IMG/VR virus record: IMGVR_UViG_2737471840_000001
Span: 1 to 15,791 of that record
Length of the DNA: 15,791 bases
Source of the DNA: a virus
Lineage: Duplodnaviria; Heunggongvirae; Uroviricota; Caudoviricetes
Reading direction: 5' to 3' (one strand)
How positions within the stretch are numbered: the stretch's first letter is position 1; every line of letters begins with the position of its first letter. Of this stretch, positions 1 through 15,791 are shown piece by piece. A program made the position numbers and the translations under genes. The notes under the pieces were generated by a model, which saw nothing but the letters and a program-made list of their open reading frames with translations, was not told the DNA's origin and searched no databases.

Positions 1-2109
1 ACCAGCAAATGCATCCTTCACCATGTCAGAAAACTCAAGGCGAAGATCAGCATCTTTAGGCATCGGAATACCTTTCGCATCATCAGTACCTTTACGAGCC
101 GCCGCGCCAGCAAGAATTGTCTGCGCAGCGGTTTCAGGAGACACGGAAACATCCGGATTAAACCAGTTTTTTTCTGCCAAAATACCACCAGGCTTGTCCA
201 TCAGTATCCCGGCAACGGCAGCAGATGGAGCGTTGGCACTGATCTGCTGTAGTGCTGACATATACACCTGCCCACCACCAGTGCTCTGCCTGATGGTATC
301 GAGATATGCTGCCTGTTGGGAAACTGGAGCATCACGAAAGAAAACACCGATCTGATTGGCCTCGTCTTTGGAAAAGAACGTCAGTGGAGTGCCATATGAC
401 TTAGCAAGGTCACTGACCTGAGCAGCACGCAAGGCAACGCTCTGTCCAAAGTTATCCTTATTGCTCATGTCGATAGGCTTTGCCTGTCCGGCGGCAAGAG
501 AGAACTGTACAGGATCAGCCTGTCTCTGCTTTATCACCTGACTTGCAGCCGACACAACGTTGTCATAAAGAGCGGCTCGTGCCGCATAACCCTCCCCTGT
601 CTCACCAGTATCCGGGCGTAATTGCTCAACATATGCTGTAATGCTGCTTGTCGGCATGTTGCGGAAAGAGCCTATATACTGTCCGGCGATTTGCGTATTT
701 CTGAACTCGGTATATCGCAGGTTTCCTTCTCTGACTCCATAAGCTGCAATAAAATCAGCCTCACCAGGTGGGTTAGGAAATTCAACGCCACGCATATACG
801 CAGCTGTCGCATCGCGAACTTGGCTGTCAATCATCGTTTTATATTCAGCCTGCTGCTGCCGACGCAGTTGATCCGCCTGTCGCATAAAACTTGCCTGCGC
901 CTCAGGAGATGCCGCATCGAATGCTGCATTACCGGTATAGCGTTTGGTGTTGGTTGGAATTGTTGATAAACCAAGTGCTGCACTGACACCAGCAGTTAAC
1001 TGCTGATCACTGTATGGCTGGCTACCGTTCTCATGATGGATAATGGCTGCACAAAGCGCCTTCAGGGTATCAGGATTAGATGCATCGAGAGGCTCATCAG
1101 CAGAAACGCCAAGTTGTTCGCACACTGCTTTGATATACGACATAGTGTCATTTTTATCAGTAGGCGGTGCCCAGCGATTAATTATCTCGCTGACGGTATC
1201 AATACCCTGTCTCTGATACGACATCAGGTTCCGCCCTAATGCACGAATCCCGTGTTCAGGTGTTTCGAATTTAGCAAATCGACCATCATCACCGGTCTGG
1301 CCTACCCACGGATTGGTTTTGCTGTATTCGAGATTTCCTGGGTTATTGTTGCGTATGCCACGGGCACGCTCGGAAGAATCACTATCTGCTACAGCACGGC
1401 GAGCTCCAGCAGCAGTATCACTTAACTCGCCATTACTTTGGATGAATGCGGTCGCATTGTTTGCCGACCACTGGGACAATGCTGCATCAGCAACCTTCTC
1501 TTTAAACTCGATTTTCTTGGCCTGGATTTGCTCGTCGCTCCAGCCATGCGCAATGCCGTAATCCTCAATTTGCTGGAAAGTTTGCTTATTAGCCAATACG
1601 TATGCGGCGTTGTCGCCATACAATGCTGCGGCATTTTTACCATTGTTCAGCAGCGTAGCCTGAAACTGGCCTTCTTCGTAGGCATTTATTTGCCCTATCT
1701 CGTGCCGCCCGGCCTGCGTAGTGAACTGAATGCGCTGCTGCTGCGCCTGCTGCATGAAAGCATTACGAGCCTGTTCATCCGGCAGCGACATAGCCAGTTG
1801 CTCGACCTGGGCATCAAACTGCTGCGTATACTCCTGACCTTTTCCAATAGCATTTTTCCCTTTCAGGTTAAGCAAACCTGTTTCAGGGTTATTCAGCAGA
1901 TCGCTGCTTATCTGGCTTAAGCTAAGAGAAGCATCCTGAGCCATAGCAACATTCGCACGCTGTTTTGCCTGCGCAATAATACCTGCATATTGCTCTGCAA
2001 CATCGCCAAGTACATCACCGACATTTGGTGTCTGAAACGATGAGAATCCCTGCGTCGAAATCCCTCTGCTCTGAACCTGACGGCCCGATGTTGTTGGTAC
2101 AACTGGCAT
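1..2109 (-). CDS. Large virion internal/ejection-like protein (position of T7 gp15/gp16), 5' complete, 3' end beyond the window edge
   Basis: ATG at 2109 (MPVVPTTSGRQVQSRG...) preceded by AGGGGATAATAAG RBS. Frame checked open by hand at 1-60, 901-960, 1321-1380 and 1861-2109, and reaches position 1 in frame. Contains GIRNNNPGNLEY at about 1324-1359. Sits after gp13/gp14-like genes in the tail block. Confidence 0.6.
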   Translation of the reverse strand, partial: MPVVPTTSGRQVQSRGISTQGFSSFQTPNVGDVLGDVAEQYAGIIAQAKQRANVAMAQDASLSLSQISSDLLNNPETGLLNLKGKNAIGKGQEYTQQFDAQVEQLAMSLPDEQARNAFMQQAQQQRIQFTTQAGRHEIGQINAYEEGQFQATLLNNGKNAAALYGDNAAYVLANKQTFQQIEDYGIAHGWSDEQIQAKKIEFKEKVADAALSQWSANNATAFIQSNGELSDTAAGARRAVADSDSSERARGIRNNNPGNLEYSKTNPWVGQTGDDGRFAKFETPEHGIRALGRNLMSYQRQGIDTVSEIINRWAPPTDKNDTMSYIKAVCEQLGVSADEPLDASNPDTLKALCAAIIHHENGSQPYSDQQLTAGVSAALGLSTIPTNTKRYTGNAAFDAASPEAQASFMRQADQLRRQQQAEYKTMIDSQVRDATAAYMRGVEFPNPPGEADFIAAYGVREGNLRYTEFRNTQIAGQYIGSFRNMPTSSITAYVEQLRPDTGETGEGYAARAALYDNVVSAASQVIKQRQADPVQFSLAAGQAKPIDMSNKDNFGQSVALRAAQVSDLAKSYGTPLTFFSKDEANQIGVFFRDAPVSQQAAYLDTIRQSTGGGQVYMSALQQISANAPSAAVAGILMDKPGGILAEKNWFNPDVSVSPETAAQTILAGAAARKGTDDAKGIPMPKDADLRLEFSDMVKDAFAG

Positions 2110-2121
2110 CTTATTATCCCC

Positions 2122-2661
2122 TTATCGACCGGTTGGAGTGCCAACAGCAGCAGAAATCGGCGCAGCCTTCTGAGAGAATGGGCTCCACGTTCCTCCGCCC
2201 ATCTGGTATGCACCGTATGCTTTTAGTGGTGCCGTTAACAAAGTGCTGGTCATCGATGATTTAGCAGCCGACTGAGCAGCAGCCCCCTGTGCCTGAGCAT
2301 TCATTCCCTGAACCTGATACCCATATGCCTCACGCTGAGCATTATTCACTGTCGTTAACGCATCAAGAGTGCCGAACTGAGCATTATCCGCAAAAACGTC
2401 AAGAGCTGTTCCGCTACTTAATTCCGCACCGGTAGCCCCCATAGTGGCCGCCGCAGTTCCTGAGCGTTGACGCATTTCACGACGACGCTGATCCGCTTCA
2501 ATATTCCCACGATTGATTGAATCCTGTGCCTGAGCTTCAGCAATTTCAGCATTCCGATCAGCTATGGCTGACTGGTATTTTGCCTGCTTGCTCTGGCTGT
2601 ACATTGACGCGGCTGTGGATGCCACTGTGACGGCAACCAAAGCGATGGCTGGGTTACACAT
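2122..2661 (-). CDS. Internal virion protein B-like (gp14 position), hydrophobic N-terminus
   Basis: 179-aa ORF from the track. N-terminal MCNPAIALVAVTVASTAASMY looks like a membrane anchor, rest is Ala/Gln-rich. ATG at 2661 shares one base with the upstream stop (TAATG). Confidence 0.5.
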   Translation of the reverse strand: MCNPAIALVAVTVASTAASMYSQSKQAKYQSAIADRNAEIAEAQAQDSINRGNIEADQRRREMRQRSGTAAATMGATGAELSSGTALDVFADNAQFGTLDALTTVNNAQREAYGYQVQGMNAQAQGAAAQSAAKSSMTSTLLTAPLKAYGAYQMGGGTWSPFSQKAAPISAAVGTPTGR

Positions 2662-3125
2662 TATTTTCTCTCCATGTGAAATCTGTGGAAATTAAGACCA
2701 AGAGCACCATAAGGCGCGGCTTCTTCAAGCCTGAATCCAAGCCAGTGCAGCCATGCTTTGGCAACATGGTTTCGCTCGTCGACGTAGTTTTCCAGGTGCG
2801 GATAAACTGCCAGCATCTGCTGCAATACAGGGCGGCAGTGGCGCAGAAATGTCTTCTGATATTTTTCAATACGGCTGGTTCCGACCAGCCAGGGCGTACC
2901 ATTGCCACCGATCATTGACGCCGGAGATACGCCAAACATGGTTACCAGTTCTCCGTTCGCAAATCCTGACCAGGCCATAGTCGCAGTACGCAGACCAACA
3001 CGCAGCGCATCTTCGGTAGTCATCAGTGATACCGCATACAGTTCGTCAATATCAGCCTGACGAACATCCGGCAAAATCATCTGAAGATGCTCTTCGGTAG
3101 CGGGAATAATTCGAACATCGATCAT
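2661..3125 (-). CDS. Hypothetical virion protein (gp13 position by synteny)
   Basis: 154-aa ORF. ATG at 3125 shares one base with the stop of the 820-aa gene (TGATG), implying translational coupling. Confidence 0.5.
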   Translation of the reverse strand: MIDVRIIPATEEHLQMILPDVRQADIDELYAVSLMTTEDALRVGLRTATMAWSGFANGELVTMFGVSPASMIGGNGTPWLVGTSRIEKYQKTFLRHCRPVLQQMLAVYPHLENYVDERNHVAKAWLHWLGFRLEEAAPYGALGLNFHRFHMERK

Positions 3126-5587
3126 CAGAATCCCCCAACAGTAAGGCGAGGAATAACGGCAAGAACAGACAGCGGCAACGGGTCAAGCTGACGGATTTTT
3201 ACACGTCCGTTTTTGCCCCAGTTACTGTCCAGTTTCACTTCTACTTTTCCGGTAGCGTCATCAACAGGATCATCGTAGAACTCGAATTCACGCTGTGGAT
3301 ATTCGTACCATTTACCGCTGGGCGTAGTCGCCCAGATGCCGCGACTGGCATTCACAACCAGAGTAACTGACGGGATCACCTGTTTTTTGTCCAGCAGCGT
3401 TTCCTGTCCGTTAATGTTGATATCCAGTGTTTCGAATTCGGCAGTTATTGGCAGGCCGATGTGCACTACAGCCCCCGGAGATTCCAGCGTGACGGCACCT
3501 CCGGAAACCACTTTCTGTGGTTCCACGTTCGCATCAGAGAGAATGTTTACGGTCTGCCCTTCAAGATGAGACAGGCCTCCAAATGTCCGGCGCGCCATCT
3601 GCCAGTTCGTGGTGGCCACATTCCTGAGGGATGGCGGGACGTTCCTGTTAGCACGAACCACTACAGCGGTGTTGCTGGTTACAGAAATAATGTCGCAACG
3701 TAATTCTTTTGCGCCAGTATCAGGATCAGTTCCGGTATAAGGGAACTGTAGTTGCGCACCGACATCACTACTGGTGAAGTACGCACCACCAGAAACACTG
3801 ATTGTATATTCCGCACGGTAATCCCATTCACCAGAACCACCAGTGATGGTCATCGTTCTGTCAGACGTATTTCTTCCATCATAGCTAAGGCCAGAATCAA
3901 CAAAGAAAGCATCTTCATCGCTGGTAAATAAACGGCTGGACAGTCTCTCGATGTATCTCACTATTTGCCCGTTAACGGTTCGGTTAACGACGAAATACAC
4001 CGCATCTTCATTGCCTTCGCTGATACTGCACGTGCTTTCATATTTTCCGGTACTGGACTGTGGTGCCCATGCAAAAACCTGTTGATCACGCAAATAGGTC
4101 ATCACCAGTAATTTACCGTCATCACGAATGCAGAAGGCGCTGGAGTAAGGGACAATCGAGAAGCACCAGTCAACAATGCTGTGCTTCTGAAAAAGATGAT
4201 TGGCAAGGATGGTCAGGTCGTTCCCCTGATAGCCATCAACATCGAATGAGTAGGCCAGATCACGGACAACACTGCCTTTCTCCTGGACGAACAGAGCAAT
4301 ATTCGCCACAGCAATTGGTGGGACGTTGCTTGAGCCATTTGATCCCTGAGAGCTGAATGCAAATGATGATGGGGTTAACACTTTGTTCTGGTCACCGGTG
4401 ATGACGTACTCACCTCCGGAAGTCAGTGCCACCAGCGAACCGACATCAATCAGGTGGCGGATCTCATTAACCTGACGCCCGGCATAGGTGTAGATAATTC
4501 TGTCGTCATCCTGCGTAGGATTGCTTTTGCCAAAATCCTTATAATCCCCAGTACGGCTGGCCCAGATAGTCTGAGGGAACGCAGTCGATGCGGCGAAGTA
4601 AAGACGTTGTTGATAATAAACAACAGTGCCAGGATAACCATTAACACTGTTCCAGGCATATTTAGCCCATTTATAGCTGGCATTATCCTCGCCAACGACC
4701 TGCGAAGGGATATAGGAAATCACCTCAGCAGTTGCAGTAGTGCCATTTACAGCAGTTATACGGGCAATGCCAAAACCACTGTGCAGATACTCCCACTCAA
4801 TGCCAGTATCATCATCACCCGATCCACCCCAGCCATCCCATGATGTGCCTTCTGTATGCGAAGGGCGCAAAGTGCCTGTTTTGCCTGCTGTAACGGCGCG
4901 ATAGTAGTTACTGTCTGCACGGCGAATATCGCCAATCGACGTACTCTTACTGGTTTCCCATACCGGCACTGAATCCACTGCTGGCTGTTCCAGATAGAAC
5001 AATTTGCCTACCTGCTCCGCGCCAAAAATAGAGGCGCTTGCCGTTAACGTAATTGTCCCGGTGCTGGCGCTGGCATAAACCGTCACTGACTCGTCAATAT
5101 TGATATCTTCAAATGGCCCGTTCTTCGTTATCACATCAACCAGTTGCCAGTTGTCATGAGCATATCGGCGCAACTCTTTCGGCGGGTATGCCGGGTGAAC
5201 CAGCGTAAGCACGTCGGCGCTTTGCGTGAATTTAATTCGGAACAGATCGGCTTCAGTATATGGCGTGGCAATTTCATAAATAACATTGCTACTGTTCAGC
5301 ACCAACGCACCATCTTTGATAACGCGCATGTACTGGTGTCCGAACTCCAGAGCATAGGTCTGAACCGTCGAGAACTGGAACGGGATCAGGCGGCATTTCC
5401 GATTTGGGTATTTGGCGGCACCGACAAAACGCGTACCAGGTCGATTCTCAACGCCGCCATACTGCCGCACGATAAAGTTATCGCACTTGCGCAATGCCAC
5501 CTGGTACTTCGCCATGTCAATACGCCCGTACAACGACGGTCCAATCTCACCACCGGCAAAGCTGGGTTGGATCCAACTGATAGCCAT
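3125..5587 (-). CDS. Tail tubular protein B-like (T7 gp12-like nozzle protein)
   Basis: 820-aa ORF. Size and N-terminus (MAISWIQPSFAGGEIGPSLYGRID) resemble T7 gp12 as I recall it. Directly follows the gp11-like gene with a TGATG overlap. Confidence 0.6.
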   Translation of the reverse strand: MAISWIQPSFAGGEIGPSLYGRIDMAKYQVALRKCDNFIVRQYGGVENRPGTRFVGAAKYPNRKCRLIPFQFSTVQTYALEFGHQYMRVIKDGALVLNSSNVIYEIATPYTEADLFRIKFTQSADVLTLVHPAYPPKELRRYAHDNWQLVDVITKNGPFEDINIDESVTVYASASTGTITLTASASIFGAEQVGKLFYLEQPAVDSVPVWETSKSTSIGDIRRADSNYYRAVTAGKTGTLRPSHTEGTSWDGWGGSGDDDTGIEWEYLHSGFGIARITAVNGTTATAEVISYIPSQVVGEDNASYKWAKYAWNSVNGYPGTVVYYQQRLYFAASTAFPQTIWASRTGDYKDFGKSNPTQDDDRIIYTYAGRQVNEIRHLIDVGSLVALTSGGEYVITGDQNKVLTPSSFAFSSQGSNGSSNVPPIAVANIALFVQEKGSVVRDLAYSFDVDGYQGNDLTILANHLFQKHSIVDWCFSIVPYSSAFCIRDDGKLLVMTYLRDQQVFAWAPQSSTGKYESTCSISEGNEDAVYFVVNRTVNGQIVRYIERLSSRLFTSDEDAFFVDSGLSYDGRNTSDRTMTITGGSGEWDYRAEYTISVSGGAYFTSSDVGAQLQFPYTGTDPDTGAKELRCDIISVTSNTAVVVRANRNVPPSLRNVATTNWQMARRTFGGLSHLEGQTVNILSDANVEPQKVVSGGAVTLESPGAVVHIGLPITAEFETLDININGQETLLDKKQVIPSVTLVVNASRGIWATTPSGKWYEYPQREFEFYDDPVDDATGKVEVKLDSNWGKNGRVKIRQLDPLPLSVLAVIPRLTVGGF

Positions 5588-6192
5588 CAGGACAACCTCG
5601 CAATGGTAAACTCGTCAACCGGAGGCTGTGGTTCCTGTGATTCATTCTGGCTATGCGAGCCAGCACTAAGAATCACGCGATTGTACATATTGAGGGCAAA
5701 CGTACCGAGGTCTGCATTCCCAGTCAGCGCCATGTTAATAGCTGCCGCAAGACGCCAGGCCAACGCCTCCATAAAAATGGCATCAAACATGTTCACATCT
5801 GTAACGCGAGAGACATACTTGAGCCATGCCTGAGGCTGGTCTGTGTAGATCAACTTTCCTGTTCCGTTGGTGTCTGCACCAACTTCGTACTGAACGCGCA
5901 TTGCTGCTGTTGGATTGCGTACACCAGGAAGCATAATTTCAGTAATGCGCAGACAATCTGACGGGTACTGGTACGCATATTCCCAGTCAGGCGGTGGATT
6001 GCTCGTATCTGCAAGCGCCACGCGTTTGGTAGCAAAGTTCCAGTCAAAATCAGAAAGCACAGCATCACGACAGGCCTCAAAGTGCAGCGAACATTCCCCC
6101 GCTTCCTTGCTGGCTTCCGTCAGGCTGTTAATGCTGCGGCTGTTGCCAATATTGGACAGCGCACGATTACAGATCTCTACTACAGAGGCCAT
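5587..6192 (-). CDS. Tail tubular protein A-like (T7 gp11-like gatekeeper)
   Basis: About 201 aa from ATG at 6192 (the track start at 6195 is GTG). N-terminus MASVVEICNRALSNIGNSRSINSLTE resembles gp11-type proteins by recollection. Overlaps neighbouring genes at both ends. Confidence 0.5.
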   Translation of the reverse strand: MASVVEICNRALSNIGNSRSINSLTEASKEAGECSLHFEACRDAVLSDFDWNFATKRVALADTSNPPPDWEYAYQYPSDCLRITEIMLPGVRNPTAAMRVQYEVGADTNGTGKLIYTDQPQAWLKYVSRVTDVNMFDAIFMEALAWRLAAAINMALTGNADLGTFALNMYNRVILSAGSHSQNESQEPQPPVDEFTIARLS

Positions 6193-6515
6193 CACTCACC
6201 TCCGTTACCGTACAGAGTTTCAGCCGCTGATTTTTCTACATCCCCGGAAACAGGAGCGATCGCCATATCAGTGATCTGCAGATCGGCGCTGCGATTAACG
6301 CCATCGTTAGTTTCTCTGGCAGACAGGCCTCGAATAACAGCCTTTGCAGTTATCATCACTTCTGTTCCGACGCCCTGAGGTTGCGCCTTCAGCTTATTCA
6401 ATGTGTCGTTATTAAGAGTGATGCACAGCCCCCACGGGTATTCATCGCGAGTTCTGGTTTCTCCGCTCTCATCCTGGTAGCTGTCAGTGCCGGTTTTGAG
6501 GTTTACGAGTTCCAT
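6192..6515 (-). CDS. Hypothetical small virion protein (possible head-tail adaptor)
   Basis: 107 aa from ATG at 6515 (MELVNLKTG...), with AGGAG RBS 8 nt upstream. The track start at 6521 is GTG. Confidence 0.5.
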   Translation of the reverse strand: MELVNLKTGTDSYQDESGETRTRDEYPWGLCITLNNDTLNKLKAQPQGVGTEVMITAKAVIRGLSARETNDGVNRSADLQITDMAIAPVSGDVEKSAAETLYGNGGE

Positions 6516-6525
6516 ATACACTCCT

Positions 6526-6549
6526 GCAATAAAGGGGCCGAAGCCCCTT
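6526..6549 (-). terminator. Intrinsic terminator-like hairpin between head and tail gene blocks
   Basis: Minus strand reads GGGGC-TTCG-GCCCC followed by TTTATTG; plus-strand coordinates 6534-6547 for the stem-loop. Lies in the 45-nt gap between the genes ending at 6566 and starting at 6515. Confidence 0.55.
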
Positions 6550-6565
6550 GTCTGATCCGCGAGGC

Positions 6566-6901
6566 TTACACGCCCAGTTCTTTACGCTTATCTGCGATCT
6601 TCTCGCGGAGCGTTTCGGCTTTGGCGTTATGGTGTGGCTTCTCGTTAAAGAGCAATTCGTACTCTTCACGGAGCTTATCCAGTTCACCATCATCTGACAT
6701 ATCGTTGATGATTTTGGTGCTGGTTGCTGCCATTGACACCTTTCCTGCTACCTTTGCTTTTGCCTGTCTGGCTGCATCGTTAACAGGTTCCAGTGCGCTA
6801 CCAGGCTCACCTTCGTATTCGATTTCTACCCCCTCCGGCCACAGAGTGTTATGGATATGAGAGAGGCGCAGAACGCGGTATCTTGGTTTCTCACCTGACA
6901 T
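6566..6901 (-). CDS. Hypothetical small virion protein
   Basis: About 111 aa from ATG at 6901 (MSGEKPRYRVL...), AGGTGA RBS. The track start at 6910 is GTG. Confidence 0.45.
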   Translation of the reverse strand: MSGEKPRYRVLRLSHIHNTLWPEGVEIEYEGEPGSALEPVNDAARQAKAKVAGKVSMAATSTKIINDMSDDGELDKLREEYELLFNEKPHHNAKAETLREKIADKRKELGV

Positions 6902-6911
6902 CAATATCACC

Positions 6912-7349
6912 TTAACCAGTTACTTTTGAGCGGATCGGATACGGCGTATTGGCATCAACATCAAGACTGATACCAGCAGTGAATTTGCCGGCCGTTAGTG
7001 GGCCAGTTGCGACGGAGTAGTTAACACGCAGATATCGCTGAACACCAGCAGGCACCTTTGCAGAAACAACTCGCTTACCTGCTGTCAGGGTGGCCTTTGC
7101 CAGTGCGCCACTATCATAAATAGTGGACCATGAGCTGTTATTCTCACTCGTCTGCAACTGGATGTTTACAGTTGCCTCACCACTTGCCGTGGCGGCTTCG
7201 TTAACCAGCACCCAAAACTCAAGCGGATAACCCACGCCGATATCGCGACGGTTTCCATCAATTGGACCGAGATCGATTACGTCAGTAGAAGCCGCGGTAT
7301 TCGTAACCGCCTGAGCTTCGGAGAACATCAACAGTTTGTCGGTGATCAT
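6912..7349 (-). CDS. Hypothetical structural protein immediately downstream of major capsid (possible decoration protein)
   Basis: 145-aa ORF, ATG at 7349 with GGAGAAAG RBS. Gly/Thr/Ala-rich composition typical of structural proteins. Assignment by position only. Confidence 0.5.
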   Translation of the reverse strand: MITDKLLMFSEAQAVTNTAASTDVIDLGPIDGNRRDIGVGYPLEFWVLVNEAATASGEATVNIQLQTSENNSSWSTIYDSGALAKATLTAGKRVVSAKVPAGVQRYLRVNYSVATGPLTAGKFTAGISLDVDANTPYPIRSKVTG

Positions 7350-7364
7350 CTTCTTTCTCCATTA

Positions 7365-7384
7365 GTGGGTCTGTTACGACCCAC
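7365..7384 (-). other. Stable stem-loop in the capsid-downstream intergenic region
   Basis: GTGGGTC-N6-GACCCAC perfect 7-bp inverted repeat at 7365-7371 and 7378-7384. No U-tract follows on either strand. Confidence 0.35.
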
Positions 7385-7400
7385 AGGTTAATAACAGGCG

Positions 7401-8393
7401 TTACACCACGCGGGCTTCTGTTTCCAGAAGCGCATCAGTTTCACGGATTGGTACACCACGGAATGAAGTCCACCACTCGCCTTCAGTCTCTTTTACGCTG
7501 ATAGCCAGAGATGTTTTCTCCAGAGACTGCAGATCAAGAGCCTGGCCTACAGTGCGGTTCATGTAGAACACCGGGCGGCCCATGCCACGGTTTGGAATGC
7601 GATGCAGTGCTTTAACCATCAACTTCGCAATATTTGCGGCAGAGGAAGGTTCTGAAAGATTGCTGACATCGATGTTTGCAATGCGAACAACATAACGCCA
7701 GTCACGCAGAGCAAGTCCGTTGTCCCATTTGTAATGGGTGCGATAGCCTTCGTACTTGCCGCCATTAGCATCTTCCAGTGTCACCTGGCCTTTATCTTCC
7801 ATCTGGATGCCAGCCTTCTGCCCTTTCGGGAAGATGCCATGCACGGTGTTTTCGCCCCACACCACTAACCAGATGGAGGTGTTATCTGTACCCGTGCCAC
7901 CAGCATCAATGATGTTCTGAGCATTACCCGCAGACAGGCTGGAATAGCGGGAGGACAGTCCCATAAACTGCTGAGGGTTAACGCTGGAATCACCATAAAA
8001 CAGCGTCTGCGCCATCTGCTGATTCATCGCTTCAATAAATGCGCGGTCTTCAGACAGGCGGAATTCGGCGGTATTGCCGTTCAGATCAGCCAGTGACTTA
8101 TCGACTTCAGCATAGGTTTCCAGCATGCCAACGGAATCGGTTACCTGCACTGTGGTTGATTTGCTTGGCTGTACGCCATAGTTCAGCAAACGCCAGGTAG
8201 CTGAAGGTAAACCAGAACGAATGGTGGTTCGGTGTCCGGTAGGAAGGTTCCCTTCGACAAAAGGCATATCCTGAAGGATCGGGTTAGTTTGACCGAGAAG
8301 CTCGATAATCTTATCGACTTTCCCGTTTGGATCGACGCGCTTACCCCAGTCAGCCAGCGTTAGCGCAGTTAAGCCTTTAACAGCCATTGTCAT
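7401..8393 (-). CDS. Major capsid protein
   Basis: 330-aa ORF, ATG at 8393 with strong RBS (AAGAGAGGAA). Sits directly after the scaffold gene in canonical head-gene order. Confidence 0.7.
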   Translation of the reverse strand: MTMAVKGLTALTLADWGKRVDPNGKVDKIIELLGQTNPILQDMPFVEGNLPTGHRTTIRSGLPSATWRLLNYGVQPSKSTTVQVTDSVGMLETYAEVDKSLADLNGNTAEFRLSEDRAFIEAMNQQMAQTLFYGDSSVNPQQFMGLSSRYSSLSAGNAQNIIDAGGTGTDNTSIWLVVWGENTVHGIFPKGQKAGIQMEDKGQVTLEDANGGKYEGYRTHYKWDNGLALRDWRYVVRIANIDVSNLSEPSSAANIAKLMVKALHRIPNRGMGRPVFYMNRTVGQALDLQSLEKTSLAISVKETEGEWWTSFRGVPIRETDALLETEARVV

Positions 8394-8401
8394 TTCCTCT
8401 C

Positions 8402-9097
8402 TTATTTGCCATAGAGCACTTCGGCCGCACTACGCTGGCCTTCATTACCACCGGTGACCATGCCATCTTCAGACATCGCCTTTCCGATTTTCACGAACGT
8501 TTTGACCAGATCAGGGTGATTACCCAGCCCGGTGGTGTTCAGATATTCTTTGAGTTCAGGTGTCCCGAACTGATCAAGCGCACGCTGTGCGACGCTAAGG
8601 TTAGAAATCAACTTGTCGCCACCGATTTCTTTGTCAGCTTTTACATCCGCAGCCCACTGCTCGGTTGTTTTCTGCCAGGCTTCTGCCTGGCGCTGCTGAA
8701 CACCTGCCAGAATCTTCGGATAAGCATCAACCAGCTTTTGCGCTTGCTCGTTGGTCAGGTTAAGTTCTCGCGCCACCGGCTCGAATTCCTTCAACGCTTC
8801 TGTATCAAGCTCTACGCCTTCGGCAGCCTGAAACTCGTACTTCTCAGGCGCACCCTCTGGTTTATCGCCGCCCTTTTTTTCATCCTGCTTATCGTTTTCA
8901 GGCTTTTTGTCATCAGCAGGTTTATCGCCATCAGCAACAGGTTGTGGCTTATCGCCTTCCTGTTGTGATGGATCAACAACTGGAGCAGGGTTATCACCTG
9001 CAGGCGCTGACGGTTCTGACGCAGCCGGAGCTGCTCCACCATCGACTGGTTGCTCATTGCAAAGACGGCGATACAGCAAACGCTCAAATAAATTCAT
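8402..9097 (-). CDS. Scaffolding (capsid assembly) protein
   Basis: About 231 aa from ATG at 9097 (MNLFERLL...), AGGAG RBS. Low-complexity Pro/Asp/Lys/Glu-rich acidic region (PQPVADGDKPADDKKPENDKQDEKKGGDKPEGAPE). Lies between portal and capsid. Confidence 0.6.
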   Translation of the reverse strand: MNLFERLLYRRLCNEQPVDGGAAPAASEPSAPAGDNPAPVVDPSQQEGDKPQPVADGDKPADDKKPENDKQDEKKGGDKPEGAPEKYEFQAAEGVELDTEALKEFEPVARELNLTNEQAQKLVDAYPKILAGVQQRQAEAWQKTTEQWAADVKADKEIGGDKLISNLSVAQRALDQFGTPELKEYLNTTGLGNHPDLVKTFVKIGKAMSEDGMVTGGNEGQRSAAEVLYGK

Positions 9098-9099
9098 GA

Positions 9100-9396
9100 T
9101 CACTCCTGTTCACTGGCCTCTTTGGCCATCTTCAAATACTGTTCAGGGCAATGCGCCATAACGCGCTGAAACAGTTCCAGCGCCAGATTGCGTTGCCCCT
9201 CATTAAATGCCATTGCCATAGCGTCCATCGGTGAGATAGCGGAAAACACCCGGCCTTTCTCCAGCACAGACCAGACAACGCGACGCCCCTGTTCACTGCT
9301 CATGACAAAGCGAATGTCATCAATTTCACGCTGTGCCATGTCACGTTGCTTACGGGCGTTTTCTTCTTTCAGTTGATCATCTTCGTAATCTGTCAT
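9100..9396 (-). CDS. Hypothetical protein between portal and scaffold
   Basis: 98-aa ORF, ATG at 9396 overlapping the portal stop (ATGA). Acidic, helical-looking composition. Confidence 0.5.
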   Translation of the reverse strand: MTDYEDDQLKEENARKQRDMAQREIDDIRFVMSSEQGRRVVWSVLEKGRVFSAISPMDAMAMAFNEGQRNLALELFQRVMAHCPEQYLKMAKEASEQE

Positions 9397-11072
9397 TGTG
9401 ATTGCCCACCCTGACCACTAACTGCATTCGCCATAGCTGACAAAACACTCGGATCCGAAGTTTTAGCTTCGCTTAGCGTCTTGGCACCCTGTGCCGCCGC
9501 CATCCCCATCGCCATCATTTGTTGTTGCTGTTGTTGCTGTGCCCGTTGCTGGCGAGCCTGCTCAACCTGTTCCTGCGGAACAATGACGGTTGGAGACACT
9601 CCGGACATATCAGCGAATGCATCGATCGCCTGATCAACGTTGAGTTTGTCGAGAGCTTCTGGTTTCGCTTGCGCAAGTTGACCAATGAAGTTAACCGTGG
9701 ACGCCAGACTGGACAGGCCGATAGACTTCTGCGCCTGAGCCATGACAGAAATGTATTCGACCTTCAGGGGCATACCTTCCATCGCGTCAGGCGGTGGCGG
9801 CAGCATGTTTTTACGCACCATCATCGAGAAAGCGCGGTCAATGAGAGGATTAAGACATTCGTCGTTCAGACGCTCCAGAACCGGCCCCAACATCAGAAGT
9901 TTTTCTTCTTTCATTTCGATCACCGCTTCAACAGGCATCGAGCGGGTATTGATGTTCTGCAACATCATGAACAGATCGACAAAGTAGGCGCTGTTAATGA
10001 TTTGGCGGGTGTCCTGAATGTCTGCTACCAGATCTGCTGTACTGGGGTTAACCAGATAAGCAGGCCTGAAACCATCCTGACCAGTAATCTGATCGATATA
10101 CGTGATGTCGCCAGGAAGAAGGGAGGCGCGCTGATTCTTGAGGGAAGTCGGAGCAACCATCGGCGGATTGGTGGCTTTATCAATCAACTGCGACTTGCGC
10201 TTCTGGAGAAGCTGCAGTGCCTTAACAGGTCCAAGCGCCAGCATACCCGGGCATGATGATCCATAAACATCTTCGCCGTTAACTTCCCAGCGCGGAGCCA
10301 TAATTGGAAACTCATCGAATCCGGACTCACGCAACAACTTGTCGTTATCGCCACCAACCTCGTAATAAACCGATTTGAATGGCTTGTTCTTGCTATCCAG
10401 CTTCGATGTATCGCGGTCAATGTTCGGGTAAACCGAATGCATCACTTCAATCCACTTCTCGTAGGTGCCGCTTTCCCACATGCTTTTTACGGATTCGCTG
10501 ACGTTATTTAGCCCGAACTCCTGAACAAGCTGACGAACAGTCATAGAGAACTTGCGAAAACAGGTGTCCACACTGCCACGAGGTGAGTTAGCCAGGTAGT
10601 AACTGCCTATCGGGAATGGCATTGTGCGAATGATGTCCTCGTCATCCTCCAGCACTGCCATTGCACCAGTGCTGTATGTGCCGAGGCTTCCGTATAACTG
10701 CGGCAGAGACTGATAGAGATTCGACTTATTGAACATATCGTTCATGCGGTTCTGCACCGCCTCAAGCCACAACTTAACAGGGCCATAATCCATCATTTCA
10801 GGATCTGGCGTAGCCAGGCGAAACCACGGACGCGCGGGGCTTGTGATGCCTGACATCATGCCGCTGGCGAGAGTGCGCGCCGCCATAGTCCCGGTCGAAT
10901 CAATAATGCGTGTATTGCGTCGATCGTTACGGTTGACCTCTGAAGTCAGAAAGCGGGAACCACGCGGGTTGATGTAATCACTCAACTCGCGCCAGTGCGG
11001 CTCGAACGACTGACGCTCGCTTTCAAGTTGTGCGAACTGTTTGTTCAATCGCTCTTTAGTTGTTTCCGCCAT
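9393..11072 (-). CDS. Portal (head-to-tail connector) protein, T7 gp8-like
   Basis: 559-aa ORF immediately downstream of the terminase region. Gln/Ala/Met-rich C-terminal tail (QQRAQQQQQQQMMAMGMAAAQG...) resembles T7-type connectors as I recall them. ATG at 11072 with GGAG RBS. Confidence 0.75.
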   Translation of the reverse strand: MAETTKERLNKQFAQLESERQSFEPHWRELSDYINPRGSRFLTSEVNRNDRRNTRIIDSTGTMAARTLASGMMSGITSPARPWFRLATPDPEMMDYGPVKLWLEAVQNRMNDMFNKSNLYQSLPQLYGSLGTYSTGAMAVLEDDEDIIRTMPFPIGSYYLANSPRGSVDTCFRKFSMTVRQLVQEFGLNNVSESVKSMWESGTYEKWIEVMHSVYPNIDRDTSKLDSKNKPFKSVYYEVGGDNDKLLRESGFDEFPIMAPRWEVNGEDVYGSSCPGMLALGPVKALQLLQKRKSQLIDKATNPPMVAPTSLKNQRASLLPGDITYIDQITGQDGFRPAYLVNPSTADLVADIQDTRQIINSAYFVDLFMMLQNINTRSMPVEAVIEMKEEKLLMLGPVLERLNDECLNPLIDRAFSMMVRKNMLPPPPDAMEGMPLKVEYISVMAQAQKSIGLSSLASTVNFIGQLAQAKPEALDKLNVDQAIDAFADMSGVSPTVIVPQEQVEQARQQRAQQQQQQQMMAMGMAAAQGAKTLSEAKTSDPSVLSAMANAVSGQGGQSQ

Positions 11073-11086
11073 TTCAATGACTCCGG

Positions 11087-11293
11087 TTACTGACCAAGCA
11101 GCGTTTTACCGCTGGTATTAGCGGTTGATGTGTCGCCCTGAGAACCGGTAAGCAGCGTAGAACTACGACCAGCAGCAGCGCGACGGCGACGAGTTTCTTC
11201 GTCGCGGGCATCAACAACGGCGGCATCCTGCTCCTGTGGTGCTGCCTGAACTTCTGGTGTTGCAGGCACTGACGGTGAGCTACCCATGCACAT
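11087..11293 (-). CDS. Candidate small low-complexity protein upstream of portal
   Basis: 68-aa ORF, ATG at 11293, preceded by CGGAGTCATTGA, the same 12-nt RBS context found in front of the portal ATG. Composition is Ala/Arg/Thr/Ser-rich; coding status uncertain. Confidence 0.35.
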   Translation of the reverse strand: MCMGSSPSVPATPEVQAAPQEQDAAVVDARDEETRRRRAAAGRSSTLLTGSQGDTSTANTSGKTLLGQ

Positions 11294-11315
11294 ATCAATG
11301 ACTCCGTACGCAATT

Positions 11316-11388
11316 AAATTATTACCAATTTAACCACATATGATTTATTTATCGTAGATAGTTGACATTTAACGCACAAATTATTACC
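11316..11388. repeat. Two copies of AAATTATTACC in the AT-rich intergenic region, flanking a TTGACA hexamer
   Basis: Exact 11-bp direct repeat at 11316-11326 and 11378-11388. TTGACA at 11363-11368. Inverted repeat TTACC-N5-GGTAA at 11384-11398. Confidence 0.6.
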
Positions 11389-11439
11389 TTTCAGGTAACC
11401 AAAGAGTTCATTCCGGTTACTAACCTGACTGGCTTGTCG

Positions 11440-11721
11440 TTAAATTGAACAGGTGGAGTGAGCTTTTATTTTGAGCAGTACGGCGTATGGCACATGCGCC
11501 GATAGCGGTCTGGATACGTTTAAGGGGCACCCTCCCTTGCTCGGGCAAACGAACCAGGTAGCCGGAATGTGCAAGTCGAGCGGTTTTATTCCGCGCACGG
11601 GGATTCACCATCCCGGCGATTCGGTGTGACGCCTCGGAAGAGACGAGGGTACAACGATGAGAGCATTTATGGAGCCGCGACAAAGTGTGGCGCACTTAAC
11701 AGGCTAAGTGCTCTCAGCGTT
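11440..11721 (+). ncRNA. Candidate structured non-coding RNA or long leader upstream of tRNA-Arg
   Basis: About 280 nt of GC-rich sequence with no credible ORF on either strand. Local hairpins: TTGC-tcgg-GCAA (11537-11548), GCGG-N7-CCGC (11580-11594), GGGAT-N5-ATCCC (11600-11614), CCTCG-N7-CGAGG (11632-11648). Boundaries and strand are not determined. Confidence 0.3.
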
Positions 11722-11798
11722 GTGGCATTAGCTCAGTTGGACAGAGCAACCGCCTTCTAAGCGGTTGGTCGCAGGTTCGAATCCTGCATGCCACGCCA
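11722..11798 (+). tRNA. tRNA-Arg (anticodon UCU), argU-like, with encoded CCA
   Basis: Hand-folded cloverleaf: acceptor GTGGCAT/ATGCCAC, D-arm GCTC-AGTTGGACA-GAGC, anticodon stem ACCGC/GCGGT with loop CTTCTAA, T-arm GCAGG-TTCGAAT-CCTGC, discriminator G, CCA. Body closely resembles enterobacterial argU from memory. Confidence 0.9.
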
Positions 11799-11841
11799 GA
11801 ATCACGCCTAAGGACCGTGATGCCAGAAGTTCCAGGTGCTT

Positions 11842-11884
11842 GGCGGTGATGGTTTCCCTTGAAGGACTATCACCGCCATTTTTA
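11842..11884 (+). terminator. Intrinsic terminator downstream of tRNA-Arg
   Basis: GGCGGTGAT (11842-11850) pairs with ATCACCGCC (11869-11877), internal CCTT/AAGG pairing, followed by a run of five T (11879-11883). Confidence 0.55.
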
Positions 11885-11962
11885 CAGCAGGACGCCATTG
11901 CGATGACTTCATGCTGTAAACCAGTACAGCCACGGAAGGCATAACTCATTGCTTCCAGTTCT

Positions 11963-11986
11963 CCCGGTTCGTCCGGGCATTTTTTT
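11963..11986 (+). terminator. Intrinsic terminator-like hairpin just upstream of the 110-aa ORF RBS
   Basis: CCCGG-TTCGT-CCGGG (11963-11977), then CA and seven T (11980-11986). No U-tract on the opposite strand. Confidence 0.5.
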
Positions 11987-11998
11987 AAGGTGAAAATC

Positions 11999-12331
11999 AT
12001 GAAAGAGAAGACTGCAGCTGAGCGCTATGCCGCAGCTATCAATGCCGCGATGGCGATTGTAAACCTGCGTGAAGAGATTAAAGATCTCCTTGCAATTATC
12101 CATAACAACCTGACATGTACAGAGTTGCTTGGCGGTCAGTACAACGGTGAGGCGGTGAAGGAGGCATTTAAAAATGCCGAGGTAGGAATAATTCCAGCAA
12201 ACTATGTCAAGGCTGAATGTGTGCTCCTAAAGGCACGAGTGAGTCTGCATGAAGATCCTGGTAATCTCGGTCGAACTGCAATGCGTTACGTGATAGACGA
12301 GTCGAATGCCAAACACAATCTACCGAAATAA
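11999..12331 (+). CDS. Orphan hypothetical protein (110 aa), moron-like, opposite to the morphogenesis operon
   Basis: ATG at 11999 with AAGGTG RBS 6 nt upstream (the track start at 11990 is GTG). Product MKEKTAAERYAAAINAAMAIVNLREEIKDLL... has no recognised motif. Uses rare ATA, CTA and CGA codons and looks lower in GC than neighbours. Bracketed by terminators. Confidence 0.6.
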   Translation: MKEKTAAERYAAAINAAMAIVNLREEIKDLLAIIHNNLTCTELLGGQYNGEAVKEAFKNAEVGIIPANYVKAECVLLKARVSLHEDPGNLGRTAMRYVIDESNAKHNLPK

Positions 12332-12334
12332 CAC

Positions 12335-12348
12335 CGTGACATGTCACA
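12335..12348. repeat. CGTGACATGTCACA, copy 1 (perfect 12-bp palindrome GTGACATGTCAC inside)
   Basis: Exact 14-bp match to 14600-14613. Lies 4 nt after the stop of the 110-aa ORF and before the terminator at 12352-12380. Confidence 0.8.
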
Positions 12349-12351
12349 AAC

Positions 12352-12380
12352 AGCCAGCCTATGAGCTGGCTTTGTTTTAT
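12352..12380 (+). terminator. Intrinsic terminator after the 110-aa ORF
   Basis: AGCCAGC (12352-12358) pairs with GCTGGCT (12365-12371), loop CTATGA, then TTGTTTTAT. The opposite strand has an A-tract before the hairpin, so it is unidirectional for plus-strand transcripts. Confidence 0.6.
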
Positions 12381-12421
12381 CCTCACCAGAGGATATCAAC
12401 GACATTATCCCCACCAGCGGA

Positions 12422-13897
12422 TTAAGCATAGGGATCGTAATCTGTGATGGCCTTGCCTTGCTGGTTCTGCTGACCGGGAATTCGCAGACGCTTCGACACA
12501 GGGAACGCAAACGTCAGCAGTAGCGCATCGCCTTTACCAGGAGAACGCCCAAGTCGCTCTTTGATATCTTCCTTCGGTTCGATAACGATTTTACCGTCCA
12601 CTCGAACTTTGTACTCTGCTGCCGACAGGTCGTCCGCTGTTTCCTGGTCATCCAGCATGCCGCCCAGCCTCAGCCATGTCTTGCATGAATTGAACATCTC
12701 CCCACGCTTGTTGAGCATCTGCGGGTCAGTAGACGCGCCACCGAACGGAACAAGTTGCCATGTACGACCCCATCCGTCACCGATTGACTTCAGACCGGTT
12801 CCGTAACCGAAGTCGATGAACACCGCGTCAGCCTGATACTGGTCTTCAAAGTCAGCGATACGCTTCGCCATAATCAGATCGTCGGTAGTCTTGTTGCCAG
12901 TCCACAGCACCTTACTGTGTAGCCCCTGCCGCAGGTATATCACCGCGTCATCAACGCCTGAATATGCCGGGTCAACACCGATTATCACCGGAGCATGCGC
13001 CACCTGCGCAGCGGTTACCACCCGTTTCATTGCCTCATCAGTAAGACCGGTAGGGATAAACTGCAATTCAGATGCATCAGGGAATATGCCGCGCACACGG
13101 ATTTTAACGAAGTCGCTGTCTTCCCCGTAGTCATCAACCCATTTCTGCAACTGCTGTTTGTTAGTGCCTTCCACCGTTCGGCTGTCAATCTGCGCAGTTT
13201 TCCAGCGGTGTTTATATTTGCGGAAACATTCACGGAATCGCCCGGTATTACGCGTCGGGTTTCCGAACGCCACCCAGATAATCTCAGTGTCTTCGTCCGT
13301 TAGCGCACCTTCGGCAACTTCCCACACCAGATCCGCAATGTTCGACGCTTCATCGAATACCACGATGATGCGTTTGCGCTCGTTGTGTAGTCCGGCGAAT
13401 GCCTCAGTGTTGTGCTCAGACCAGGGGATTGCGTCAGCTCGCCACCGCTTGTCGTGCCCAGGATCATTGCTGTACATCGCGGTAGCGGTACAGGTAAACC
13501 AGTCTTTCGTGATAGCAAGGTTCGACCACTTGATAATTTCCGGCCAGGTCTTCGTTCGTAGCTGGTTGTCGGTGTTGGCGGTCACCACGACCTTACAATC
13601 CTCGCAAGTGGACATGCCCCAGTTGATCAGCATTGAGATGAATGCGGATTTACCAATACCGTGACCAGAAGCACGTGCCAGCATAAGCGGCTGATATCGC
13701 GTCTCTGGATTCTGCAGGTGATCACGTATCTCTCGGAACGCATCGGCCTGCCACTGACGTGGACCGGTGGCATGTGCCAGTTCAGTACCCTCTTCCCCCC
13801 ACGGGAACGCATAGAGGGCATAGCCAAGCGGATCGTGAGTGAACCCTGCAATATCCTCGATTAACTGCTCTTCAGGAGATAACGCTGTATCTGTCAC
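12422..13897 (-). CDS. Terminase large subunit
   Basis: 491-aa ORF with a P-loop/Walker A motif (ASGHGIGKS) near the N-terminus and an acidic nuclease-type segment (VDPAYSGVDDAVIY) in the C-terminal half. GTG start at 13897 overlapping the terminase small stop (GTGA). Confidence 0.85.
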   Translation of the reverse strand: MTDTALSPEEQLIEDIAGFTHDPLGYALYAFPWGEEGTELAHATGPRQWQADAFREIRDHLQNPETRYQPLMLARASGHGIGKSAFISMLINWGMSTCEDCKVVVTANTDNQLRTKTWPEIIKWSNLAITKDWFTCTATAMYSNDPGHDKRWRADAIPWSEHNTEAFAGLHNERKRIIVVFDEASNIADLVWEVAEGALTDEDTEIIWVAFGNPTRNTGRFRECFRKYKHRWKTAQIDSRTVEGTNKQQLQKWVDDYGEDSDFVKIRVRGIFPDASELQFIPTGLTDEAMKRVVTAAQVAHAPVIIGVDPAYSGVDDAVIYLRQGLHSKVLWTGNKTTDDLIMAKRIADFEDQYQADAVFIDFGYGTGLKSIGDGWGRTWQLVPFGGASTDPQMLNKRGEMFNSCKTWLRLGGMLDDQETADDLSAAEYKVRVDGKIVIEPKEDIKERLGRSPGKGDALLLTFAFPVSKRLRIPGQQNQQGKAITDYDPYA

Positions 13898-14490
13898 TGA
13901 TTGCCATCCTGACGTTCTTTCAGTCTCTTCCTGGCTGCCGCTATGCGATCAGCAATTGTCACATTCACATTAACATCCAGGCGTTCTTTGAATGCGTTGA
14001 CGTCGACGTGCTTACCAATCAGTTCGAGGTTCTTCACCTTGTCAGGCCATTTAATTTTTTTGAGGATTGTCTCTATCGAATCCTCGTTCATGTTCATGAT
14101 GGTCGATGACAGATCAAAGCCACTAAGCGTAGTGCGCCAGATTTTCGGCCACTCGCGGATTGGCTTAAGACTCCCATCGTCGTTGAGGATATCAATCACG
14201 TCCATCTGGTCGATCTCCACCAGGCGCATGAGAACGTAATCAGCACTGACGCGCATTCGTTTGTTGCGCTCCTCCATCAACTCGGCAATCCGTTTTTGAA
14301 TGCGTTCATCACGCATCATGACACTGGCTTTAACTGCCGCTGTATTTGGGGAGAATCCTGCGTTAATCGCTGCCTGAGTCTGGTTTTCAGGCGTTTTGAT
14401 GTATGACTGGCAATAAGCCTCCTGCATTGCTGTTAGTGGCTTAAATTGCGTTGATTTGCGTTTATAGGTTTTAGGTTCAGCAGGCATCAT
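13894..14490 (-). CDS. Terminase small subunit (Terminase_2-like)
   Basis: Conserved N-terminal signature LTAMQEAYCQSYIKTPENQTQAAINAGFS fits the Terminase_2 family pattern as I recall it. Start moved from the track's 14568 to the internal ATG at 14490 (MMPAEPK...) because a terminator hairpin and tandem repeats occupy 14498-14561. Confidence 0.7.
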   Translation of the reverse strand: MMPAEPKTYKRKSTQFKPLTAMQEAYCQSYIKTPENQTQAAINAGFSPNTAAVKASVMMRDERIQKRIAELMEERNKRMRVSADYVLMRLVEIDQMDVIDILNDDGSLKPIREWPKIWRTTLSGFDLSSTIMNMNEDSIETILKKIKWPDKVKNLELIGKHVDVNAFKERLDVNVNVTIADRIAAARKRLKERQDGNQ

Positions 14491-14497
14491 AACCACC

Positions 14498-14529
14498 GTG
14501 GTAATAGTTACCGTTGTGGTAATAGTACC
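14498..14529. repeat. Tandem imperfect repeat GTGGTAATAGTTACC / GTGGTAATAGTACC, each internally palindromic
   Basis: Copies at 14498-14512 and 14516-14529, separated by GTT. Located between the terminator hairpin and the terminase small start. A possible extended -10 element (TGGTACTAT on the minus strand, plus coordinates 14522-14530) overlaps copy 2. Confidence 0.6.
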
Positions 14530-14530
14530 A

Positions 14531-14561
14531 TGCAAAATAAAGCCGCCATAGTTGGCGGCAG
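14531..14561 (-). terminator. Intrinsic terminator upstream of the terminase genes
   Basis: Minus strand reads CTGCCGCC-AACTAT-GGCGGC followed by TTTATTTTG; plus-strand stem at 14542-14547 and 14554-14559. Confidence 0.5.
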
Positions 14562-14599
14562 TATTCAAAACCCATCAAATTCATCATGCATAATCTACT

Positions 14600-14613
14600 C
14601 GTGACATGTCACA
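14600..14613. repeat. CGTGACATGTCACA, copy 2
   Basis: Exact 14-bp match to 12335-12348. Overlaps the stop codon of the 115-aa minus-strand ORF and lies just upstream, in the minus-strand sense, of the terminator at 14531-14561. Confidence 0.8.
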
Positions 14614-14956
14614 CTATTAATTTCGTTTCATGCCAGCCTTTAGTCACCCAGCATTGCGAGTCACCATTACACGGGCATGAATTCACAGGAACTCTCTCGC
14701 CGCACTTACCGCAACGTTTTCTGCTGATCGATTTTATACGCCCGCGCACGCGTGCATCATCCTGGCGGATCAGTAACGCTATATACTCACCAAATTCGTA
14801 AGGCGCACGCCCGGGGCGACGTGTGGCACAGTTACGCTCCAGCATTTCAATTTCCTGAGCATCAAGCACAATCTCCAGCTTACGTACACCGGATTCAGCT
14901 TGTCTGGCTCTCTGAGCGGCTTTGCGTTCTGCGGGGGATTTAGCCACGAATCGCAC
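14609..14956 (-). CDS. Hypothetical protein with basic N-terminus and C-terminal cysteine cluster (possible zinc-ribbon or nucleic-acid-binding protein)
   Basis: 115-aa ORF with no ATG; GTG at 14956 or 14947, the latter with GGAG 8 nt upstream. C-terminus CGKCGERVPVNSCPCNGDSQC. Function unknown. Confidence 0.45.
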   Translation of the reverse strand: MRFVAKSPAERKAAQRARQAESGVRKLEIVLDAQEIEMLERNCATRRPGRAPYEFGEYIALLIRQDDARVRGRIKSISRKRCGKCGERVPVNSCPCNGDSQCWVTKGWHETKLIV

Positions 14957-15062
14957 TCCACGCCAGATTGATTAATGACTCCCAGGCAATATAAACCCGG
15001 ATACCAGCAGCCAGGCCGAAACCAATCACCATGGCATAAAGCAGAGCGTTGCACTTGTTCAT
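14940..15062 (-). CDS. Candidate 40-aa single-pass membrane peptide
   Basis: ATG at 15062 overlaps the stop of the DUF551 gene. Product MNKCNALLYAMVIGFGLAAGIRVYIAWESLINLAWSAIRG has one hydrophobic helix. The 65-aa track ORF would overlap the upstream gene by 76 nt, so the internal start is preferred. Confidence 0.35.
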   Translation of the reverse strand: MNKCNALLYAMVIGFGLAAGIRVYIAWESLINLAWSAIRG

Positions 15063-15775
15063 CACTTCACCTCCTGCGGCGGTTCTGGTAGCGGCATCCA
15101 GTGTGACGGTTTCCACGACGCACCAGGAATTATCCACCCATCATTAGCGTCAGGATGCCCGGGGATGTAAGTAGCCCATTTCATTCGCCAGTCACCTTTC
15201 CTGTCAAACTCCACGGCAACAAGAACGGCTGTTTTGGTATTCGGCATTCGCTCACTACAGCTTATCCAACCATCCGGAGTTGCCGGAGAGTTGCCCGATA
15301 GCTGGTTCAACTTGTAAGTTTGGCTTACAGGTTCGGCACCATGAAGCATGGCGTCGCTCCGCTCTATGCCATCCAGCGCGATTCGCAGTGCCTGAATTGT
15401 GGTAGAGCTATCGTTTGGGGCTATTCCATATCGCTCGAATACAGCTAAATGGTTGCGCATAATCTCAGGCGTAAGCTCTTTGTAAGCATAAGCAAGAGGC
15501 TCTGATGCATTATCCGGCACAACCGACGCAGGCGCGGCAGCATAAACAGGAATAACGTCCGCTTGCTCTTTATTGCTTTCATCCGTTAAAGACCAGAATA
15601 ATTTCCCGGCCGGATGTTTGAAAATATAAGCAACTGGATCTGCTTCCAGCGATGCCAGCGCAATTCGTGCCAGTTCTTCCGCCTCTTCTGCTGGCAGTAC
15701 AACGTTGCTACCAGGTCCGTATGTTTCGCGCCACTGCTTGATTGTCAGTAGTCGCTCTTTGGTAATAGTGATCAT
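15062..15775 (-). CDS. DUF551-domain phage protein
   Basis: 237-aa ORF, ATG at 15775 with AAGGAA RBS. C-terminus ...DGWIIPGASWKPSHWMPLPEPP matches the DUF551 signature common in enterobacterial lambdoid prophages, from memory. Confidence 0.6.
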   Translation of the reverse strand: MITITKERLLTIKQWRETYGPGSNVVLPAEEAEELARIALASLEADPVAYIFKHPAGKLFWSLTDESNKEQADVIPVYAAAPASVVPDNASEPLAYAYKELTPEIMRNHLAVFERYGIAPNDSSTTIQALRIALDGIERSDAMLHGAEPVSQTYKLNQLSGNSPATPDGWISCSERMPNTKTAVLVAVEFDRKGDWRMKWATYIPGHPDANDGWIIPGASWKPSHWMPLPEPPQEVK

Positions 15776-15791
15776 GCCGCGTTTCCTTCTT

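Follow-up and report, generated by a model that had tools for sequence, protein, structure and literature searches.

Phage phiV10 and its relatives in the genus Uetakevirus (O157 typing phages 9 and 10, vB_EcoP_ZX5, phiv142-3, PAS61 and TL-2011b) are temperate short-tailed phages, and the type of the genus is Salmonella phage epsilon15, whose virion has been solved by cryo-EM (PDB 3J40). In epsilon15, gp12, gp13, gp14 and gp17 have been reported as homologous to T7 tail and core proteins, and a non-T7 origin has been published for its terminase and capsid genes (PMC4819975), which the epsilon15 RefSeq record also notes. More distant systems include Bordetella phage BPP-1 (Rauchvirus; capsid PDB 3J4U) and T7 (Autographiviridae), whose tail machine comprises the gp8 portal, gp11 adaptor, gp12 nozzle and gp13-gp16 core, while the closest solved structures are those of Carin-1 (PDB 8CJZ/8CK0/8CK1) and Legionella LME-1 (PDB 9EFK).

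The window analysed here, the whole stretch of 15,791 nucleotides, is almost certainly the packaging, head and tail late-gene block of a phiV10/epsilon15-type temperate short-tailed E. coli phage, a Uetakevirus prophage, and there is equally little doubt that it reaches from the final early gene to most of the ejection-protein cluster of a phiV10-type element; this genus call describes 15.8 kb, not the whole-genome identity of this copy. Specifically, the window shares 98% nucleotide identity over 86-90% of its length with phiv142-3, O157 typing phages 9 and 10, ZX5 and phiV10, each of them a classified Uetakevirus, and at least 80% of it is found in 303 of 5,426 complete E. coli genomes, which together identify it as the late-gene block of such a prophage. 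Full prophages with the same block adjoin guaA and carry an integrase, a repressor and a tailspike. The sequence-only reading had described an unclassified, non-textbook mosaic of T7-like virion genes and lambdoid genes, a description that does not survive this near-identity to phiV10 and its relatives, the element being of a characterised phage type, an outcome that the reading itself had named as its refutation. The genes it listed are nevertheless all present, in the order given and on the minus strand, with tRNA-Arg(tct) on the plus strand, as domain, PHROG, PDB and ARAGORN matches confirm.

The phiV10 group has the same gene order as the window, and protein identity to phiV10 is 95-100% in 14 of the 15 genes having a phiV10 counterpart, the exception being gp14 (64%). 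Against the phiV10-type reading we count this divergent gp14, the DUF551 end of the window, which phiV10 does not share, and orf110, which is absent from deposited phages. Epsilon15 also has the same order, with TerL (95%), portal (81%), adaptor (85%) and nozzle (88%) well conserved, but its capsid-shell genes have diverged (major capsid protein 43%, cement 37%, gp9 39%, staple 41%), a nucleotide match is absent across 6203-8438, and it lacks a tRNA. BPP-1 likewise is ordered TerS-TerL-portal-Bbp19-protease-MCP-Bbp16-adaptor-nozzle-core-transglycosylase, and its capsid protein is closer to that of the window than epsilon15's is; it differs in its host, its DGR tropism cassette, a shorter nozzle (681 aa), a differently placed gp10-like gene and a TerS whose similarity was undetected by tblastn.

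The window opens, in the direction of the late genes, with a gene for a 237-aa DUF551-domain protein (15062..15775, minus strand; PF04448, E = 2.2e-21, residues 169-234), which is the last gene of the early, nin-like region, upstream of the virion module and no part of it. Its DNA is a patchwork with patches of 93-98% nucleotide identity in Stx2a/Stx1a phages, TL-2011b/c and Lyz12581Vzw, and a counterpart is absent from the phiV10 and epsilon15 loci. The lambdoid character proposed for this gene is thus borne out by its DNA, though not as a feature of the virion module, and it is the only gene in the window with recent DNA patches in common with Stx/lambdoid phages. The small protein upstream of TerS (14609..14956, minus strand; phrog_536, E = 4.7e-54), whose start is probably at 14947, carries the name NinX in the ZX5 annotation, is a "transcriptional regulator" according to PHROGs and gave no match in Pfam or NCBIfam searches.

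The terminase small subunit (13894..14568, minus strand; PF03592, E = 1.4e-29) is of the Terminase_2 (SPP1/SF6) type, and the epsilon15 record notes an HHpred match of its TerS to 3zqp of Bacillus phage SF6. It is 99.6% identical at the amino acid level to that of phiV10 and 77% to that of epsilon15. Every phage match with at least 70% identity is a Uetakevirus or epsilon15-like, and the 128 TerS hits contain no lambdoid or Stx phage, which overturns its attribution to lambdoid phages. The large subunit (12422..13897, minus strand; phrog_2, E = 9.9e-53) gave no match in Pfam or PDB sequence searches and is 99.4% identical to phiV10 TerL and 94.7% to epsilon15 TerL.

An accessory, non-structural antisense cargo slot, presumably expressed, is situated between terminase and portal and contains an RNA element, the tRNA-Arg(UCU) and one small ORF. 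The structured non-coding element (11478..11721, core 11478-11667, plus strand) lies directly upstream of the tRNA, is about 190 nt long and shows strong covariation. It has no Rfam match at E<=10, occurs in 1,840 of 5,426 complete E. coli genomes (34%) and in 83 phage records that include lambdoid, P1-like and Uetakevirus phages, is 99% identical to that of the phiV10 group, and is annotated in none of the phage records or E. coli genomes that carry copies; we regard it as a candidate for an undescribed RNA family. The tRNA-Arg itself (11722..11798, plus strand; ARAGORN; Rfam RF00005, 73.3 bits) has the anticodon UCU, reads AGA and is oriented antisense to the late genes, and a terminator scan placed a terminator-like hairpin with a 15-bp stem at 11841-11878 after it. 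The tRNA had been taken for a lambdoid, argU-like gene. It is 100% identical to that of phiV10. Identity to K-12 argU is 83% (64 of 77 positions), the acceptor and anticodon stems showing paired changes, and identity to Stx-phage argO is 82-84% over 57 alignable nt; the tRNA, like TerS, belongs to the Uetakevirus lineage and is not a lambdoid import. The third occupant, orf110 (11999..12331, plus strand; phrog_27507, E = 3.9e-75), is a cargo ("moron") gene convergent with TerL; the terminator scan placed a terminator-like hairpin after it, at 12352-12371. A Gp49/DUF2829 gene is the usual occupant of this slot and orf110 a rare one, the phiV10 group having an Sf6-gene-66/Gp49-family cargo gene instead; orf110 was found in just 2 of 5,426 E. 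coli genomes and had no match in Pfam, NCBIfam or PADLOC, nor by tblastn in 50,697 phage records.

The head genes, all on the minus strand, begin with a 68-aa gp3 homologue (11087..11293; phrog_831) that is conserved immediately upstream of the portal in every Uetakevirus; it shares 100% identity with phiV10p06 and 88% with epsilon15 gp3. The portal protein (9393..11072) belongs to the T7 gp8 family (PF12236 Head-tail_con, E = 1.6e-187), matches PDB 8ck0_A "Portal protein" (E = 5.7e-179) and is 81% identical to epsilon15 gp4. It is followed by a Bbp19-like small protein homologous to epsilon15 gp5 (9100..9396; PF25181, E = 2.8e-17) and by a putative head maturation protease/scaffold homologous to epsilon15 gp6 (8402..9103, start probably at 9097; phrog_458 "protease", E = 9.8e-111; 73% identity to epsilon15 gp6, 47% to BPP-1 Bbp18; no match in a Pfam search). 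The HK97-fold major capsid protein of the GP7 family (7401..8393; PF20911, E = 2.1e-149) matches the BPP-1 capsid protein 3j4u_A (E = 9.5e-129; 62% identity) and epsilon15 gp7 3j40_A (E = 2e-85; 43%). Downstream lie a capsid cement protein (6912..7349; PF21190, E = 3.6e-49), for which PGAP gives the name "Bbp16 family capsid cement protein", a gp9 homologue (6566..6910, start probably at 6901; phrog_590, E = 2.9e-60; 39% identity to epsilon15 gp9) and a gp10-like capsid staple (decoration) protein (6192..6521, start probably at 6515; PF21628 Gp10-like, E = 1.3e-51; PGAP "capsid staple protein").

The tail genes bear on the proposed kinship with T7, and here BLASTP and tblastn searches against T7 yielded no significant hit with any window protein (18 in all). 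The link to T7 is remote, with pairwise similarity nil and kinship visible only in profile and fold comparisons; whatever "motifs" the sequence-only reading had in mind, T7 does not share them at the level of sequence. The tail adaptor (5587..6192, minus strand; epsilon15 gp11) matches the "Connector Protein" 8ck1_E (E = 3.9e-26), with neither a PF17212 match nor a BLASTP match to T7 gp11. Its AF2 model (pLDDT 88) matched T7 gp11 7box_N in Foldseek (E = 4.3e-6, probability 1.0, TM 0.59/0.61) as well as KP32 TTPA, and the predicted fold is that of T7 gp11, tail tubular protein A. The tail nozzle (3125..5587, minus strand; epsilon15 gp12) matches "Tail Nozzle" 8ck1_A (E = 2.1e-218) and is remotely homologous to T7 gp12 (tail tubular protein B): its family profile matched nozzle gp13 23sh_T (6e-6), hhalign aligned it with residues 350-466 of T7 gp12 (E = 5.9e-5), PF25675 Phage_nozzle was present in homologues at 50% identity, and in Foldseek its AF2 model matched podophage nozzles only, including T7 8e4g_P (E = 1.7e-13). 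The nozzle model is of moderate quality (pLDDT 73) and poor in residues 355-463, the region aligning with T7 gp12. Carin-1 matches include the portal (5.7e-179), nozzle (2.1e-218, 45% identity), connector (3.9e-26) and capsid protein (1.2e-87), and LME-1 orf17 and orf18 match the window adaptor and nozzle; both phages differ from the window in host and in identity (32-45% for Carin-1, 16-19% for LME-1).

The internal core genes follow, again on the minus strand. The gp13 internal virion protein (2661..3125) matches phrog_308 "internal virion protein" (E = 2.4e-62); it occupies the place that gene 13 has in T7, and this synteny, together with the assignment of epsilon15 gp13 as an IVP-A homologue (PMC4819975), makes it a putative IVP-A counterpart. 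The ejection protein gp14 (2122..2661) belongs to the T7 gp14 family (PF24072 T7_gp14, E = 8.2e-8, a score above the curated cut-off) and is a divergent allele between flanking genes that are 95-98% identical to phiV10. The N-terminal 703 codons of gp15 (1..2109; phrog_992 and phrog_7182 "tail injection transglycosylase") form a frame open throughout, and the gene runs off the window. A peptidoglycan-hydrolase (transglycosylase/endolysin-like) domain lies at residues 249-398, PDB matches are 9vvp_L Gp29 (1295 aa, residues 3-146; 2.7e-38) and the 7q47 endolysin (2e-17), and PGAP annotates a "transglycosylase SLT domain" in a relative. T7 thus shares with the window the portal and gp14 Pfam families, the adaptor and nozzle folds, a core protein with a peptidoglycan hydrolase domain and the order portal...adaptor-nozzle-core. 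It differs in that structural alignments reach 10-13% identity, protease, cement and staple genes are lacking, the terminase genes stand at the opposite end of the module with a small subunit of another type, and T7 is lytic and brings its own RNA polymerase; the relatives of the window, in contrast, have an integrase and a repressor.

The idea that a T7-like (Autographiviridae) phage recently recombined with a lambdoid prophage could draw on the DUF551 patches, on the lambda-P-like replication gene and RecT in the early region of related prophages, and on terminase and capsid lineages that at a deep level are unlike those of T7 (PMC4819975). This origin is highly improbable and is effectively refuted by the lack of pairwise similarity to T7 and by conserved order: TerS, TerL, portal, protease, capsid, cement, adaptor, nozzle and core proteins follow one another in epsilon15 and BPP-1 as in the window, so the gene combination is old and conserved. 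The close TerS homologues are moreover all Uetakeviruses, the tRNA is that of phiV10 and unlike Stx-phage tRNAs, and the sole DNA shared with lambdoid phages falls outside the virion module. A virion module of the P22-like (Lederbergvirus) type, also temperate, enterobacterial and podoviral with an ejection-protein cluster, might be considered given that epsilon15 ejection proteins group with P22 in some trees (PMC8954989); it is nearly inconceivable here and is refuted by the T7-type portal family (PF12236), by the adaptor model, whose matches to P22 gp4 complexes all had E>0.5, at a TM of about 0.3, and by the DNA hits spanning the module, among which there is no P22-like phage.

It is unlikely, too, that the window represents a decayed, non-inducible remnant instead of a working phage. 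The visible element is partial, partial copies are common (2,917 E. coli genomes have some match, and only 303 hold at least 80%), and one related prophage has frameshifted genes elsewhere; however, 17 of 17 expected reading frames are intact and full length relative to phiV10, and identity to isolated infectious phages is 98%. The phiV10-type reading agrees with homology analyses of epsilon15 against T7 (PMC4819975; PMC8954989).

Solved virion structures of homologues (epsilon15, BPP-1, Carin-1, LME-1 and T7) allow probable stoichiometries, an assembly order and an ejection mechanism to be proposed for the Uetakevirus block. The SF6/SPP1-type TerS and TerL would package DNA through the T7-gp8-type portal into an HK97-fold procapsid of GP7-family capsid protein and protease/scaffold, and after maturation the Bbp16-type cement and gp10 staple proteins would reinforce the shell. 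The portal would be bound by a gp11-type adaptor ring, with the channel closed by a gp12-type nozzle that would carry tailspikes encoded outside the window. Gp13, gp14, gp15 and downstream proteins may be packed as an internal core that would be ejected at infection, when the gp15 hydrolase domain would digest peptidoglycan and the ejected proteins would form an extended channel through the envelope.

The sequence-only reading was therefore right in its functions (T7-type connector and tail hub, Terminase_2 TerS, DUF551 and an AGA-reading tRNA) and mistaken in its unclassified mosaic and its lambdoid TerS and tRNA. Since phiV10 and epsilon15 represent a well-studied phage type, the reported mosaic is ordinary, and what may be new in the window is only the small conserved structured RNA beside the phage tRNA.

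Comparison of the window with 50,697 phage genomes by megablast places it within a known genus. Phages phiv142-3, O157 typing phages 9 and 10, vB_EcoP_ZX5, PAS61 and phiV10 match at 98% identity over 86-90% of the 15.8 kb, Salmonella phage epsilon15 matches at 76% identity, and all of these phages are classified as Uetakevirus. The ICTV genus criterion of about 70% identity is a whole-genome measure, and the 98% found here applies within the window only. The late genes follow the order TerS-TerL-(cargo)-gp3-portal-gp5-protease-MCP-cement-gp9-gp10-gp11-gp12-gp13-gp14-gp15, which agrees gene for gene with the annotation of phiV10 and epsilon15, and among the 15 genes with a phiV10 counterpart, protein identity is 95-100% in all except gp14, which is at 64%. 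At least 80% of the window is present in 303 of 5,426 complete E. coli genomes; in the two of these that were inspected, the block is part of a ~40-kb prophage next to guaA, with genes for a tyrosine integrase, an HTH repressor, lambda-P-like replication, RecT and a tailspike, and with a lysis cassette. In the copy studied here, the integrase, repressor and attachment site expected of a temperate phage would lie beyond the window. The window is thus the late region of a phage whose type is known, namely a phiV10-like Uetakevirus. An earlier sequence-only reading had proposed a mosaic of T7-like and lambdoid genes in need of classification; its observation is confirmed and the kinds of genes it named are upheld, while the unclassified and lambdoid mosaic is not, the element being "a fully characterised phage type", an outcome which that reading had itself named as refuting it. 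In this respect the finding matters little; it re-identifies the virion module of a temperate podovirus genus that is already well characterised.

The ORF map reveals that all long reading frames lie on the minus strand, with the exception of a plus-strand insert of ~1.1 kb, and G+C is even at ~50% along the whole window. Every gene that had been listed from the sequence is present, with Pfam matches for the DUF551 protein (15062-15775; PF04448, E 2.2e-21), the terminase small subunit (13894-14568; PF03592 Terminase_2, E 1.4e-29), the portal (9393-11072; PF12236, the T7 gp8 head-to-tail connector family, E 1.6e-187, full-length match) and gp14 (2122-2661; PF24072, "T7 virus internal virion protein gp14 family", E 8e-8, over the curated cut-off), together with tRNA-Arg of anticodon UCU, the single tRNA of the window. 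Also on the minus strand are a NinX-like small protein (14609-14956), the terminase large subunit TerL (12422-13897), gp3 (11087-11293), a Bbp19-like protein (9100-9396) and the protease/scaffold (8402-9103). No Pfam or NCBIfam match was obtained for the adaptor, nozzle, TerL, gp13, gp15, gp9, protease or orf110, and a search of PDB sequences with TerL returned no match.

The assignment of the small terminase to lambdoid phages does not survive homology searches. All of its phage homologues of at least 70% identity belong either to the Uetakeviruses or to epsilon15-like Klebsiella phages, and its 128 matches include no lambdoid or Stx phage. The epsilon15 record links the subunit to its equivalent in Bacillus phage SF6. 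The whole gene order that begins with a Terminase_2-type small subunit and ends with the transglycosylase is common to epsilon15 and Bordetella phage BPP-1, so the combination is old and stable. Across positions 1-14568 neither a lambdoid virion or terminase feature nor recent DNA exchange with lambdoid phages was found, and no lambdoid phage is among the DNA matches that cover the module; the virion module is not a mosaic with lambdoid genes. A lambdoid link holds for the DUF551 gene only, through shared DNA, and not for the small terminase or the tRNA. This gene, which precedes the small terminase gene and belongs to the nin-like end of the early region, is a patchwork whose separate segments are 93-98% identical to different lambdoid phages (Stx1a- and Stx2a-converting phages, TL-2011c and others, where it is often annotated as EaA or DUF551), and it has no counterpart in the phiV10 or epsilon15 loci compared. 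PADLOC gave no defence-system match for the DUF551 protein, the NinX-like protein or orf110.

Mosaicism of another kind is seen inside the module. Relative to epsilon15, TerL, the portal, the adaptor and the nozzle are 81-95% identical, whereas the major capsid protein (7401-8393), the Bbp16-type cement (6912-7349), gp9 (6566-6910) and the gp10 staple (6192-6521), which together span 6192-8393, are only 37-43% identical, and window 6203-8438 has no nucleotide match to epsilon15. The major capsid protein is nearer to that of BPP-1 (62% identity; 3j4u_A, E 9.5e-129) than to epsilon15 gp7 (E 2e-85). These values indicate, as far as sequence comparison goes, a shell cassette that would have diverged or been exchanged within the genus, and the divergence is a trait of the whole phiV10 branch, not of the window copy. 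Capsids of both comparators are already in the PDB (epsilon15, 3J40; BPP-1, 3J4U), and the practical point is that BPP-1, not epsilon15, is the nearer relative of the phiV10 branch in its capsid-shell genes. A separate case is gp14, 64% identical to its phiV10 equivalent between neighbour genes at 95-98% and 540, 546 or 576 bp long in related prophages, a pattern which suggests that a single ejection protein has had its allele replaced.

The relationship of the tail to that of T7 is remote. No match was obtained by tblastn of any of the 18 window proteins against the T7 late region, and BLASTP found no similarity of the adaptor and nozzle to T7 gp11 and gp12; the T7 "motifs" invoked by the sequence-only reading cannot therefore be common sequence motifs. 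Given this lack of pairwise similarity, T7 kinship was tested with profiles and folds. The portal belongs to the T7 gp8 family (PF12236). The adaptor (5587-6192, minus strand) has no match to PF17212 and so is not of the gp11 type at the level of sequence families; in a phmmer search of PDB sequences it matched the "Connector Protein" of 8CK1 (E 3.9e-26), an entry for which a literature search found no paper, and orf17 of 9EFK. An AlphaFold2 model of the adaptor, built with 33 homologues as input (mean pLDDT 88), was compared with the PDB by Foldseek and matched, best first, the Carin-1 connector, the LME-1 adaptor, the adaptors of cyanophages A4 and P-SCSP1u, the PhiM1 adaptor and T7 gp11, followed by the Klebsiella Kp7 and Kp9 adaptors and KP32 tail tubular protein A. 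Because the model matches T7 gp11 (7box_N; E 4.3e-6, probability 1.00, TM 0.59/0.61, 13% identity) and P22 gp4 only at E>0.5, the adaptor has the gp11 fold, which at fold level makes it a counterpart of gp11 (tail tubular protein A). The epsilon15 RefSeq record annotates gp11 with "HHpred: 3j4b_A Tail tubular protein A {T7}".

For the nozzle (3125-5587, minus strand), phmmer gave a full-length match to the "Tail Nozzle" of 8CK1 (E 2.1e-218). A first homologue search returned only sequences at least 82% identical, after which representatives of the family and a profile search were used; the family is very large (18,284 representatives at 50% clustering, E<=0.001), and a profile of 37 diverse members reaches the 793-aa chain "nozzle gp13" (23sh_T, E 6e-6) and, by hhalign, T7 gp12 across T7 residues 350-466 (E 5.9e-5). 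The window protein has no direct match to PF25675 ("Phage_nozzle", the family of T7 gp12), and homologues ~50% identical to it carry precomputed matches to this family. The AlphaFold2 model (pLDDT 73) returned podophage nozzles without exception in its ten best Foldseek matches, beyond which generic beta-propellers appear at TM ~0.1, and its comparison with T7 gp12 (8e4g_P) gave E 1.7e-13 and TM 0.43. By profile and modelled fold, the protein is a nozzle like gp12 (tail tubular protein B). Nozzle residues 355-463, the sole stretch similar in sequence to T7 gp12 (T7 350-466), are also the worst-modelled by AlphaFold2 (pLDDT 28-48), and may perhaps fold only within the hexamer. In epsilon15 itself, gp12 had been given a strong HMM-HMM match to the central domain of T7 gp12, residues 354-556 (Hardies et al., PMC4819975).

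Core or ejection proteins are encoded downstream of the nozzle gene. This assessment covers gp14, through PF24072, and gp15, whose first 703 codons lie in the window before the gene leaves it at position 1 on the minus strand; the gp16 and gp17 equivalents lie beyond. Residues 249-398 of gp15 match the N-terminal domain of the 1295-aa core-protein chain 9vvp_L and the endolysin 7q47, which fits a predicted cell-wall hydrolase on an ejection protein, like T7 gp16. The protein gp13 (2661-3125, minus strand) is assigned solely by synteny and literature. Members of the Autographiviridae, the true T7-like phages, possess their own single-subunit RNA polymerase, are strictly lytic and have structural proteins similar to those of T7, SP6 or phiKMV. 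These features are not those of the window, and near-identical prophages encode an integrase and a repressor without an annotated RNA polymerase. Remote kinship of the tail to T7 beside a terminase and capsid of non-T7 lineage is already known: epsilon15 gp17 is a homologue of IVP-D, and the epsilon15 terminase and capsid genes cluster with siphoviruses, which has been read as ancient inter-family transfer (Hardies et al., PMC4819975).

The plus-strand insert between the terminase and portal genes (11294-12421) is a cargo slot of three units, antisense to the late genes, and this terminase-portal slot is where accessory elements tend to accumulate. The last unit, orf110 (11999-12331, plus strand; phrog_27507), has a short hairpin with a T-run upstream of it (11963-11977) and another hairpin downstream (12352-12371). 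A tblastn search of 50,697 deposited phage genomes gave no match to orf110, and only 2 of 5,426 complete E. coli genomes have it; in ~250 E. coli genomes a gene of the Gp49/DUF2829 family occupies its place. In BCE049, one of the two genomes with orf110, the tRNA is missing from the slot, which argues that the slot is combinatorial. A consensus promoter scan of 11000-12600 found none; by eye, a perfect TTGACA lies at 11362-11367, with a putative weak -10 located 17 nt downstream.

The middle unit, tRNA-Arg (11722-11798, plus strand), had been read as an argU-like gene typical of lambdoid prophages. The anticodon UCU is correct and the lambdoid origin is not, as the tRNA is 100% identical in phiV10 and 82-84% identical over 57 nt to argO of Stx phages. 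With K-12 argU it shares 64 of 77 positions, the differences being paired changes in the acceptor and anticodon stems; on these grounds the tRNA is, in its predicted capacity, a phage isoacceptor with the decoding role of argU and not a copy of argU. Since epsilon15, BPP-1 and one E. coli prophage that is otherwise similar all lack the tRNA, it is optional cargo of the Uetakevirus lineage. A hairpin with a 15-bp stem and a T tail (11841-11878) lies 3' of it, and a match to the Rfam family "Plastid-ycf2", far under the gathering score, is the antisense of the tRNA. The window genes contain 4.3 AGA codons per 1000, about double the E. coli average, a modest enrichment as a rationale for the tRNA. 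The identical tRNA in the phiV10 reference record (NC_007804.2, 13223-13299) is unannotated, and an opposite-strand "hypothetical protein", PhiV10p04 (13229-13480), is annotated over the site and is probably a mis-annotation; as a practical point, users of this record will meet an antisense ORF where the tRNA stands.

The first unit, directly upstream of the tRNA on the plus strand, is a conserved non-coding element with a core at 11478-11667 that extends to 11721 in some relatives, and it may be the one new item in this window. A blastn search with 11470-11721 found it in 83 phage records of very different kinds, including Uetakeviruses of Escherichia, Salmonella, Enterobacter and Klebsiella, lambdoid phages (mEp460, cdtI, 2H10, Ayreon and Stx2a, Stx2c and Stx2k phages), and P1, P7, D6, SJ46, RCS47 and one Stenotrophomonas phage. 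It is present in 1,840 of 5,426 complete E. coli genomes, with 554 places on plasmids, and none of the copies in those 1,840 genomes carries an annotated feature for it. Its invariant 19-mer GGTAGCCGGAATGTGCAAG is found a single time in the window, where chance would give 0.01 occurrences. More than 120 IMG/VR contigs contain it, as do 24 stretches from GTDB species representatives, almost all of them Enterobacteriaceae. The exact 19-mer is also carried by two GTDB contigs assigned to Firmicutes, one of an Oscillospiraceae bacterium MAG (L031) and one of a Bacillota bacterium MAG (L043), copies that are likely mis-binned enterobacterial prophage DNA.

The structure of the element was examined in a 13-sequence alignment, for which RNAalifold gave a consensus of 29 pairs in six helices. 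In this alignment 97.6% of cells form a pair, a share that falls to 29-44% if the partners are slid, and two-sided changes occur in 23 cells against 8.2 in shuffles, with none of 500 shuffles, which ignore kinship, reaching 23. Covariation is plain among 96 distinct variants: pair 6/18 is GC in 69 and AU in 25, pair 32/91 is UA in 52 and CG in 44, pair 144/156 is CG in 65 and GC in 28, pair 146/154 is AU in 63, CG in 22 and UG in 11, pair 178/190 is UA in 70 and CG in 22, and pair 179/189 is CG in 52 and GC in 38. Many G-U pairs are possible on the plus strand alone, so the element would be a plus-strand RNA. A long-range pairing of GCACAU with AUGUGC is a further candidate.

Other explanations of this conservation were set aside. 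Annotated ORFs do run over the element, on the opposite strand, and its indels are not multiples of three, which speaks against a coding region. Against an ERIC- or REP-type repeat, comparison with the ERIC consensus yielded only a 10-nt coincidence. As for a known RNA family, Rfam 15 gave no match at E<=10 on either strand, and a literature search with an 18-mer of the element found no paper. A role as a cis-regulatory leader is unlikely, as the genes that follow the element are different in each context. In lambdoid and related prophages the element shares its strand with a repressor gene of cI/LexA type (HTH_3 and Peptidase_S24) and lies 150-250 nt downstream of that gene; its place in P1 and SJ46 is between tciC (plus trnI in P1) and ban; and in Uetakeviruses it occupies the cargo slot with the downstream tRNA present or absent. 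We consider the balance to be even on whether the element represents an undescribed structured RNA family of ~170-190 nt, with at least five covarying helices and several invariant unpaired blocks, that travels as a prophage "moron". Its placement suggests, as our best guess, a candidate mobile, trans-acting RNA of prophages, with host manipulation, defence or counter-defence as candidate roles. If this is true, a very common unannotated RNA of lambdoid, P1-like and epsilon15-like prophages would offer a new handle on prophage expression in lysogens.

Follow-up and report, generated by a model that had tools for sequence, protein, structure and literature searches.

A structured RNA of a previously undescribed family is the constant element of an accessory cassette that lies between the terminase and portal genes of Uetakevirus phages. 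Both the structure of this RNA and its genomic context are well supported, and we hold them with high confidence. As to its role, we tentatively favour a put-like antiterminator that would act in cis by modifying RNA polymerase.

Organization of the cassette and its slot

The window (the whole stretch of 15,791 nucleotides that was analysed) belongs to a phiV10/epsilon15-like podovirus (Uetakevirus). It contains a plus-strand cassette of ~1 kb situated between the large terminase gene and gp3/portal, both on the minus strand. The order along the cassette is a region with a repressor-type palindrome, a leader, the structured RNA, a tRNA-Arg(UCU), two terminators, a variable ORF, and a shared terminator. 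The region would form an autonomous early transcription unit in a conserved Uetakevirus accessory slot. Its features and the neighboring genes are as follows.

9393-11072, minus strand: portal (Head-tail_con, E = 1.6e-187)
11087-11293, minus strand: gp3-like ORF of 68 aa, first gene of the head operon (phrog_831 match)
11294-11399, no strand assigned: AT-rich divergent control region (GC 0.30 at 11300-11399, against 0.5-0.6 in the flanks)
11400-11474, plus strand: leader from the presumed start site to the RNA core, with a hairpin at 11413-11432 and a conserved GTCGTTAAAT motif
11413-11432, plus strand: this same hairpin, a weak fourth terminator-like hairpin
11475-11655, plus strand: structured RNA core of ~170 nt (covariance model R1, 146.8 bits, E = 1e-48)
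11652-11722, plus strand: 3' domain, a long hairpin with a variable tip (MFE fold)
11722-11798, plus strand: tRNA-Arg(UCU) with an encoded CCA end (ARAGORN; Rfam RF00005, 73.3 bits against a gathering score of 29)
11841-11883, plus strand: terminator T1 (hairpin 11841-11878), a 15-bp stem and then TTTTT
11963-11987, plus strand: terminator T2 (hairpin 11963-11977), a 5-bp all-G+C stem and a run of seven T
11999-12331, plus strand: cargo ORF of 110 aa, ATG start, AAGGTG 7 nt upstream
12352-12378, no strand assigned: terminator T3 (hairpin 12352-12371), an A-rich run, a stem, and a T-rich run
12422-13897, minus strand: large terminase subunit (annotated as such in phiV10, ZX5, and epsilon15)
13894-14568, minus strand: small terminase (Terminase_2)

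A first-pass annotation, made from the sequence alone, had named most parts of the cassette, and these were recovered: the AT-rich region, which has a direct repeat inside it; a GC-rich noncoding stretch (GC 0.55-0.61 at 11450-11650); an intact tRNA-Arg(UCU), found by ARAGORN and by the Rfam tRNA model; three plus-strand terminator-like hairpins with T runs, besides the weak fourth; and the plus-strand ORF of 110 aa. The cassette is also, as described there, a separate plus-strand unit; it has a conserved control region and terminators of its own. It does lie between terminase and portal, but the 68-aa gene, homologues of which are annotated in phiV10, epsilon15, and SPN9TCW, separates it from the portal. 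That the noncoding stretch is the conserved and widespread element had escaped that annotation.

A counter-oriented cassette is present in the same slot in phiV10, ZX5, SPN9TCW, epsilon15, Tyrion, BUCT554, PAT1, and Klebsiella phages and prophages, with the same control region and the same orientation in all Uetakevirus relatives examined. Because close and distant relatives all have a cassette between them, terminase and portal are nonadjacent in this genus. The first-pass annotation had taken the cassette for an acquired, moron-type module. The alignment of relatives shows a cassette at the same place, and since every Uetakevirus member checked carries one there, it is not a recent insertion. 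It is thus quite unlikely that this one phage has a newly acquired moron splitting a terminase-portal operon that would otherwise be contiguous, even though the two genes are contiguous outside the genus (HK022, HK639, and cdtI), GC is lower in the control region and the cargo ORF, and near-identical phages carry swapped cargo ORFs. What holds of the moron description is the mosaic contents and the terminators of its own; insertion between genes that are adjacent in relatives does not. What is conserved is an accessory slot whose contents vary; this slot appears to be ancestral to Uetakevirus, turnover seemingly being limited to what it holds. Morons in the late operons of HK97 and HK022 likewise have their own control region and terminators, an independent orientation, and variable cargo, but here the slot is fixed genus-wide, and the constant part is an RNA rather than a protein gene. 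Classic morons are expressed from the prophage, whereas this unit would be off in a lysogen because it is apparently repressor-controlled.

The control region

Two copies of an 11-nt sequence, AAATTATTACC, form a direct repeat in the control region (11316-11326 and 11378-11388). The region also has a -35-like TTGACA on the plus strand at 11362-11367, and positions 11384-11398 form an operator-like palindrome, TTACCTTTCAGGTAA. All aligned Uetakevirus relatives have kept both TTGACA and the palindrome. The palindrome pattern occurs three times in the window, against 0.16 expected. In epsilon15, it is clustered on either side of the repressor gene, and the homologous site is given in the epsilon15 record as a predicted repressor and IHF site. 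From the conserved TTGACA and operator, we infer a plus-strand promoter at the control region, whose -10/+1 region is overlapped by the palindrome. This promoter is put forward as a candidate because its -10 element (TACCTT, at a 17-nt spacing from TTGACA) is weak and a consensus promoter scan returned no full promoter. The homologue of the leader in epsilon15 carries an annotated, predicted RNase III site.

A conserved structured RNA

The RNA core in the window consists of the following elements.

11481-11501, plus strand: hairpin P1
11509-11513 with 11554-11558, plus strand: helix P2, which encloses a variable hairpin
11557-11575, plus strand: near-invariant 19-mer GGTAGCCGGAATGTGCAAG
11600-11603 with 11611-11614, plus strand: helix P4
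11606-11609 (CACC) with 11623-11626 (GGTG), plus strand: pseudoknot
11632-11636 with 11644-11648, plus strand: helix P5, loop GAAGAGA

The helix that closes the 3' domain comprises 18 positions (11652-11669 with 11705-11722), including one A.G mismatch and one G.U pair, and its final pair involves G11722, which is base 1 of the tRNA. Core and 3' hairpin together span ~250 nt; the 3' domain is missing from the P1/P7-type copy and some others.

The pairing was evaluated in two alignments. In a MAFFT alignment of 37 representatives, 96.5% of the cells are paired and 13 pairs have changed on both sides, a value that none of 500 shuffles reached, and slid controls gave at most 6 such pairs. The model-based alignment of 87 distinct sequences has 96.4% of its cells paired, with 14 pairs and 205 cells changed on both sides (0 of 500 shuffles). 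The pseudoknot CACC/GGTG is replaced by AACC/GGUU in 9 of these 87 sequences, and the 3' helix shows compensatory variants on both strands in 25 distinct sequence pairs. The G-U pairs are compatible with the plus strand only. Folding of the single sequence was uninformative (z = -1.9 for the plus strand and -2.4 for the minus strand).

Sequence identity across the three phage lineages that carry the RNA is ~80%, and the exact 19-mer is present in 123 of 130 loci, as identified with an independent anchor pattern. The near-invariance of the 19-mer suggests recognition by one conserved partner. Rfam 15 contains no match to 11475-11722 at gathering scores, and permissive searches yielded noise only (E of at least 3 in the window and at least 0.35 in the cdtI copy). 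The 19-mer is not printed in the literature searched, King et al. 2011 (antiterminator RNAs) lying outside that search, and the titles and abstracts returned by keyword searches for phiV10 and epsilon15 contained nothing that looked relevant. Two other assignments were considered and rejected: TGGCAC in P1 as a sigma-54 -24 element, as position -12 is variable and the stem shows covariation, and the ~80 nt after the cdtI RNA as a degenerate tRNA, as ARAGORN found none and the fold is unexceptional (z = 0.46 against shuffles).

That the GC-rich stretch is instead a degraded or unannotated protein-coding gene, such as the minus-strand 91-aa ORF at 11420-11695, is highly improbable: overlapping ORFs of 52-91 aa exist and CDSs are annotated there in several records ("hypothetical proteins" over the homologous stretch in mEp460, Ayreon, and TL-2011b), but core lengths fall into all residues modulo 3 (31/38/21), no frame stays open through the core in more than 53 of the 90 copies, variable sites lack a 3-base periodicity (25/19/17), Pfam gives no match, and the variation is accounted for by compensatory base changes. 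A large, pseudoknotted, and highly conserved RNA has gone unannotated so far, and several records cover it with spurious hypothetical protein calls.

Distribution and genomic context

Among 5426 complete E. coli genomes, 1840 (34%) carry the RNA. It occurs in three unrelated lineages of temperate phages, namely Uetakevirus, the N-less lambdoids of the cdtI/SfV type, and the P1/P7-like phage-plasmids, and it is also carried by Stx2-converting phages and O157 typing phages. All 22 confirmed genome matches with a named host, from a total of 23, belong to Enterobacterales.

Wherever its context was checked, the RNA lies on an early transcript that is repressor-controlled or predicted to be so. At most non-Uetakevirus loci, the upstream gene encodes a CI-type repressor (HTH_3 and Peptidase_S24). 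The lambdoid copies come directly after pL/oL. In cdtI, the RNA starts after the cI terminator, ~45 nt past a TTGACA-N16-CATAAT promoter (11 of 12 consensus positions). This promoter bears an ATGTACC...ATACAT operator that is also found in the cI-cro intergenic region, and this shared operator identifies it as pL/oL. As far as recognisable N families go, no N-family protein was found among the common proteins encoded downstream of the RNA, and none is annotated in cdtI, mEp460, or Stx2a_WGPS2. A terminator with a 10-bp stem separates the cdtI RNA from the first early-left gene, and there is no promoter-like site in the same interval.

The P7 copy is located inside the ban operon, annotated in the record as controlled by a C1 operator. 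It lies 2.4 kb into the operon and directly before the ban translation start, with no intervening terminator. In 6 P1-type loci, a CAU tRNA ends 12-14 nt before the core. In epsilon15, most of the RNA is gone.

The tRNA and the terminators

The tRNA-Arg immediately follows the RNA in 14 of 87 nonredundant loci, and the same tRNA-Arg(UCU) is annotated in SPN9TCW, SPC32H, and O157 typing phages 9 and 10. It is dispensable to the module; the cassettes of epsilon15, Tyrion, BUCT554, PAT1, and the K. oxytoca prophage have no tRNA. AGA is used in the window at 3.8 per 1000 codons. P7 likewise has tRNAs on the early operon that bears the RNA.

The four plus-strand terminator-like hairpins compare with 1.5 +/- 1.2 in shuffles. 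T1 is kept in Uetakevirus loci ~220 nt past the core, with a dG near -20 kcal/mol. T2 ends ~12 nt before the ORF start, overlapping the ribosome-binding site of the ORF, and it is retained in front of gp50 in epsilon15. T3 is probably bidirectional and would stop transcription of the cassette as well as that of the terminase operon converging on it; the phiV10 record has a terminator annotated at this position. Between the RNA and the window ORF, no promoter-like site was found. Of 21 Uetakevirus-type loci, 15 have same-strand terminators ahead of the cargo ORF and 2 have them on the opposite strand, whereas the lambdoid-type counts (21 of 36 on the same strand and 23 of 36 on the opposite one) do not discriminate.

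Proposed function of the RNA

In the mechanism that we tentatively propose, the RNA would fold co-transcriptionally and act in cis on the host RNA polymerase that is transcribing it. The modified polymerase would become resistant to pausing and termination, an effect that the put RNAs exert in HK022 and HK639. Lambdoid transcription from pL could thereby extend into the early-left genes with no need for an N protein; in the window, polymerase would pass T1 and T2 and reach the cargo ORF. The tRNA would be a co-transcribed add-on, excised by RNase P and supplying AGA decoding. The positions of T1 and T2 between RNA and ORF, and of the cdtI terminator between RNA and early-left genes, are in keeping with such a role. 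A host partner is likely, because the three lineages have no evident shared phage-specific partner nearby and the named hosts are all Enterobacterales.

The put RNAs bring about terminator readthrough by binding the zinc-binding domain of the RNAP beta' subunit, and the rpoC mutation Y75N in this domain blocks put. The resemblance lies in position: the put RNAs (HK022 putL and putR and the putL-like RNA of HK639) and the RNA described here are both cis-encoded just past a repressor-controlled pL in N-less lambdoids, and for both a host rather than a phage partner is implied. An early-promoter position was found in cdtI (pL), P7 (the ban operon), and the window (the palindrome over the candidate promoter). 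HK639 has one annotated putL-like RNA and none at pR, and cdtI likewise has a single left copy; no second, putR-like copy was found in cdtI, phiV10, or the window. Direct contact with RNAP is described for the put RNAs, which are encoded immediately past pL in lambdoids without N (PMC9378689). However, the RNA is not homologous to put and differs in architecture. A search of HK022 and HK639 with R1 gave no match up to E = 10; put has ~70 nt and two stems (PMC9378689), whereas the core, at ~170 nt, comprises four helices and a pseudoknot and in some copies is followed by a 3' hairpin. The family also extends beyond the lambdoids to Uetakevirus and P1-like phages, and its function here is a prediction.

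Several other observations fit antitermination less well. The nondiscriminating terminator counts in lambdoids are one, and the P7 copy, so far into its operon and with no terminator before ban, is another. Uetakevirus has a single downstream cargo gene of ~350 nt, and readthrough past T3 would risk transcription antisense to terminase. Epsilon15 keeps T2 and gp50 despite the loss of most of the RNA, and the tRNAs that abut the RNA in two lineages also fit a processed, stable RNA. Long stems are reported to resist processive antitermination (PMC10325885), so T1 with its 15-bp stem may be the true end of an RNA-tRNA unit.

The lambda nutL/N-leader has the same map position, at the start of the pL transcript. 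The long helices that flank the RNA recall the RNase III site of the lambda N-leader, and its GCUCUUU...GUGUG motif is reminiscent of nut boxA/boxC. The systems differ in that no N-family protein accompanies the RNA and the core has no known counterpart in nut sites. GCUCUUU was rejected as a single-stranded boxA, being base-paired with compensatory changes. If the RNA is an antiterminator, it would explain early-left expression in N-less cdtI/SfV-type lambdoid prophages, including Stx2c phages, and it would be a third RNA solution, unrelated to put.

The main rival to antitermination, a real but doubtful possibility, is a stable noncoding RNA that is cut from the early transcript and binds a conserved host factor in trans. 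RNase P would make its cut where the tRNA adjoins the RNA, and RNase III may cleave the long helices on the flanks. The product would serve as a decoy, sponge, or inhibitor directed at RNA polymerase, a translation factor, an RNase, or a defence system, and the cassette would be an early host-takeover or counter-defence unit of RNA, tRNA, and accessory protein. A tRNA abuts the RNA in two independent lineages (tRNA-Arg at 14 loci and the CAU tRNA at 6 P1-type loci), helices of 16-18 bp with compensatory changes stand on either side of the core, and the epsilon15 leader homologue has its predicted RNase III site. T1, a strong long-stem terminator, comes right after the tRNA; the RNA is placed among the first products on derepression; a Klebsiella relative has Tad2-like anti-Thoeris cargo; and the near-invariant 19-mer fits a single conserved partner. 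On the other hand, the P7 copy runs into the ban translation start without a terminator, a location where the pL operon begins, as in the N-less lambdoids, better fits a role in cis, and the early-operon location in all three lineages would not be needed. We regard as rather doubtful the more specific proposal of a new phage RNA class whose target, reached in trans, is some conserved machinery of enterobacteria (a defence system, or else a factor for RNA processing or translation), and that is among the first products of derepressed prophages in three unrelated lineages, freed by tRNA-processing enzymes. If the RNA does act in trans, it would represent a novel type of RNA by which phages take over their host.

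The RNA is unlikely to be a processing or stability element, in which a 5' domain would shield the mRNA or tRNA precursor from RNase E and exonucleases, or would organise RNase III and RNase P processing, with no effect on polymerase and no target in trans. Its invariable location within or at the 5' side of polycistronic early transcripts agrees with this function, as do the long flanking helices and the RNase III sites predicted in the epsilon15 record. Such an element would not require a pseudoknot, an exact 19-mer at nearly all loci, or the identity seen across lineages, and conservation of this kind points to specific recognition.

Very unlikely is a riboswitch-like sensor, through which a metabolite or signal would decide passage of the downstream terminators. 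A pseudoknotted, conserved core in a 5' leader with terminators downstream in most loci would suit a riboswitch, but an expression platform overlapping the core is absent, the distance from core to first terminator varies from ~70 to >600 nt, sometimes with a tRNA between, the P7 copy has no terminator, and no Rfam riboswitch matches. Whether it works as an antiterminator or in trans, the RNA is a defined element in phiV10-type, P1-type, and Stx phages.

Cargo of the slot

The cargo ORF matches phrog_27507 (E = 3.5e-75), a family without an assigned function, and has no match in Pfam. Its relatives amount to only 15 protein clusters, 61-98% identical, among 5.8 billion sequences, and Klebsiella oxytoca prophages carry it in this slot as well. 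The structure model is poor (pLDDT 48). Across 26 nonredundant loci, ~20 unrelated ORF clusters were found, some of which are probably spurious calls. Cargo differs even where the flanks are ~98% identical: the window has phrog_27507, whereas ZX5 and phiV10 have Phage_gp49_66, and the window ORF shows no similarity to the cargo of either phage.

The first-pass annotation had speculated on a counter-defence function. The 110-aa ORF itself matches no described anti-defence family by Pfam, phrog_27507 being its sole match. The idea nevertheless has some footing, because one relative, Klebsiella phage ST512-KPC3phi13.3, carries a Tad2-like domain (Thoeris anti-defence 2, PF11195; E = 4e-26) in this slot. 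The terminase-portal gap of Uetakevirus is a cargo slot in which to search for anti-defence genes.

Composition and conservation of the cassette

On sequence similarity, the window is assigned to a phiV10/epsilon15-like podovirus of the genus Uetakevirus, since a 2-kb query around the cassette matched Escherichia phages vB_EcoP_ZX5, HEMP4 and phiV10, O157 typing phages 9 and 10, TL-2011b and others with 96–98.5% identity across ~83% of its length. Its source is probably a prophage, and an E. coli chromosome holds an identical copy of the RNA stretch described below. The cassette, a plus-strand unit at about 11300–12380, lies among minus-strand genes as follows.

9393–11072, minus strand, portal
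11087–11293, minus strand, gp3-like gene, 68 aa
11362–11367, plus strand, perfect -35 hexamer TTGACA
11384–11398, palindrome TTACCTTTCAGGTAA, placed where the -10 and start site are expected
11475–11655, plus strand, RNA core
11652–11722, plus strand, 3' domain of the RNA
11722–11798, tRNA-Arg(UCU)
11841–11883, terminator T1
11963–11987, terminator T2
11999–12331, cargo ORF, 110 aa, with a good ribosome-binding site
12422–13897, minus strand, large terminase
13894–14568, minus strand, small terminase

The components described in the first-pass annotation are all present. The AT-rich repeat region has 30% G+C at 11300–11399 and an 11-nt direct repeat, and it is followed by the GC-rich non-coding stretch (55–61% G+C). 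The tRNA and the 110-aa ORF are found as listed, and the three terminators correspond to three terminator-like hairpins on the plus strand (4 sites in all versus 1.5 expected). Under the refuting condition given in the first-pass annotation itself, the proposal that the cassette is a recent, moron-type insertion in this phage does not hold, because the slot between large terminase and gp3/portal is occupied by a plus-strand cassette in all nine relatives compared over the same region (phiV10, ZX5, SPN9TCW, epsilon15, Klebsiella phage ST512-KPC3phi13.3, Tyrion, BUCT554, PAT1 and one Klebsiella oxytoca prophage). Carrying such a cassette is the norm in this phage genus.

The cargo ORF differs among phages with ~98% identical flanks. 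In the window it encodes a phrog_27507 protein of unknown function, and in ZX5 and phiV10 unrelated Phage_gp49_66 proteins. Across 26 non-redundant Uetakevirus-type loci the slot holds ~20 unrelated ORF clusters, some probably spurious, including a Tad2-like anti-Thoeris domain (E = 4e-26), an HNH endonuclease and a coiled-coil membrane protein. The window ORF belongs to a rare family, with 15 clusters in 5.8 billion proteins, all enterobacterial wherever named; the structure prediction for this ORF is of low confidence. Annotated CDSs antisense over the tRNA look spurious (phiV10p04, ZX5 QTH80046; window 11728–12000, minus strand), as do CDSs over the RNA (mEp460 gp37; hypothetical proteins in Ayreon and TL-2011b). 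The spurious-looking CDSs in relatives lie at 3328–3579, 2328–2579 and 3443–3811 of the fetched sequences L001, L003 and L207.

Control region of the cassette

The AT-rich control region is near-invariant throughout the genus in the alignment of relatives. In the epsilon15 record, the homologous palindrome is annotated as a predicted repressor operator adjoining an IHF site. Epsilon15 has 15 occurrences of the pattern TTACC-N5-GGTAA (0.7 expected), with three to each side of the repressor gene, and the window has three (0.16 expected). Because the pattern is enriched, flanks this repressor gene and is annotated as an operator, the cassette looks like a repressor-controlled unit. The -10 is weak and a generic promoter scan of the window gave no promoter in the control region, so that the plus-strand promoter of the cassette is a putative one.

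Two further copies of the pattern, at 14490–14504 and 14508–14522, are situated at the 5' end of the called small-terminase ORF, whose true start is probably downstream of both. The epsilon15 sites include positions upstream of terS, the tail-fibre gene, the lysis genes and int, so the prophage repressor may bind many promoters, late ones included.

Distribution of the RNA family

When 11294–11721 was used as a BLAST query, 11480–11721 aligned at ~82% identity with DNA of lambdoid phages that are otherwise unrelated (cdtI, mEp460, Ayreon, 2H10, Stx2c phages and some Stx2a phages). In a second search, the initial ~165 nt of the RNA core also turned up in P7, P1-like phages, D6, SJ46 and RCS47. 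At least 120 viral contigs were retrieved with a 19-mer from the most conserved part. Its conservation is no search artefact, because an independent anchor, the 5' hairpin, recovered largely the same contigs, with the exact 19-mer in 123 of 130 loci.

Among GTDB species representatives, the covariance model confirmed 23 of 51 pattern hits; the unconfirmed ones equal the chance expectation in number. Enterobacterales account for 22 of the 23 (Escherichia, Klebsiella, Citrobacter, Enterobacter, Kosakonia, Phytobacter, Kluyvera, Buttiauxella, Erwinia and others). The remaining hit, of high score, is on a 1.7-kb contig labelled as a Bacillota MAG (L192, 1153–1316) and probably reflects contamination or a mis-assigned host. 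The RNA is present in 1840 of 5426 complete E. coli genomes, with 554 places on plasmids, and a tRNA is the sole annotation under the stretch. Neither the window copy nor the cdtI copy has a match in Rfam 15. The structured stretch represents a phage RNA family that is undescribed, well supported and very widely distributed.

A high score was also seen outside Enterobacterales in BUCT708 (L148, 2938–3096), deposited as a Stenotrophomonas phage, probably another mis-assigned host or contamination. The viral contig L027 carries two core copies on the minus strand, ~800 nt apart (3993–4158 and 4800–4963), downstream of cI; of its two counter-oriented ORFs (163 and 166 aa), one lies between the copies and one past the second. 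Of the RNA, epsilon15 retains roughly the 5' 60 nt and no more, comprising P1 and part of P2 (L004, 3108–3216; record, 2619–2727). It lacks the remaining core, the tRNA and T1 and has T2 and gp50; this phage is a naturally occurring deletion mutant for the RNA element.

Secondary structure of the RNA

The structure was read from alignments of 37 representatives. The core consists of four helices and a pseudoknot.

P1, helix
P2, helix enclosing a variable hairpin
P4, helix with loop YUCACCA
P5, helix with loop GAAGAGA
Pseudoknot, 4 bp, P4 loop with the strand following it

Paired cells make up 96.5% of the MAFFT alignment, and both sides have changed in 13 pairs; 0 of 500 shuffles reach the observed value, and slid partners give at most 6 such pairs. 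A model-based alignment of 87 distinct sequences is 96.4% paired, with changes on both sides in 14 pairs and 205 cells. The pseudoknot covaries from CACC/GGUG to AACC/GGUU in nine sequences, possibly through one ancestral event. GCACAU and AUGUGC may pair over a long range; neither varies, which leaves no covariation by which to judge the pairing. Many copies, including that of the window, have a 3' domain with a helix of ~18 positions (11652–11669 with 11705–11722) and a variable tip, and this helix shows compensatory changes on both strands over 25 distinct variants.

A protein-coding reading of the stretch was rejected: lengths fall into all mod-3 classes, no frame is open through the core in every copy, and the variable sites show no periodicity. 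At two places the motif AGUGCKCUYYCAG..GUGUG forms the 3' strand of a long hairpin, one in the Uetakevirus leader upstream of the core and one in the 3' domain downstream of the core (window 11447–11480 and 11705–11725; also in aligned relatives). The motif looks like boxA (GCUCUUU) together with boxC (GUGUG), but its bases are paired and show compensatory changes.

Genomic position of the RNA

In cdtI, the cI gene is followed by its terminator, a near-consensus promoter and, ~45 nt downstream of the promoter, the RNA. The promoter shares operator sequence with the cI-cro intergenic region and, because the operator is identical, is pL/oL. Most non-Uetakevirus loci have a CI-type repressor gene upstream of the RNA. 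The genes downstream are ordinary early-left ones (DUF2303/YfdQ, a ParB-like protein, a phosphatase, Ea22-like, xis), and no N-type antiterminator was found among the common downstream proteins or annotated in the records of cdtI, mEp460 and Stx2a_WGPS2. In P7 the core is within the ban operon, annotated as C1-operator-controlled, 13 nt past a tRNA annotated as tRNA-Ile (anticodon CAU) and ~90 nt ahead of ban. Thus, with the cdtI pL/oL, the P7 ban operon and the Uetakevirus control region, the RNA is on a repressor-controlled or predicted repressor-controlled early transcript in three lineages. tRNAs adjoin it in 21 of 87 non-redundant loci; tRNA-Arg is directly downstream in 14 of the 87 and a CAU tRNA directly upstream in 6.

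Possible mechanism

The putL RNAs of HK022 and HK639 are the only established RNAs that give E. coli RNA polymerase termination resistance without a phage protein (PMC9378689). They occupy the same position as the present RNA, at the head of pL in N-less lambdoids. We tentatively favour a cis-acting, put-like modifier of RNA polymerase as a quite possible reading. The RNA would act on the host polymerase transcribing it and make it resistant to termination. A strong terminator separates the cdtI RNA from the first early-left gene, and no further promoter-like site was found in that interval; in the window, T1 and T2 come after the RNA and ahead of the cargo ORF. Same-strand terminators precede the cargo in 15 of 21 Uetakevirus-type loci, versus 2 of 21 on the opposite strand. 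Since no phage-specific partner protein common to the carriers is evident near the RNA and the confirmed hosts are only Enterobacterales, the distribution points to a host factor as partner.

Several observations count against a put-like mechanism. The put RNAs are the closest known kind, but the RNA does not belong to their family, since the covariance model shows no homology in HK022 or HK639; the model finds only one copy per genome in cdtI, phiV10 and the window. Counting terminators in lambdoid loci gives no distinction between the strands (21 of 36 same strand versus 23 of 36 opposite). The P7 copy sits far inside its operon and is followed by no terminator, the Uetakevirus unit has a single short gene to express, the T1 stem is long (15 bp), and epsilon15 has lost most of the RNA and kept T2 and the cargo gene. 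The HK639 record also annotates an 'M3-like RNA' just after a cII-like gene (L200, 37910–37969), besides the putL-like RNA.

The main rival, which we consider rather unlikely, is a stable RNA that RNase P, perhaps with RNase III, would free from the transcript and that would then target a host factor in trans; this would fit the adjoining tRNAs, the long helices at the flanks and the anti-defence gene found in the slot. A role purely in processing or stability is less likely still, and a riboswitch is highly improbable. Because the RNA family is undescribed, well supported, widespread and placed where antiterminator RNAs sit, it is worth following up.

tRNA-Arg(UCU)

The tRNA is ordinary and had been annotated previously in several relatives. 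It is in the cassettes of phiV10, ZX5, SPN9TCW and Klebsiella phage ST512-KPC3phi13.3, and absent from those of epsilon15, Tyrion, BUCT554, PAT1 and the K. oxytoca prophage. AGA has a frequency of 3.8 per 1000 codons across the window genes and clusters in a small number of these, so a role in codon supply is plausible but modest. Counter-defence is another possible role. Just upstream of the terminase genes, a 115-aa transcriptional-regulator ORF (phrog_536; 14609–14956, minus strand) uses AGA for 4 of its 16 Arg codons, and its translation could depend on the phage tRNA.

Follow-up and report, generated by a model that had tools for sequence, protein, structure and literature searches.

A conserved pseudoknotted RNA domain ahead of tRNA-Arg in a Uetakevirus recurs in unrelated temperate phages of Enterobacteriaceae

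What is encoded by the 280 nt or so that separate an AT-rich, promoter-like region from a tRNA-Arg gene in a tailed phage, and that show several hairpins and no convincing gene? The question was raised by an earlier note on the window, i.e. the whole 15,791-nt stretch of DNA analysed here, in which this region occupies positions 11440-11721. It had been described there as GC-rich, structured and non-coding, probably co-transcribed with the tRNA, and attributable to an uncharacterised ncRNA, a processed leader or a degenerate tRNA-like element. The difference in composition is real (GC 0.55-0.61 in the element stretch, against 0.30-0.36 in the promoter-like region before it). By BLAST, positions 11300-11900 are 98-99% identical to phiV10, TL-2011b and the O157 typing phages 9 and 10; judged by its sequence, the window is the genome or prophage of an epsilon15/phiV10-like podovirus (Uetakevirus). 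The element occupies a divergent intergenic region, between the head-gene operon on the minus strand (portal gene at 9393-11072, plus a small ORF) and a rightward unit that stops before the convergent terminase genes. The features of this locus are the following.

11362-11399, plus strand: candidate early promoter, with TTGACA (11362-11367), a 17-nt spacer and a weak -10 TACCTT (11385-11390); a weak call, made by eye
11383-11399, plus strand: palindrome ATTACCTTTCAGGTAAC, overlapping the candidate early promoter
11402-11467, plus strand: upstream hairpin B' (AAGAGUUCAUU ... AGUGAGCUUUU), a weak fold (z = -1.6) resembling the module B type of stem
11445-11450 and 11467-11472, plus strand: second promoter candidate, TTGAAC and TATTTT separated by 16 nt, seen by eye inside hairpin B'
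11479-11651, plus strand: domain A, a pseudoknotted RNA domain of ~173 nt (covariance model R1, 137.1 bits, E = 1.9e-40)
11651-11723, plus strand: module B, stem ACAACG-AU-GAGAGCAUU ... AGUGCUCUC-AG-CGUUGU around an insert of ~35 nt (fold z = -4.9)
11722-11798, plus strand: tRNA-Arg, anticodon UCU, the cargo in the window phage (ARAGORN; Rfam RF00005, 73.3 bits)
11841-11885, plus strand: intrinsic terminator T1, with a 15-bp stem and a U tract (terminator scan; fold z = -3.0)

Positions 11440-11478 are the 3' half of the upstream hairpin. Domain A, the only R1 match in the window, follows, and then module B, whose 3' strand overlaps the start of the tRNA by two bases. The terminator scan placed the first terminator of the element strand at T1, and none before the tRNA; with element and tRNA on the same strand, this layout points to the co-transcription that had been proposed. 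Positions 11479-11723 encode the 5' part of a non-coding plus-strand transcript that would continue into tRNA-Arg and an intrinsic terminator, T1 being probably the 3' end of a primary transcript of about 400-480 nt. The placement upstream of tRNA-Arg holds for the window, where the element abuts the gene, and fails as a general tie: an arrangement like that of the window was found in 31 of the 137 related loci, and no tRNA lies nearby in 87 of them.

We then asked whether the hairpins are real. The single-sequence fold of 11479-11721 has a z of only -2.0, similar on either strand, so that the proof rests on covariation and not on thermodynamics. The structure test included 44 homologues of less than 96% identity, and bore on helices P1, P2, P2b, P4 and P5 and on the pseudoknot PK1. 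The parts of domain A, in window coordinates, are given below.

11481-11488 with 11494-11501, plus strand: hairpin P1, CGGCGUAU-GGCAC-AUGCGCCG (covariation)
11509-13 with 11554-58, plus strand: base of P2, UCUGG/CCAGG (covariation)
11517-20 with 11548-51, plus strand: inner helix of P2, CGUU/AACG (6-16 double changes per pair)
11557-11575, plus strand: invariant single-stranded core GGUAGCCGGAAUGUGCAAG (invariant in 18 BLAST-collected phages)
11580-11594, plus strand: hairpin P3, GCGG-UUUUAUU-CCGC (window sequence and fold)
11600-04 with 11610-14, plus strand: hairpin P4, GGGAU-UCACC-AUCCC (covariation)
11606-09 with 11623-26, plus strand: pseudoknot PK1, P4 loop CACC with GGUG (covariation)
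11632-11648, plus strand: hairpin P5, CCUCG-GAAGAGA-CGAGG (covariation; GGAAGAG loop conserved)

Domain A is thus composed of helices P1, P2, P4 and P5, a pseudoknot and about 50 near-invariant bases, and in the alignments invariant blocks alternate with helices of compensatorily changing sequence. Among the 44 sequences, 94.1% of the cells were paired, as compared to 29-50% when partners were slid by 1-3 columns. Both sides had changed at 14 pairs (129 cells), and none of 500 shuffles matched the observed paired cells, compensatory cells and covariation score. An all-against-all scan of columns, conducted on 77 distinct sequences, recovered the same helices and the pseudoknot; the few further pairs that it returned are read as phylogenetic correlation.

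In P1, alignment columns 11/23 hold an A:U pair in 23 and a G:C pair in 20 of the 44 sequences, and in the larger set, where this pair corresponds to columns 7-19, the 77 sequences contain 32 A:U and 43 G:C. In P2, C:G is replaced by U:A in 11 of the 44 sequences, and G:C by A:U in 2. P4 has double changes at three pairs, in 4, 9 and 21 sequences, and P5 at four of its five pairs, in 4-10 sequences each (column pairs 175-186 and 176-185 also covary in the set of 77). For PK1, 100% of the cells are paired, and a switch from C:G to A:U, which belongs to the mEp460 group, was found in 4 of the 44 and 11 of the 77 sequences. Homologues have, at the position of P3, a hairpin of other sequence and length that is not alignable and was kept outside the statistics. 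The interior of P2 is variable, but its CU-rich motif CUCCCUUG is conserved as YUCCYU in all variants. Sets beyond the first 18 sequences were seeded with the core 17-mer, so that this block is invariant partly because of how the sets were built. RNAalifold favours a long-range pairing of the core AUGUGC with GCACAU of the P1 loop and 3' strand. As all of its pairs are invariant, with no covariation, and the local P1 hairpin covaries, this alternative to P1 was not adopted; the predicted pairing possibly represents a second pseudoknot or an alternative helix.

The orientation of the RNA can also be deduced. A U·G pair of P1 (columns 12/22) is present in 42 of the 44 sequences, and the U·G pair closing P2 in all 44. 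Such near-universal G·U pairs would be A·C if the opposite strand were the functional one, which designates the plus strand, that of the tRNA. We are highly confident that domain A is a genuine new structured-RNA family, in keeping with the first two options of the earlier note, and consider this identity as solid.

A reading in which the region is no RNA gene at all, and corresponds to a small protein gene, a degenerate tRNA, a DNA site (attP, origin or recombination site) or chance GC-rich hairpins, is very improbable. Two open frames do cross the element (11420-11695 on the minus strand, 91 aa; 11569-11760 on the plus strand, 63 aa), some database records carry a 'hypothetical protein' over it, and the low z, alike on both strands, goes in the same direction. 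However, neither frame is conserved among homologues, whose domain A measures 147-179 nt with lengths modulo 3 split 12/14/18, whose longest open frame is distributed over six different frames, and whose variability shows no codon periodicity (0.168/0.159/0.178 by phase). A small protein gene was discarded on these grounds, in keeping with the initial impression that no plausible ORF was present. ARAGORN and RF00005 detected no tRNA in 11440-11721, nor did they at the element of 15 loci, which disposes of a degenerate tRNA as the identity of domain A; T-arm-like hairpins, some of them canonical, were found only within module B inserts of other phages. The compensatory changes and strand-specific G·U pairs also argue against a non-RNA reading, as does the presence of the element in P1, which does not integrate, and in integrating phages alike.

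The region had not been assignable by eye to any known RNA family, and the Rfam search that had been suggested gave the same answer. With the 4227 models of Rfam 15, which include riboswitches, ribozymes, sRNAs, GOLLD, ROOL, C4 and tmRNA, only the tRNA was matched in the window at the gathering threshold; nothing credible appeared within 11440-11721 at E<=10, and in 10 homologous loci, scanned at E<=1, no match overlapped the element. The inspected records have no annotation of the element apart from the 'hypothetical protein' labels. An exact-sequence literature search returned no paper. A literature search, itself incomplete, that bore on prophage ncRNAs, structured RNAs of phages, lambdoids without N and the ban operon of P1 gave no description of the element, and neither a preprint on the Pas sRNA nor one on P1vir RNA-seq covers it. 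To judge by these comparisons, the fold of domain A matches no described RNA family, and the element is unusually prevalent; a prior description is possible.

Large phage RNAs offer a partial parallel. GOLLD and ROOL RNAs, found mainly in Firmicutes and related groups, measure 500-800 nt, form multimeric cages, and often adjoin or interleave with tRNA genes. Like them, domain A is a phage-borne, highly structured ncRNA accompanied by modular variable regions; unlike them, it is ~170 nt long, enterobacterial, and matches no Rfam model. Its length, its pseudoknot and its invariant junction nucleotides are also typical of a catalytic or ligand-sensing RNA, such as a self-cleaving ribozyme that would free itself from its cargo, or an aptamer or riboswitch, and many small ribozymes are phage-associated. 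This remains quite improbable: no Rfam ribozyme or riboswitch matched at E<=10, no conserved candidate cleavage junction was found, and no alternative terminator or sequestered RBS follows P5 as an expression platform, the downstream elements differing by locus.

We next examined which phages carry the element. By BLAST, 11480-11721 is ~80% identical to non-coding DNA of phages unrelated to Uetakeviruses. Carriers are the lambdoids mEp460, cdtI, 2H10, Ayreon and mEp390, Stx2c phages, Stx2a_WGPS2 and 1720a-02, as well as P1, P7, D6, SJ46 and Klebsiella and Enterobacter phages, so that the family is one of unrelated temperate phages of Enterobacteriaceae. The exact core 17-mer matched more than 120 IMG/VR contigs, and 102 distinct domain A sequences were present among the collected loci. 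A distant BLAST search found relatives in 1840 of 5426 complete E. coli genomes (34%), at 1917 chromosomal and 554 plasmid sites; no annotated feature lay under any of the 40 E. coli matches listed. A scan of a genome collection with a gapped 17-base pattern was unspecific, most of its 120 loci being chance matches, and R1 was used to sort out the true ones; R1 copies are present in genomes of Kosakonia, Phytobacter, Kluyvera, Citrobacter, Escherichia whittamii, Superficieibacter and Enterobacter.

The position of domain A in these genomes is informative. In every annotated lambdoid, it lies downstream of a cI-like repressor gene, on the same strand, and among 105 IMG/VR loci a repressor gene of that strand ends 95-400 nt upstream in 56. 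These repressors belong to three unrelated HTH+Peptidase_S24 families or are short HTH repressors. Between cI and domain A are found the terminator of the repressor gene and then a promoter with operator-like repeats, domain A starting roughly 5-25 nt past the -10 element (loci L017, L019, L026, L047 and L127). In two loci (L057 and L049), the 40-47 nt directly upstream are 85-88% identical to the OL/PL region of HK022, situated between cI and putL, which places domain A in the putL slot of HK022. No N gene was found between cI and the yfdP/Q/R-type early-left genes in the annotated lambdoid carriers; this phage class has been reported to be devoid of an N homologue, a put-like mechanism being guessed (2025; PMC12315714). 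Terminators are present between domain A and the next protein genes, P1 excepted. In P1, domain A is within the C1-repressed ban operon, between trnI (tRNA-Ile2) and ban.

In epsilon15-like phages, a repressor site is annotated in the upstream promoter region: the epsilon15 counterpart of the palindrome ATTACCTTTCAGGTAAC is a lysogeny repressor binding site, adjoining an IHF site. A strict sigma-70 scan called no promoter at 11362-11399 in the window. Domain A always has the orientation of an early unit, and its lambdoid, P1 and Uetakevirus copies are placed at or near the 5' end of a repressor-controlled early transcript; in the window, this transcript would start at the repressor-controlled early promoter.

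From this position alone, we infer a function for domain A. It would be a promoter-proximal leader that acts in cis, on the early transcript or the complex transcribing it, by an anti-pausing, antitermination or anti-Rho effect. RNA polymerase would thereby traverse a long stretch that is untranslated, highly structured and studded with terminators, and the read-through would allow expression of the RNA cargo and of the early genes behind it, the long stems B' and B serving as processing stalks that would release domain A, the inserts and the tRNA. By analogy, such a leader would resemble put of HK022 and the boxA leaders of rrn operons or CRISPR arrays. We give this reading a probability of about 0.4.

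The protein-independent put RNA binds the zinc-binding domain of the RNA polymerase beta' subunit and suppresses pausing and termination in cis. It is ~70 nt long, with two stem-loops and a triplex (PMC9378689). Both put (HK022/HK639) and domain A are promoter-proximal structured RNAs of lambdoids without N, ahead of terminators and early genes; the location of put just downstream of the early promoter PL is also that of domain A in lambdoid relatives, and would be so in the window. The two differ in several respects: domain A has ~150-180 nt, five helices and a pseudoknot; it is usually single, whereas HK022 has both putL and putR; and it is also found outside lambdoids (P1, Uetakevirus, Lastavirus), with RNA cargo. 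R1 had no match at the annotated putL-like RNA of HK639, even with filters off, and none in HK022. Resemblances noticed by eye (ACGGCG...CAUGCGUCG in P1, and the GGAAGAG loop of P5 with HK639 put) were within chance by shuffling, and the best local alignment scores with put, 22 and 19, were reached by 92 and 112 of 300 shuffles. Judged on sequence and covariance model, domain A is not a put homologue, which counts against a put-like leader.

As for boxA leaders (lambda nut, rrn and CRISPR-array), the likeness is that they head long untranslated or early operons, and the rrn layout of leader, processing stems around mature RNAs, tRNAs and terminators parallels the succession of domain A, module B, tRNA and terminator. 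Domain A itself has no boxA or boxB features, in contrast to these leaders. A canonical boxA (consensus (Y)GCUCUU(U)A) is present immediately after it in three loci (L043, L056 and L099; TGCUCUUUAACAA in L099), and the 3' strand of module B is boxA-like (GUGCUCUUUCC), a possible link of the locus to antitermination. In the window, the boxA-like string UGCUCUCAG is in the 11703-11715 strand, off consensus, and predicted to be base-paired in the module B stem. The canonical boxA in some loci also suggests that antitermination is supplied there by something other than domain A.

Other observations weigh against a leader. Domain A is usually present in one copy per phage, and no second one was found in the PR operon of the sole searched prophage locus that spans PR (L141). 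In the window, the domain A unit is followed by one small gene and then by a convergent terminase gene, in SopranoGao domain A comes after the lysis genes, and in neither context does a long operon lie behind it. In P1, no terminator separates domain A from ban. In epsilon15, a deletion between two copies of UUCCCUUGAUGCU takes out most of domain A, module B and the tRNA; this phage is viable, which indicates that domain A is not essential, and speaks against the leader. Finally, a terminator-like site was detected within 800 nt after domain A in 87 of 124 loci, at a median distance of 227 nt; there the unit looks like a discrete, terminator-ended RNA gene of ~400 nt, which a stand-alone ncRNA would fit equally well.

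What lies between domain A and these terminators was then analyzed. Right after P5, most loci have a module B, of general stem ACAAC-n-RAGAGCAYU ... AGUGCUCUY-n-GUUGU, 46-207 nt long and closed around unrelated inserts of about 10-170 nt. Stem pairing is 79.9%, compared to 35-50% for slid partners, a figure lowered by a one-base register shift in one subgroup, and 25 cells are compensatory (e.g. GUAGCUCACU/AGUGAGCUAC). The end of the stem coincides with the start of tRNA-Arg (31 loci) or of another stem-closed module. Hairpin B' may be of the same kind: its motif GTCGTTAAAT was found again inside module-B-like units of other phages, and its counterpart in epsilon15 bears the annotation 'RNaseIII, mRNA processing'. 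Module B has the ~20-bp imperfect duplex expected of an RNase III substrate, conserved and covarying, and from their sequences module B and B' would be RNase III processing stalks.

These stems count for another, unlikely reading, according to which domain A is a 5' protective or processing platform that shields early or cargo RNA from 5'-end-dependent decay and that, together with the RNase III-like stems of B type and with RNase P acting at the tRNA, organises cargo maturation as rRNA leaders and stalks do. The epsilon15 annotation of B', the conserved stems around unrelated inserts and the exact start of the tRNA at the stem end fit well with it, and domain A is 5'-terminal in every context, be it after a promoter (lambdoids), trnI (P1) or hairpin B' (Uetakeviruses). 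But a simple hairpin suffices for 5' protection, which leaves the pseudoknot and the many invariant single-stranded bases unexplained, and domain A also occurs without cargo, directly before boxA, terminator-like sequence or ban; in P1 it is alone, with no cargo modules.

Downstream of module B come further modules of this type, RprA-like and RyhB-like sRNAs, and then terminators. RprA-like sRNAs were found in 22 loci (Rfam score of 50 bits in L018), and RyhB-like ones in 23, including the window, at 11931-11986. With such modules, sRNAs and terminators behind it, domain A appears as the head of a modular array of RNA cassettes.

This composition suits a further reading, doubtful in itself and nearly as likely as the cis-acting leader: domain A would be a stable, trans-acting early ncRNA, cut from the primary transcript and binding a host or phage factor. 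It might act in host takeover, as an anti-defence decoy, or as an sRNA-like regulator through its CU-rich P2 loop, and be one gene of a phage 'ncRNA island' with tRNAs and sRNA mimics. The ~50 invariant unpaired bases and the pseudoknot suggest a specific binding surface, and the YUCCYU of the P2 loop resembles an anti-Shine-Dalgarno seed; however, this motif is predicted to be paired in long variants, the window included, and we can name no target or partner. Across loci, the protein genes next to domain A are not consistently the same. Usually, the unit has a promoter to itself and ends in a terminator ~230 nt past domain A; the cassette moves between unrelated phages and genome positions, as after the SopranoGao lysis genes, includes RprA-like and RyhB-like neighbours, and is dispensable in epsilon15, as expected of an accessory moron. 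Against this, a trans-acting RNA would have no need to sit so strictly at the very 5' end of early operons under repressor control, in the slot of putL.

A pseudoknotted RNA so conserved is rarely functionless. We propose tentatively, and with some reserve, that domain A is either a second, structurally unrelated class of protein-free RNA that reprograms the RNA polymerase of E. coli (or acts as a block to Rho or to termination), or a ribozyme or decoy RNA of a new kind that has its target in the host. If the first were true, it would drive expression of early genes and cargo in P1, in many lambdoid prophages and in some Stx2 phages, and only one other protein-free class of antitermination RNA would be known; control of early transcription by domain A would explain how the early-left operon of N-less lambdoids is expressed, and could bear on prophage induction in Stx phages. 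In either case, a functional class of RNA that one E. coli genome in three carries would have escaped annotation, its carriers including phages as well studied as P1, phiV10, mEp460, cdtI and some Stx2a- and Stx2c-converting phages. The locus also marks a modular 'RNA cassette', in which tRNA-Arg, tRNA-like inserts and RprA- or RyhB-like sRNAs are swappable within conserved stems, and which would be a phage route for delivering regulatory RNAs to hosts. With the R1 covariance model, thousands of genomes can be annotated for the element.

Small structured RNAs co-transcribed with tRNAs, or processed like them, are already known in phages, namely species 1 and 2 of T4 and the C4 RNA of P1 and P7, which is processed by RNase P. 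None of them matches domain A in sequence or structure. P1 carries both C4 and domain A, and in mEp460 (locus L002) Rfam places C4 (RF01695) at 706-793, away from the element.

Phage-borne mimics of host sRNAs appear to be common cargo of the locus formed by domain A, the conserved pseudoknotted RNA of ~173 nt, and its surroundings. Two kinds of candidate were seen:

Window 11931-11986, + strand: RyhB-like sRNA candidate.
L018 (phage BUCT708) 1631-1750: RprA-like sRNA on the 3' side of the element, scoring 50.2 bits with RF00034 (gathering score 70).

The window candidate contains a 13-nt segment, CATTGCTTCCAGT (11947-11959), that matches the RyhB core of the Rfam RF00057 alignment; its score (17.5 bits, E = 2) is far under the gathering score. 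An intrinsic terminator, T2 (11963-11986), follows, and the same seed was found in 23 of the 137 related loci. The RprA-like sRNA, which carries the seed GCTGTGTGTAGTCTT and a terminator, is also present 3' of the element in mEp390 and 20 further loci.

At window 11963-12003, T2 adjoins the ribosome-binding site and start codon of the next gene:

Window 12000-12331: ORF, ATG at 12000, Gp49 family according to the RefSeq annotation of an identical prophage.

Because no promoter was evident between T2 and the preceding terminator, T1, expression of this ORF seems to rely on terminator read-through.

Other loci differ in what follows module B, the long stem-loop after helix P5 of domain A. In L002, L009, L013, L015, L016 and L017, exactly where tRNA-Arg would be, sits another conserved module closed by a stem, GTGGTGAATGCGCAGGCTGATGCGC ... 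GCCGGAGATCAGCACCGGYCACCAC-AAC. Its middle varies between loci, and its loops, GCUGAU and AUCAGC, are mutually complementary. It was counted in 24 loci, with a variant form in 7. In epsilon15 (L005, 2542-2631), domain A is reduced to its first ~60 nt. The deletion endpoints are two copies of TTCCCTTGATGCT, one in the P2 loop and one in the terminator loop, and the remainder of domain A, module B and tRNA-Arg are lost; the locus is therefore dispensable in this phage.

Domain A was also found in other settings:

L004 (phage P1) 2501-2669, record 71023-71191: domain A in the trnI-ban gap.
L037 (viral contig) 3997-4154 and 4804-4959, minus strand: domain A twice in tandem, scoring 121 and 153 bits.

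The phage P1 copy spans helices P1 to P5, lacks module B, and lies within the C1-controlled ban operon, in a gap that is unannotated. Domain A also occurs in P7, D6, SJ46, RCS47 and many P1-like plasmids. Both L037 copies are full, separated by ~800 nt, and constitute the sole tandem case seen.

Several GenBank/RefSeq records have a "hypothetical protein" CDS laid over domain A, or even over the tRNA (mEp460 gp37, phiV10 p04, mEp390 gp36), very probably mis-annotations:

L002 2943-3311, L001 3428-3679, and other records: "hypothetical protein" CDS across domain A or the tRNA.

Finally, in three IMG/VR contigs a canonical boxA directly follows domain A, ~20-40 nt past P5 (TGCTCTTTAACAA in L099, GCTCTTTAA in L043 and L056); in L099, the 800 nt beyond it show no N-like ORF. 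In module B, the 3' strand, GTGCTCTTTCCGTTGTGG, likewise looks like a boxA with a GU-rich, boxC-like string behind it.

Follow-up and report, generated by a model that had tools for sequence, protein, structure and literature searches.

The DNA analysed here (the window, 15,791 nt of a virus of the class Caudoviricetes, IMG/VR record IMGVR_UViG_2737471840_000001) carries at 11722-11798 what by all features of its sequence is a genuine and functional-looking argU-type tRNA-Arg(UCU) gene, an optional cassette of a temperate podovirus that resembles phiV10. The tRNA itself is not new: it is an ordinary one that is already present in public annotation, and one more temperate phage with a tRNA for a rare codon adds little. 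Its context matters more, as the tRNA is not a stand-alone gene but is wired into a conserved early leader RNA, of which it forms an exchangeable module, and this leader is a structured and widespread RNA that is absent from Rfam and unannotated in the records inspected. The likeliest role of the tRNA is extra decoding of AGA codons early in lytic growth, for which we would put the probability at roughly 0.55.

The tRNA gene and its conservation

Exactly one tRNA was found in the window by ARAGORN, a tRNA-Arg with the anticodon TCT at 11722-11798 on the plus strand, and the Rfam tRNA model RF00005 matched the same interval over the full length of the model with 73.3 bits (gathering score 29, E = 9.7e-15). 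The intact tRNA with an encoded CCA that had been proposed in the preliminary description is thus borne out by a tRNA finder and by a covariance model alike. The gene is 77 nt long and reads, in segments, GTGGCAT TA GCTC AGTTGGACA GAGC A ACCGC CTTCTAA GCGGT TGGTC and then GCAGG TTCGAAT CCTGC ATGCCAC G CCA. The acceptor stem has seven base pairs that are Watson-Crick throughout, the T-arm is canonical and the D-arm normal, and the anticodon loop of seven nucleotides is CUUCUAA with UCU as the anticodon. The identity elements of ArgRS are A20, C35, U36 and A/G73, and A20 (in the D-loop AGTTGGACA), C35, U36 and the discriminator G73 were all found in the phage tRNA. Both the cloverleaf score and the anticodon and identity elements therefore place it among the bacterial elongator tRNA-Arg(UCU) genes of the argU type.

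When compared to argU (dnaY), the tRNA-Arg(UCU) of the host, the phage gene has 64 of 77 positions in common with the K-12 sequence (83%). The length, the anticodon loop, the core of the D-loop, the T-arm, G73 and the CCA end are the same, and the loops differ only in one D-loop base (position 20a) and in two bases of the variable loop. The acceptor and anticodon stems, in contrast, have been rewritten, with every stem difference compensated, and the phage gene differs from argU also in being phage-borne and probably repressor-controlled. With this level of identity and the same anticodon loop, the earlier designation as an argU-like tRNA reading AGA holds.

Nine variants of the tRNA were seen in more than 30 loci of E. 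coli, Salmonella and Klebsiella phages, and the bases that vary are those of the D-loop and variable loop and the discriminator, apart from changes in the acceptor stem that result in G:U pairs. In the version from Klebsiella (locus L004) 5 of the 77 bases of the tRNA differ, whereas a megablast comparison over the surrounding ~700 nt, tRNA included, gave about 75% identity to the Klebsiella relative. This difference indicates that the gene is under purifying selection as a tRNA, and that across genera.

Genomic position and control region

The window corresponds to the packaging and virion module of a temperate podovirus of the phiV10/epsilon15 type (genus Uetakevirus), and it is ~98% identical to phiV10, to the E. 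coli O157 typing phages 9 and 10, and to phiv142-3 and ZX5. All of the virion genes are on the minus strand, and the tRNA and the ORF downstream of it are on the plus strand in the gap between terL and portal (Table 1), a synteny that is the same in free phage genomes. The gene had been described as lying inside the structural region, which is right in the sense that it is located within the phage between terL and portal, but being on the opposite strand it belongs to a non-coding/accessory transcription unit of its own, outside the structural operon.

Table 1. Positions of the genes, predicted RNA structures and candidate control elements in the window, in order along the sequence
Feature	Position	Strand	Basis and remarks
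Capsid gene	7401-8393	-	Window gene
Portal gene	9393-11072	-	Window gene
Invariant 37-nt block TTAAATTATTACCAATTTAACCACATATGATTTATTT	11314-11350		Divergent region between portal operon (-) and tRNA unit (+); identical in relatives
Candidate sigma-70 promoter	11362-11390	+	TTGACA (11362-11367), 17-nt spacer, TACCTT (11385-11390)
Putative repressor operator	11383-11399		Palindrome ATTACC-TTTCA-GGTAAC; overlaps the -10 hexamer
Structured leader RNA, 183 nt	11479-11661	+	Covariation, covariance model R1
Leader hairpin P1	11481-11501	+	Proposed fold
Leader helix P2	about 11509-11558	+	Proposed fold; closes a variable insert
Leader invariant 19-mer GGTAGCCGGAATGTGCAAG	11557-11575	+	Alignment
Leader hairpin P4	11599-11614	+	Loop CACC can pair with GGTG (within 11622-11630), pseudoknot
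Leader hairpin P5	11632-11648	+	Proposed fold; GAAGAGA loop
Connector stem and junction	11659-11715	+	Fold prediction; GAGAGCA...TGCTCTC around a variable hairpin, then junction CGTTGTGG opening the slot
tRNA-Arg(UCU) with encoded CCA	11722-11798	+	ARAGORN, Rfam, argU comparison; fills the stem-closed leader slot
Trailer hairpin	11801-11821	+	Fold prediction, conservation; ATCACG-CCTAAGGAC-CGTGAT
Intrinsic terminator T1	11841-11883	+	Terminator scan, fold; 15-bp stem, then TTTTT
Hairpin between T1 and T2	11884-11917	+	ACAGCAG...CTGT; conserved across relatives
Intrinsic terminator T2	11963-11986	+	Terminator scan; CCCGG-TTCGT-CCGGG, then T-run; conserved in E. coli and Klebsiella
Accessory ORF, 110 aa	11999-12331	+	phrog_27507; in-frame GTG at 11990; variable protein cassette
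Terminator T3	12352-12378		Shared by accessory ORF (+) and convergent terL (-)
terL (large terminase)	12422-13897	-	Window gene
terS	13894-14568	-	Window gene

In the control region of this unit, the 37-nt block was identical in alignments of the E. coli, Salmonella and Klebsiella relatives, and both hexamers of the candidate promoter are conserved in the relatives from Salmonella and Klebsiella. The -10 is weak, and a strict consensus promoter scan did not call the promoter. The palindrome overlapping it aligns with ATTACCTTTTAGGTAAT, a 17-nt sequence at 2931-2947 of the epsilon15 record annotated 'repressor, lysogeny', an annotation that is itself a sequence-based prediction made by another group.

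The sequence flanking the connector stem is conserved among relatives, and the trailer hairpin is found, with compensated variants, 3' of slots filled by the tRNA and of other slots alike. Terminators T1 and T2 both lie between the tRNA and the accessory ORF, and phiV10 has an annotated terminator at the place equivalent to T3. A strict census of terminators 3' of the leader gave an enrichment (0.58 versus 0.085 per 600 nt), on which we do not rely because imperfect stems were missed and 70 of the 115 loci had no call. The ORF exists in several alleles: that of the window is phrog_27507, typing phage 9 and epsilon15 have Phage_gp49_66, a Tad2-like ORF (Thoeris anti-defence 2) occurs in Klebsiella ST512-KPC3phi13.3 and in the IMG/VR locus L091, and others are found elsewhere. 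This variability makes the locus a hot spot for accessory and anti-defence genes.

Structure and distribution of the leader RNA

Roughly 330 nt 5' of the tRNA are non-coding and strongly conserved, with indels among the relatives that are not multiples of three. These indels, together with the lack of conservation of the ORF on the minus strand (11420-11695), led us to reject a protein-coding reading of the leader. A fold of five helices, one of them a pseudoknot, was proposed on 25 diverse representatives, in which 95% of cells are paired and 12 of the 26 pairs change on both sides. The covariation score was 0.311, compared to 0.135 with shuffled columns and at most 0.084 with slid partners, and the covariance model built for it (R1) gave 146 bits on 11479-11661. 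With R1, one copy per phage genome was found, a single IMG/VR locus having a tandem pair, and neither phiV10 nor mEp460 had a second, putR-like copy.

Rfam searches, run at E-value thresholds on the window, on the 611-nt region and on seven related loci, gave no match to the leader or to the alternative inserts described below and returned only tRNA, C4, isrK and noise. The exact 19-mer GGTAGCCGGAATGTGCAAG occurs in more than 120 IMG/VR contigs, although its invariance is partly by construction because this sample was collected with the exact 19-mer. In complete E. coli genomes the leader was found by BLAST in 1,840 of 5,426 (34%), with 554 places on plasmids, and no annotated feature lay beneath it among the matches listed. 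No leader was found in CPS-53, a cryptic prophage of K-12 that has the downstream genes yfdP-yfdS in common. The prophage sRNAs Pas, AgvB and AsxR were considered and rejected, as they have a different neighbourhood, near Q and the lysis genes.

The position of the leader varies with the phage. In Uetakeviruses it is in the terL-portal gap, in mEp460 it directly follows the cI-type repressor gene, which is the position of the PL leader, and in the phages P1, P7 and their relatives it is part of the C1-controlled ban operon, with trnI on one side and ban on the other. In addition, blastn placed it in cdtI, in several Stx2c phages, and in 2H10 and Ayreon.

The tRNA as one of several inserts in a slot

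To describe the slot, we surveyed 126 loci sharing the 19-mer of the leader and took the insert that follows the junction CGTTGTGG. The tRNA studied here fills the slot in ~30 of them. Two alternative inserts are common, with 24 and 23 loci, and no fewer than five further types make up the rest; in loci of the phage P1 type the slot is empty. The non-tRNA inserts are 76-281 nt long, and in 54 of 57 an exact complement of TTGTGGT.. over 6-9 nt closes the insert. Between the window and its sister prophage BCE049 the exchanged segment is GTGG...CCAC, which begins and ends within the acceptor stem, and the tRNA and ORF cassettes assort independently. Taken together, the survey, the closure by a stem, the ends of the exchange and the independent assortment indicate that the tRNA is, across the loci compared, one payload of a modular leader with a swappable slot.

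The same observations could mean that the architecture of the RNA is what counts, so that the slot takes any stable, stem-closed RNA and the tRNA is there as a processing site, at which RNase P would part the leader from the mRNA downstream, or as a near-neutral, well-expressed passenger. In favour of this are the varied inserts seen among the 126 loci, the closure of nearly all non-tRNA inserts by the complement of the junction, the ends of the swap inside the acceptor stem and the independent assortment of the tRNA and the ORF cassette; the leader of phage P1, which directly follows a tRNA (trnI) instead of preceding one, fits as well. Nevertheless, we consider such a role unlikely, since purifying selection has acted on the anticodon loop, the T-loop and the ArgRS identity elements, which a mere processing signal would not need. 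Moreover, the alternative inserts were not recognised by the Rfam tRNA model and are therefore not degenerate tRNAs.

Codon usage and the proposed role

A role in decoding AGA is consistent with the codon usage of the phage. In the whole genome of phiV10, which has the tRNA, AGA is used 7.07 and AGG 4.52 times per 1000 codons, compared to 2.07 and 1.30 in eleven host genes flanking a sister prophage, so that the cognate codon AGA is ~3.4 times as common in the phage as in the host. For the 18 ORFs of the window (4,911 codons) the values are 4.3 and 1.8. The AGA codon that had been pointed out in the large gene at 1-2109 (AGC AGA GGG) is real; the three triplets are codons 14-16 of a gene that starts at 2109 and runs on the minus strand.

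However, among relatives the presence of the tRNA follows the demand for it in one comparison and not in another. BCE049, an E. coli prophage with ~97% identity around the locus, has another insert replacing the tRNA, and yet its AGA and AGG usage is 7.08 and 4.56 per 1000. The whole genome of epsilon15, also without the tRNA, has 4.36 and 4.04, and thus only one Uetakevirus pair, phiV10 and epsilon15, has more AGA in the carrier of the tRNA. In the window, no AGA codons at all were counted in the capsid, protease/scaffold and portal genes, which leaves the most highly expressed virion genes without AGA. Rich in AGA are the genes for tail and ejection proteins and for the regulator at 14609-14956. 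The counts thus show an excess of AGA over host usage, and on whether this excess goes with carriage of the tRNA the comparisons point both ways; the codon supply envisaged in the preliminary description seems plausible but weak. As BCE049 shows, the gene is dispensable in nature, an optional extra that is not co-adapted with the genome. This natural pair of presence and absence (the window and BCE049) also means that the gene is not tightly coupled to codon usage.

Starting from what was observed directly, i.e. the tRNA and its conservation, the structure of the leader RNA, the terminators, the codon counts and the cassette nature of the locus, the following course can be proposed. The tRNA would be transcribed rightward from the candidate promoter at 11362-11390, opposite to the virion genes, and as the putative operator overlaps the -10, the unit would be silent during lysogeny and be switched on soon after induction or infection. 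The primary transcript is likely to be a long non-coding RNA consisting of the 183-nt leader, the connector stem, the tRNA, the trailer hairpin and T1, from which the 77-nt tRNA, CCA included, would be freed by RNase P and 3' trimming. With A20, C35, U36 and G73 in place, ArgRS could charge it, and the charged tRNA would then add decoding of AGA, and of some AGG, for phage mRNAs, in which AGA is enriched as described above. The accessory ORF would be expressed by polymerases that read through T1 and T2. It is probable that the leader promotes this read-through, because it is located where HK022 and HK639 carry the put antiterminator RNAs.

Possible replacement of depleted host tRNA

It had also been suggested that some phage tRNAs replace host tRNAs depleted by anticodon nucleases of defence systems. 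T5 tRNAs counter PARIS and retron Eco7 by such a supply, and here the phage tRNA-Arg(UCU) might sustain translation when a nuclease of the host or of a prophage depletes the cellular tRNA-Arg. The accessory hot spot with its Tad2-like cassette would suit this role, and so would the presence or absence of the tRNA among near-identical phages independently of codon usage, as is expected of an accessory gene in an arms race. Furthermore, tRNA-Arg has recently been reported to be cleaved, among other tRNAs, by retron Eco2 (PMC12916289) and by P2 OLD (PMC12445682), and simple replenishment could thus be possible, though nothing in our data argues for it.

For evasion of a nuclease, on the other hand, we found no support, since the anticodon loop CUUCUAA is that of the host argU. 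The evading phage tRNAs that have been documented have an altered anticodon loop or stem (PMC10264068; PMC12445682). Substrates of P2 OLD are marked by paired CNG motifs and A37 (PMC12445682). The phage tRNA has such a pair (C28-C29-G30 and C40-G41-G42) along with A37, whereas argU is without CNG motifs. In place of changes that would block a nuclease, the stem has gained the motifs of an OLD substrate, so that, going by the published rule, cleavage of the phage tRNA would be easier than that of argU. The literature searched contained no nuclease with specificity for tRNA-Arg(UCU), and a PADLOC scan of the accessory ORFs gave nothing meaningful, the cassette proteins being without a family match apart from coiled-coil noise. 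A replacement of depleted tRNAs is consequently unsupported, and we regard counter-defence as a doubtful explanation for the gene, although it and the cargo or processing role are the two rivals that still deserve consideration.

Integrity and origin of the tRNA

The absence of the tRNA from some relatives is the one observation in favour of a decaying pseudogene, which is highly improbable for a perfect cloverleaf with a score of 73.3 bits, of which the E. coli and Klebsiella versions keep at least 72 of 77 bases with no stem-breaking changes.

The preliminary description was right in that no integrase is nearby and that the gene is away from an integration junction. The P4-type integrase of phiV10 maps to 26.9 kb, ~24 kb away from the tRNA locus at about 2.9 kb, and phage genes flank the tRNA on both sides. 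The sister prophage BCE049 abuts yfgI in the guaA region, and the attB of the sister phage ZX5 has been reported as the 3' end of guaA (PMC9782041). Neither of the marks of an attachment-site tRNA, an adjacent integrase and a prophage boundary at the 3' end of the tRNA, was found, and with the integrase this far off and attB at guaA the gene is no att site and no remnant of a junction. Its 83% identity to argU, itself an integration site that DLP12 abuts in K-12, might suggest a tRNA of the host that marks a prophage junction (attB/attL) or was left over from aberrant excision, but this can practically be dismissed given the same phage gene order on both flanks in free phage genomes, the distant integrase, the location of the sister prophage beside yfgI and of attB at guaA, and the compensated differences from argU in the acceptor and anticodon stems. 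Lysogeny dependent on the tRNA, with integration destroying a host tRNA, was ruled out as well because attB is guaA.

Comparison with known systems

The same tRNA-Arg gene has been annotated in the typing phages 9 and 10, in phiv142-3, in the Salmonella phages SPN9TCW and SPC32H/N and in Klebsiella ST512-KPC3phi13.3, and with its flanks it is present, annotated by PGAP, in 504 of 5,426 complete E. coli genomes. The paper on vB_EcoP_ZX5 mentions 'one tRNA' (PMC9782041), and the RefSeq record of phiV10 leaves the tRNA feature out. These annotated genes of Uetakeviruses and prophages are 93-100% identical to ours, have the same terL-portal position and differ in nothing of substance.

The tRNA-Lys of T5 acting against PARIS, the tRNA-Tyr against retron Eco7 and the phage tRNA-Thr against P2 OLD are likewise phage-borne tRNAs of a host type encoded in an accessory region. 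In those evading tRNAs the anticodon loop or stem is changed so that cleavage is blocked, whereas in ours the loop is identical to that of the host and the stem matches the OLD motif.

In phage P1 the tRNAs of the ban operon (trnA, trnT and trnI) are also part of a repressor-controlled early operon, and the same leader is found beside trnI, upstream of ban. There, however, the tRNA is upstream of the leader and not in its slot, and the specificities are Asn, Thr and Ile2.

The closest parallel for the leader is provided by putL/putR of HK022 and the putL-like RNA of HK639, which occupy the same lambdoid place, downstream of the early leftward promoter and by the repressor gene, with terminators after them. 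Both in mEp460 and in the window the leader has a position of this type, after a predicted repressor-controlled early promoter and before terminators, and the motifs ACGGCG...CATGCGTCG..AGCG and CGG(C)AATG(C)TGC occur both in it and in putL of HK022 and the RNA annotated as putL-like in HK639. In contrast, put is ~70 nt long with two stems and exists as an L/R pair, whereas the leader is 183 nt long with five helices including a pseudoknot and has one copy per genome. The put residue G35 is essential in HK022 (PMC9378689), and it is not conserved in the leader, in which stem I is followed by A, C or T. Because neither R1, with filters on or off, nor nhmmer gave a match at the put sites of HK022 and HK639, we do not claim homology between the two. 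Position, terminators and short shared motifs suggest a role for the leader as a processive antiterminator.

Should the leader prove to be an antiterminator or a platform for small RNAs, this would account for a gap that is common in maps of prophages and give a handle on the control of early operons in phages without an N protein. Tentatively, and at odds somewhat short of even, we propose that the leader represents an undescribed class of cis-acting phage RNA, possibly a larger functional analogue or a distant relative of put, located behind repressor-controlled early promoters of lambdoid, P1-like and epsilon15-like phages, with a hypervariable, stem-closed slot from which small RNAs would be expressed and for which tRNA-Arg(UCU) is one payload. 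The slot would in that case serve phages generally as a platform to deliver tRNAs and other small RNAs early in infection.

RESULTS AND DISCUSSION

The position following the leader, the 183-nt structured RNA that lies 5' of tRNA-Arg(UCU), is a hypervariable, stem-closed slot which is filled in the window by the tRNA and is found at the equivalent position in L003, L007, L013, L015, L019, L022 and other related loci. The tRNA-Arg occupies it in approximately 30 of the 126 loci compared, and in other loci of this set at least seven different non-tRNA inserts (76-281 nt) take its place. Several of the inserts start with GTGGTGAAT-GCGC-AGGCTGAT-GCGC, an order that by its sequence looks like an acceptor stem followed by a D-arm; the Rfam tRNA model made no call on these inserts.

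Features of the leader region. Coordinates are those of the window or, where an L-number is given, local to that related locus.
Feature	Location	Strand	Remarks
Structured leader RNA, 183 nt	window 11479-11661	+	five helices, covariation-supported
Leader in P1	L128 2500-2688		
Leader in mEp460	L129 2500-2681		
Leader in phiV10	L134 2989-3171	-	
Hypervariable stem-closed slot	window 11715-11800		after junction CGTTGTGG
tRNA copies of Klebsiella Uetakeviruses	L004 2913-2989; L006 2913-2989; L078		
AAGCGCACYCC hairpin module	window 11440-11480; L004 about 2590-2660; L011		in L011, 3' of leader core
37-nt block	window 11314-11350		invariant in E. coli, Salmonella and Klebsiella relatives
Palindrome ATTACC-N5-GGTAAC	window 11383-11399		overlaps -10 hexamer; beside 37-nt block
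"Hypothetical protein" CDSs	L134 2672-2923; L129 2443-2811; L007 3058-3309		PhiV10p04 (L134); mEp460_037 (L129)
Cassette ORF	window 11999-12331; L004 3197-3718; L001 4002-4373; IMG/VR L091	+ (window)	

In the three Klebsiella copies of the tRNA (L004, L006 and L078) the acceptor 3' strand reads ATGCTGC, giving U2:G71 and G3:U70, whereas the window tRNA has G3:C70, and two of the three copies carry A73. G3:U70 with U2:G71/A73 is the main identity set of alanyl-tRNA synthetase. Judged from sequence, the Klebsiella tRNAs combine this set with a UCU anticodon, and it is conceivable that they would be mischarged with alanine at AGA codons. AGA makes up 4 of the 116 codons, two of them codons 16 and 18, in a small regulator-like gene upstream of terS (window 14609-14956, minus strand; phrog_536), and the homologue in BCE049, a closely related E. 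coli prophage without the tRNA, has the same four.

The ORF 3' of the terminators is a swappable cassette that assorts independently of the tRNA. The allele in the window is phrog_27507 and in others Phage_gp49_66, while one Klebsiella phage and an IMG/VR locus (L091) have an allele resembling Tad2, a Thoeris anti-defence protein. The annotated CDSs PhiV10p04, mEp460_037 and the one in L007 overlap the trailer of the tRNA together with the terminator, the leader (read from its complementary strand) or a slot insert; all three are probably false gene predictions within non-coding RNA.

Upstream, the palindrome is marked as a predicted repressor site in the epsilon15 record, where similar predicted sites precede terS and the tailspike gene, which implies that several operons would be under direct control of the repressor. 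Epsilon15 lacks both the full leader and the tRNA. It retains the first leader hairpin alone, followed by unrelated sequence (L130 2497-2558), and the opposite strand is annotated there as an RNase III site.

The long hairpin AAGCGCACYCC...GGAGTGCGCTTCCAG forms a second mobile, RNA-like module. Klebsiella Uetakeviruses carry it 5' of the leader core, other phages carry it on the 3' side of the core, and the window has a degenerate version. Two complete leader copies stand in tandem approximately 640 nt apart in IMG/VR locus L024 (3987-4154 and 4794-4959, minus strand), the only such pair among the 41 loci searched with the covariance model.

A BLAST search located the leader in 1,840 of the 5,426 complete E. 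coli genomes, with no feature annotated at its position among the matches listed, and Rfam has no family for it. Compared with put, the processive antiterminator RNAs of the HK022/HK639 type, its likeness is limited to position and short motifs.

Follow-up and report, generated by a model that had tools for sequence, protein, structure and literature searches.

The DNA analyzed here, referred to below as the window, is a stretch of 15,791 nt which belongs to an epsilon15/phiV10-like (Uetakevirus) temperate podophage or prophage. Within it, a short open reading frame (ORF) lies between a tRNA-Arg gene and the convergent gene for the large terminase (terL), in a region whose features are collected in Table 1. 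A preliminary description, made from the DNA letters alone, had given this ORF an ATG start with a good ribosome-binding site (RBS) and had placed it on the strand opposite its surroundings. Both statements agree with our analysis: ATG 11999 is preceded by AAGGTG at a distance of 6 nt, and all sizeable ORFs around it run on the minus strand, with the tRNA-Arg(TCT) gene alone sharing the plus strand. An ORF-finder listing begins the frame at GTG 11990; this start was ruled out, since every homologue starts at the same methionine that we assign. The neighboring terL was found by tblastn at 89–100% identity in 11 of 11 loci that carry the ORF. A further ORF, antisense to the tRNA and to hairpins T1 and T2 (11728–12000, minus strand), has a counterpart in phiV10 (PhiV10p04, a hypothetical protein), and we judged it to be probably spurious because the RefSeq prophage annotations omit it.

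Table 1. Features of the cargo slot and its surroundings in the window, in order of position
Feature	Position	Strand	Remarks
Portal gene	9393–11072	−	Annotation of near-identical RefSeq prophages
Small protein gene	11087–11293	−	Annotation of near-identical RefSeq prophages
Direct repeat AAATTATTACC	11316–11326, 11378–11388		2 copies versus 0.13 expected
Promoter-like site	11362–11390	+	Tentative; TTGACA (11362–11367), 17-nt spacer, weak −10 TACCTT; missed by consensus scan
Structured RNA-like element	11480–11663	+	~185 nt, nine helices; alignment of 21 diverse copies
tRNA-Arg (anticodon TCT)	11722–11798	+	ARAGORN; Rfam tRNA, 73 bits
Hairpin T1	11841–11883	+	3′ of the tRNA; 15-bp stem (11841–11878), then T5; −26.4 kcal/mol, z −5.6
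Hairpin T2	11963–11986	+	5-bp GC stem CCCGGTTCGTCCGGG (11963–11977), then T7; directly abuts the RBS
Shine-Dalgarno AAGGTG	11987–11992	+	6 nt 5′ of the ATG; identical in loci with other cargo genes
Cargo ORF, 110 aa	11999–12331, including stop	+	ATG 11999, TAA 12329–12331
Perfect 12-bp palindrome GTGACATGTCAC	12336–12347		Begins 4 nt past the stop; right slot boundary
Hairpin T3	12352–12380	+	AGCCAGCC..GGCTGGCT (12352–12371), then TTTGTTTTA; 20 nt past the stop
Large terminase (terL)	12422–13897	−	Right-hand slot anchor, convergent with the ORF; RefSeq/GenBank annotation of near-identical relatives
Small terminase (terS)	13894–14568	−	Annotation of near-identical RefSeq prophages

The ORF is a real gene under selection. 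A search of 5.8 billion proteins returned close homologues in 15 clusters (53–98% identity, all of ~110 aa), and a profile search of 1.84 billion representatives returned 43 clusters at E ≤1e-3 (clusters being defined at 50% identity), nearly all of them 100–116 aa long. Pairwise dN/dS was 0.09–0.12 among relatives with dS of 0.45–2.0. The preliminary description had called the product an orphan, a label that does not survive 15 close and 43 distant clusters of homologues: the gene is rare, not orphan. Close relatives were carried by 11 of 2.9 million IMG/VR contigs, and the family occurred in 1 of 185,579 species-representative genomes, that of Pseudocitrobacter faecalis; in 50,697 sequenced phage records, neither the ORF nor a distant member of its family (P0019) had a tblastn match. 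The distribution across related prophages, which had been put forward as a check, gave the same picture of rarity, with the flanks of the slot present in 506 of 5426 complete E. coli genomes and the ORF family in 2 of the 5426. One explanation for such a gene is that it is a functionless hitchhiker, kept merely because it fills the frame of the slot. Its rarity and the lack of any known domain would fit, but dN/dS of ~0.1 over dS up to ~2, conservation over the full length of the protein down to ~25% identity, two invariant residues (Y10 and E42) and a confidently predicted fold all stand against this explanation, and we consider it very improbable.

The place that the ORF occupies, with tRNA-Arg on one side and the convergent terL on the other, is a hypervariable cargo slot, and in most loci it holds a single gene. 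The flanks align at 95–98% identity to phiV10, to other Uetakevirus phages and to hundreds of E. coli prophages, in which the ORF itself remains unaligned. In four fetched loci with different annotated genes, one and the same RBS precedes the cargo, whose first nucleotide keeps its place, and the stop codon of the cargo is followed by CACCGTGACATGTCACAAAC, by T3 and, 91 nt on, by the terL stop. Whether the cargo is the ORF, a gene of 139 aa, an Acb4-family gene of 123 aa or a gene of 168 aa with a Tad2 domain, the flanks are identical as far as ATGAA and again from TAACACCGTGACATGTCAC. Across these loci, unrelated small genes replace one another precisely from the ATG through the stop codon, presumably through recombination within the conserved flanks. 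All 11 close relatives in IMG/VR, together with those from Klebsiella and from other metagenomes, occupy this same slot. The window and a prophage of E. coli BCE049 (locus L001) are identical over the 440 nt from 11963 to 12402, which comprise T2, the RBS, the ORF, the palindrome and T3. Outside this segment, the flanks differ by 1–4% or are replaced: in L001, another sequence takes the place of the left flank, the tRNA is missing and terL differs by ~4%. The pattern is consistent with a recent transfer of the cassette.

Klebsiella-type loci have tandem sets of two or three small genes in the slot (L010 4500–5330, L152, and L006 5388–5642), the contents being either genes of 76 aa and 63 aa plus a member of the ORF family or a member of the ORF family plus a gene of 84 aa. 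In L010 and L152, the ORF family member is the last gene of an array of two to three cargo genes. Because cargo can lie in tandem in these loci, the slot can grow into a small operon.

Atypical codon usage, as claimed in the preliminary description on the strength of the rare codons ATA, CTA and CGA, was borne out in part. These codons are indeed present, two of each, which amounts to 6 of 110 codons versus 60 of 3740 in the neighboring genes, a 3.5-fold enrichment (Fisher p = 0.011) of codons that were picked post hoc; on a wider set of rare codons, however, the bias is weak, and the ORF (64 per 1000) falls within the range of its neighbors (0–72 per 1000). The GC content of the ORF is 46.5% versus 50.8% for the window, and the median for cargo of the slot is 47.6%. 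The departure in codons and GC is real, modest and typical of the cargo in this slot. The 13 neighboring genes that were counted contain a total of eight AGA codons; the ORF contains neither AGA nor AGG, and the idea that tRNA-Arg(TCT) serves the ORF was rejected on that ground. Lambdoid "morons," reportedly a concept of Hendrix and Juhala, and accessory cargo in general are recognized by presence/absence exchange between core genes, a downstream terminator, a promoter just 5′ of the gene and a differing base composition. The ORF is exchanged in this manner, has a predicted terminator downstream and differs in base composition by a small amount; its nearest promoter candidate is the tentative site at 11362–11390.

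The preliminary description had also placed terminators on either side of the gene, and predicted hairpins do lie at both places, T2 directly before the RBS and T3 just past the stop. T2 looks like a terminator for the plus strand only, and neither T1 nor T2 has a T run on the minus strand. T1 is the strongest of the three hairpins and is kept in relatives. The stem of T2 shows compensatory changes in relatives (CCCGG/CCGGG, CCCAC/GTGGG, and GCCG/CGGC), and that of T3 covaries as well, with AGCCAGCC/GGCTGGCT in the window versus AGCCCGCC/GCGGGCT in relatives; such compensatory changes between loci speak for a functional role of the hairpins within the frame. T3, which lies where the cargo ORF and terL converge and is an annotated terminator in phiV10, may act in both directions because an A-tract lies 5′ of its stem. 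From the comparison of loci, T2, T3, the RBS and even the start and stop context all belong to the conserved slot and not to the ORF. The same frame includes the palindrome GTGACATGTCAC, which follows the stop codon of nearly every cargo allele and suggests itself as a candidate protein-binding site.

Copies of the palindrome also occur elsewhere in the window. A second perfect copy lies at 14601–14612, ~35 nt upstream of terS, such that the pair brackets terS–terL, and a copy with one mismatch lies at 9333–9344. The layout with two copies 2.2–3.6 kb apart was found in most related loci despite sequence divergence of 20–30%.

Upstream of the slot, the plus strand carries several elements which could bear on how the cargo is expressed. 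In the structured RNA-like element, 10 base pairs are backed by compensatory changes versus 3.5 in shuffled alignments and 2–3 in slid controls, and pairing is kept at 97.9% on the plus strand versus 83.7% on the minus strand, with G-U pairs favoring the plus strand. The element (11480–11663) matched no Rfam family, it persists in relatives without the tRNA, and it may be a leader, an antitermination RNA or an sRNA. The loops TATGGCACATG, GGTAGCCGGAATGTGCAAG and TCACCATC are invariant among its copies. The tRNA-Arg gene is optional, being absent from L001, L006, L010 and L086, where the rest of the intergenic frame stays in place. The TTGACA site lies in an AT-rich stretch, 610 nt upstream of the ORF, and is conserved in E. 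coli and Klebsiella relatives. It is overlapped, as TTGACA-17-TACCTT, by the second copy of the direct repeat AAATTATTACC, and both the repeat and the site are conserved in the Klebsiella relatives. Together they may constitute an operator-controlled promoter of a plus-strand unit; a consensus scan found no sigma-70-like promoter between T1 and the RBS. Expression of the cargo through read-through or attenuation, as originally proposed, is plausible. We envisage a single plus-strand unit consisting of promoter, structured RNA, optional tRNA, T1, T2, cargo and T3, in which expression of the cargo would need RNA polymerase to read through T1 and T2, and in which the structured RNA might, as a guess, serve as a processive-antitermination element. 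The late minus-strand transcript of terS and terL would cross this region antisense on its way to the portal gene, which would disfavor expression of the cargo late in infection.

We surveyed what else occupies the slot by scanning for its left flank in IMG/VR, which yielded 120 loci, and by extracting and clustering the first ORF past the flank. Acb4-like cargo was present in 63 loci, and 36 loci held a modular group whose members share one or more of three parts: the MKTIDMLAKY N-terminal domain, a C-terminal domain of 61 aa and a Tad2 domain. The ORF family was present in seven loci, only one of which came from the unbiased sample (the others were reached by targeted look-ups), and at least five further unannotated cargo families were present in 1–5 loci each. 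The ORF family has a share of about 1–2% of loci, in a slot with at least eight unrelated cargo families. The 123-aa cargo matched PF13876 at E 5.3e-34 and, weakly, PDB 9E4W (Acb4), and the 168-aa cargo matched PF11195 ("Thoeris anti-defense 2-like") at E 1.2e-23. PF13876 is the Acb4 family of sponges for CBASS cyclic nucleotides and PF11195 is the Tad2 family of Thoeris sponges; the two families are often fused, and both are experimentally established immune-signal sponges (bioRxiv 10.1101/2024.12.30.630793; bioRxiv 10.1101/2025.07.12.664507). In most phages of this group, the slot is accordingly, by the domain content of its cargo, a site for inhibitors of nucleotide-based immune signaling.

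Several of the cargo genes in the survey are composites. In L003, L005, L039, L061, L089 and L131, domains are shuffled, with a MKTIDMLAKYLNEWP N-terminal domain joined to Tad2 or to other C-terminal domains, and the 61-aa module (..HLYNMKLQCL..AINAGFD..) is found either on its own or joined to N-terminal parts of at least three different kinds. Apart from Tad2, the cargo modules had no Pfam match; for the 61-aa domain and the other cargo families, there was none at E ≤0.01 and no PDB sequence match, and a candidate identification of the 61-aa domain as Sequestin (PF21825) was rejected since no Pfam match reached that threshold. One locus with Acb4-like cargo (L065) has terminase and capsid regions that are only 80–82% identical to those of the window.

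The product of the ORF matched PHROG 27507 over its full length (E 3.5e-75, residues 1–110 on profile positions 1–110). This PHROG is the sole family match and is the ORF's own family; its annotated function is "unknown," and it brings no functional information. The preliminary description had recognized no motif in the product, and likewise searches of Pfam, NCBIfam, PADLOC and PDB sequence profiles found no relative for the ORF or for a 49-member profile of its family. PADLOC gave two isolated marginal matches among the 49 members and none for the ORF itself, and a string search of the literature by accession, peptide and PHROG identifier found nothing on the ORF. The family has a pI of about 6.5. 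Judged by eye, the hydrophobic stretches of the protein are too short to span a membrane, and because of this it is probably soluble and cytoplasmic.

Structure prediction had been among the proposed checks, and AlphaFold2 returned a confident model (pLDDT 95.4, pTM 0.79) from a deep alignment of 49 sequences; a model from a shallow alignment of 16 sequences (pLDDT 51) was discarded. The predicted fold consists of a long N-terminal helix (residues 6–37), two short helices (40–45 and 50–59), a three-stranded sheet (63–67, 71–76, and 79–82) and a C-terminal helix (92–102). Foldseek searches with this model found nothing at E ≤1 in PDB or BFVD, that is, no significant structural neighbor in either. 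Homology to a housekeeping phage protein, the finding that had been named as telling against an accessory role, was sought both by sequence profile and by structure and was not found. Among 38 distant members of the family, the conserved polar residues are Y10 (38/38), E42 (38/38), H84 (35/38), T39 (32/38), R9 (31/38) and K71 (24/38), a set which might well line a ligand pocket or make up a small active site.

We were mindful that residues 50–102 share their order of elements (alpha-beta-beta-beta-alpha) with the double-stranded RNA-binding domain (dsRBD) and that weak structural matches to dsRBDs recur. The protein could on these grounds be a nucleic-acid-binding or regulatory protein, whose C-terminal dsRBD-like module binds RNA or a partner and regulates expression. 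Yet every one of the structural matches is below significance, hhalign against the E. coli RNase III dsRBD gave a probability of 0.1, Pfam showed no dsRBD match, and the conserved residues depart from the dsRBD RNA-binding motifs. With no significant profile or structural match, membership in the dsRBD family was rejected, and we think a nucleic-acid-binding or regulatory role improbable.

The preliminary description had suggested that the gene belongs to a moron of the kind whose small proteins are often anti-defense or host-modulating factors. Position speaks for the anti-defense idea, given that sister phages carry Acb4 (PF13876) or Tad2 (PF11195) genes at the same place, but the support it receives is positional. 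By analogy with the other cargo, we put the chance that the ORF encodes a phage counter-defense protein, one that would protect the phage from the host immune system, at about even. The ORF belongs to no known anti-defense family and, if functional, would be a new one. Interception of a signal, either as a sponge or otherwise by binding or cleaving a nucleotide immune signal, would be the most probable mode because the same slot usually holds Acb4- or Tad2-type sponges; as a specific assignment it is tentative. Direct inhibition of a host defense protein would be the next most likely mode. Against the counter-defense reading, the majority of the slot's cargo families are uncharacterized, so that the slot may also take cargo other than anti-defense genes, no fusions of the ORF family to known sponge domains were seen, the family is rare, and a layout on the opposite strand bracketed by terminators is also classic for morons expressed in lysogens.

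That last point leads to the alternative that the gene benefits the lysogen, being expressed from the resident prophage for superinfection exclusion, defense against other phages or modulation of the host. The gene is indeed opposite in strand to the silent late genes, bracketed by terminators and lower in GC, a direct repeat, as a candidate operator, overlaps the putative promoter upstream of it, and the phage is temperate, with known prophage copies. Weighed against these points are the absence of any match to a PADLOC defense model, the fact that the known cargo of the slot is counter-defense and not defense, and the whereabouts of some distant members of the family, namely runs of small genes and a nin region. 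In lambdoid phages, small-gene strings and the nin region are expressed during lytic growth and not from the repressed prophage. Distant members are encoded immediately upstream of terS, in another podophage-like contig; in the nin region of a lambdoid phage, where ninF/ninG lie on one side and a DNA methyltransferase gene (Dam or N6/N4) directly precedes the family member; in runs of small genes; and at the head of a six-gene block on the opposite strand, set in the structural module of a phage that is unrelated and also encodes a tRNA-Arg(TCT). These sites hold accessory genes of phages and not core genes, which counts in favor of the counter-defense reading. On balance, a moron serving the lysogen seems to us unlikely.

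Returning to the counter-defense reading, it can be joined with the upstream elements into a fuller proposal, in which the ORF would represent a counter-defense family with a novel fold (a sponge or an enzyme built around Y10, E42 and H84) and would be expressed from a read-through cassette governed by the RNA at 11480–11663. The leader RNA, itself of a hitherto undescribed kind, would let RNA polymerase pass the two terminators, making the slot a plug-and-play cassette. We offer this combination as a speculative and rather unlikely possibility.

Comparison with known systems shows where the ORF stands relative to its sister cargo. Acb4 (PF13876, Phage_gp49_66; the SPO1 Acb4 of PDB 9E4W is a tetrameric CBASS sponge) shares with the ORF the same slot, exchanged from ATG to stop, in which it is the commonest cargo, and the Acb4-like cargo (112–144 aa) and the ORF (110 aa) are both small phage proteins. 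The two are nonetheless similar neither in sequence nor in fold, and the ORF matches neither the Pfam model nor the 9E4W fold. Tad2 (PF11195, formerly DUF2829), a sponge for gcADPR, occupies this slot too, by itself (98 aa) or with an N-terminal domain attached (168 aa); here too the ORF has no similarity in sequence or fold, and no domain fusion of any kind was seen in its family. Immune-signal sponges as a class are short proteins (<~100–120 aa), a trait that the ORF (110 aa) and its family (~100–116 aa) share. Members of the sponge class are homo-oligomers with pockets at the interfaces between protomers that are usually positively charged (Tal et al., bioRxiv 10.1101/2025.07.12.664507). 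The slot itself resembles the anti-defense hotspots (Silas et al., bioRxiv 10.1101/2023.04.06.535777) in being a hypervariable locus between core genes, and it has in common with hotspots and lambdoid morons a lower GC content, a terminator of its own, the opposite orientation and exchange between near-identical genomes. Unlike those, it has an unusually precise unit of exchange, one ORF from start to stop inside a fixed frame of RBS and terminators. We found no description of this slot in the literature that was searched.

If the ORF is anti-defense, it would add a family whose fold differs from that of every solved sponge or inhibitor and would hint at an immune pathway or signal of the host which temperate phages of enterobacteria must evade. 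Among the numerous candidates of this kind, the ORF has in its favor a clean positional argument, a confidently predicted model, obvious residues to mutate and sibling candidate families in its slot. The slot can serve as a handle for discovery, with its minimum of eight unrelated cargo families, two of them validated as sponges, and some six uncharacterized cargo families, the ORF's included, that can be cloned and screened together. Exchange from ATG to stop is also a clean natural case of modular gene swapping and could inform the design of payload sites in phages. Should the combined reading of counter-defense protein and read-through cassette be true, the slot as a whole would offer a ready collection of new anti-defense families.

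Follow-up and report, generated by a model that had tools for sequence, protein, structure and literature searches.

What is the function of an identical, perfectly palindromic element that stands on either side of the terminase genes of a tailed phage? The window analysed here (the whole stretch of viral DNA, 15,791 nucleotides) belongs to a phiV10/epsilon15-like (Uetakevirus) E. coli phage and carries exact copies of CGTGACATGTCACA at positions 12335-12348 and 14600-14613, with the perfect palindrome GTGACATGTCAC as the core of both (12336-12347 and 14601-14612). A sequence-only reading had described this pair of 14-mers with its 12-bp palindrome and had placed it around the terminase genes, and both descriptions stand: the copies flank terS and terL, which lie together on the minus strand. 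With up to two mismatches allowed, CGTGACATGTCACA has five matches in the window against 0.16 expected, a count that none of 200 dinucleotide shuffles reached. One of the five, a copy with a single mismatch at 9332-9345, lies within a coding ORF and is probably non-functional, because one of its half-sites is broken and it has no counterpart at the homologous place in epsilon15. We refer to the two exact copies as the TerL-side and the TerS-side copy; the features around them are as follows.

11963-11998, plus strand: conserved 5' border of the slot for cargo, formed by a hairpin and a T-run with the RBS AAGGTGAAAATC ahead of the ATG
11999-12331, plus strand: variable cargo (moron) gene, 110 aa, PHROG 27507, with its stop codon 4 nt before the TerL-side copy
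12335-12348, no strand: TerL-side copy (copy 1), between the cargo-gene stop codon and the bidirectional terminator 3' of terL
12352-12381, plus strand: intrinsic terminator common to the convergent cargo gene and terL, a hairpin (12352-12371) and then TTGTTTTAT
12422-13897, minus strand: large terminase subunit (terL)
13894-14490, minus strand: small terminase subunit (terS), Pfam Terminase_2, E = 1e-29
14534-14559, minus strand: intrinsic terminator between the TerS-side copy and terS, GCCGCCAACTATGGCGGC and then TTTATTTT
14565-14591, minus strand: tiny ORF MHDEFDGF*, what is left of the 3' end of a cargo gene of ~70 aa (PHROG 1541)
14600-14613, no strand: TerS-side copy (copy 2), upstream of terS and overlapping the TGA stop that ends the gp49-family gene
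14609-14947, minus strand: gp49-family gene, 112 aa, predicted ribbon-helix-helix (RHH) DNA-binding protein and candidate palindrome-binding factor

The same early reading had each copy lying at a stop codon and just before an intrinsic terminator. For the TerL-side copy this holds in full, as the palindrome begins 4 nt past the TAA stop (12329-12331) of the plus-strand ORF and is followed after a gap of 4 nt by the terminator hairpin. The TGA stop (14611-14609) of the minus-strand ORF falls within the TerS-side copy, but here the terminator part of the description does not hold: the same-strand terminator (14559-14542), the counterpart of which is annotated as rho-independent in the epsilon15 record, lies 41 nt further on, with the 27-nt tiny ORF in between. 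By comparison with the annotations of epsilon15 and TL-2011b, the start of terS is the ATG at 14490 or 14487, and the TTG-extended terS ORF, which reaches to 14568, is probably unused.

The neighbouring, separate hairpins are the real terminators, and the palindrome has neither the stable GC-rich hairpin nor the U-tract of one. It could nevertheless act in RNA, as a 3' UTR hairpin or protein-binding motif upstream of terminators that serves processing, stability or termination control. In Uetakeviruses, transcription of at least one strand reads each copy shortly before it reaches an intrinsic terminator; minimum free energy folds put the palindrome in a 4-bp hairpin; and the two stem variants seen, GTGACATGTTAC and GTGACATGCCAC, would be G-U compatible on the transcribed strand. 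However, the hairpin formed by the palindrome alone is marginal (-1.2 kcal/mol, z ~ 0), the half-site sequence is invariant with no stem covariation, no Rfam family matches, and the sites occur in both orientations relative to transcription and within genes on both strands, so that we consider an RNA-level element quite improbable.

Further copies, which had been suggested as something to look for, were found at homologous places in epsilon15, phiV10 and close relatives. Epsilon15 carries three exact copies of GTGACATGTCAC at three homologous operon ends associated with terminators, and phiV10 has two exact copies and, at the third of the same three places, a variant that differs by one transition (GTGACATGTTAC). 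The third copy of phages of this type is at the end of the tail operon, ~17 kb away and outside the window; there, too, relatives differ in the gene that immediately precedes the motif. Between the window and epsilon15, sequence identity around the window's own two copies is only ~80%. Among 80 close relatives, the TerS-side copy is kept in 79 and the TerL-side copy in 66; phiV10 and epsilon15, too, have the TerL-side copy at the corresponding position. About 10 of the 80 lack the TerL-side copy altogether, and it is therefore dispensable.

The gene that ends within the TerS-side copy belongs to the epsilon15 gp49 family (PHROG 536), which comprises about 930 clusters at 90% identity and 221 at 50%. 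An AlphaFold model of the protein resembles RHH DNA-binding proteins, and we predict on this basis that the family belongs to that fold class. The structure models are monomers, the first AF2 model (pLDDT 56) was too poor for use, and a Foldseek search of the PDB was uninformative. Comparisons with Pfam, NCBIfam and the PDB (phmmer and profile) and with RHH proteins (hhalign) gave no match, and membership of the described RHH families was not found by sequence. The protein has two additional parts, a conserved N-terminal basic helix (RK..QR.R) and a Cys-rich C-terminal tail (CxxC...CxC...C).

The site and this gene family occur together well beyond the relatives of the window. The gp49 stop codon could be examined at 24 loci, all from different species; GTGAC-NN-GTCAC overlaps or abuts it at 20 of them and lies 81-205 nt downstream at two more. 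No site was found near the gp49 homologues at loci L209 and L218 or near a partial Aeromonas homologue. A site also overlaps or adjoins the gp49 stop codon in the myovirus ZF40, in a P2-like Yersinia phage and in the N15-like phage phiKO2, while in the siphovirus Vibrio phage K303 it lies 226 nt downstream of the gp49 homologue, so that the linkage extends over at least five phage backbones. Six whole genomes with a gp49 homologue contain 15 GTGAC-NN-GTCAC sites against 0.23 expected (about 60-fold; Poisson P ~ 2e-22), at 1-3 copies per ~40 kb. All 15 have a spacer of 2 bp and invariant half-sites, whereas spacers of 0, 1 and 3-7 bp together gave one site against ~1.6 expected (the single 3-bp case, in K303, is not linked to a gene) and the everted order occurred once in total.

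Where the sites lie relative to terminators, promoters and genes depends on the lineage. Some fall within coding regions of ZF40 (gp08 and gp12) and phiKO2 (repA), precede an SD sequence in phiKO2, or stand 19 nt ahead of start codons in Vibrio phage K303. One of these K303 sites is upstream of terS, and two copies bracket terS and terL in the window, as might be expected if the terminase that they flank recognised the sites for packaging (as pac sites), a relation to packaging that had also been raised from the window alone. This account can be set aside as very improbable: a pac site is unique and lies in or near terS, whereas phages of the window's type have three copies per genome, one of them at the distant end of the tail operon; the TerL-side copy is not found in all close relatives; neither ZF40 nor phiKO2 has a copy close to its terminase genes; and the site is present in the P2-like Yersinia phage, one of a group that uses cos sites for packaging, where it adjoins gpA at a long distance from the terminase genes.

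While the half-sites and the N-terminal basic helix of gp49 are constant, the central dinucleotide of the site varies, and it is lineage-specific and largely concerted within a genome. The centre is AT in 15 loci of the enterobacterial clade (which has four single variants) and in ZF40, GC in all six loci of the Yersinia-type clade, TG in phiKO2, and AC twice and GC once in Vibrio K303. Over about four independent lineages, these centres parallel the sequence of the predicted beta-strand of the protein (RKLELVLD / NEIRARLE / TRRDWVLE / QELRLKVS). The TG centre makes the phiKO2 site asymmetric, and the same 12-mer is used at all three sites in either orientation, which fits recognition of double-stranded DNA and is a further point against an element read in RNA.

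The half-sites GTGAC and GTCAC are, inverted and base for base, those of matS (PMC6907758), the consensus of which is a 13-mer with a 3-bp spacer, GTGAC-RNY-GTCAC (PMC6907758), and which is read by the host protein MatP via its RHH together with helical elements (PMC6538776). The phage sites could accordingly be matS-like sites bound by host MatP, alone or alongside gp49, an arrangement that would tie the phage or prophage to the Ter-organising, MukBEF-excluding system. Several differences leave this reading with little probability. The phage site is a 12-mer, its 2-bp spacer was without exception among the 15 sites and was never the 3 bp of matS, and the palindromes are phage-borne, at few copies per genome. 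Furthermore, the lineage-specific centres track the phage protein and not the host. The gp49 model does align to the MatP-matS structure over 76 residues, with a resemblance at the level of the RHH fold only; gp49 is without the first three helices and the coiled coil of MatP, hhalign gives the two a probability of 0.15% (no detectable homology), and an exhaustive search with the gp49 profile returned no MatP-family protein among 150 listed of the 221 representatives.

The two copies in the window also mark places where related phages part company. In 62 of 66 close relatives homology to the window stops 0-10 nt beyond the TerL-side copy, and in 21 of 79 it stops directly after the TerS-side copy, where a ~70-aa cargo gene (PHROG 1541) follows at once in 21 of 79; boundaries of divergence, the comparison of which with the sites had been proposed as a check, thus coincide sharply with them. 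The PHROG 27507 cassette of the window is found in only four of the 66 relatives, and at least seven unrelated cassettes abut the same TerL-side palindrome, with the stop codon of every cassette exactly 4 nt ahead of it. The flank with the terminator varies independently of the flank with the cassette, two terminator types being combined with at least seven cassette families. At one locus (L034) two cassettes stand in tandem with one motif copy each, and the 5' boundary of the cargo slot recurs both there and in epsilon15.

Taken by themselves, these patterns would suit a recombination linker or cassette junction, a short stretch plus its terminator where cargo ORFs are swapped by homologous or site-specific recombination. 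Such a junction would owe its conservation to the mechanism of exchange and not to regulation, and the gp49 homologue of the P2-like phage lies at the edge of a variable hotspot of P2. However, a 12-bp stretch offers very little length for homologous exchange, no dedicated recombinase accompanies it, the motif usually stands at one end only of each cassette, and it is also found within the conserved genes gp08 and gp12 of ZF40 and repA of phiKO2, where no cassette exchange is seen. A linker alone would moreover leave unexplained the invariant half-sites, the concerted centre of each lineage and the linkage to one protein family, and we regard it as unlikely. The earlier proposal that the copies are scars of modular exchange bracketing the terminase block is right about the breakpoints and wrong about what varies, since the exchanged units are cargo outside the terminase pair. 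On our reading the motif has been conserved for a function and is no scar, and it marks mosaic breakpoints because such an element lies at a permissive junction.

We propose that GTGAC-NN-GTCAC is the putative operator of a gp49-family RHH regulator at operon and cargo junctions, a reading to which we give a probability of roughly 0.6. The palindrome is most likely the docking site of the gp49-family protein because both travel together through many unrelated phages. That it is the binding site of a dimeric protein, one of the possibilities raised at the outset, has become the best-supported account, given the invariant half-sites, the fixed spacer, the enrichment and the gene linkage. A gp49 dimer would sit on the dyad of the palindrome, with the N-terminal basic helix reading the invariant GTGAC half-sites and the RHH beta-ribbon reading the variable central base pairs. 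In phages of the phiV10/epsilon15 type, the three copies lie beside intrinsic terminators where the early-right operon finishes ahead of terS, where terL ends and where the tail operon ends, with cargo genes gained, lost and swapped at the first two, which are the window's own copies. The protein-bound palindrome could then serve as a boundary or roadblock-type regulatory site that reinforces or modulates transcription over the junctions, and with it the entry of transcription into the terminase operon.

An operator of this kind would differ from those of the described RHH repressors (P22 Arc and Mnt, CopG, MetJ, omega of pSM19035, TacA and ParD), which lie over promoters, whereas the phage palindrome lies at the 3' ends of genes, at terminators and within genes; gp49 in turn has the extra N-terminal helix and C-terminal Cys cluster, which set it apart from these proteins. 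For palindromes beside terminators, the working model is the stopped elongation brought about at stoperators. Stoperators are asymmetric 13-mers, bound by a monomeric immunity repressor, and a genome has tens of them, all running in the direction of transcription. In cluster A mycobacteriophages (L5 gp71-type) they are scattered sites off promoters at which the bound protein stops elongating RNA polymerase (PMC9283540, PMC6550527), with asymmetric recognition and numerous binding sites (PMC9283540). The site described here is instead a palindrome at one to three copies per genome, and the immunity-repressor motif annotated in phages of the window's type is not the palindrome but ATTACC-N5-GGTAAT. 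As with the palindrome, a short motif and a terminator stand next to variable ORFs and at breakpoints of insertion, replacement and loss in the promoter/stem-loop (PeSL) cassettes of T4-type phages (PMC2839356, PMC4122927), in lambdoid boundary sequences and in morons, and the tandem cassettes of L034 recall a PeSL array. The palindrome differs from PeSL, a promoter and stem-loop unit found at both ends of variable ORFs, in having no convincing promoter, in its position on one side of the cassette, in its link to the gene of a specific trans-acting protein and in its occurrence within conserved genes.

If the operator reading is correct, gp49 and its site form an undescribed regulator/operator pair common to podo-, myo- and siphoviruses of Enterobacterales and Vibrio, with sites at operon ends and terminators, not promoters; in the lineage of the window, two or more of these places are also cargo slots. 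The pair would offer a handle on the poorly understood partition of early, terminase, structural and cargo transcription in phiV10/epsilon15-type phages, a sequence landmark for cargo or moron hotspots in prophages, and a natural experiment on RHH specificity, with matS half-sites at a different spacing. A more speculative and rather unlikely extension is that gp49 and GTGAC-NN-GTCAC make up a portable boundary system, in which a MatP-like RHH protein clamps (perhaps bridges) matS-like sites, insulates transcription units and defines slots for the exchange of cargo or defence genes. Because the half-sites equal those of matS, such a system might interfere with or exploit the MatP/MukBEF machinery that organises the host chromosome. 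A full-text literature search for the 12-mer returned no paper.

Several other candidates were considered and rejected. The 'repressor' protein_bind features near terS in the epsilon15 GenBank entry are a different motif (the ATTACC-N5-GGTAAT given above). The sequence record of phiV10 begins halfway through the palindrome, which hinted at a physical genome end, but it had simply been cut open right after the stop codon of the last gene. A promoter with GTGACA as its -35 element amounts to one weak 9/12 match that is not kept in relatives. Integron attC sites are imperfect palindromes of 57-141 bp with R and L boxes and IntI, against a perfect palindrome of 12 bp here, and the annotated genomes have no IntI-type gene near it. 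Sites of SlmA and CRP/FNR resemble the palindrome, but their spacing or centre does not fit. Finally, arrays of a CGTGAC half-site on high-GC viral contigs were rejected as a related iteron system; these arrays are probably origin iterons of their own, because the contigs have no gp49 homologue and the arrays are located at what we take to be a DUF1376-like replication gene.

Scanning the window confirmed the identical 14-bp pair proposed by the sequence-only reading: exact copies of CGTGACATGTCACA lie at 12335-12348 and 14600-14613, and their 12-bp core, GTGACATGTCAC, is a perfect palindrome. Allowing up to two mismatches to CGTGACATGTCACA gave five matches against 0.16 expected, and none of 200 shuffles had as many. 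The window comes from a Uetakevirus-type E. coli phage or prophage resembling phiV10 and epsilon15, with late genes on the minus strand:

11999-12331, plus strand: cargo ORF; its TAA stop is followed by 4 nt, then the TerL-side palindrome
12352-12371: terminator hairpin, 4 nt beyond the TerL-side copy
12422-13897, minus strand: terL, between the two copies
13894-14490, minus strand: terS, between the two copies
14559-14542, minus strand: terminator, 41 nt past the TerS-side copy, with a 27-nt tiny ORF between
14609-14947, minus strand: gp49-family ORF, its TGA stop inside the TerS-side copy

A one-mismatch copy, GTGACATGGCAC (minus strand, 9332-9345), has one half-site broken and lies within a gp5-like ORF; it is kept in phiV10 and in the close relatives with loci extending that far (35 of the 80), is not found in epsilon15, and is probably a coding coincidence.

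The search of phage genomes and relatives that the sequence-only reading had proposed yielded more copies, at three homologous places in epsilon15 and phiV10:

between terL and a convergent gene, adjoining a shared terminator
at about 19.5 kb, past the last tail gene, 1-2 nt ahead of an annotated terminator
where the last early-right gene (gp49 / PhiV10p55) has its stop codon, ahead of the terminator preceding terS

Epsilon15 has the exact 12-mer at all three, and phiV10 at two with GTGACATGTTAC at the third. This last copy is easily overlooked because the phiV10 GenBank record (L004) opens mid-palindrome, just past the last gene's stop codon, splitting it over the record ends (39101-39104 and 1-8). 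Around its two copies, the window shares only ∼80% identity with epsilon15. Among 80 IMG/VR loci with TerL 99-100% identical, the TerS-side copy was present in 79 and the TerL-side copy in 66; the latter is wholly missing from about 10 of the 80 and is therefore dispensable. By this sequence comparison, the palindrome is a conserved element rather than a coincidence.

The ORF ending inside the TerS-side copy encodes an epsilon15 gp49-family protein of 112 aa (PHROG 536, 'transcriptional regulator', E = 5e-54); sequence searches of Pfam, NCBIfam and PDB found no match. Scanning one genome from each species with a profile gave 25 loci, 24 with an examinable gene end and one partial match. GTGAC-NN-GTCAC overlaps the stop codon or lies at most ∼10 nt past it in 20 of the 24, and 81-205 nt downstream in two more. 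Judged from these loci, the palindrome travels with this one gene, also in unrelated phage backbones:

ZF40 (myovirus): TAA-tt-TGTGACATGTCACA at the gene end; 3 sites
Yersinia vB_YenM_201.16 (P2-like): stop codon within GTGACGCGTCAC, the gene following gpA, at the edge of a hotspot that is variable in P2; 1 site and a degenerate neighbour
phiKO2 (N15-like): stop codon within CGTGACTGGTCACG; 3 sites
Vibrio K303 (siphovirus): GTGACACGTCAC, 226 nt downstream of the gene; 3 sites

With epsilon15 (3 sites) and phiV10 (2 sites and one half-site variant), the six gene-carrying whole genomes hold 15 sites, 1-3 per genome, where 0.23 were expected (P ∼ 2e-22). Practically no spacer other than 2 bp is used: 0, 1 and 3-7 bp gave a single site between them, with 1.6 expected, and half-sites in everted order turned up once. 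Extra copies in ZF40 (L236; 5125 and 7622) flank the cI/cro/cII immunity region, falling within gp08 and a cII-like gene, and those in phiKO2 (L238; 31182 and 36062) lie in the antirepressor operon leader (gp30-icd-antA-antB) and the 5' part of repA, positions that hint at regulon targets. High-GC viral contigs (L104 ∼10765-10900, L152 ∼1890-1960, L123, L133) carry dense (C)GTGAC / GTCAC(G) half-site arrays around one GTGACATGTCAC, in or beside what we take, by eye, to be a DUF1376-type replication gene; since these contigs have no gp49 homologue, we set the arrays aside as the probable origin iterons of some other, unrelated system.

The half-sites are constant across the lineages compared, while the central dinucleotide differs from lineage to lineage and is largely shared by the copies in one genome:

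Central dinucleotide and predicted beta-strand of the gp49-family protein
Enterobacterial clade and ZF40: AT (15 loci and ZF40; 4 single variants); RKLELVLD type
Yersinia-type clade: GC (6/6); NEIRARLE
phiKO2: TG, one 12-mer shared by all three sites in both orientations; TRRDWVLE
Vibrio K303: AC twice, GC once; QELRLKVS

The N-terminal basic helix of the protein, RK..QR.R, is invariant to the same degree as the half-sites, and protein and site appear to co-evolve. The C-terminal third has conserved cysteines (CxxC...CxC...C); an AlphaFold2 model from a more diverse alignment reached pLDDT 70 (∼80 for two core helices). The family is compact, with 221 representatives at 50% identity among 1.84 billion proteins.

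The palindrome is best explained as the operator of this predicted ribbon-helix-helix (RHH) protein. A dimeric protein-binding site, suggested from the sequence at the outset, is the best supported of the early ideas, given the gene linkage, the half-sites and the fixed spacer. An RNA element would account less well for linkage to the gene and for centres that differ between lineages; the serving of one asymmetric 12-mer in both orientations (phiKO2), sites inside genes on either strand (ZF40, phiKO2) and a marginal RNA hairpin (-1.2 kcal/mol, z ∼ 0) argue for recognition as double-stranded DNA. The half-sites are identical to those of the MatP site, GTGAC-RNY-GTCAC (PMC6907758), whose centre is one base pair longer, and MatP reads matS by a helical bundle and RHH (PMC6538776). 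A host MatP site nevertheless fits the same two observations less well than an operator. The gp49 family has no detectable sequence homology to MatP and a 3-bp spacer replaces the 2-bp one at none of the 15 sites in six genomes, so matS is a resemblance, not membership, possibly convergent or very remote.

Divergence boundaries between related phages, which had been proposed for comparison with the sites, coincide with them: at the TerL-side copy, homology to the window ends 0-10 nt past the palindrome in 62 of 66 relatives, the terminator flank being at least 80% identical in 60 and the opposite flank in only four. Seven or more unrelated cargo genes are found directly beside this 12-mer. The cassettes occur in free combination with two types of terminator, and one locus (L034) has two tandem cassettes with one palindrome copy each. 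A modular-exchange boundary is right as a description, but the variable units are cargo outside the terminase pair. A recombination linker explains gene linkage and centres less well than an operator; on the operator reading, breakpoints would coincide with the palindrome because a conserved functional element sits at junctions that tolerate exchange, much like the PeSLs of T4-type phages (PMC2839356, PMC4122927). In all unrelated TerL-side cassettes, exactly 4 nt separate the stop codon from the palindrome that follows (window 12329-12335; L006-L085, L206-L215; TAA-CACC, TAA-CGCC, TAG-CTCT, TGA-TGTC and others); the tail-operon site shows no such fixed distance (stop within the motif, +1, +3, +7).

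In 21 of 79 relatives the TerS-side palindrome is followed directly by a gene of ∼70 aa (PHROG 1541), of which the window retains the last eight codons (MHDEFDGF*, 14591-14565, minus strand), between palindrome and terminator; the intact product ends ...FYDEFDGL*. Near-identical tiny ORFs occur just ahead of the TerL-side copy elsewhere (MKYEFDGF*; MKDEFDRF* in epsilon15), some overlapping the preceding stop as ATGA. In other species, LexA-box promoters, e.g. TACTGTATATTTAAACAGTA, begin a few to ∼100 nt past the gp49-linked palindrome (L206, L207, L214, L087, L105, L116; L231 7400-7500) and, as predicted from sequence, drive umuD-like or other small cargo, placing SOS-controlled cargo at the junction. 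Between terL and the portal operon, the cargo slot (11400-11980, plus strand) also carries tRNA-Arg(UCU) (11722-11798), the only Rfam match there, a 15-bp-stem hairpin with T-run (11841-11878) and a structured-looking stretch (∼11440-11700) whose epsilon15 homologue is annotated as an RNase III site.

RHH proteins are for the most part repressors. In the window lineage the sites adjoin terminators at three operon ends, and cargo varies at two or more junctions, including those flanking the terminase genes. We infer that gp49 binding would serve a boundary function; most economically, a protein-reinforced roadblock or insulator would modulate transcription entering terS-terL from the early operon, entering terL from the cargo genes and leaving the tail operon. 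Such a boundary would act like mycobacteriophage stoperators (PMC9283540), although the palindrome lacks their defining features. A pac site again explains linkage and centres less well than an operator, and the suggested relation to packaging found no support. In two loci (L208, Citrobacter braakii; L223, Pseudescherichia vulneris) the terL match begins ∼1.2 kb past the terS end, suggesting an insertion or divergent N-terminal part. Phage regulators with operators are a known kind; unusual here are the placement and the likeness to matS. We found no earlier description of the motif or regulon, and a full-text literature search for the 12-mer returned nothing.

The epsilon15 record annotates 'repressor' sites of another motif, ATTACC-N5-GGTAAT, found in the window at 11384-98 and 14508-22. 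The shorter TTACC-N5-GGTAA (epsilon15-type immunity-repressor operator) matches at 11384-11398, 14508-14522 and 14490-14504 (three against 0.16 expected), immediately ahead of terS and the gp3/portal operon, which suggests that the late operons are repressed directly by the prophage repressor.

Follow-up and report, generated by a model that had tools for sequence, protein, structure and literature searches.

Predicted regulatory leader of the terminase genes in an epsilon15/phiV10-like E. coli prophage

Introduction

Several described phage systems combine repressor-binding sites, promoters and packaging genes in ways that bear on the locus discussed here. In lambda and P22, the operators of the CI repressor (OL and OR) are palindromic 17-bp sites that lie over promoters and are bound in cooperative pairs by a helix-turn-helix protein. 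The lambda repressor acts only at early promoters, and the late genes depend on antitermination by Q. In mycobacteriophage L5, work by Brown and colleagues from 1997 is said to have identified ‘stoperators’ for the gp71 protein, many sites distributed over the genome in short intergenic spaces, including those of late regions. The L5 stoperators are asymmetric 13-bp sequences that block elongation in an orientation-dependent manner. For Salmonella phage SPC32H, a Rep/Ant lysis-lysogeny switch was reportedly described by Kim and Ryu in 2013 and by Kim and co-workers in 2016. Finally, the pac site of phage SPP1 spans the promoter/leader region and the 5' end of a small-terminase gene of the Terminase_2 type.

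The orthologous locus is annotated in phage epsilon15, whose RefSeq record (NC_004775.2) contains a stem_loop at 39646-39672 labeled ‘rho-independent terminator’ and a protein_bind feature at 12-27 labeled ‘repressor’. There are seven ‘protein_bind: repressor’ sites in that record, all of them of the form ATTACC-N5-GGTAAT. The epsilon15 annotation is itself a prediction, and of the two adjacent sites described below it includes only the first. In the phiV10 record, a putative terminator is annotated at the record junction.

Genomic context

The window, meaning the whole stretch of 15,791 nucleotides that was analyzed (IMG/VR record IMGVR_UViG_2737471840_000001), can be assigned by sequence comparison to an E. 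coli prophage resembling epsilon15 and phiV10 (genus Uetakevirus), which is of the podophage type. Positions 13800-15200 have 94-98% identity to Uetakevirus podophages, including phiv142-3, TL-2011b, ZX5, PAS61 and phiV10. The 321-bp leader was found as prophage in 503 of 5426 complete E. coli genomes (~9%), and the complete relatives ZX5 and ML35 have 99-100% identity to the window over the leader (99.6% for ZX5).

On the minus strand, the gene order is a DUF551 gene, small ORFs, a regulator gene, terS and terL; beyond terL there are a convergent Gp49-family gene, tRNA-Arg, and the portal and head genes. The genes and boundaries around the leader are:

14609-14947/14956, minus strand: regulator gene (112-115 aa), with PHROG 536 ‘transcriptional regulator’ as its sole match
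14565-14585, minus strand: 21-nt remnant of a small ORF (its 3' end), which other E. coli prophages carry in complete form (70 aa) at this position
13894-14487, minus strand: terS, small terminase subunit, 197 aa from ATG 14487; Pfam PF03592 (Terminase_2), E = 1e-29
12422-13897, minus strand: terL, large terminase subunit, from the ORF list and annotated orthologues; the last of two genes in its unit
12352-12371, no strand assigned: hairpin separating terL from the convergent Gp49-family gene, the downstream limit of the terS-terL unit

The hairpin at 12352-12371 has a strong T-run on the plus strand. terS and terL thus appear to form a separate unit of two genes, with terminators on both sides and an operator-covered promoter of its own.

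Predicted operators and their probable link to a repressor

The features of the leader, together with a related site elsewhere in the window, are:

14534-14559, minus strand: predicted intrinsic terminator, from a terminator scan, fold energy, annotation of the epsilon15 orthologue and conservation
14522-14530, minus strand: candidate extended -10 element, TGGTACTAT (TG-G-TACTAT), read from the sequence and from its conservation, with a putative promoter function
14507-14523, no strand assigned: predicted operator O1, ATTACCACAACGGTAAC, one mismatch to ATTACC-N5-GGTAAT; the epsilon15 orthologue is annotated ‘protein_bind: repressor’
14489-14505, no strand assigned: predicted operator O2, ATTACCACGGTGGTTAT, also with one mismatch to ATTACC-N5-GGTAAT
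14493-14497, minus strand: Shine-Dalgarno sequence GGTGG, read from the sequence and conserved in relatives
11383-11399, no strand assigned: predicted third operator copy, GTTACCTGAAAGGTAAT as read on the minus strand, with one mismatch, upstream of the portal/head operon

The initial annotation of this DNA had pointed to operator-like palindromic repeats ahead of terS, and comparison with related phages bears this out, as the repeats are copies of a genus-wide motif, ATTACC-N5-GGTAAT, that carries the label ‘protein_bind: repressor’ in epsilon15. The repeat unit needs to be redrawn: what had been taken for tandem units of 14-15 bp forms in each case the left portion of an imperfect palindrome of 17 bp. 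The two palindromes are adjacent, with a centre-to-centre distance of 18 bp, and an exact 11-nt direct repeat, ACTATTACCAC, occurs at 14526-14516 and again at 14508-14498 (an offset of 18 nt). Tandem Repeats Finder gave no report for the leader, this repeat being too short for the program.

Three matches to the motif are present in the window, where 0.03 would be expected, and none of 200 shuffled sequences reaches three. The sites are 17-bp inverted repeats with half-sites ATTACC and GGTAAT and a 5-nt gap, and they lie between genes, ahead of terS and of the portal operon. O1 is the orthologue of the epsilon15 site at 12-27, and the third copy is the orthologue of the epsilon15 site at 2931-2947, which is also annotated as a repressor site. 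Within the leader, O1 takes in the final 2 nt of the -10 hexamer as well as the predicted +1. O2 covers the Shine-Dalgarno sequence, which coincides with its right half; it ends 2 nt before the likely start codon, ATG 14487, and overlaps two bases of a non-conserved ATG at 14490. The equivalent of O2 is operator-like in BUCT554 (one mismatch) and in Tyrion and epsilon15 (two mismatches each), and degenerate in Klebsiella phi13.3 and some IMG/VR leaders. As an operator, O2 may be weak or restricted to certain lineages.

In seven complete Uetakevirus genomes, the motif occurs at 9-12 sites per genome; shuffles of the ZX5 genome give 0.09. All 10 of the ZX5 sites are fully intergenic, as are only 7.6% of 17-nt segments. 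The consensus, which was built from 73 sites, has near-invariant half-sites and a variable central 5 nt. The half-sites are identical in all relatives examined, and the natural variants among IMG/VR leaders have changes in the spacers and none in the half-sites. In ZX5, epsilon15 and phiV10, the repressor gene has sites on either side, and further sites precede the early-left, early-right and DUF1064/RuvC units as well as terS, the tailspike gene and the portal operon; epsilon15 and phiV10 have one ahead of the lysis cassette, too. Pairs of operators recur at spacings of 17-20 bp and of exactly 62 bp.

The connection to a particular repressor is drawn from complete relatives, as the window ends short of the immunity region and holds neither rep nor ant. 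The motif flanks the gene of a Rep homologue in ZX5, phiV10, ML35, epsilon15, Tyrion, PAT1, SPN1S and BUCT554, and the ZX5 repressor matches SPC32H Rep (PDB 5D50) with E = 4e-42. Rep is described as binding palindromic DNA as a tetramer (PMC9638917) and as having a looping-type tetramerisation domain (PMC9986798). The operator pairs that recur at 17-20 bp and 62 bp are compatible with a tetramer of this kind, a single one of which would require two neighbouring palindromes. From sequence comparison, O1 and O2 are predicted operators of the phage lysogeny repressor, a homologue of SPC32H Rep, which would bind to them.

Predicted terminator and candidate promoter

A terminator had been proposed at 14531-14561, and this proposal is well founded: a hairpin and T-tract are present at 14559-14534, they are matched by the terminator scan and conserved, and the epsilon15 record lists the orthologous hairpin as a rho-independent terminator. 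The stem GCCGCCA/TGGCGGC (14559-14553 and 14548-14542) has 7 bp, of which six are GC pairs, and a 4-nt loop, ACTA. The T-tract, TTTATTTT, is at 14541-14534, directly after the hairpin (14559-14542). Taken as RNA, the 48-nt terminator stretch has a folding energy of -16.4 kcal/mol (z = -3.2 relative to shuffles). The hairpin lies 50 nt past the stop codon of the gene upstream, which is on the same strand; the sequence thus has the makeup of an intrinsic terminator, a GC-rich stem-loop and then a U-tract, downstream of a same-strand gene.

The hairpin and T-tract are kept in epsilon15, Tyrion, SPN1S, PAT1 and Klebsiella phage phi13.3; BUCT554, whose upstream DNA is unrelated, lacks the hairpin. 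In epsilon15, Tyrion, SPN1S, PAT1 and the window, the hairpin comes after the regulator gene; in E. coli 22-245 it comes after a 70-aa ORF, and in Klebsiella phi13.3 after an 85-aa gene that is itself behind a LexA box. In the window, the hairpin and T-tract would end transcription arriving from the early-right operon, of which the 112-115-aa regulator is the last gene.

The candidate promoter lies downstream of the T-tract. Its -10 hexamer, TACTAT at 14527-14522, matches the consensus at four of six positions, with the A at position 2 and the T at position 6 both present, and TG is found one base upstream. The predicted transcription start is at about 14515, within O1. There is no usable -35 for this candidate, and the TGGTACTAT element was not listed by a promoter consensus scan; the promoter could be weak or activator-dependent.

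Conservation of the leader provides further information. In an alignment of the leaders of the window, phiV10, ZX5, PAT1, Klebsiella phi13.3 and BUCT554, the most conserved block is GC-R-TG-n-TA-n-TATTACC. BUCT554 has kept TGATAGTAT despite unrelated upstream DNA and the loss of the hairpin. A search of IMG/VR recovered 47 distinct terS leaders, all of which have the TG just upstream; the search pattern, TACTATTACC-N5-GGTAA, fixes the bases it contains, so that only the TG counts as independent evidence. In the same 47 leaders, the base after the TG, the operator spacers and the terS allele vary. The other operators lack a conserved 5' flank, yet they are often directly adjoined by a -10-like hexamer; in ZX5, for example, the early-left promoter reads TTGACA-17-CATAAT-t-ATTACC. 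Because the 5' flank is unconserved elsewhere, the operator by itself does not account for the conservation in the terS leader. The invariance of TGnTACTAT across leaders with unrelated upstream sequence agrees with the earlier suggestion that a possible extended -10 promoter follows the terminator, and leader conservation supports such a promoter, with its -10 and putative +1 covered by O1.

Control at the RNA level was considered separately. A switch of this type is unlikely because there is no Rfam match above threshold in the leader (only a sub-threshold match to rseX, with E = 0.29) and no significant RNA structure in the predicted 5' UTR (z = -0.9).

Probable translation start of terS

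The initial annotation had placed a ribosome-binding site and then a start at ATG 14490. Both the site and the ATG exist; the conserved start, however, is the next codon, ATG 14487. The distance from GGTGG is 5 nt to ATG 14487 and 2 nt to ATG 14490. ATG 14487 aligns with the ATG of epsilon15, Tyrion, PAT1, SPN1S and phi13.3, where the protein begins M-P-x-x-P-K, and in one natural IMG/VR variant the two codons read ATT-ATG, with the first ATG lost and the second kept. The annotations of TL-2011b and ZX5 start terS at the equivalent of 14487. TerS most likely starts at ATG 14487 (MPAEPK...), one codon downstream of 14490.

The longest ORF in this frame starts instead at TTG 14568, and phiV10 and RefSeq/PGAP (for E. 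coli ML35) annotate this long form. Its translation, LNTAANYGGFILHGTITTTVTITTVVMMPAEPK, contains HGTITTTVTITTVVMMPAEPK and agrees with the odd TITTTVTITT peptide that had been pointed out earlier. The long frame is open in the window and in phiV10, ZX5, epsilon15, Tyrion, SPN1S and PAT1, and it is closed by in-frame stops in Klebsiella phi13.3 and BUCT554. Its start codon is not conserved (TTG in the window, ATG in SPN1S and PAT1), and in epsilon15 and Tyrion there is no long-form start codon upstream of the hairpin. Over the 25 upstream codons, the ratio of synonymous to nonsynonymous changes is 1:6 relative to Tyrion and 3:8 relative to epsilon15; within terS, the corresponding ratios are 61:24 and 58:44. 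The Pfam Terminase_2 domain begins after the short start. The earlier view that the long ORF does not mark the true start is upheld by the stops in phi13.3 and BUCT554 and by the lack of a conserved start codon.

Upstream palindrome and regulator gene

A further element is found next to the leader:

14601-14612, no strand assigned: perfect 12-bp palindrome, GTGACATGTCAC, overlapping the regulator stop codon

A second copy of GTGACATGTCAC is at 12336-12347, giving two in the window where 0.01 would be expected. By sequence comparison, the palindrome travels with the upstream regulator gene, in unrelated phages also. Searches of Pfam, NCBIfam and the PDB gave no match for the regulator protein, and a PDB profile search with the regulator alignment was also empty. 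Its AlphaFold model is poor (pLDDT 57.6). The protein looks like a ribbon-helix-helix N-terminus joined to a Cys-rich C-terminus.

Most of the Uetakevirus genomes examined have three copies of GTGACATGTCAC, each followed closely by an intrinsic terminator in the direction of transcription. Outside the genus, Pectobacterium phage ZF40 has an exact copy located 2 nt beyond the stop codon of a regulator homologue and two more exact copies (0.03 expected); a P2-like Yersinia phage has GTGACGCGTCAC, and Klebsiella siphovirus KpLi5 has GTGACTGGTCAC, over the stop codon of the respective homologue.

The regulator could bind GTGACATGTCAC and enforce or relieve termination as a second layer of control, so that the packaging genes would be gated by Rep at O1/O2 and by the regulator at the terminator together; we regard this as doubtful. 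An arrangement like that of lambda Q, with a regulator gene, a site over the -35, a short terminated RNA and then the late genes, was also considered, and it was dropped because the distance from palindrome to hairpin is not conserved (23 nt in epsilon15, 41 nt in the window and >200 nt where a gene is inserted). The promoter-like sequence GTGACA-18-CATGAT, which formed part of that idea, is lost in the variants carrying the inserted gene. No homology of the regulator to the Q family was found, PHROG 536 being its only match, nor was the fixed geometry of site, promoter and terminator that a Q module has.

Overall reading and alternatives

Our preferred reading is that 14489-14559 is the regulatory leader of terS-terL, comprising a terminator, an extended -10 promoter, Rep operators and a translation start at 14487; we give this whole chain a probability of roughly 0.7. 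Confidence is higher than that for the Rep-type operators and for the terminator, and lower for the promoter. The events would be as follows. Beyond the terminator, TGGTACTAT would serve as a promoter of the extended -10 type, lacking a -35, and start transcription near 14515. During lysogeny, a single Rep tetramer bound to both palindromes would keep the promoter closed: Rep at O1 and O2 would block RNA polymerase at the extended -10 and cover the ribosome-binding-site region of the DNA. Once an antirepressor removes or inactivates Rep, the promoter would fire and terS-terL would be expressed, with TerS translated from ATG 14487 rather than from TTG 14568 or ATG 14490. Termination, promoter activity, Rep binding and the geometry of the tetramer are all predictions here; comparative evidence backs each step, in keeping with the initial annotation's suggestion that the packaging operon may be under its own regulated control.

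The promoter is also where the main alternative departs from this reading. The sites could be real Rep operators in a leader that has no promoter, with terS-terL transcribed by read-through over a leaky or antiterminated hairpin and Rep at O1/O2 acting as a roadblock or back-up stop. The candidate promoter does lack a -35 and was missed by the consensus scan, and a regulator gene of uncharacterised function and its palindrome are just upstream. Moreover, the order of terminator and then operator recurs at auxiliary-looking sites that have a better promoter 62 bp downstream (13109 and 16108 in ZX5). What makes transcription by read-through unlikely in our view is that TGn and TAnTAT keep a fixed position relative to O1 even in BUCT554, with no hairpin and unrelated upstream DNA, whereas the 5' flank is not conserved at other operators.

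The two remaining alternatives assign the repeats another role altogether. If they were a pac site bound by TerS, their location at the 5' end of a terS gene of the Pfam Terminase_2 type would be the right one; relatives of TerL are annotated as similar to proteins of headful-packaging phages (P1 PacB, Sf6 gp2), and several database records open inside the leader. Those record starts, however, vary by phage and are mostly at gene boundaries, so that they look conventional rather than physical, and each genome contains 9-12 copies of the motif, most of them near the repressor gene or at the start of other operons. Thus, the motif is genome-wide rather than specific to terS or to a packaging site, and we rejected the pac reading as highly improbable; a literature search on the packaging mode of Uetakevirus gave nothing specific. 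Least probable is that the ORF from TTG 14568 is the true terS and that the hairpin and repeats are simply coding sequence. Its frame is open in the window and six relatives and was chosen by PGAP and by the phiV10 authors, but in phi13.3 and BUCT554 stop codons interrupt it, and a conserved start codon is lacking. Although the DNA of the extension is well conserved, most of the changes in it are nonsynonymous; the Pfam domain starts after the short start, and GGTGG is 5 nt before ATG 14487.

Comparison with known systems

The preferred reading, a terminator followed by an operator-covered promoter of terS-terL, can be compared most directly with epsilon15, in which the order of elements is the same: the last early gene, GTGACATGTCAC, the hairpin and T-tract, TGnTACTAT, ATTACC-N5-GGTAAT, a second, operator-like palindrome, GGTGG and ATG. 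The differences are that both window operators carry one mismatch and that the spacer between palindrome and hairpin is 18 nt longer in the window, because it holds the small-ORF remnant. O2, the 18-bp tandem arrangement and the over-long RefSeq terS are not annotated in any record examined. The leader layout as such is already annotated in epsilon15, and is real but ordinary.

The analysis has two practical results. One is a testable map of packaging-gene silencing in an epsilon15/phiV10-like prophage, in which the terS promoter and ribosome-binding site appear to be covered directly by the lysogeny repressor, so that its action is not confined to early promoters. The other is a systematic annotation error: the TTG start used by RefSeq and phiV10 reads through the terminator and two operators, adding ~27 spurious residues. 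Neither the silencing map nor the annotation error alters the general view of phage regulation.

Among better-known systems, the Rep/Ant switch of SPC32H is related by its repressor, of which the ZX5 protein is a clear homologue (E = 4e-42); the Rep tetramer described in the two reports cited above suits the paired operators. Compared to SPP1 pac, the location is similar, but the repeats here are a genome-wide operator motif rather than boxes specific to terS. The likeness to the L5 stoperators lies in one repressor having many spread sites; the Uetakevirus sites differ in being symmetric and in being placed against -10-like hexamers. Unlike in lambda, an operator is found directly before the packaging, head and tailspike units of Uetakevirus, and in epsilon15 and phiV10 before the lysis unit too.

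A putative regulator and its candidate palindromic site

Just upstream of the terS-leader hairpin lies a gene for a PHROG 536 protein, here called the regulator, and its end overlaps a perfect 12-bp palindrome, GTGACATGTCAC. This palindrome occurs in two to three copies per genome, against 0.01-0.03 expected. The features are as follows (L-numbers denote compared sequence records, with their own coordinates):

14609-14947/14956, minus strand: regulator, 112-115 aa
14601-14612 and 12336-12347: palindrome copies, window
19535, 21800 and 39430: palindrome copies, L009
2142, 19517 and 39612: palindrome copies, L008
5125, 7622 and 14944: palindrome copies, L020

In Uetakeviruses, an intrinsic terminator is found shortly downstream of each copy. 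In phages of four unrelated groups, the regulator gene has the form GTGAC-N2-GTCAC at its stop codon or spanning it. This recurrence, together with the placement at terminators and at the regulator stop codon, suggests a protein with a cognate site, and the regulator and the GTGAC-N2-GTCAC palindrome are the putative pair. The record of phage Tyrion (L011) starts exactly at the palindrome centre (junction 41755 to 6, between GTGACA and TGTCAC); the choice of this point, 2 nt past the last gene, is probably arbitrary.

The N-terminus of the regulator resembles a ribbon-helix-helix (RKLEIVLDAQEIEMLE...), and the C-terminus is rich in Cys (CGKCG...CPCNGDSQC). Searches of Pfam, NCBIfam and the PDB returned no match, ‘hypothetical protein’ is the sole name found across database entries, and the AlphaFold model is poor (pLDDT 57.6). 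In the early operon of Uetakeviruses, of ZF40 and of a P2-like Yersinia phage, the gene comes last or close to last; in Klebsiella phage KpLi5 it is found downstream of the Q gene.

Gene content and annotation around the terS leader

Extra genes are taken up between the regulator gene and the hairpin of the terS leader, in a space here called the slot:

14565-14585: ORF remnant in the slot, window
410-622: slot gene, L019
7860-8189: slot gene, L013
338-595: slot gene, L004

In E. coli 22-245 it holds a 70-aa ORF, of which the window retains the final 21 nt alone. In BUCT554 and Klebsiella phi13.3, a different gene fills the slot; the strong promoter ahead of it contains a LexA box without mismatch, TACTGTTTAAATGTACAGTA, and the gene is probably that of the antirepressor.

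The small terminase gene, terS, has been given a TTG start (14568 in the window) by RefSeq/PGAP (E. coli ML35, WP_024166494.1) and in phiV10 (YP_512255.2), so that its product runs across the terminator as well as the two operators. Another long start is given in SPN1S and PAT1. The loci concerned are as follows:

13894-14568, minus strand: window
20133-20843: L015
41-715: L010

This annotation is likely an N-terminal over-extension, which we expect to recur in many of the ~500 leader-carrying E. coli genomes, the annotation checked being that of ML35 only.

Between terL and the portal operon is a tRNA gene, with the late genes on the other strand; the ML35 prophage annotation includes the same tRNA, and a terminator-like hairpin with a 15-bp stem (11841-11878) follows it.

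11722-11798, plus strand: tRNA-Arg, anticodon TCT

Operator spacing

Copies of the operator (ATTACC-N5-GGTAAT) also recur in pairs whose centres are exactly 62 bp apart (L008, L009, L011-L014); such pairs are found at two places, beside the repressor gene and ahead of the DUF1064/RuvC unit. An example is ZX5:

13047/13109 and 16108/16170: 62-bp operator pairs, ZX5

Adjacent operator pairs are spaced by 17-20 bp. Either spacing would suit a repressor that acts as a looping tetramer.
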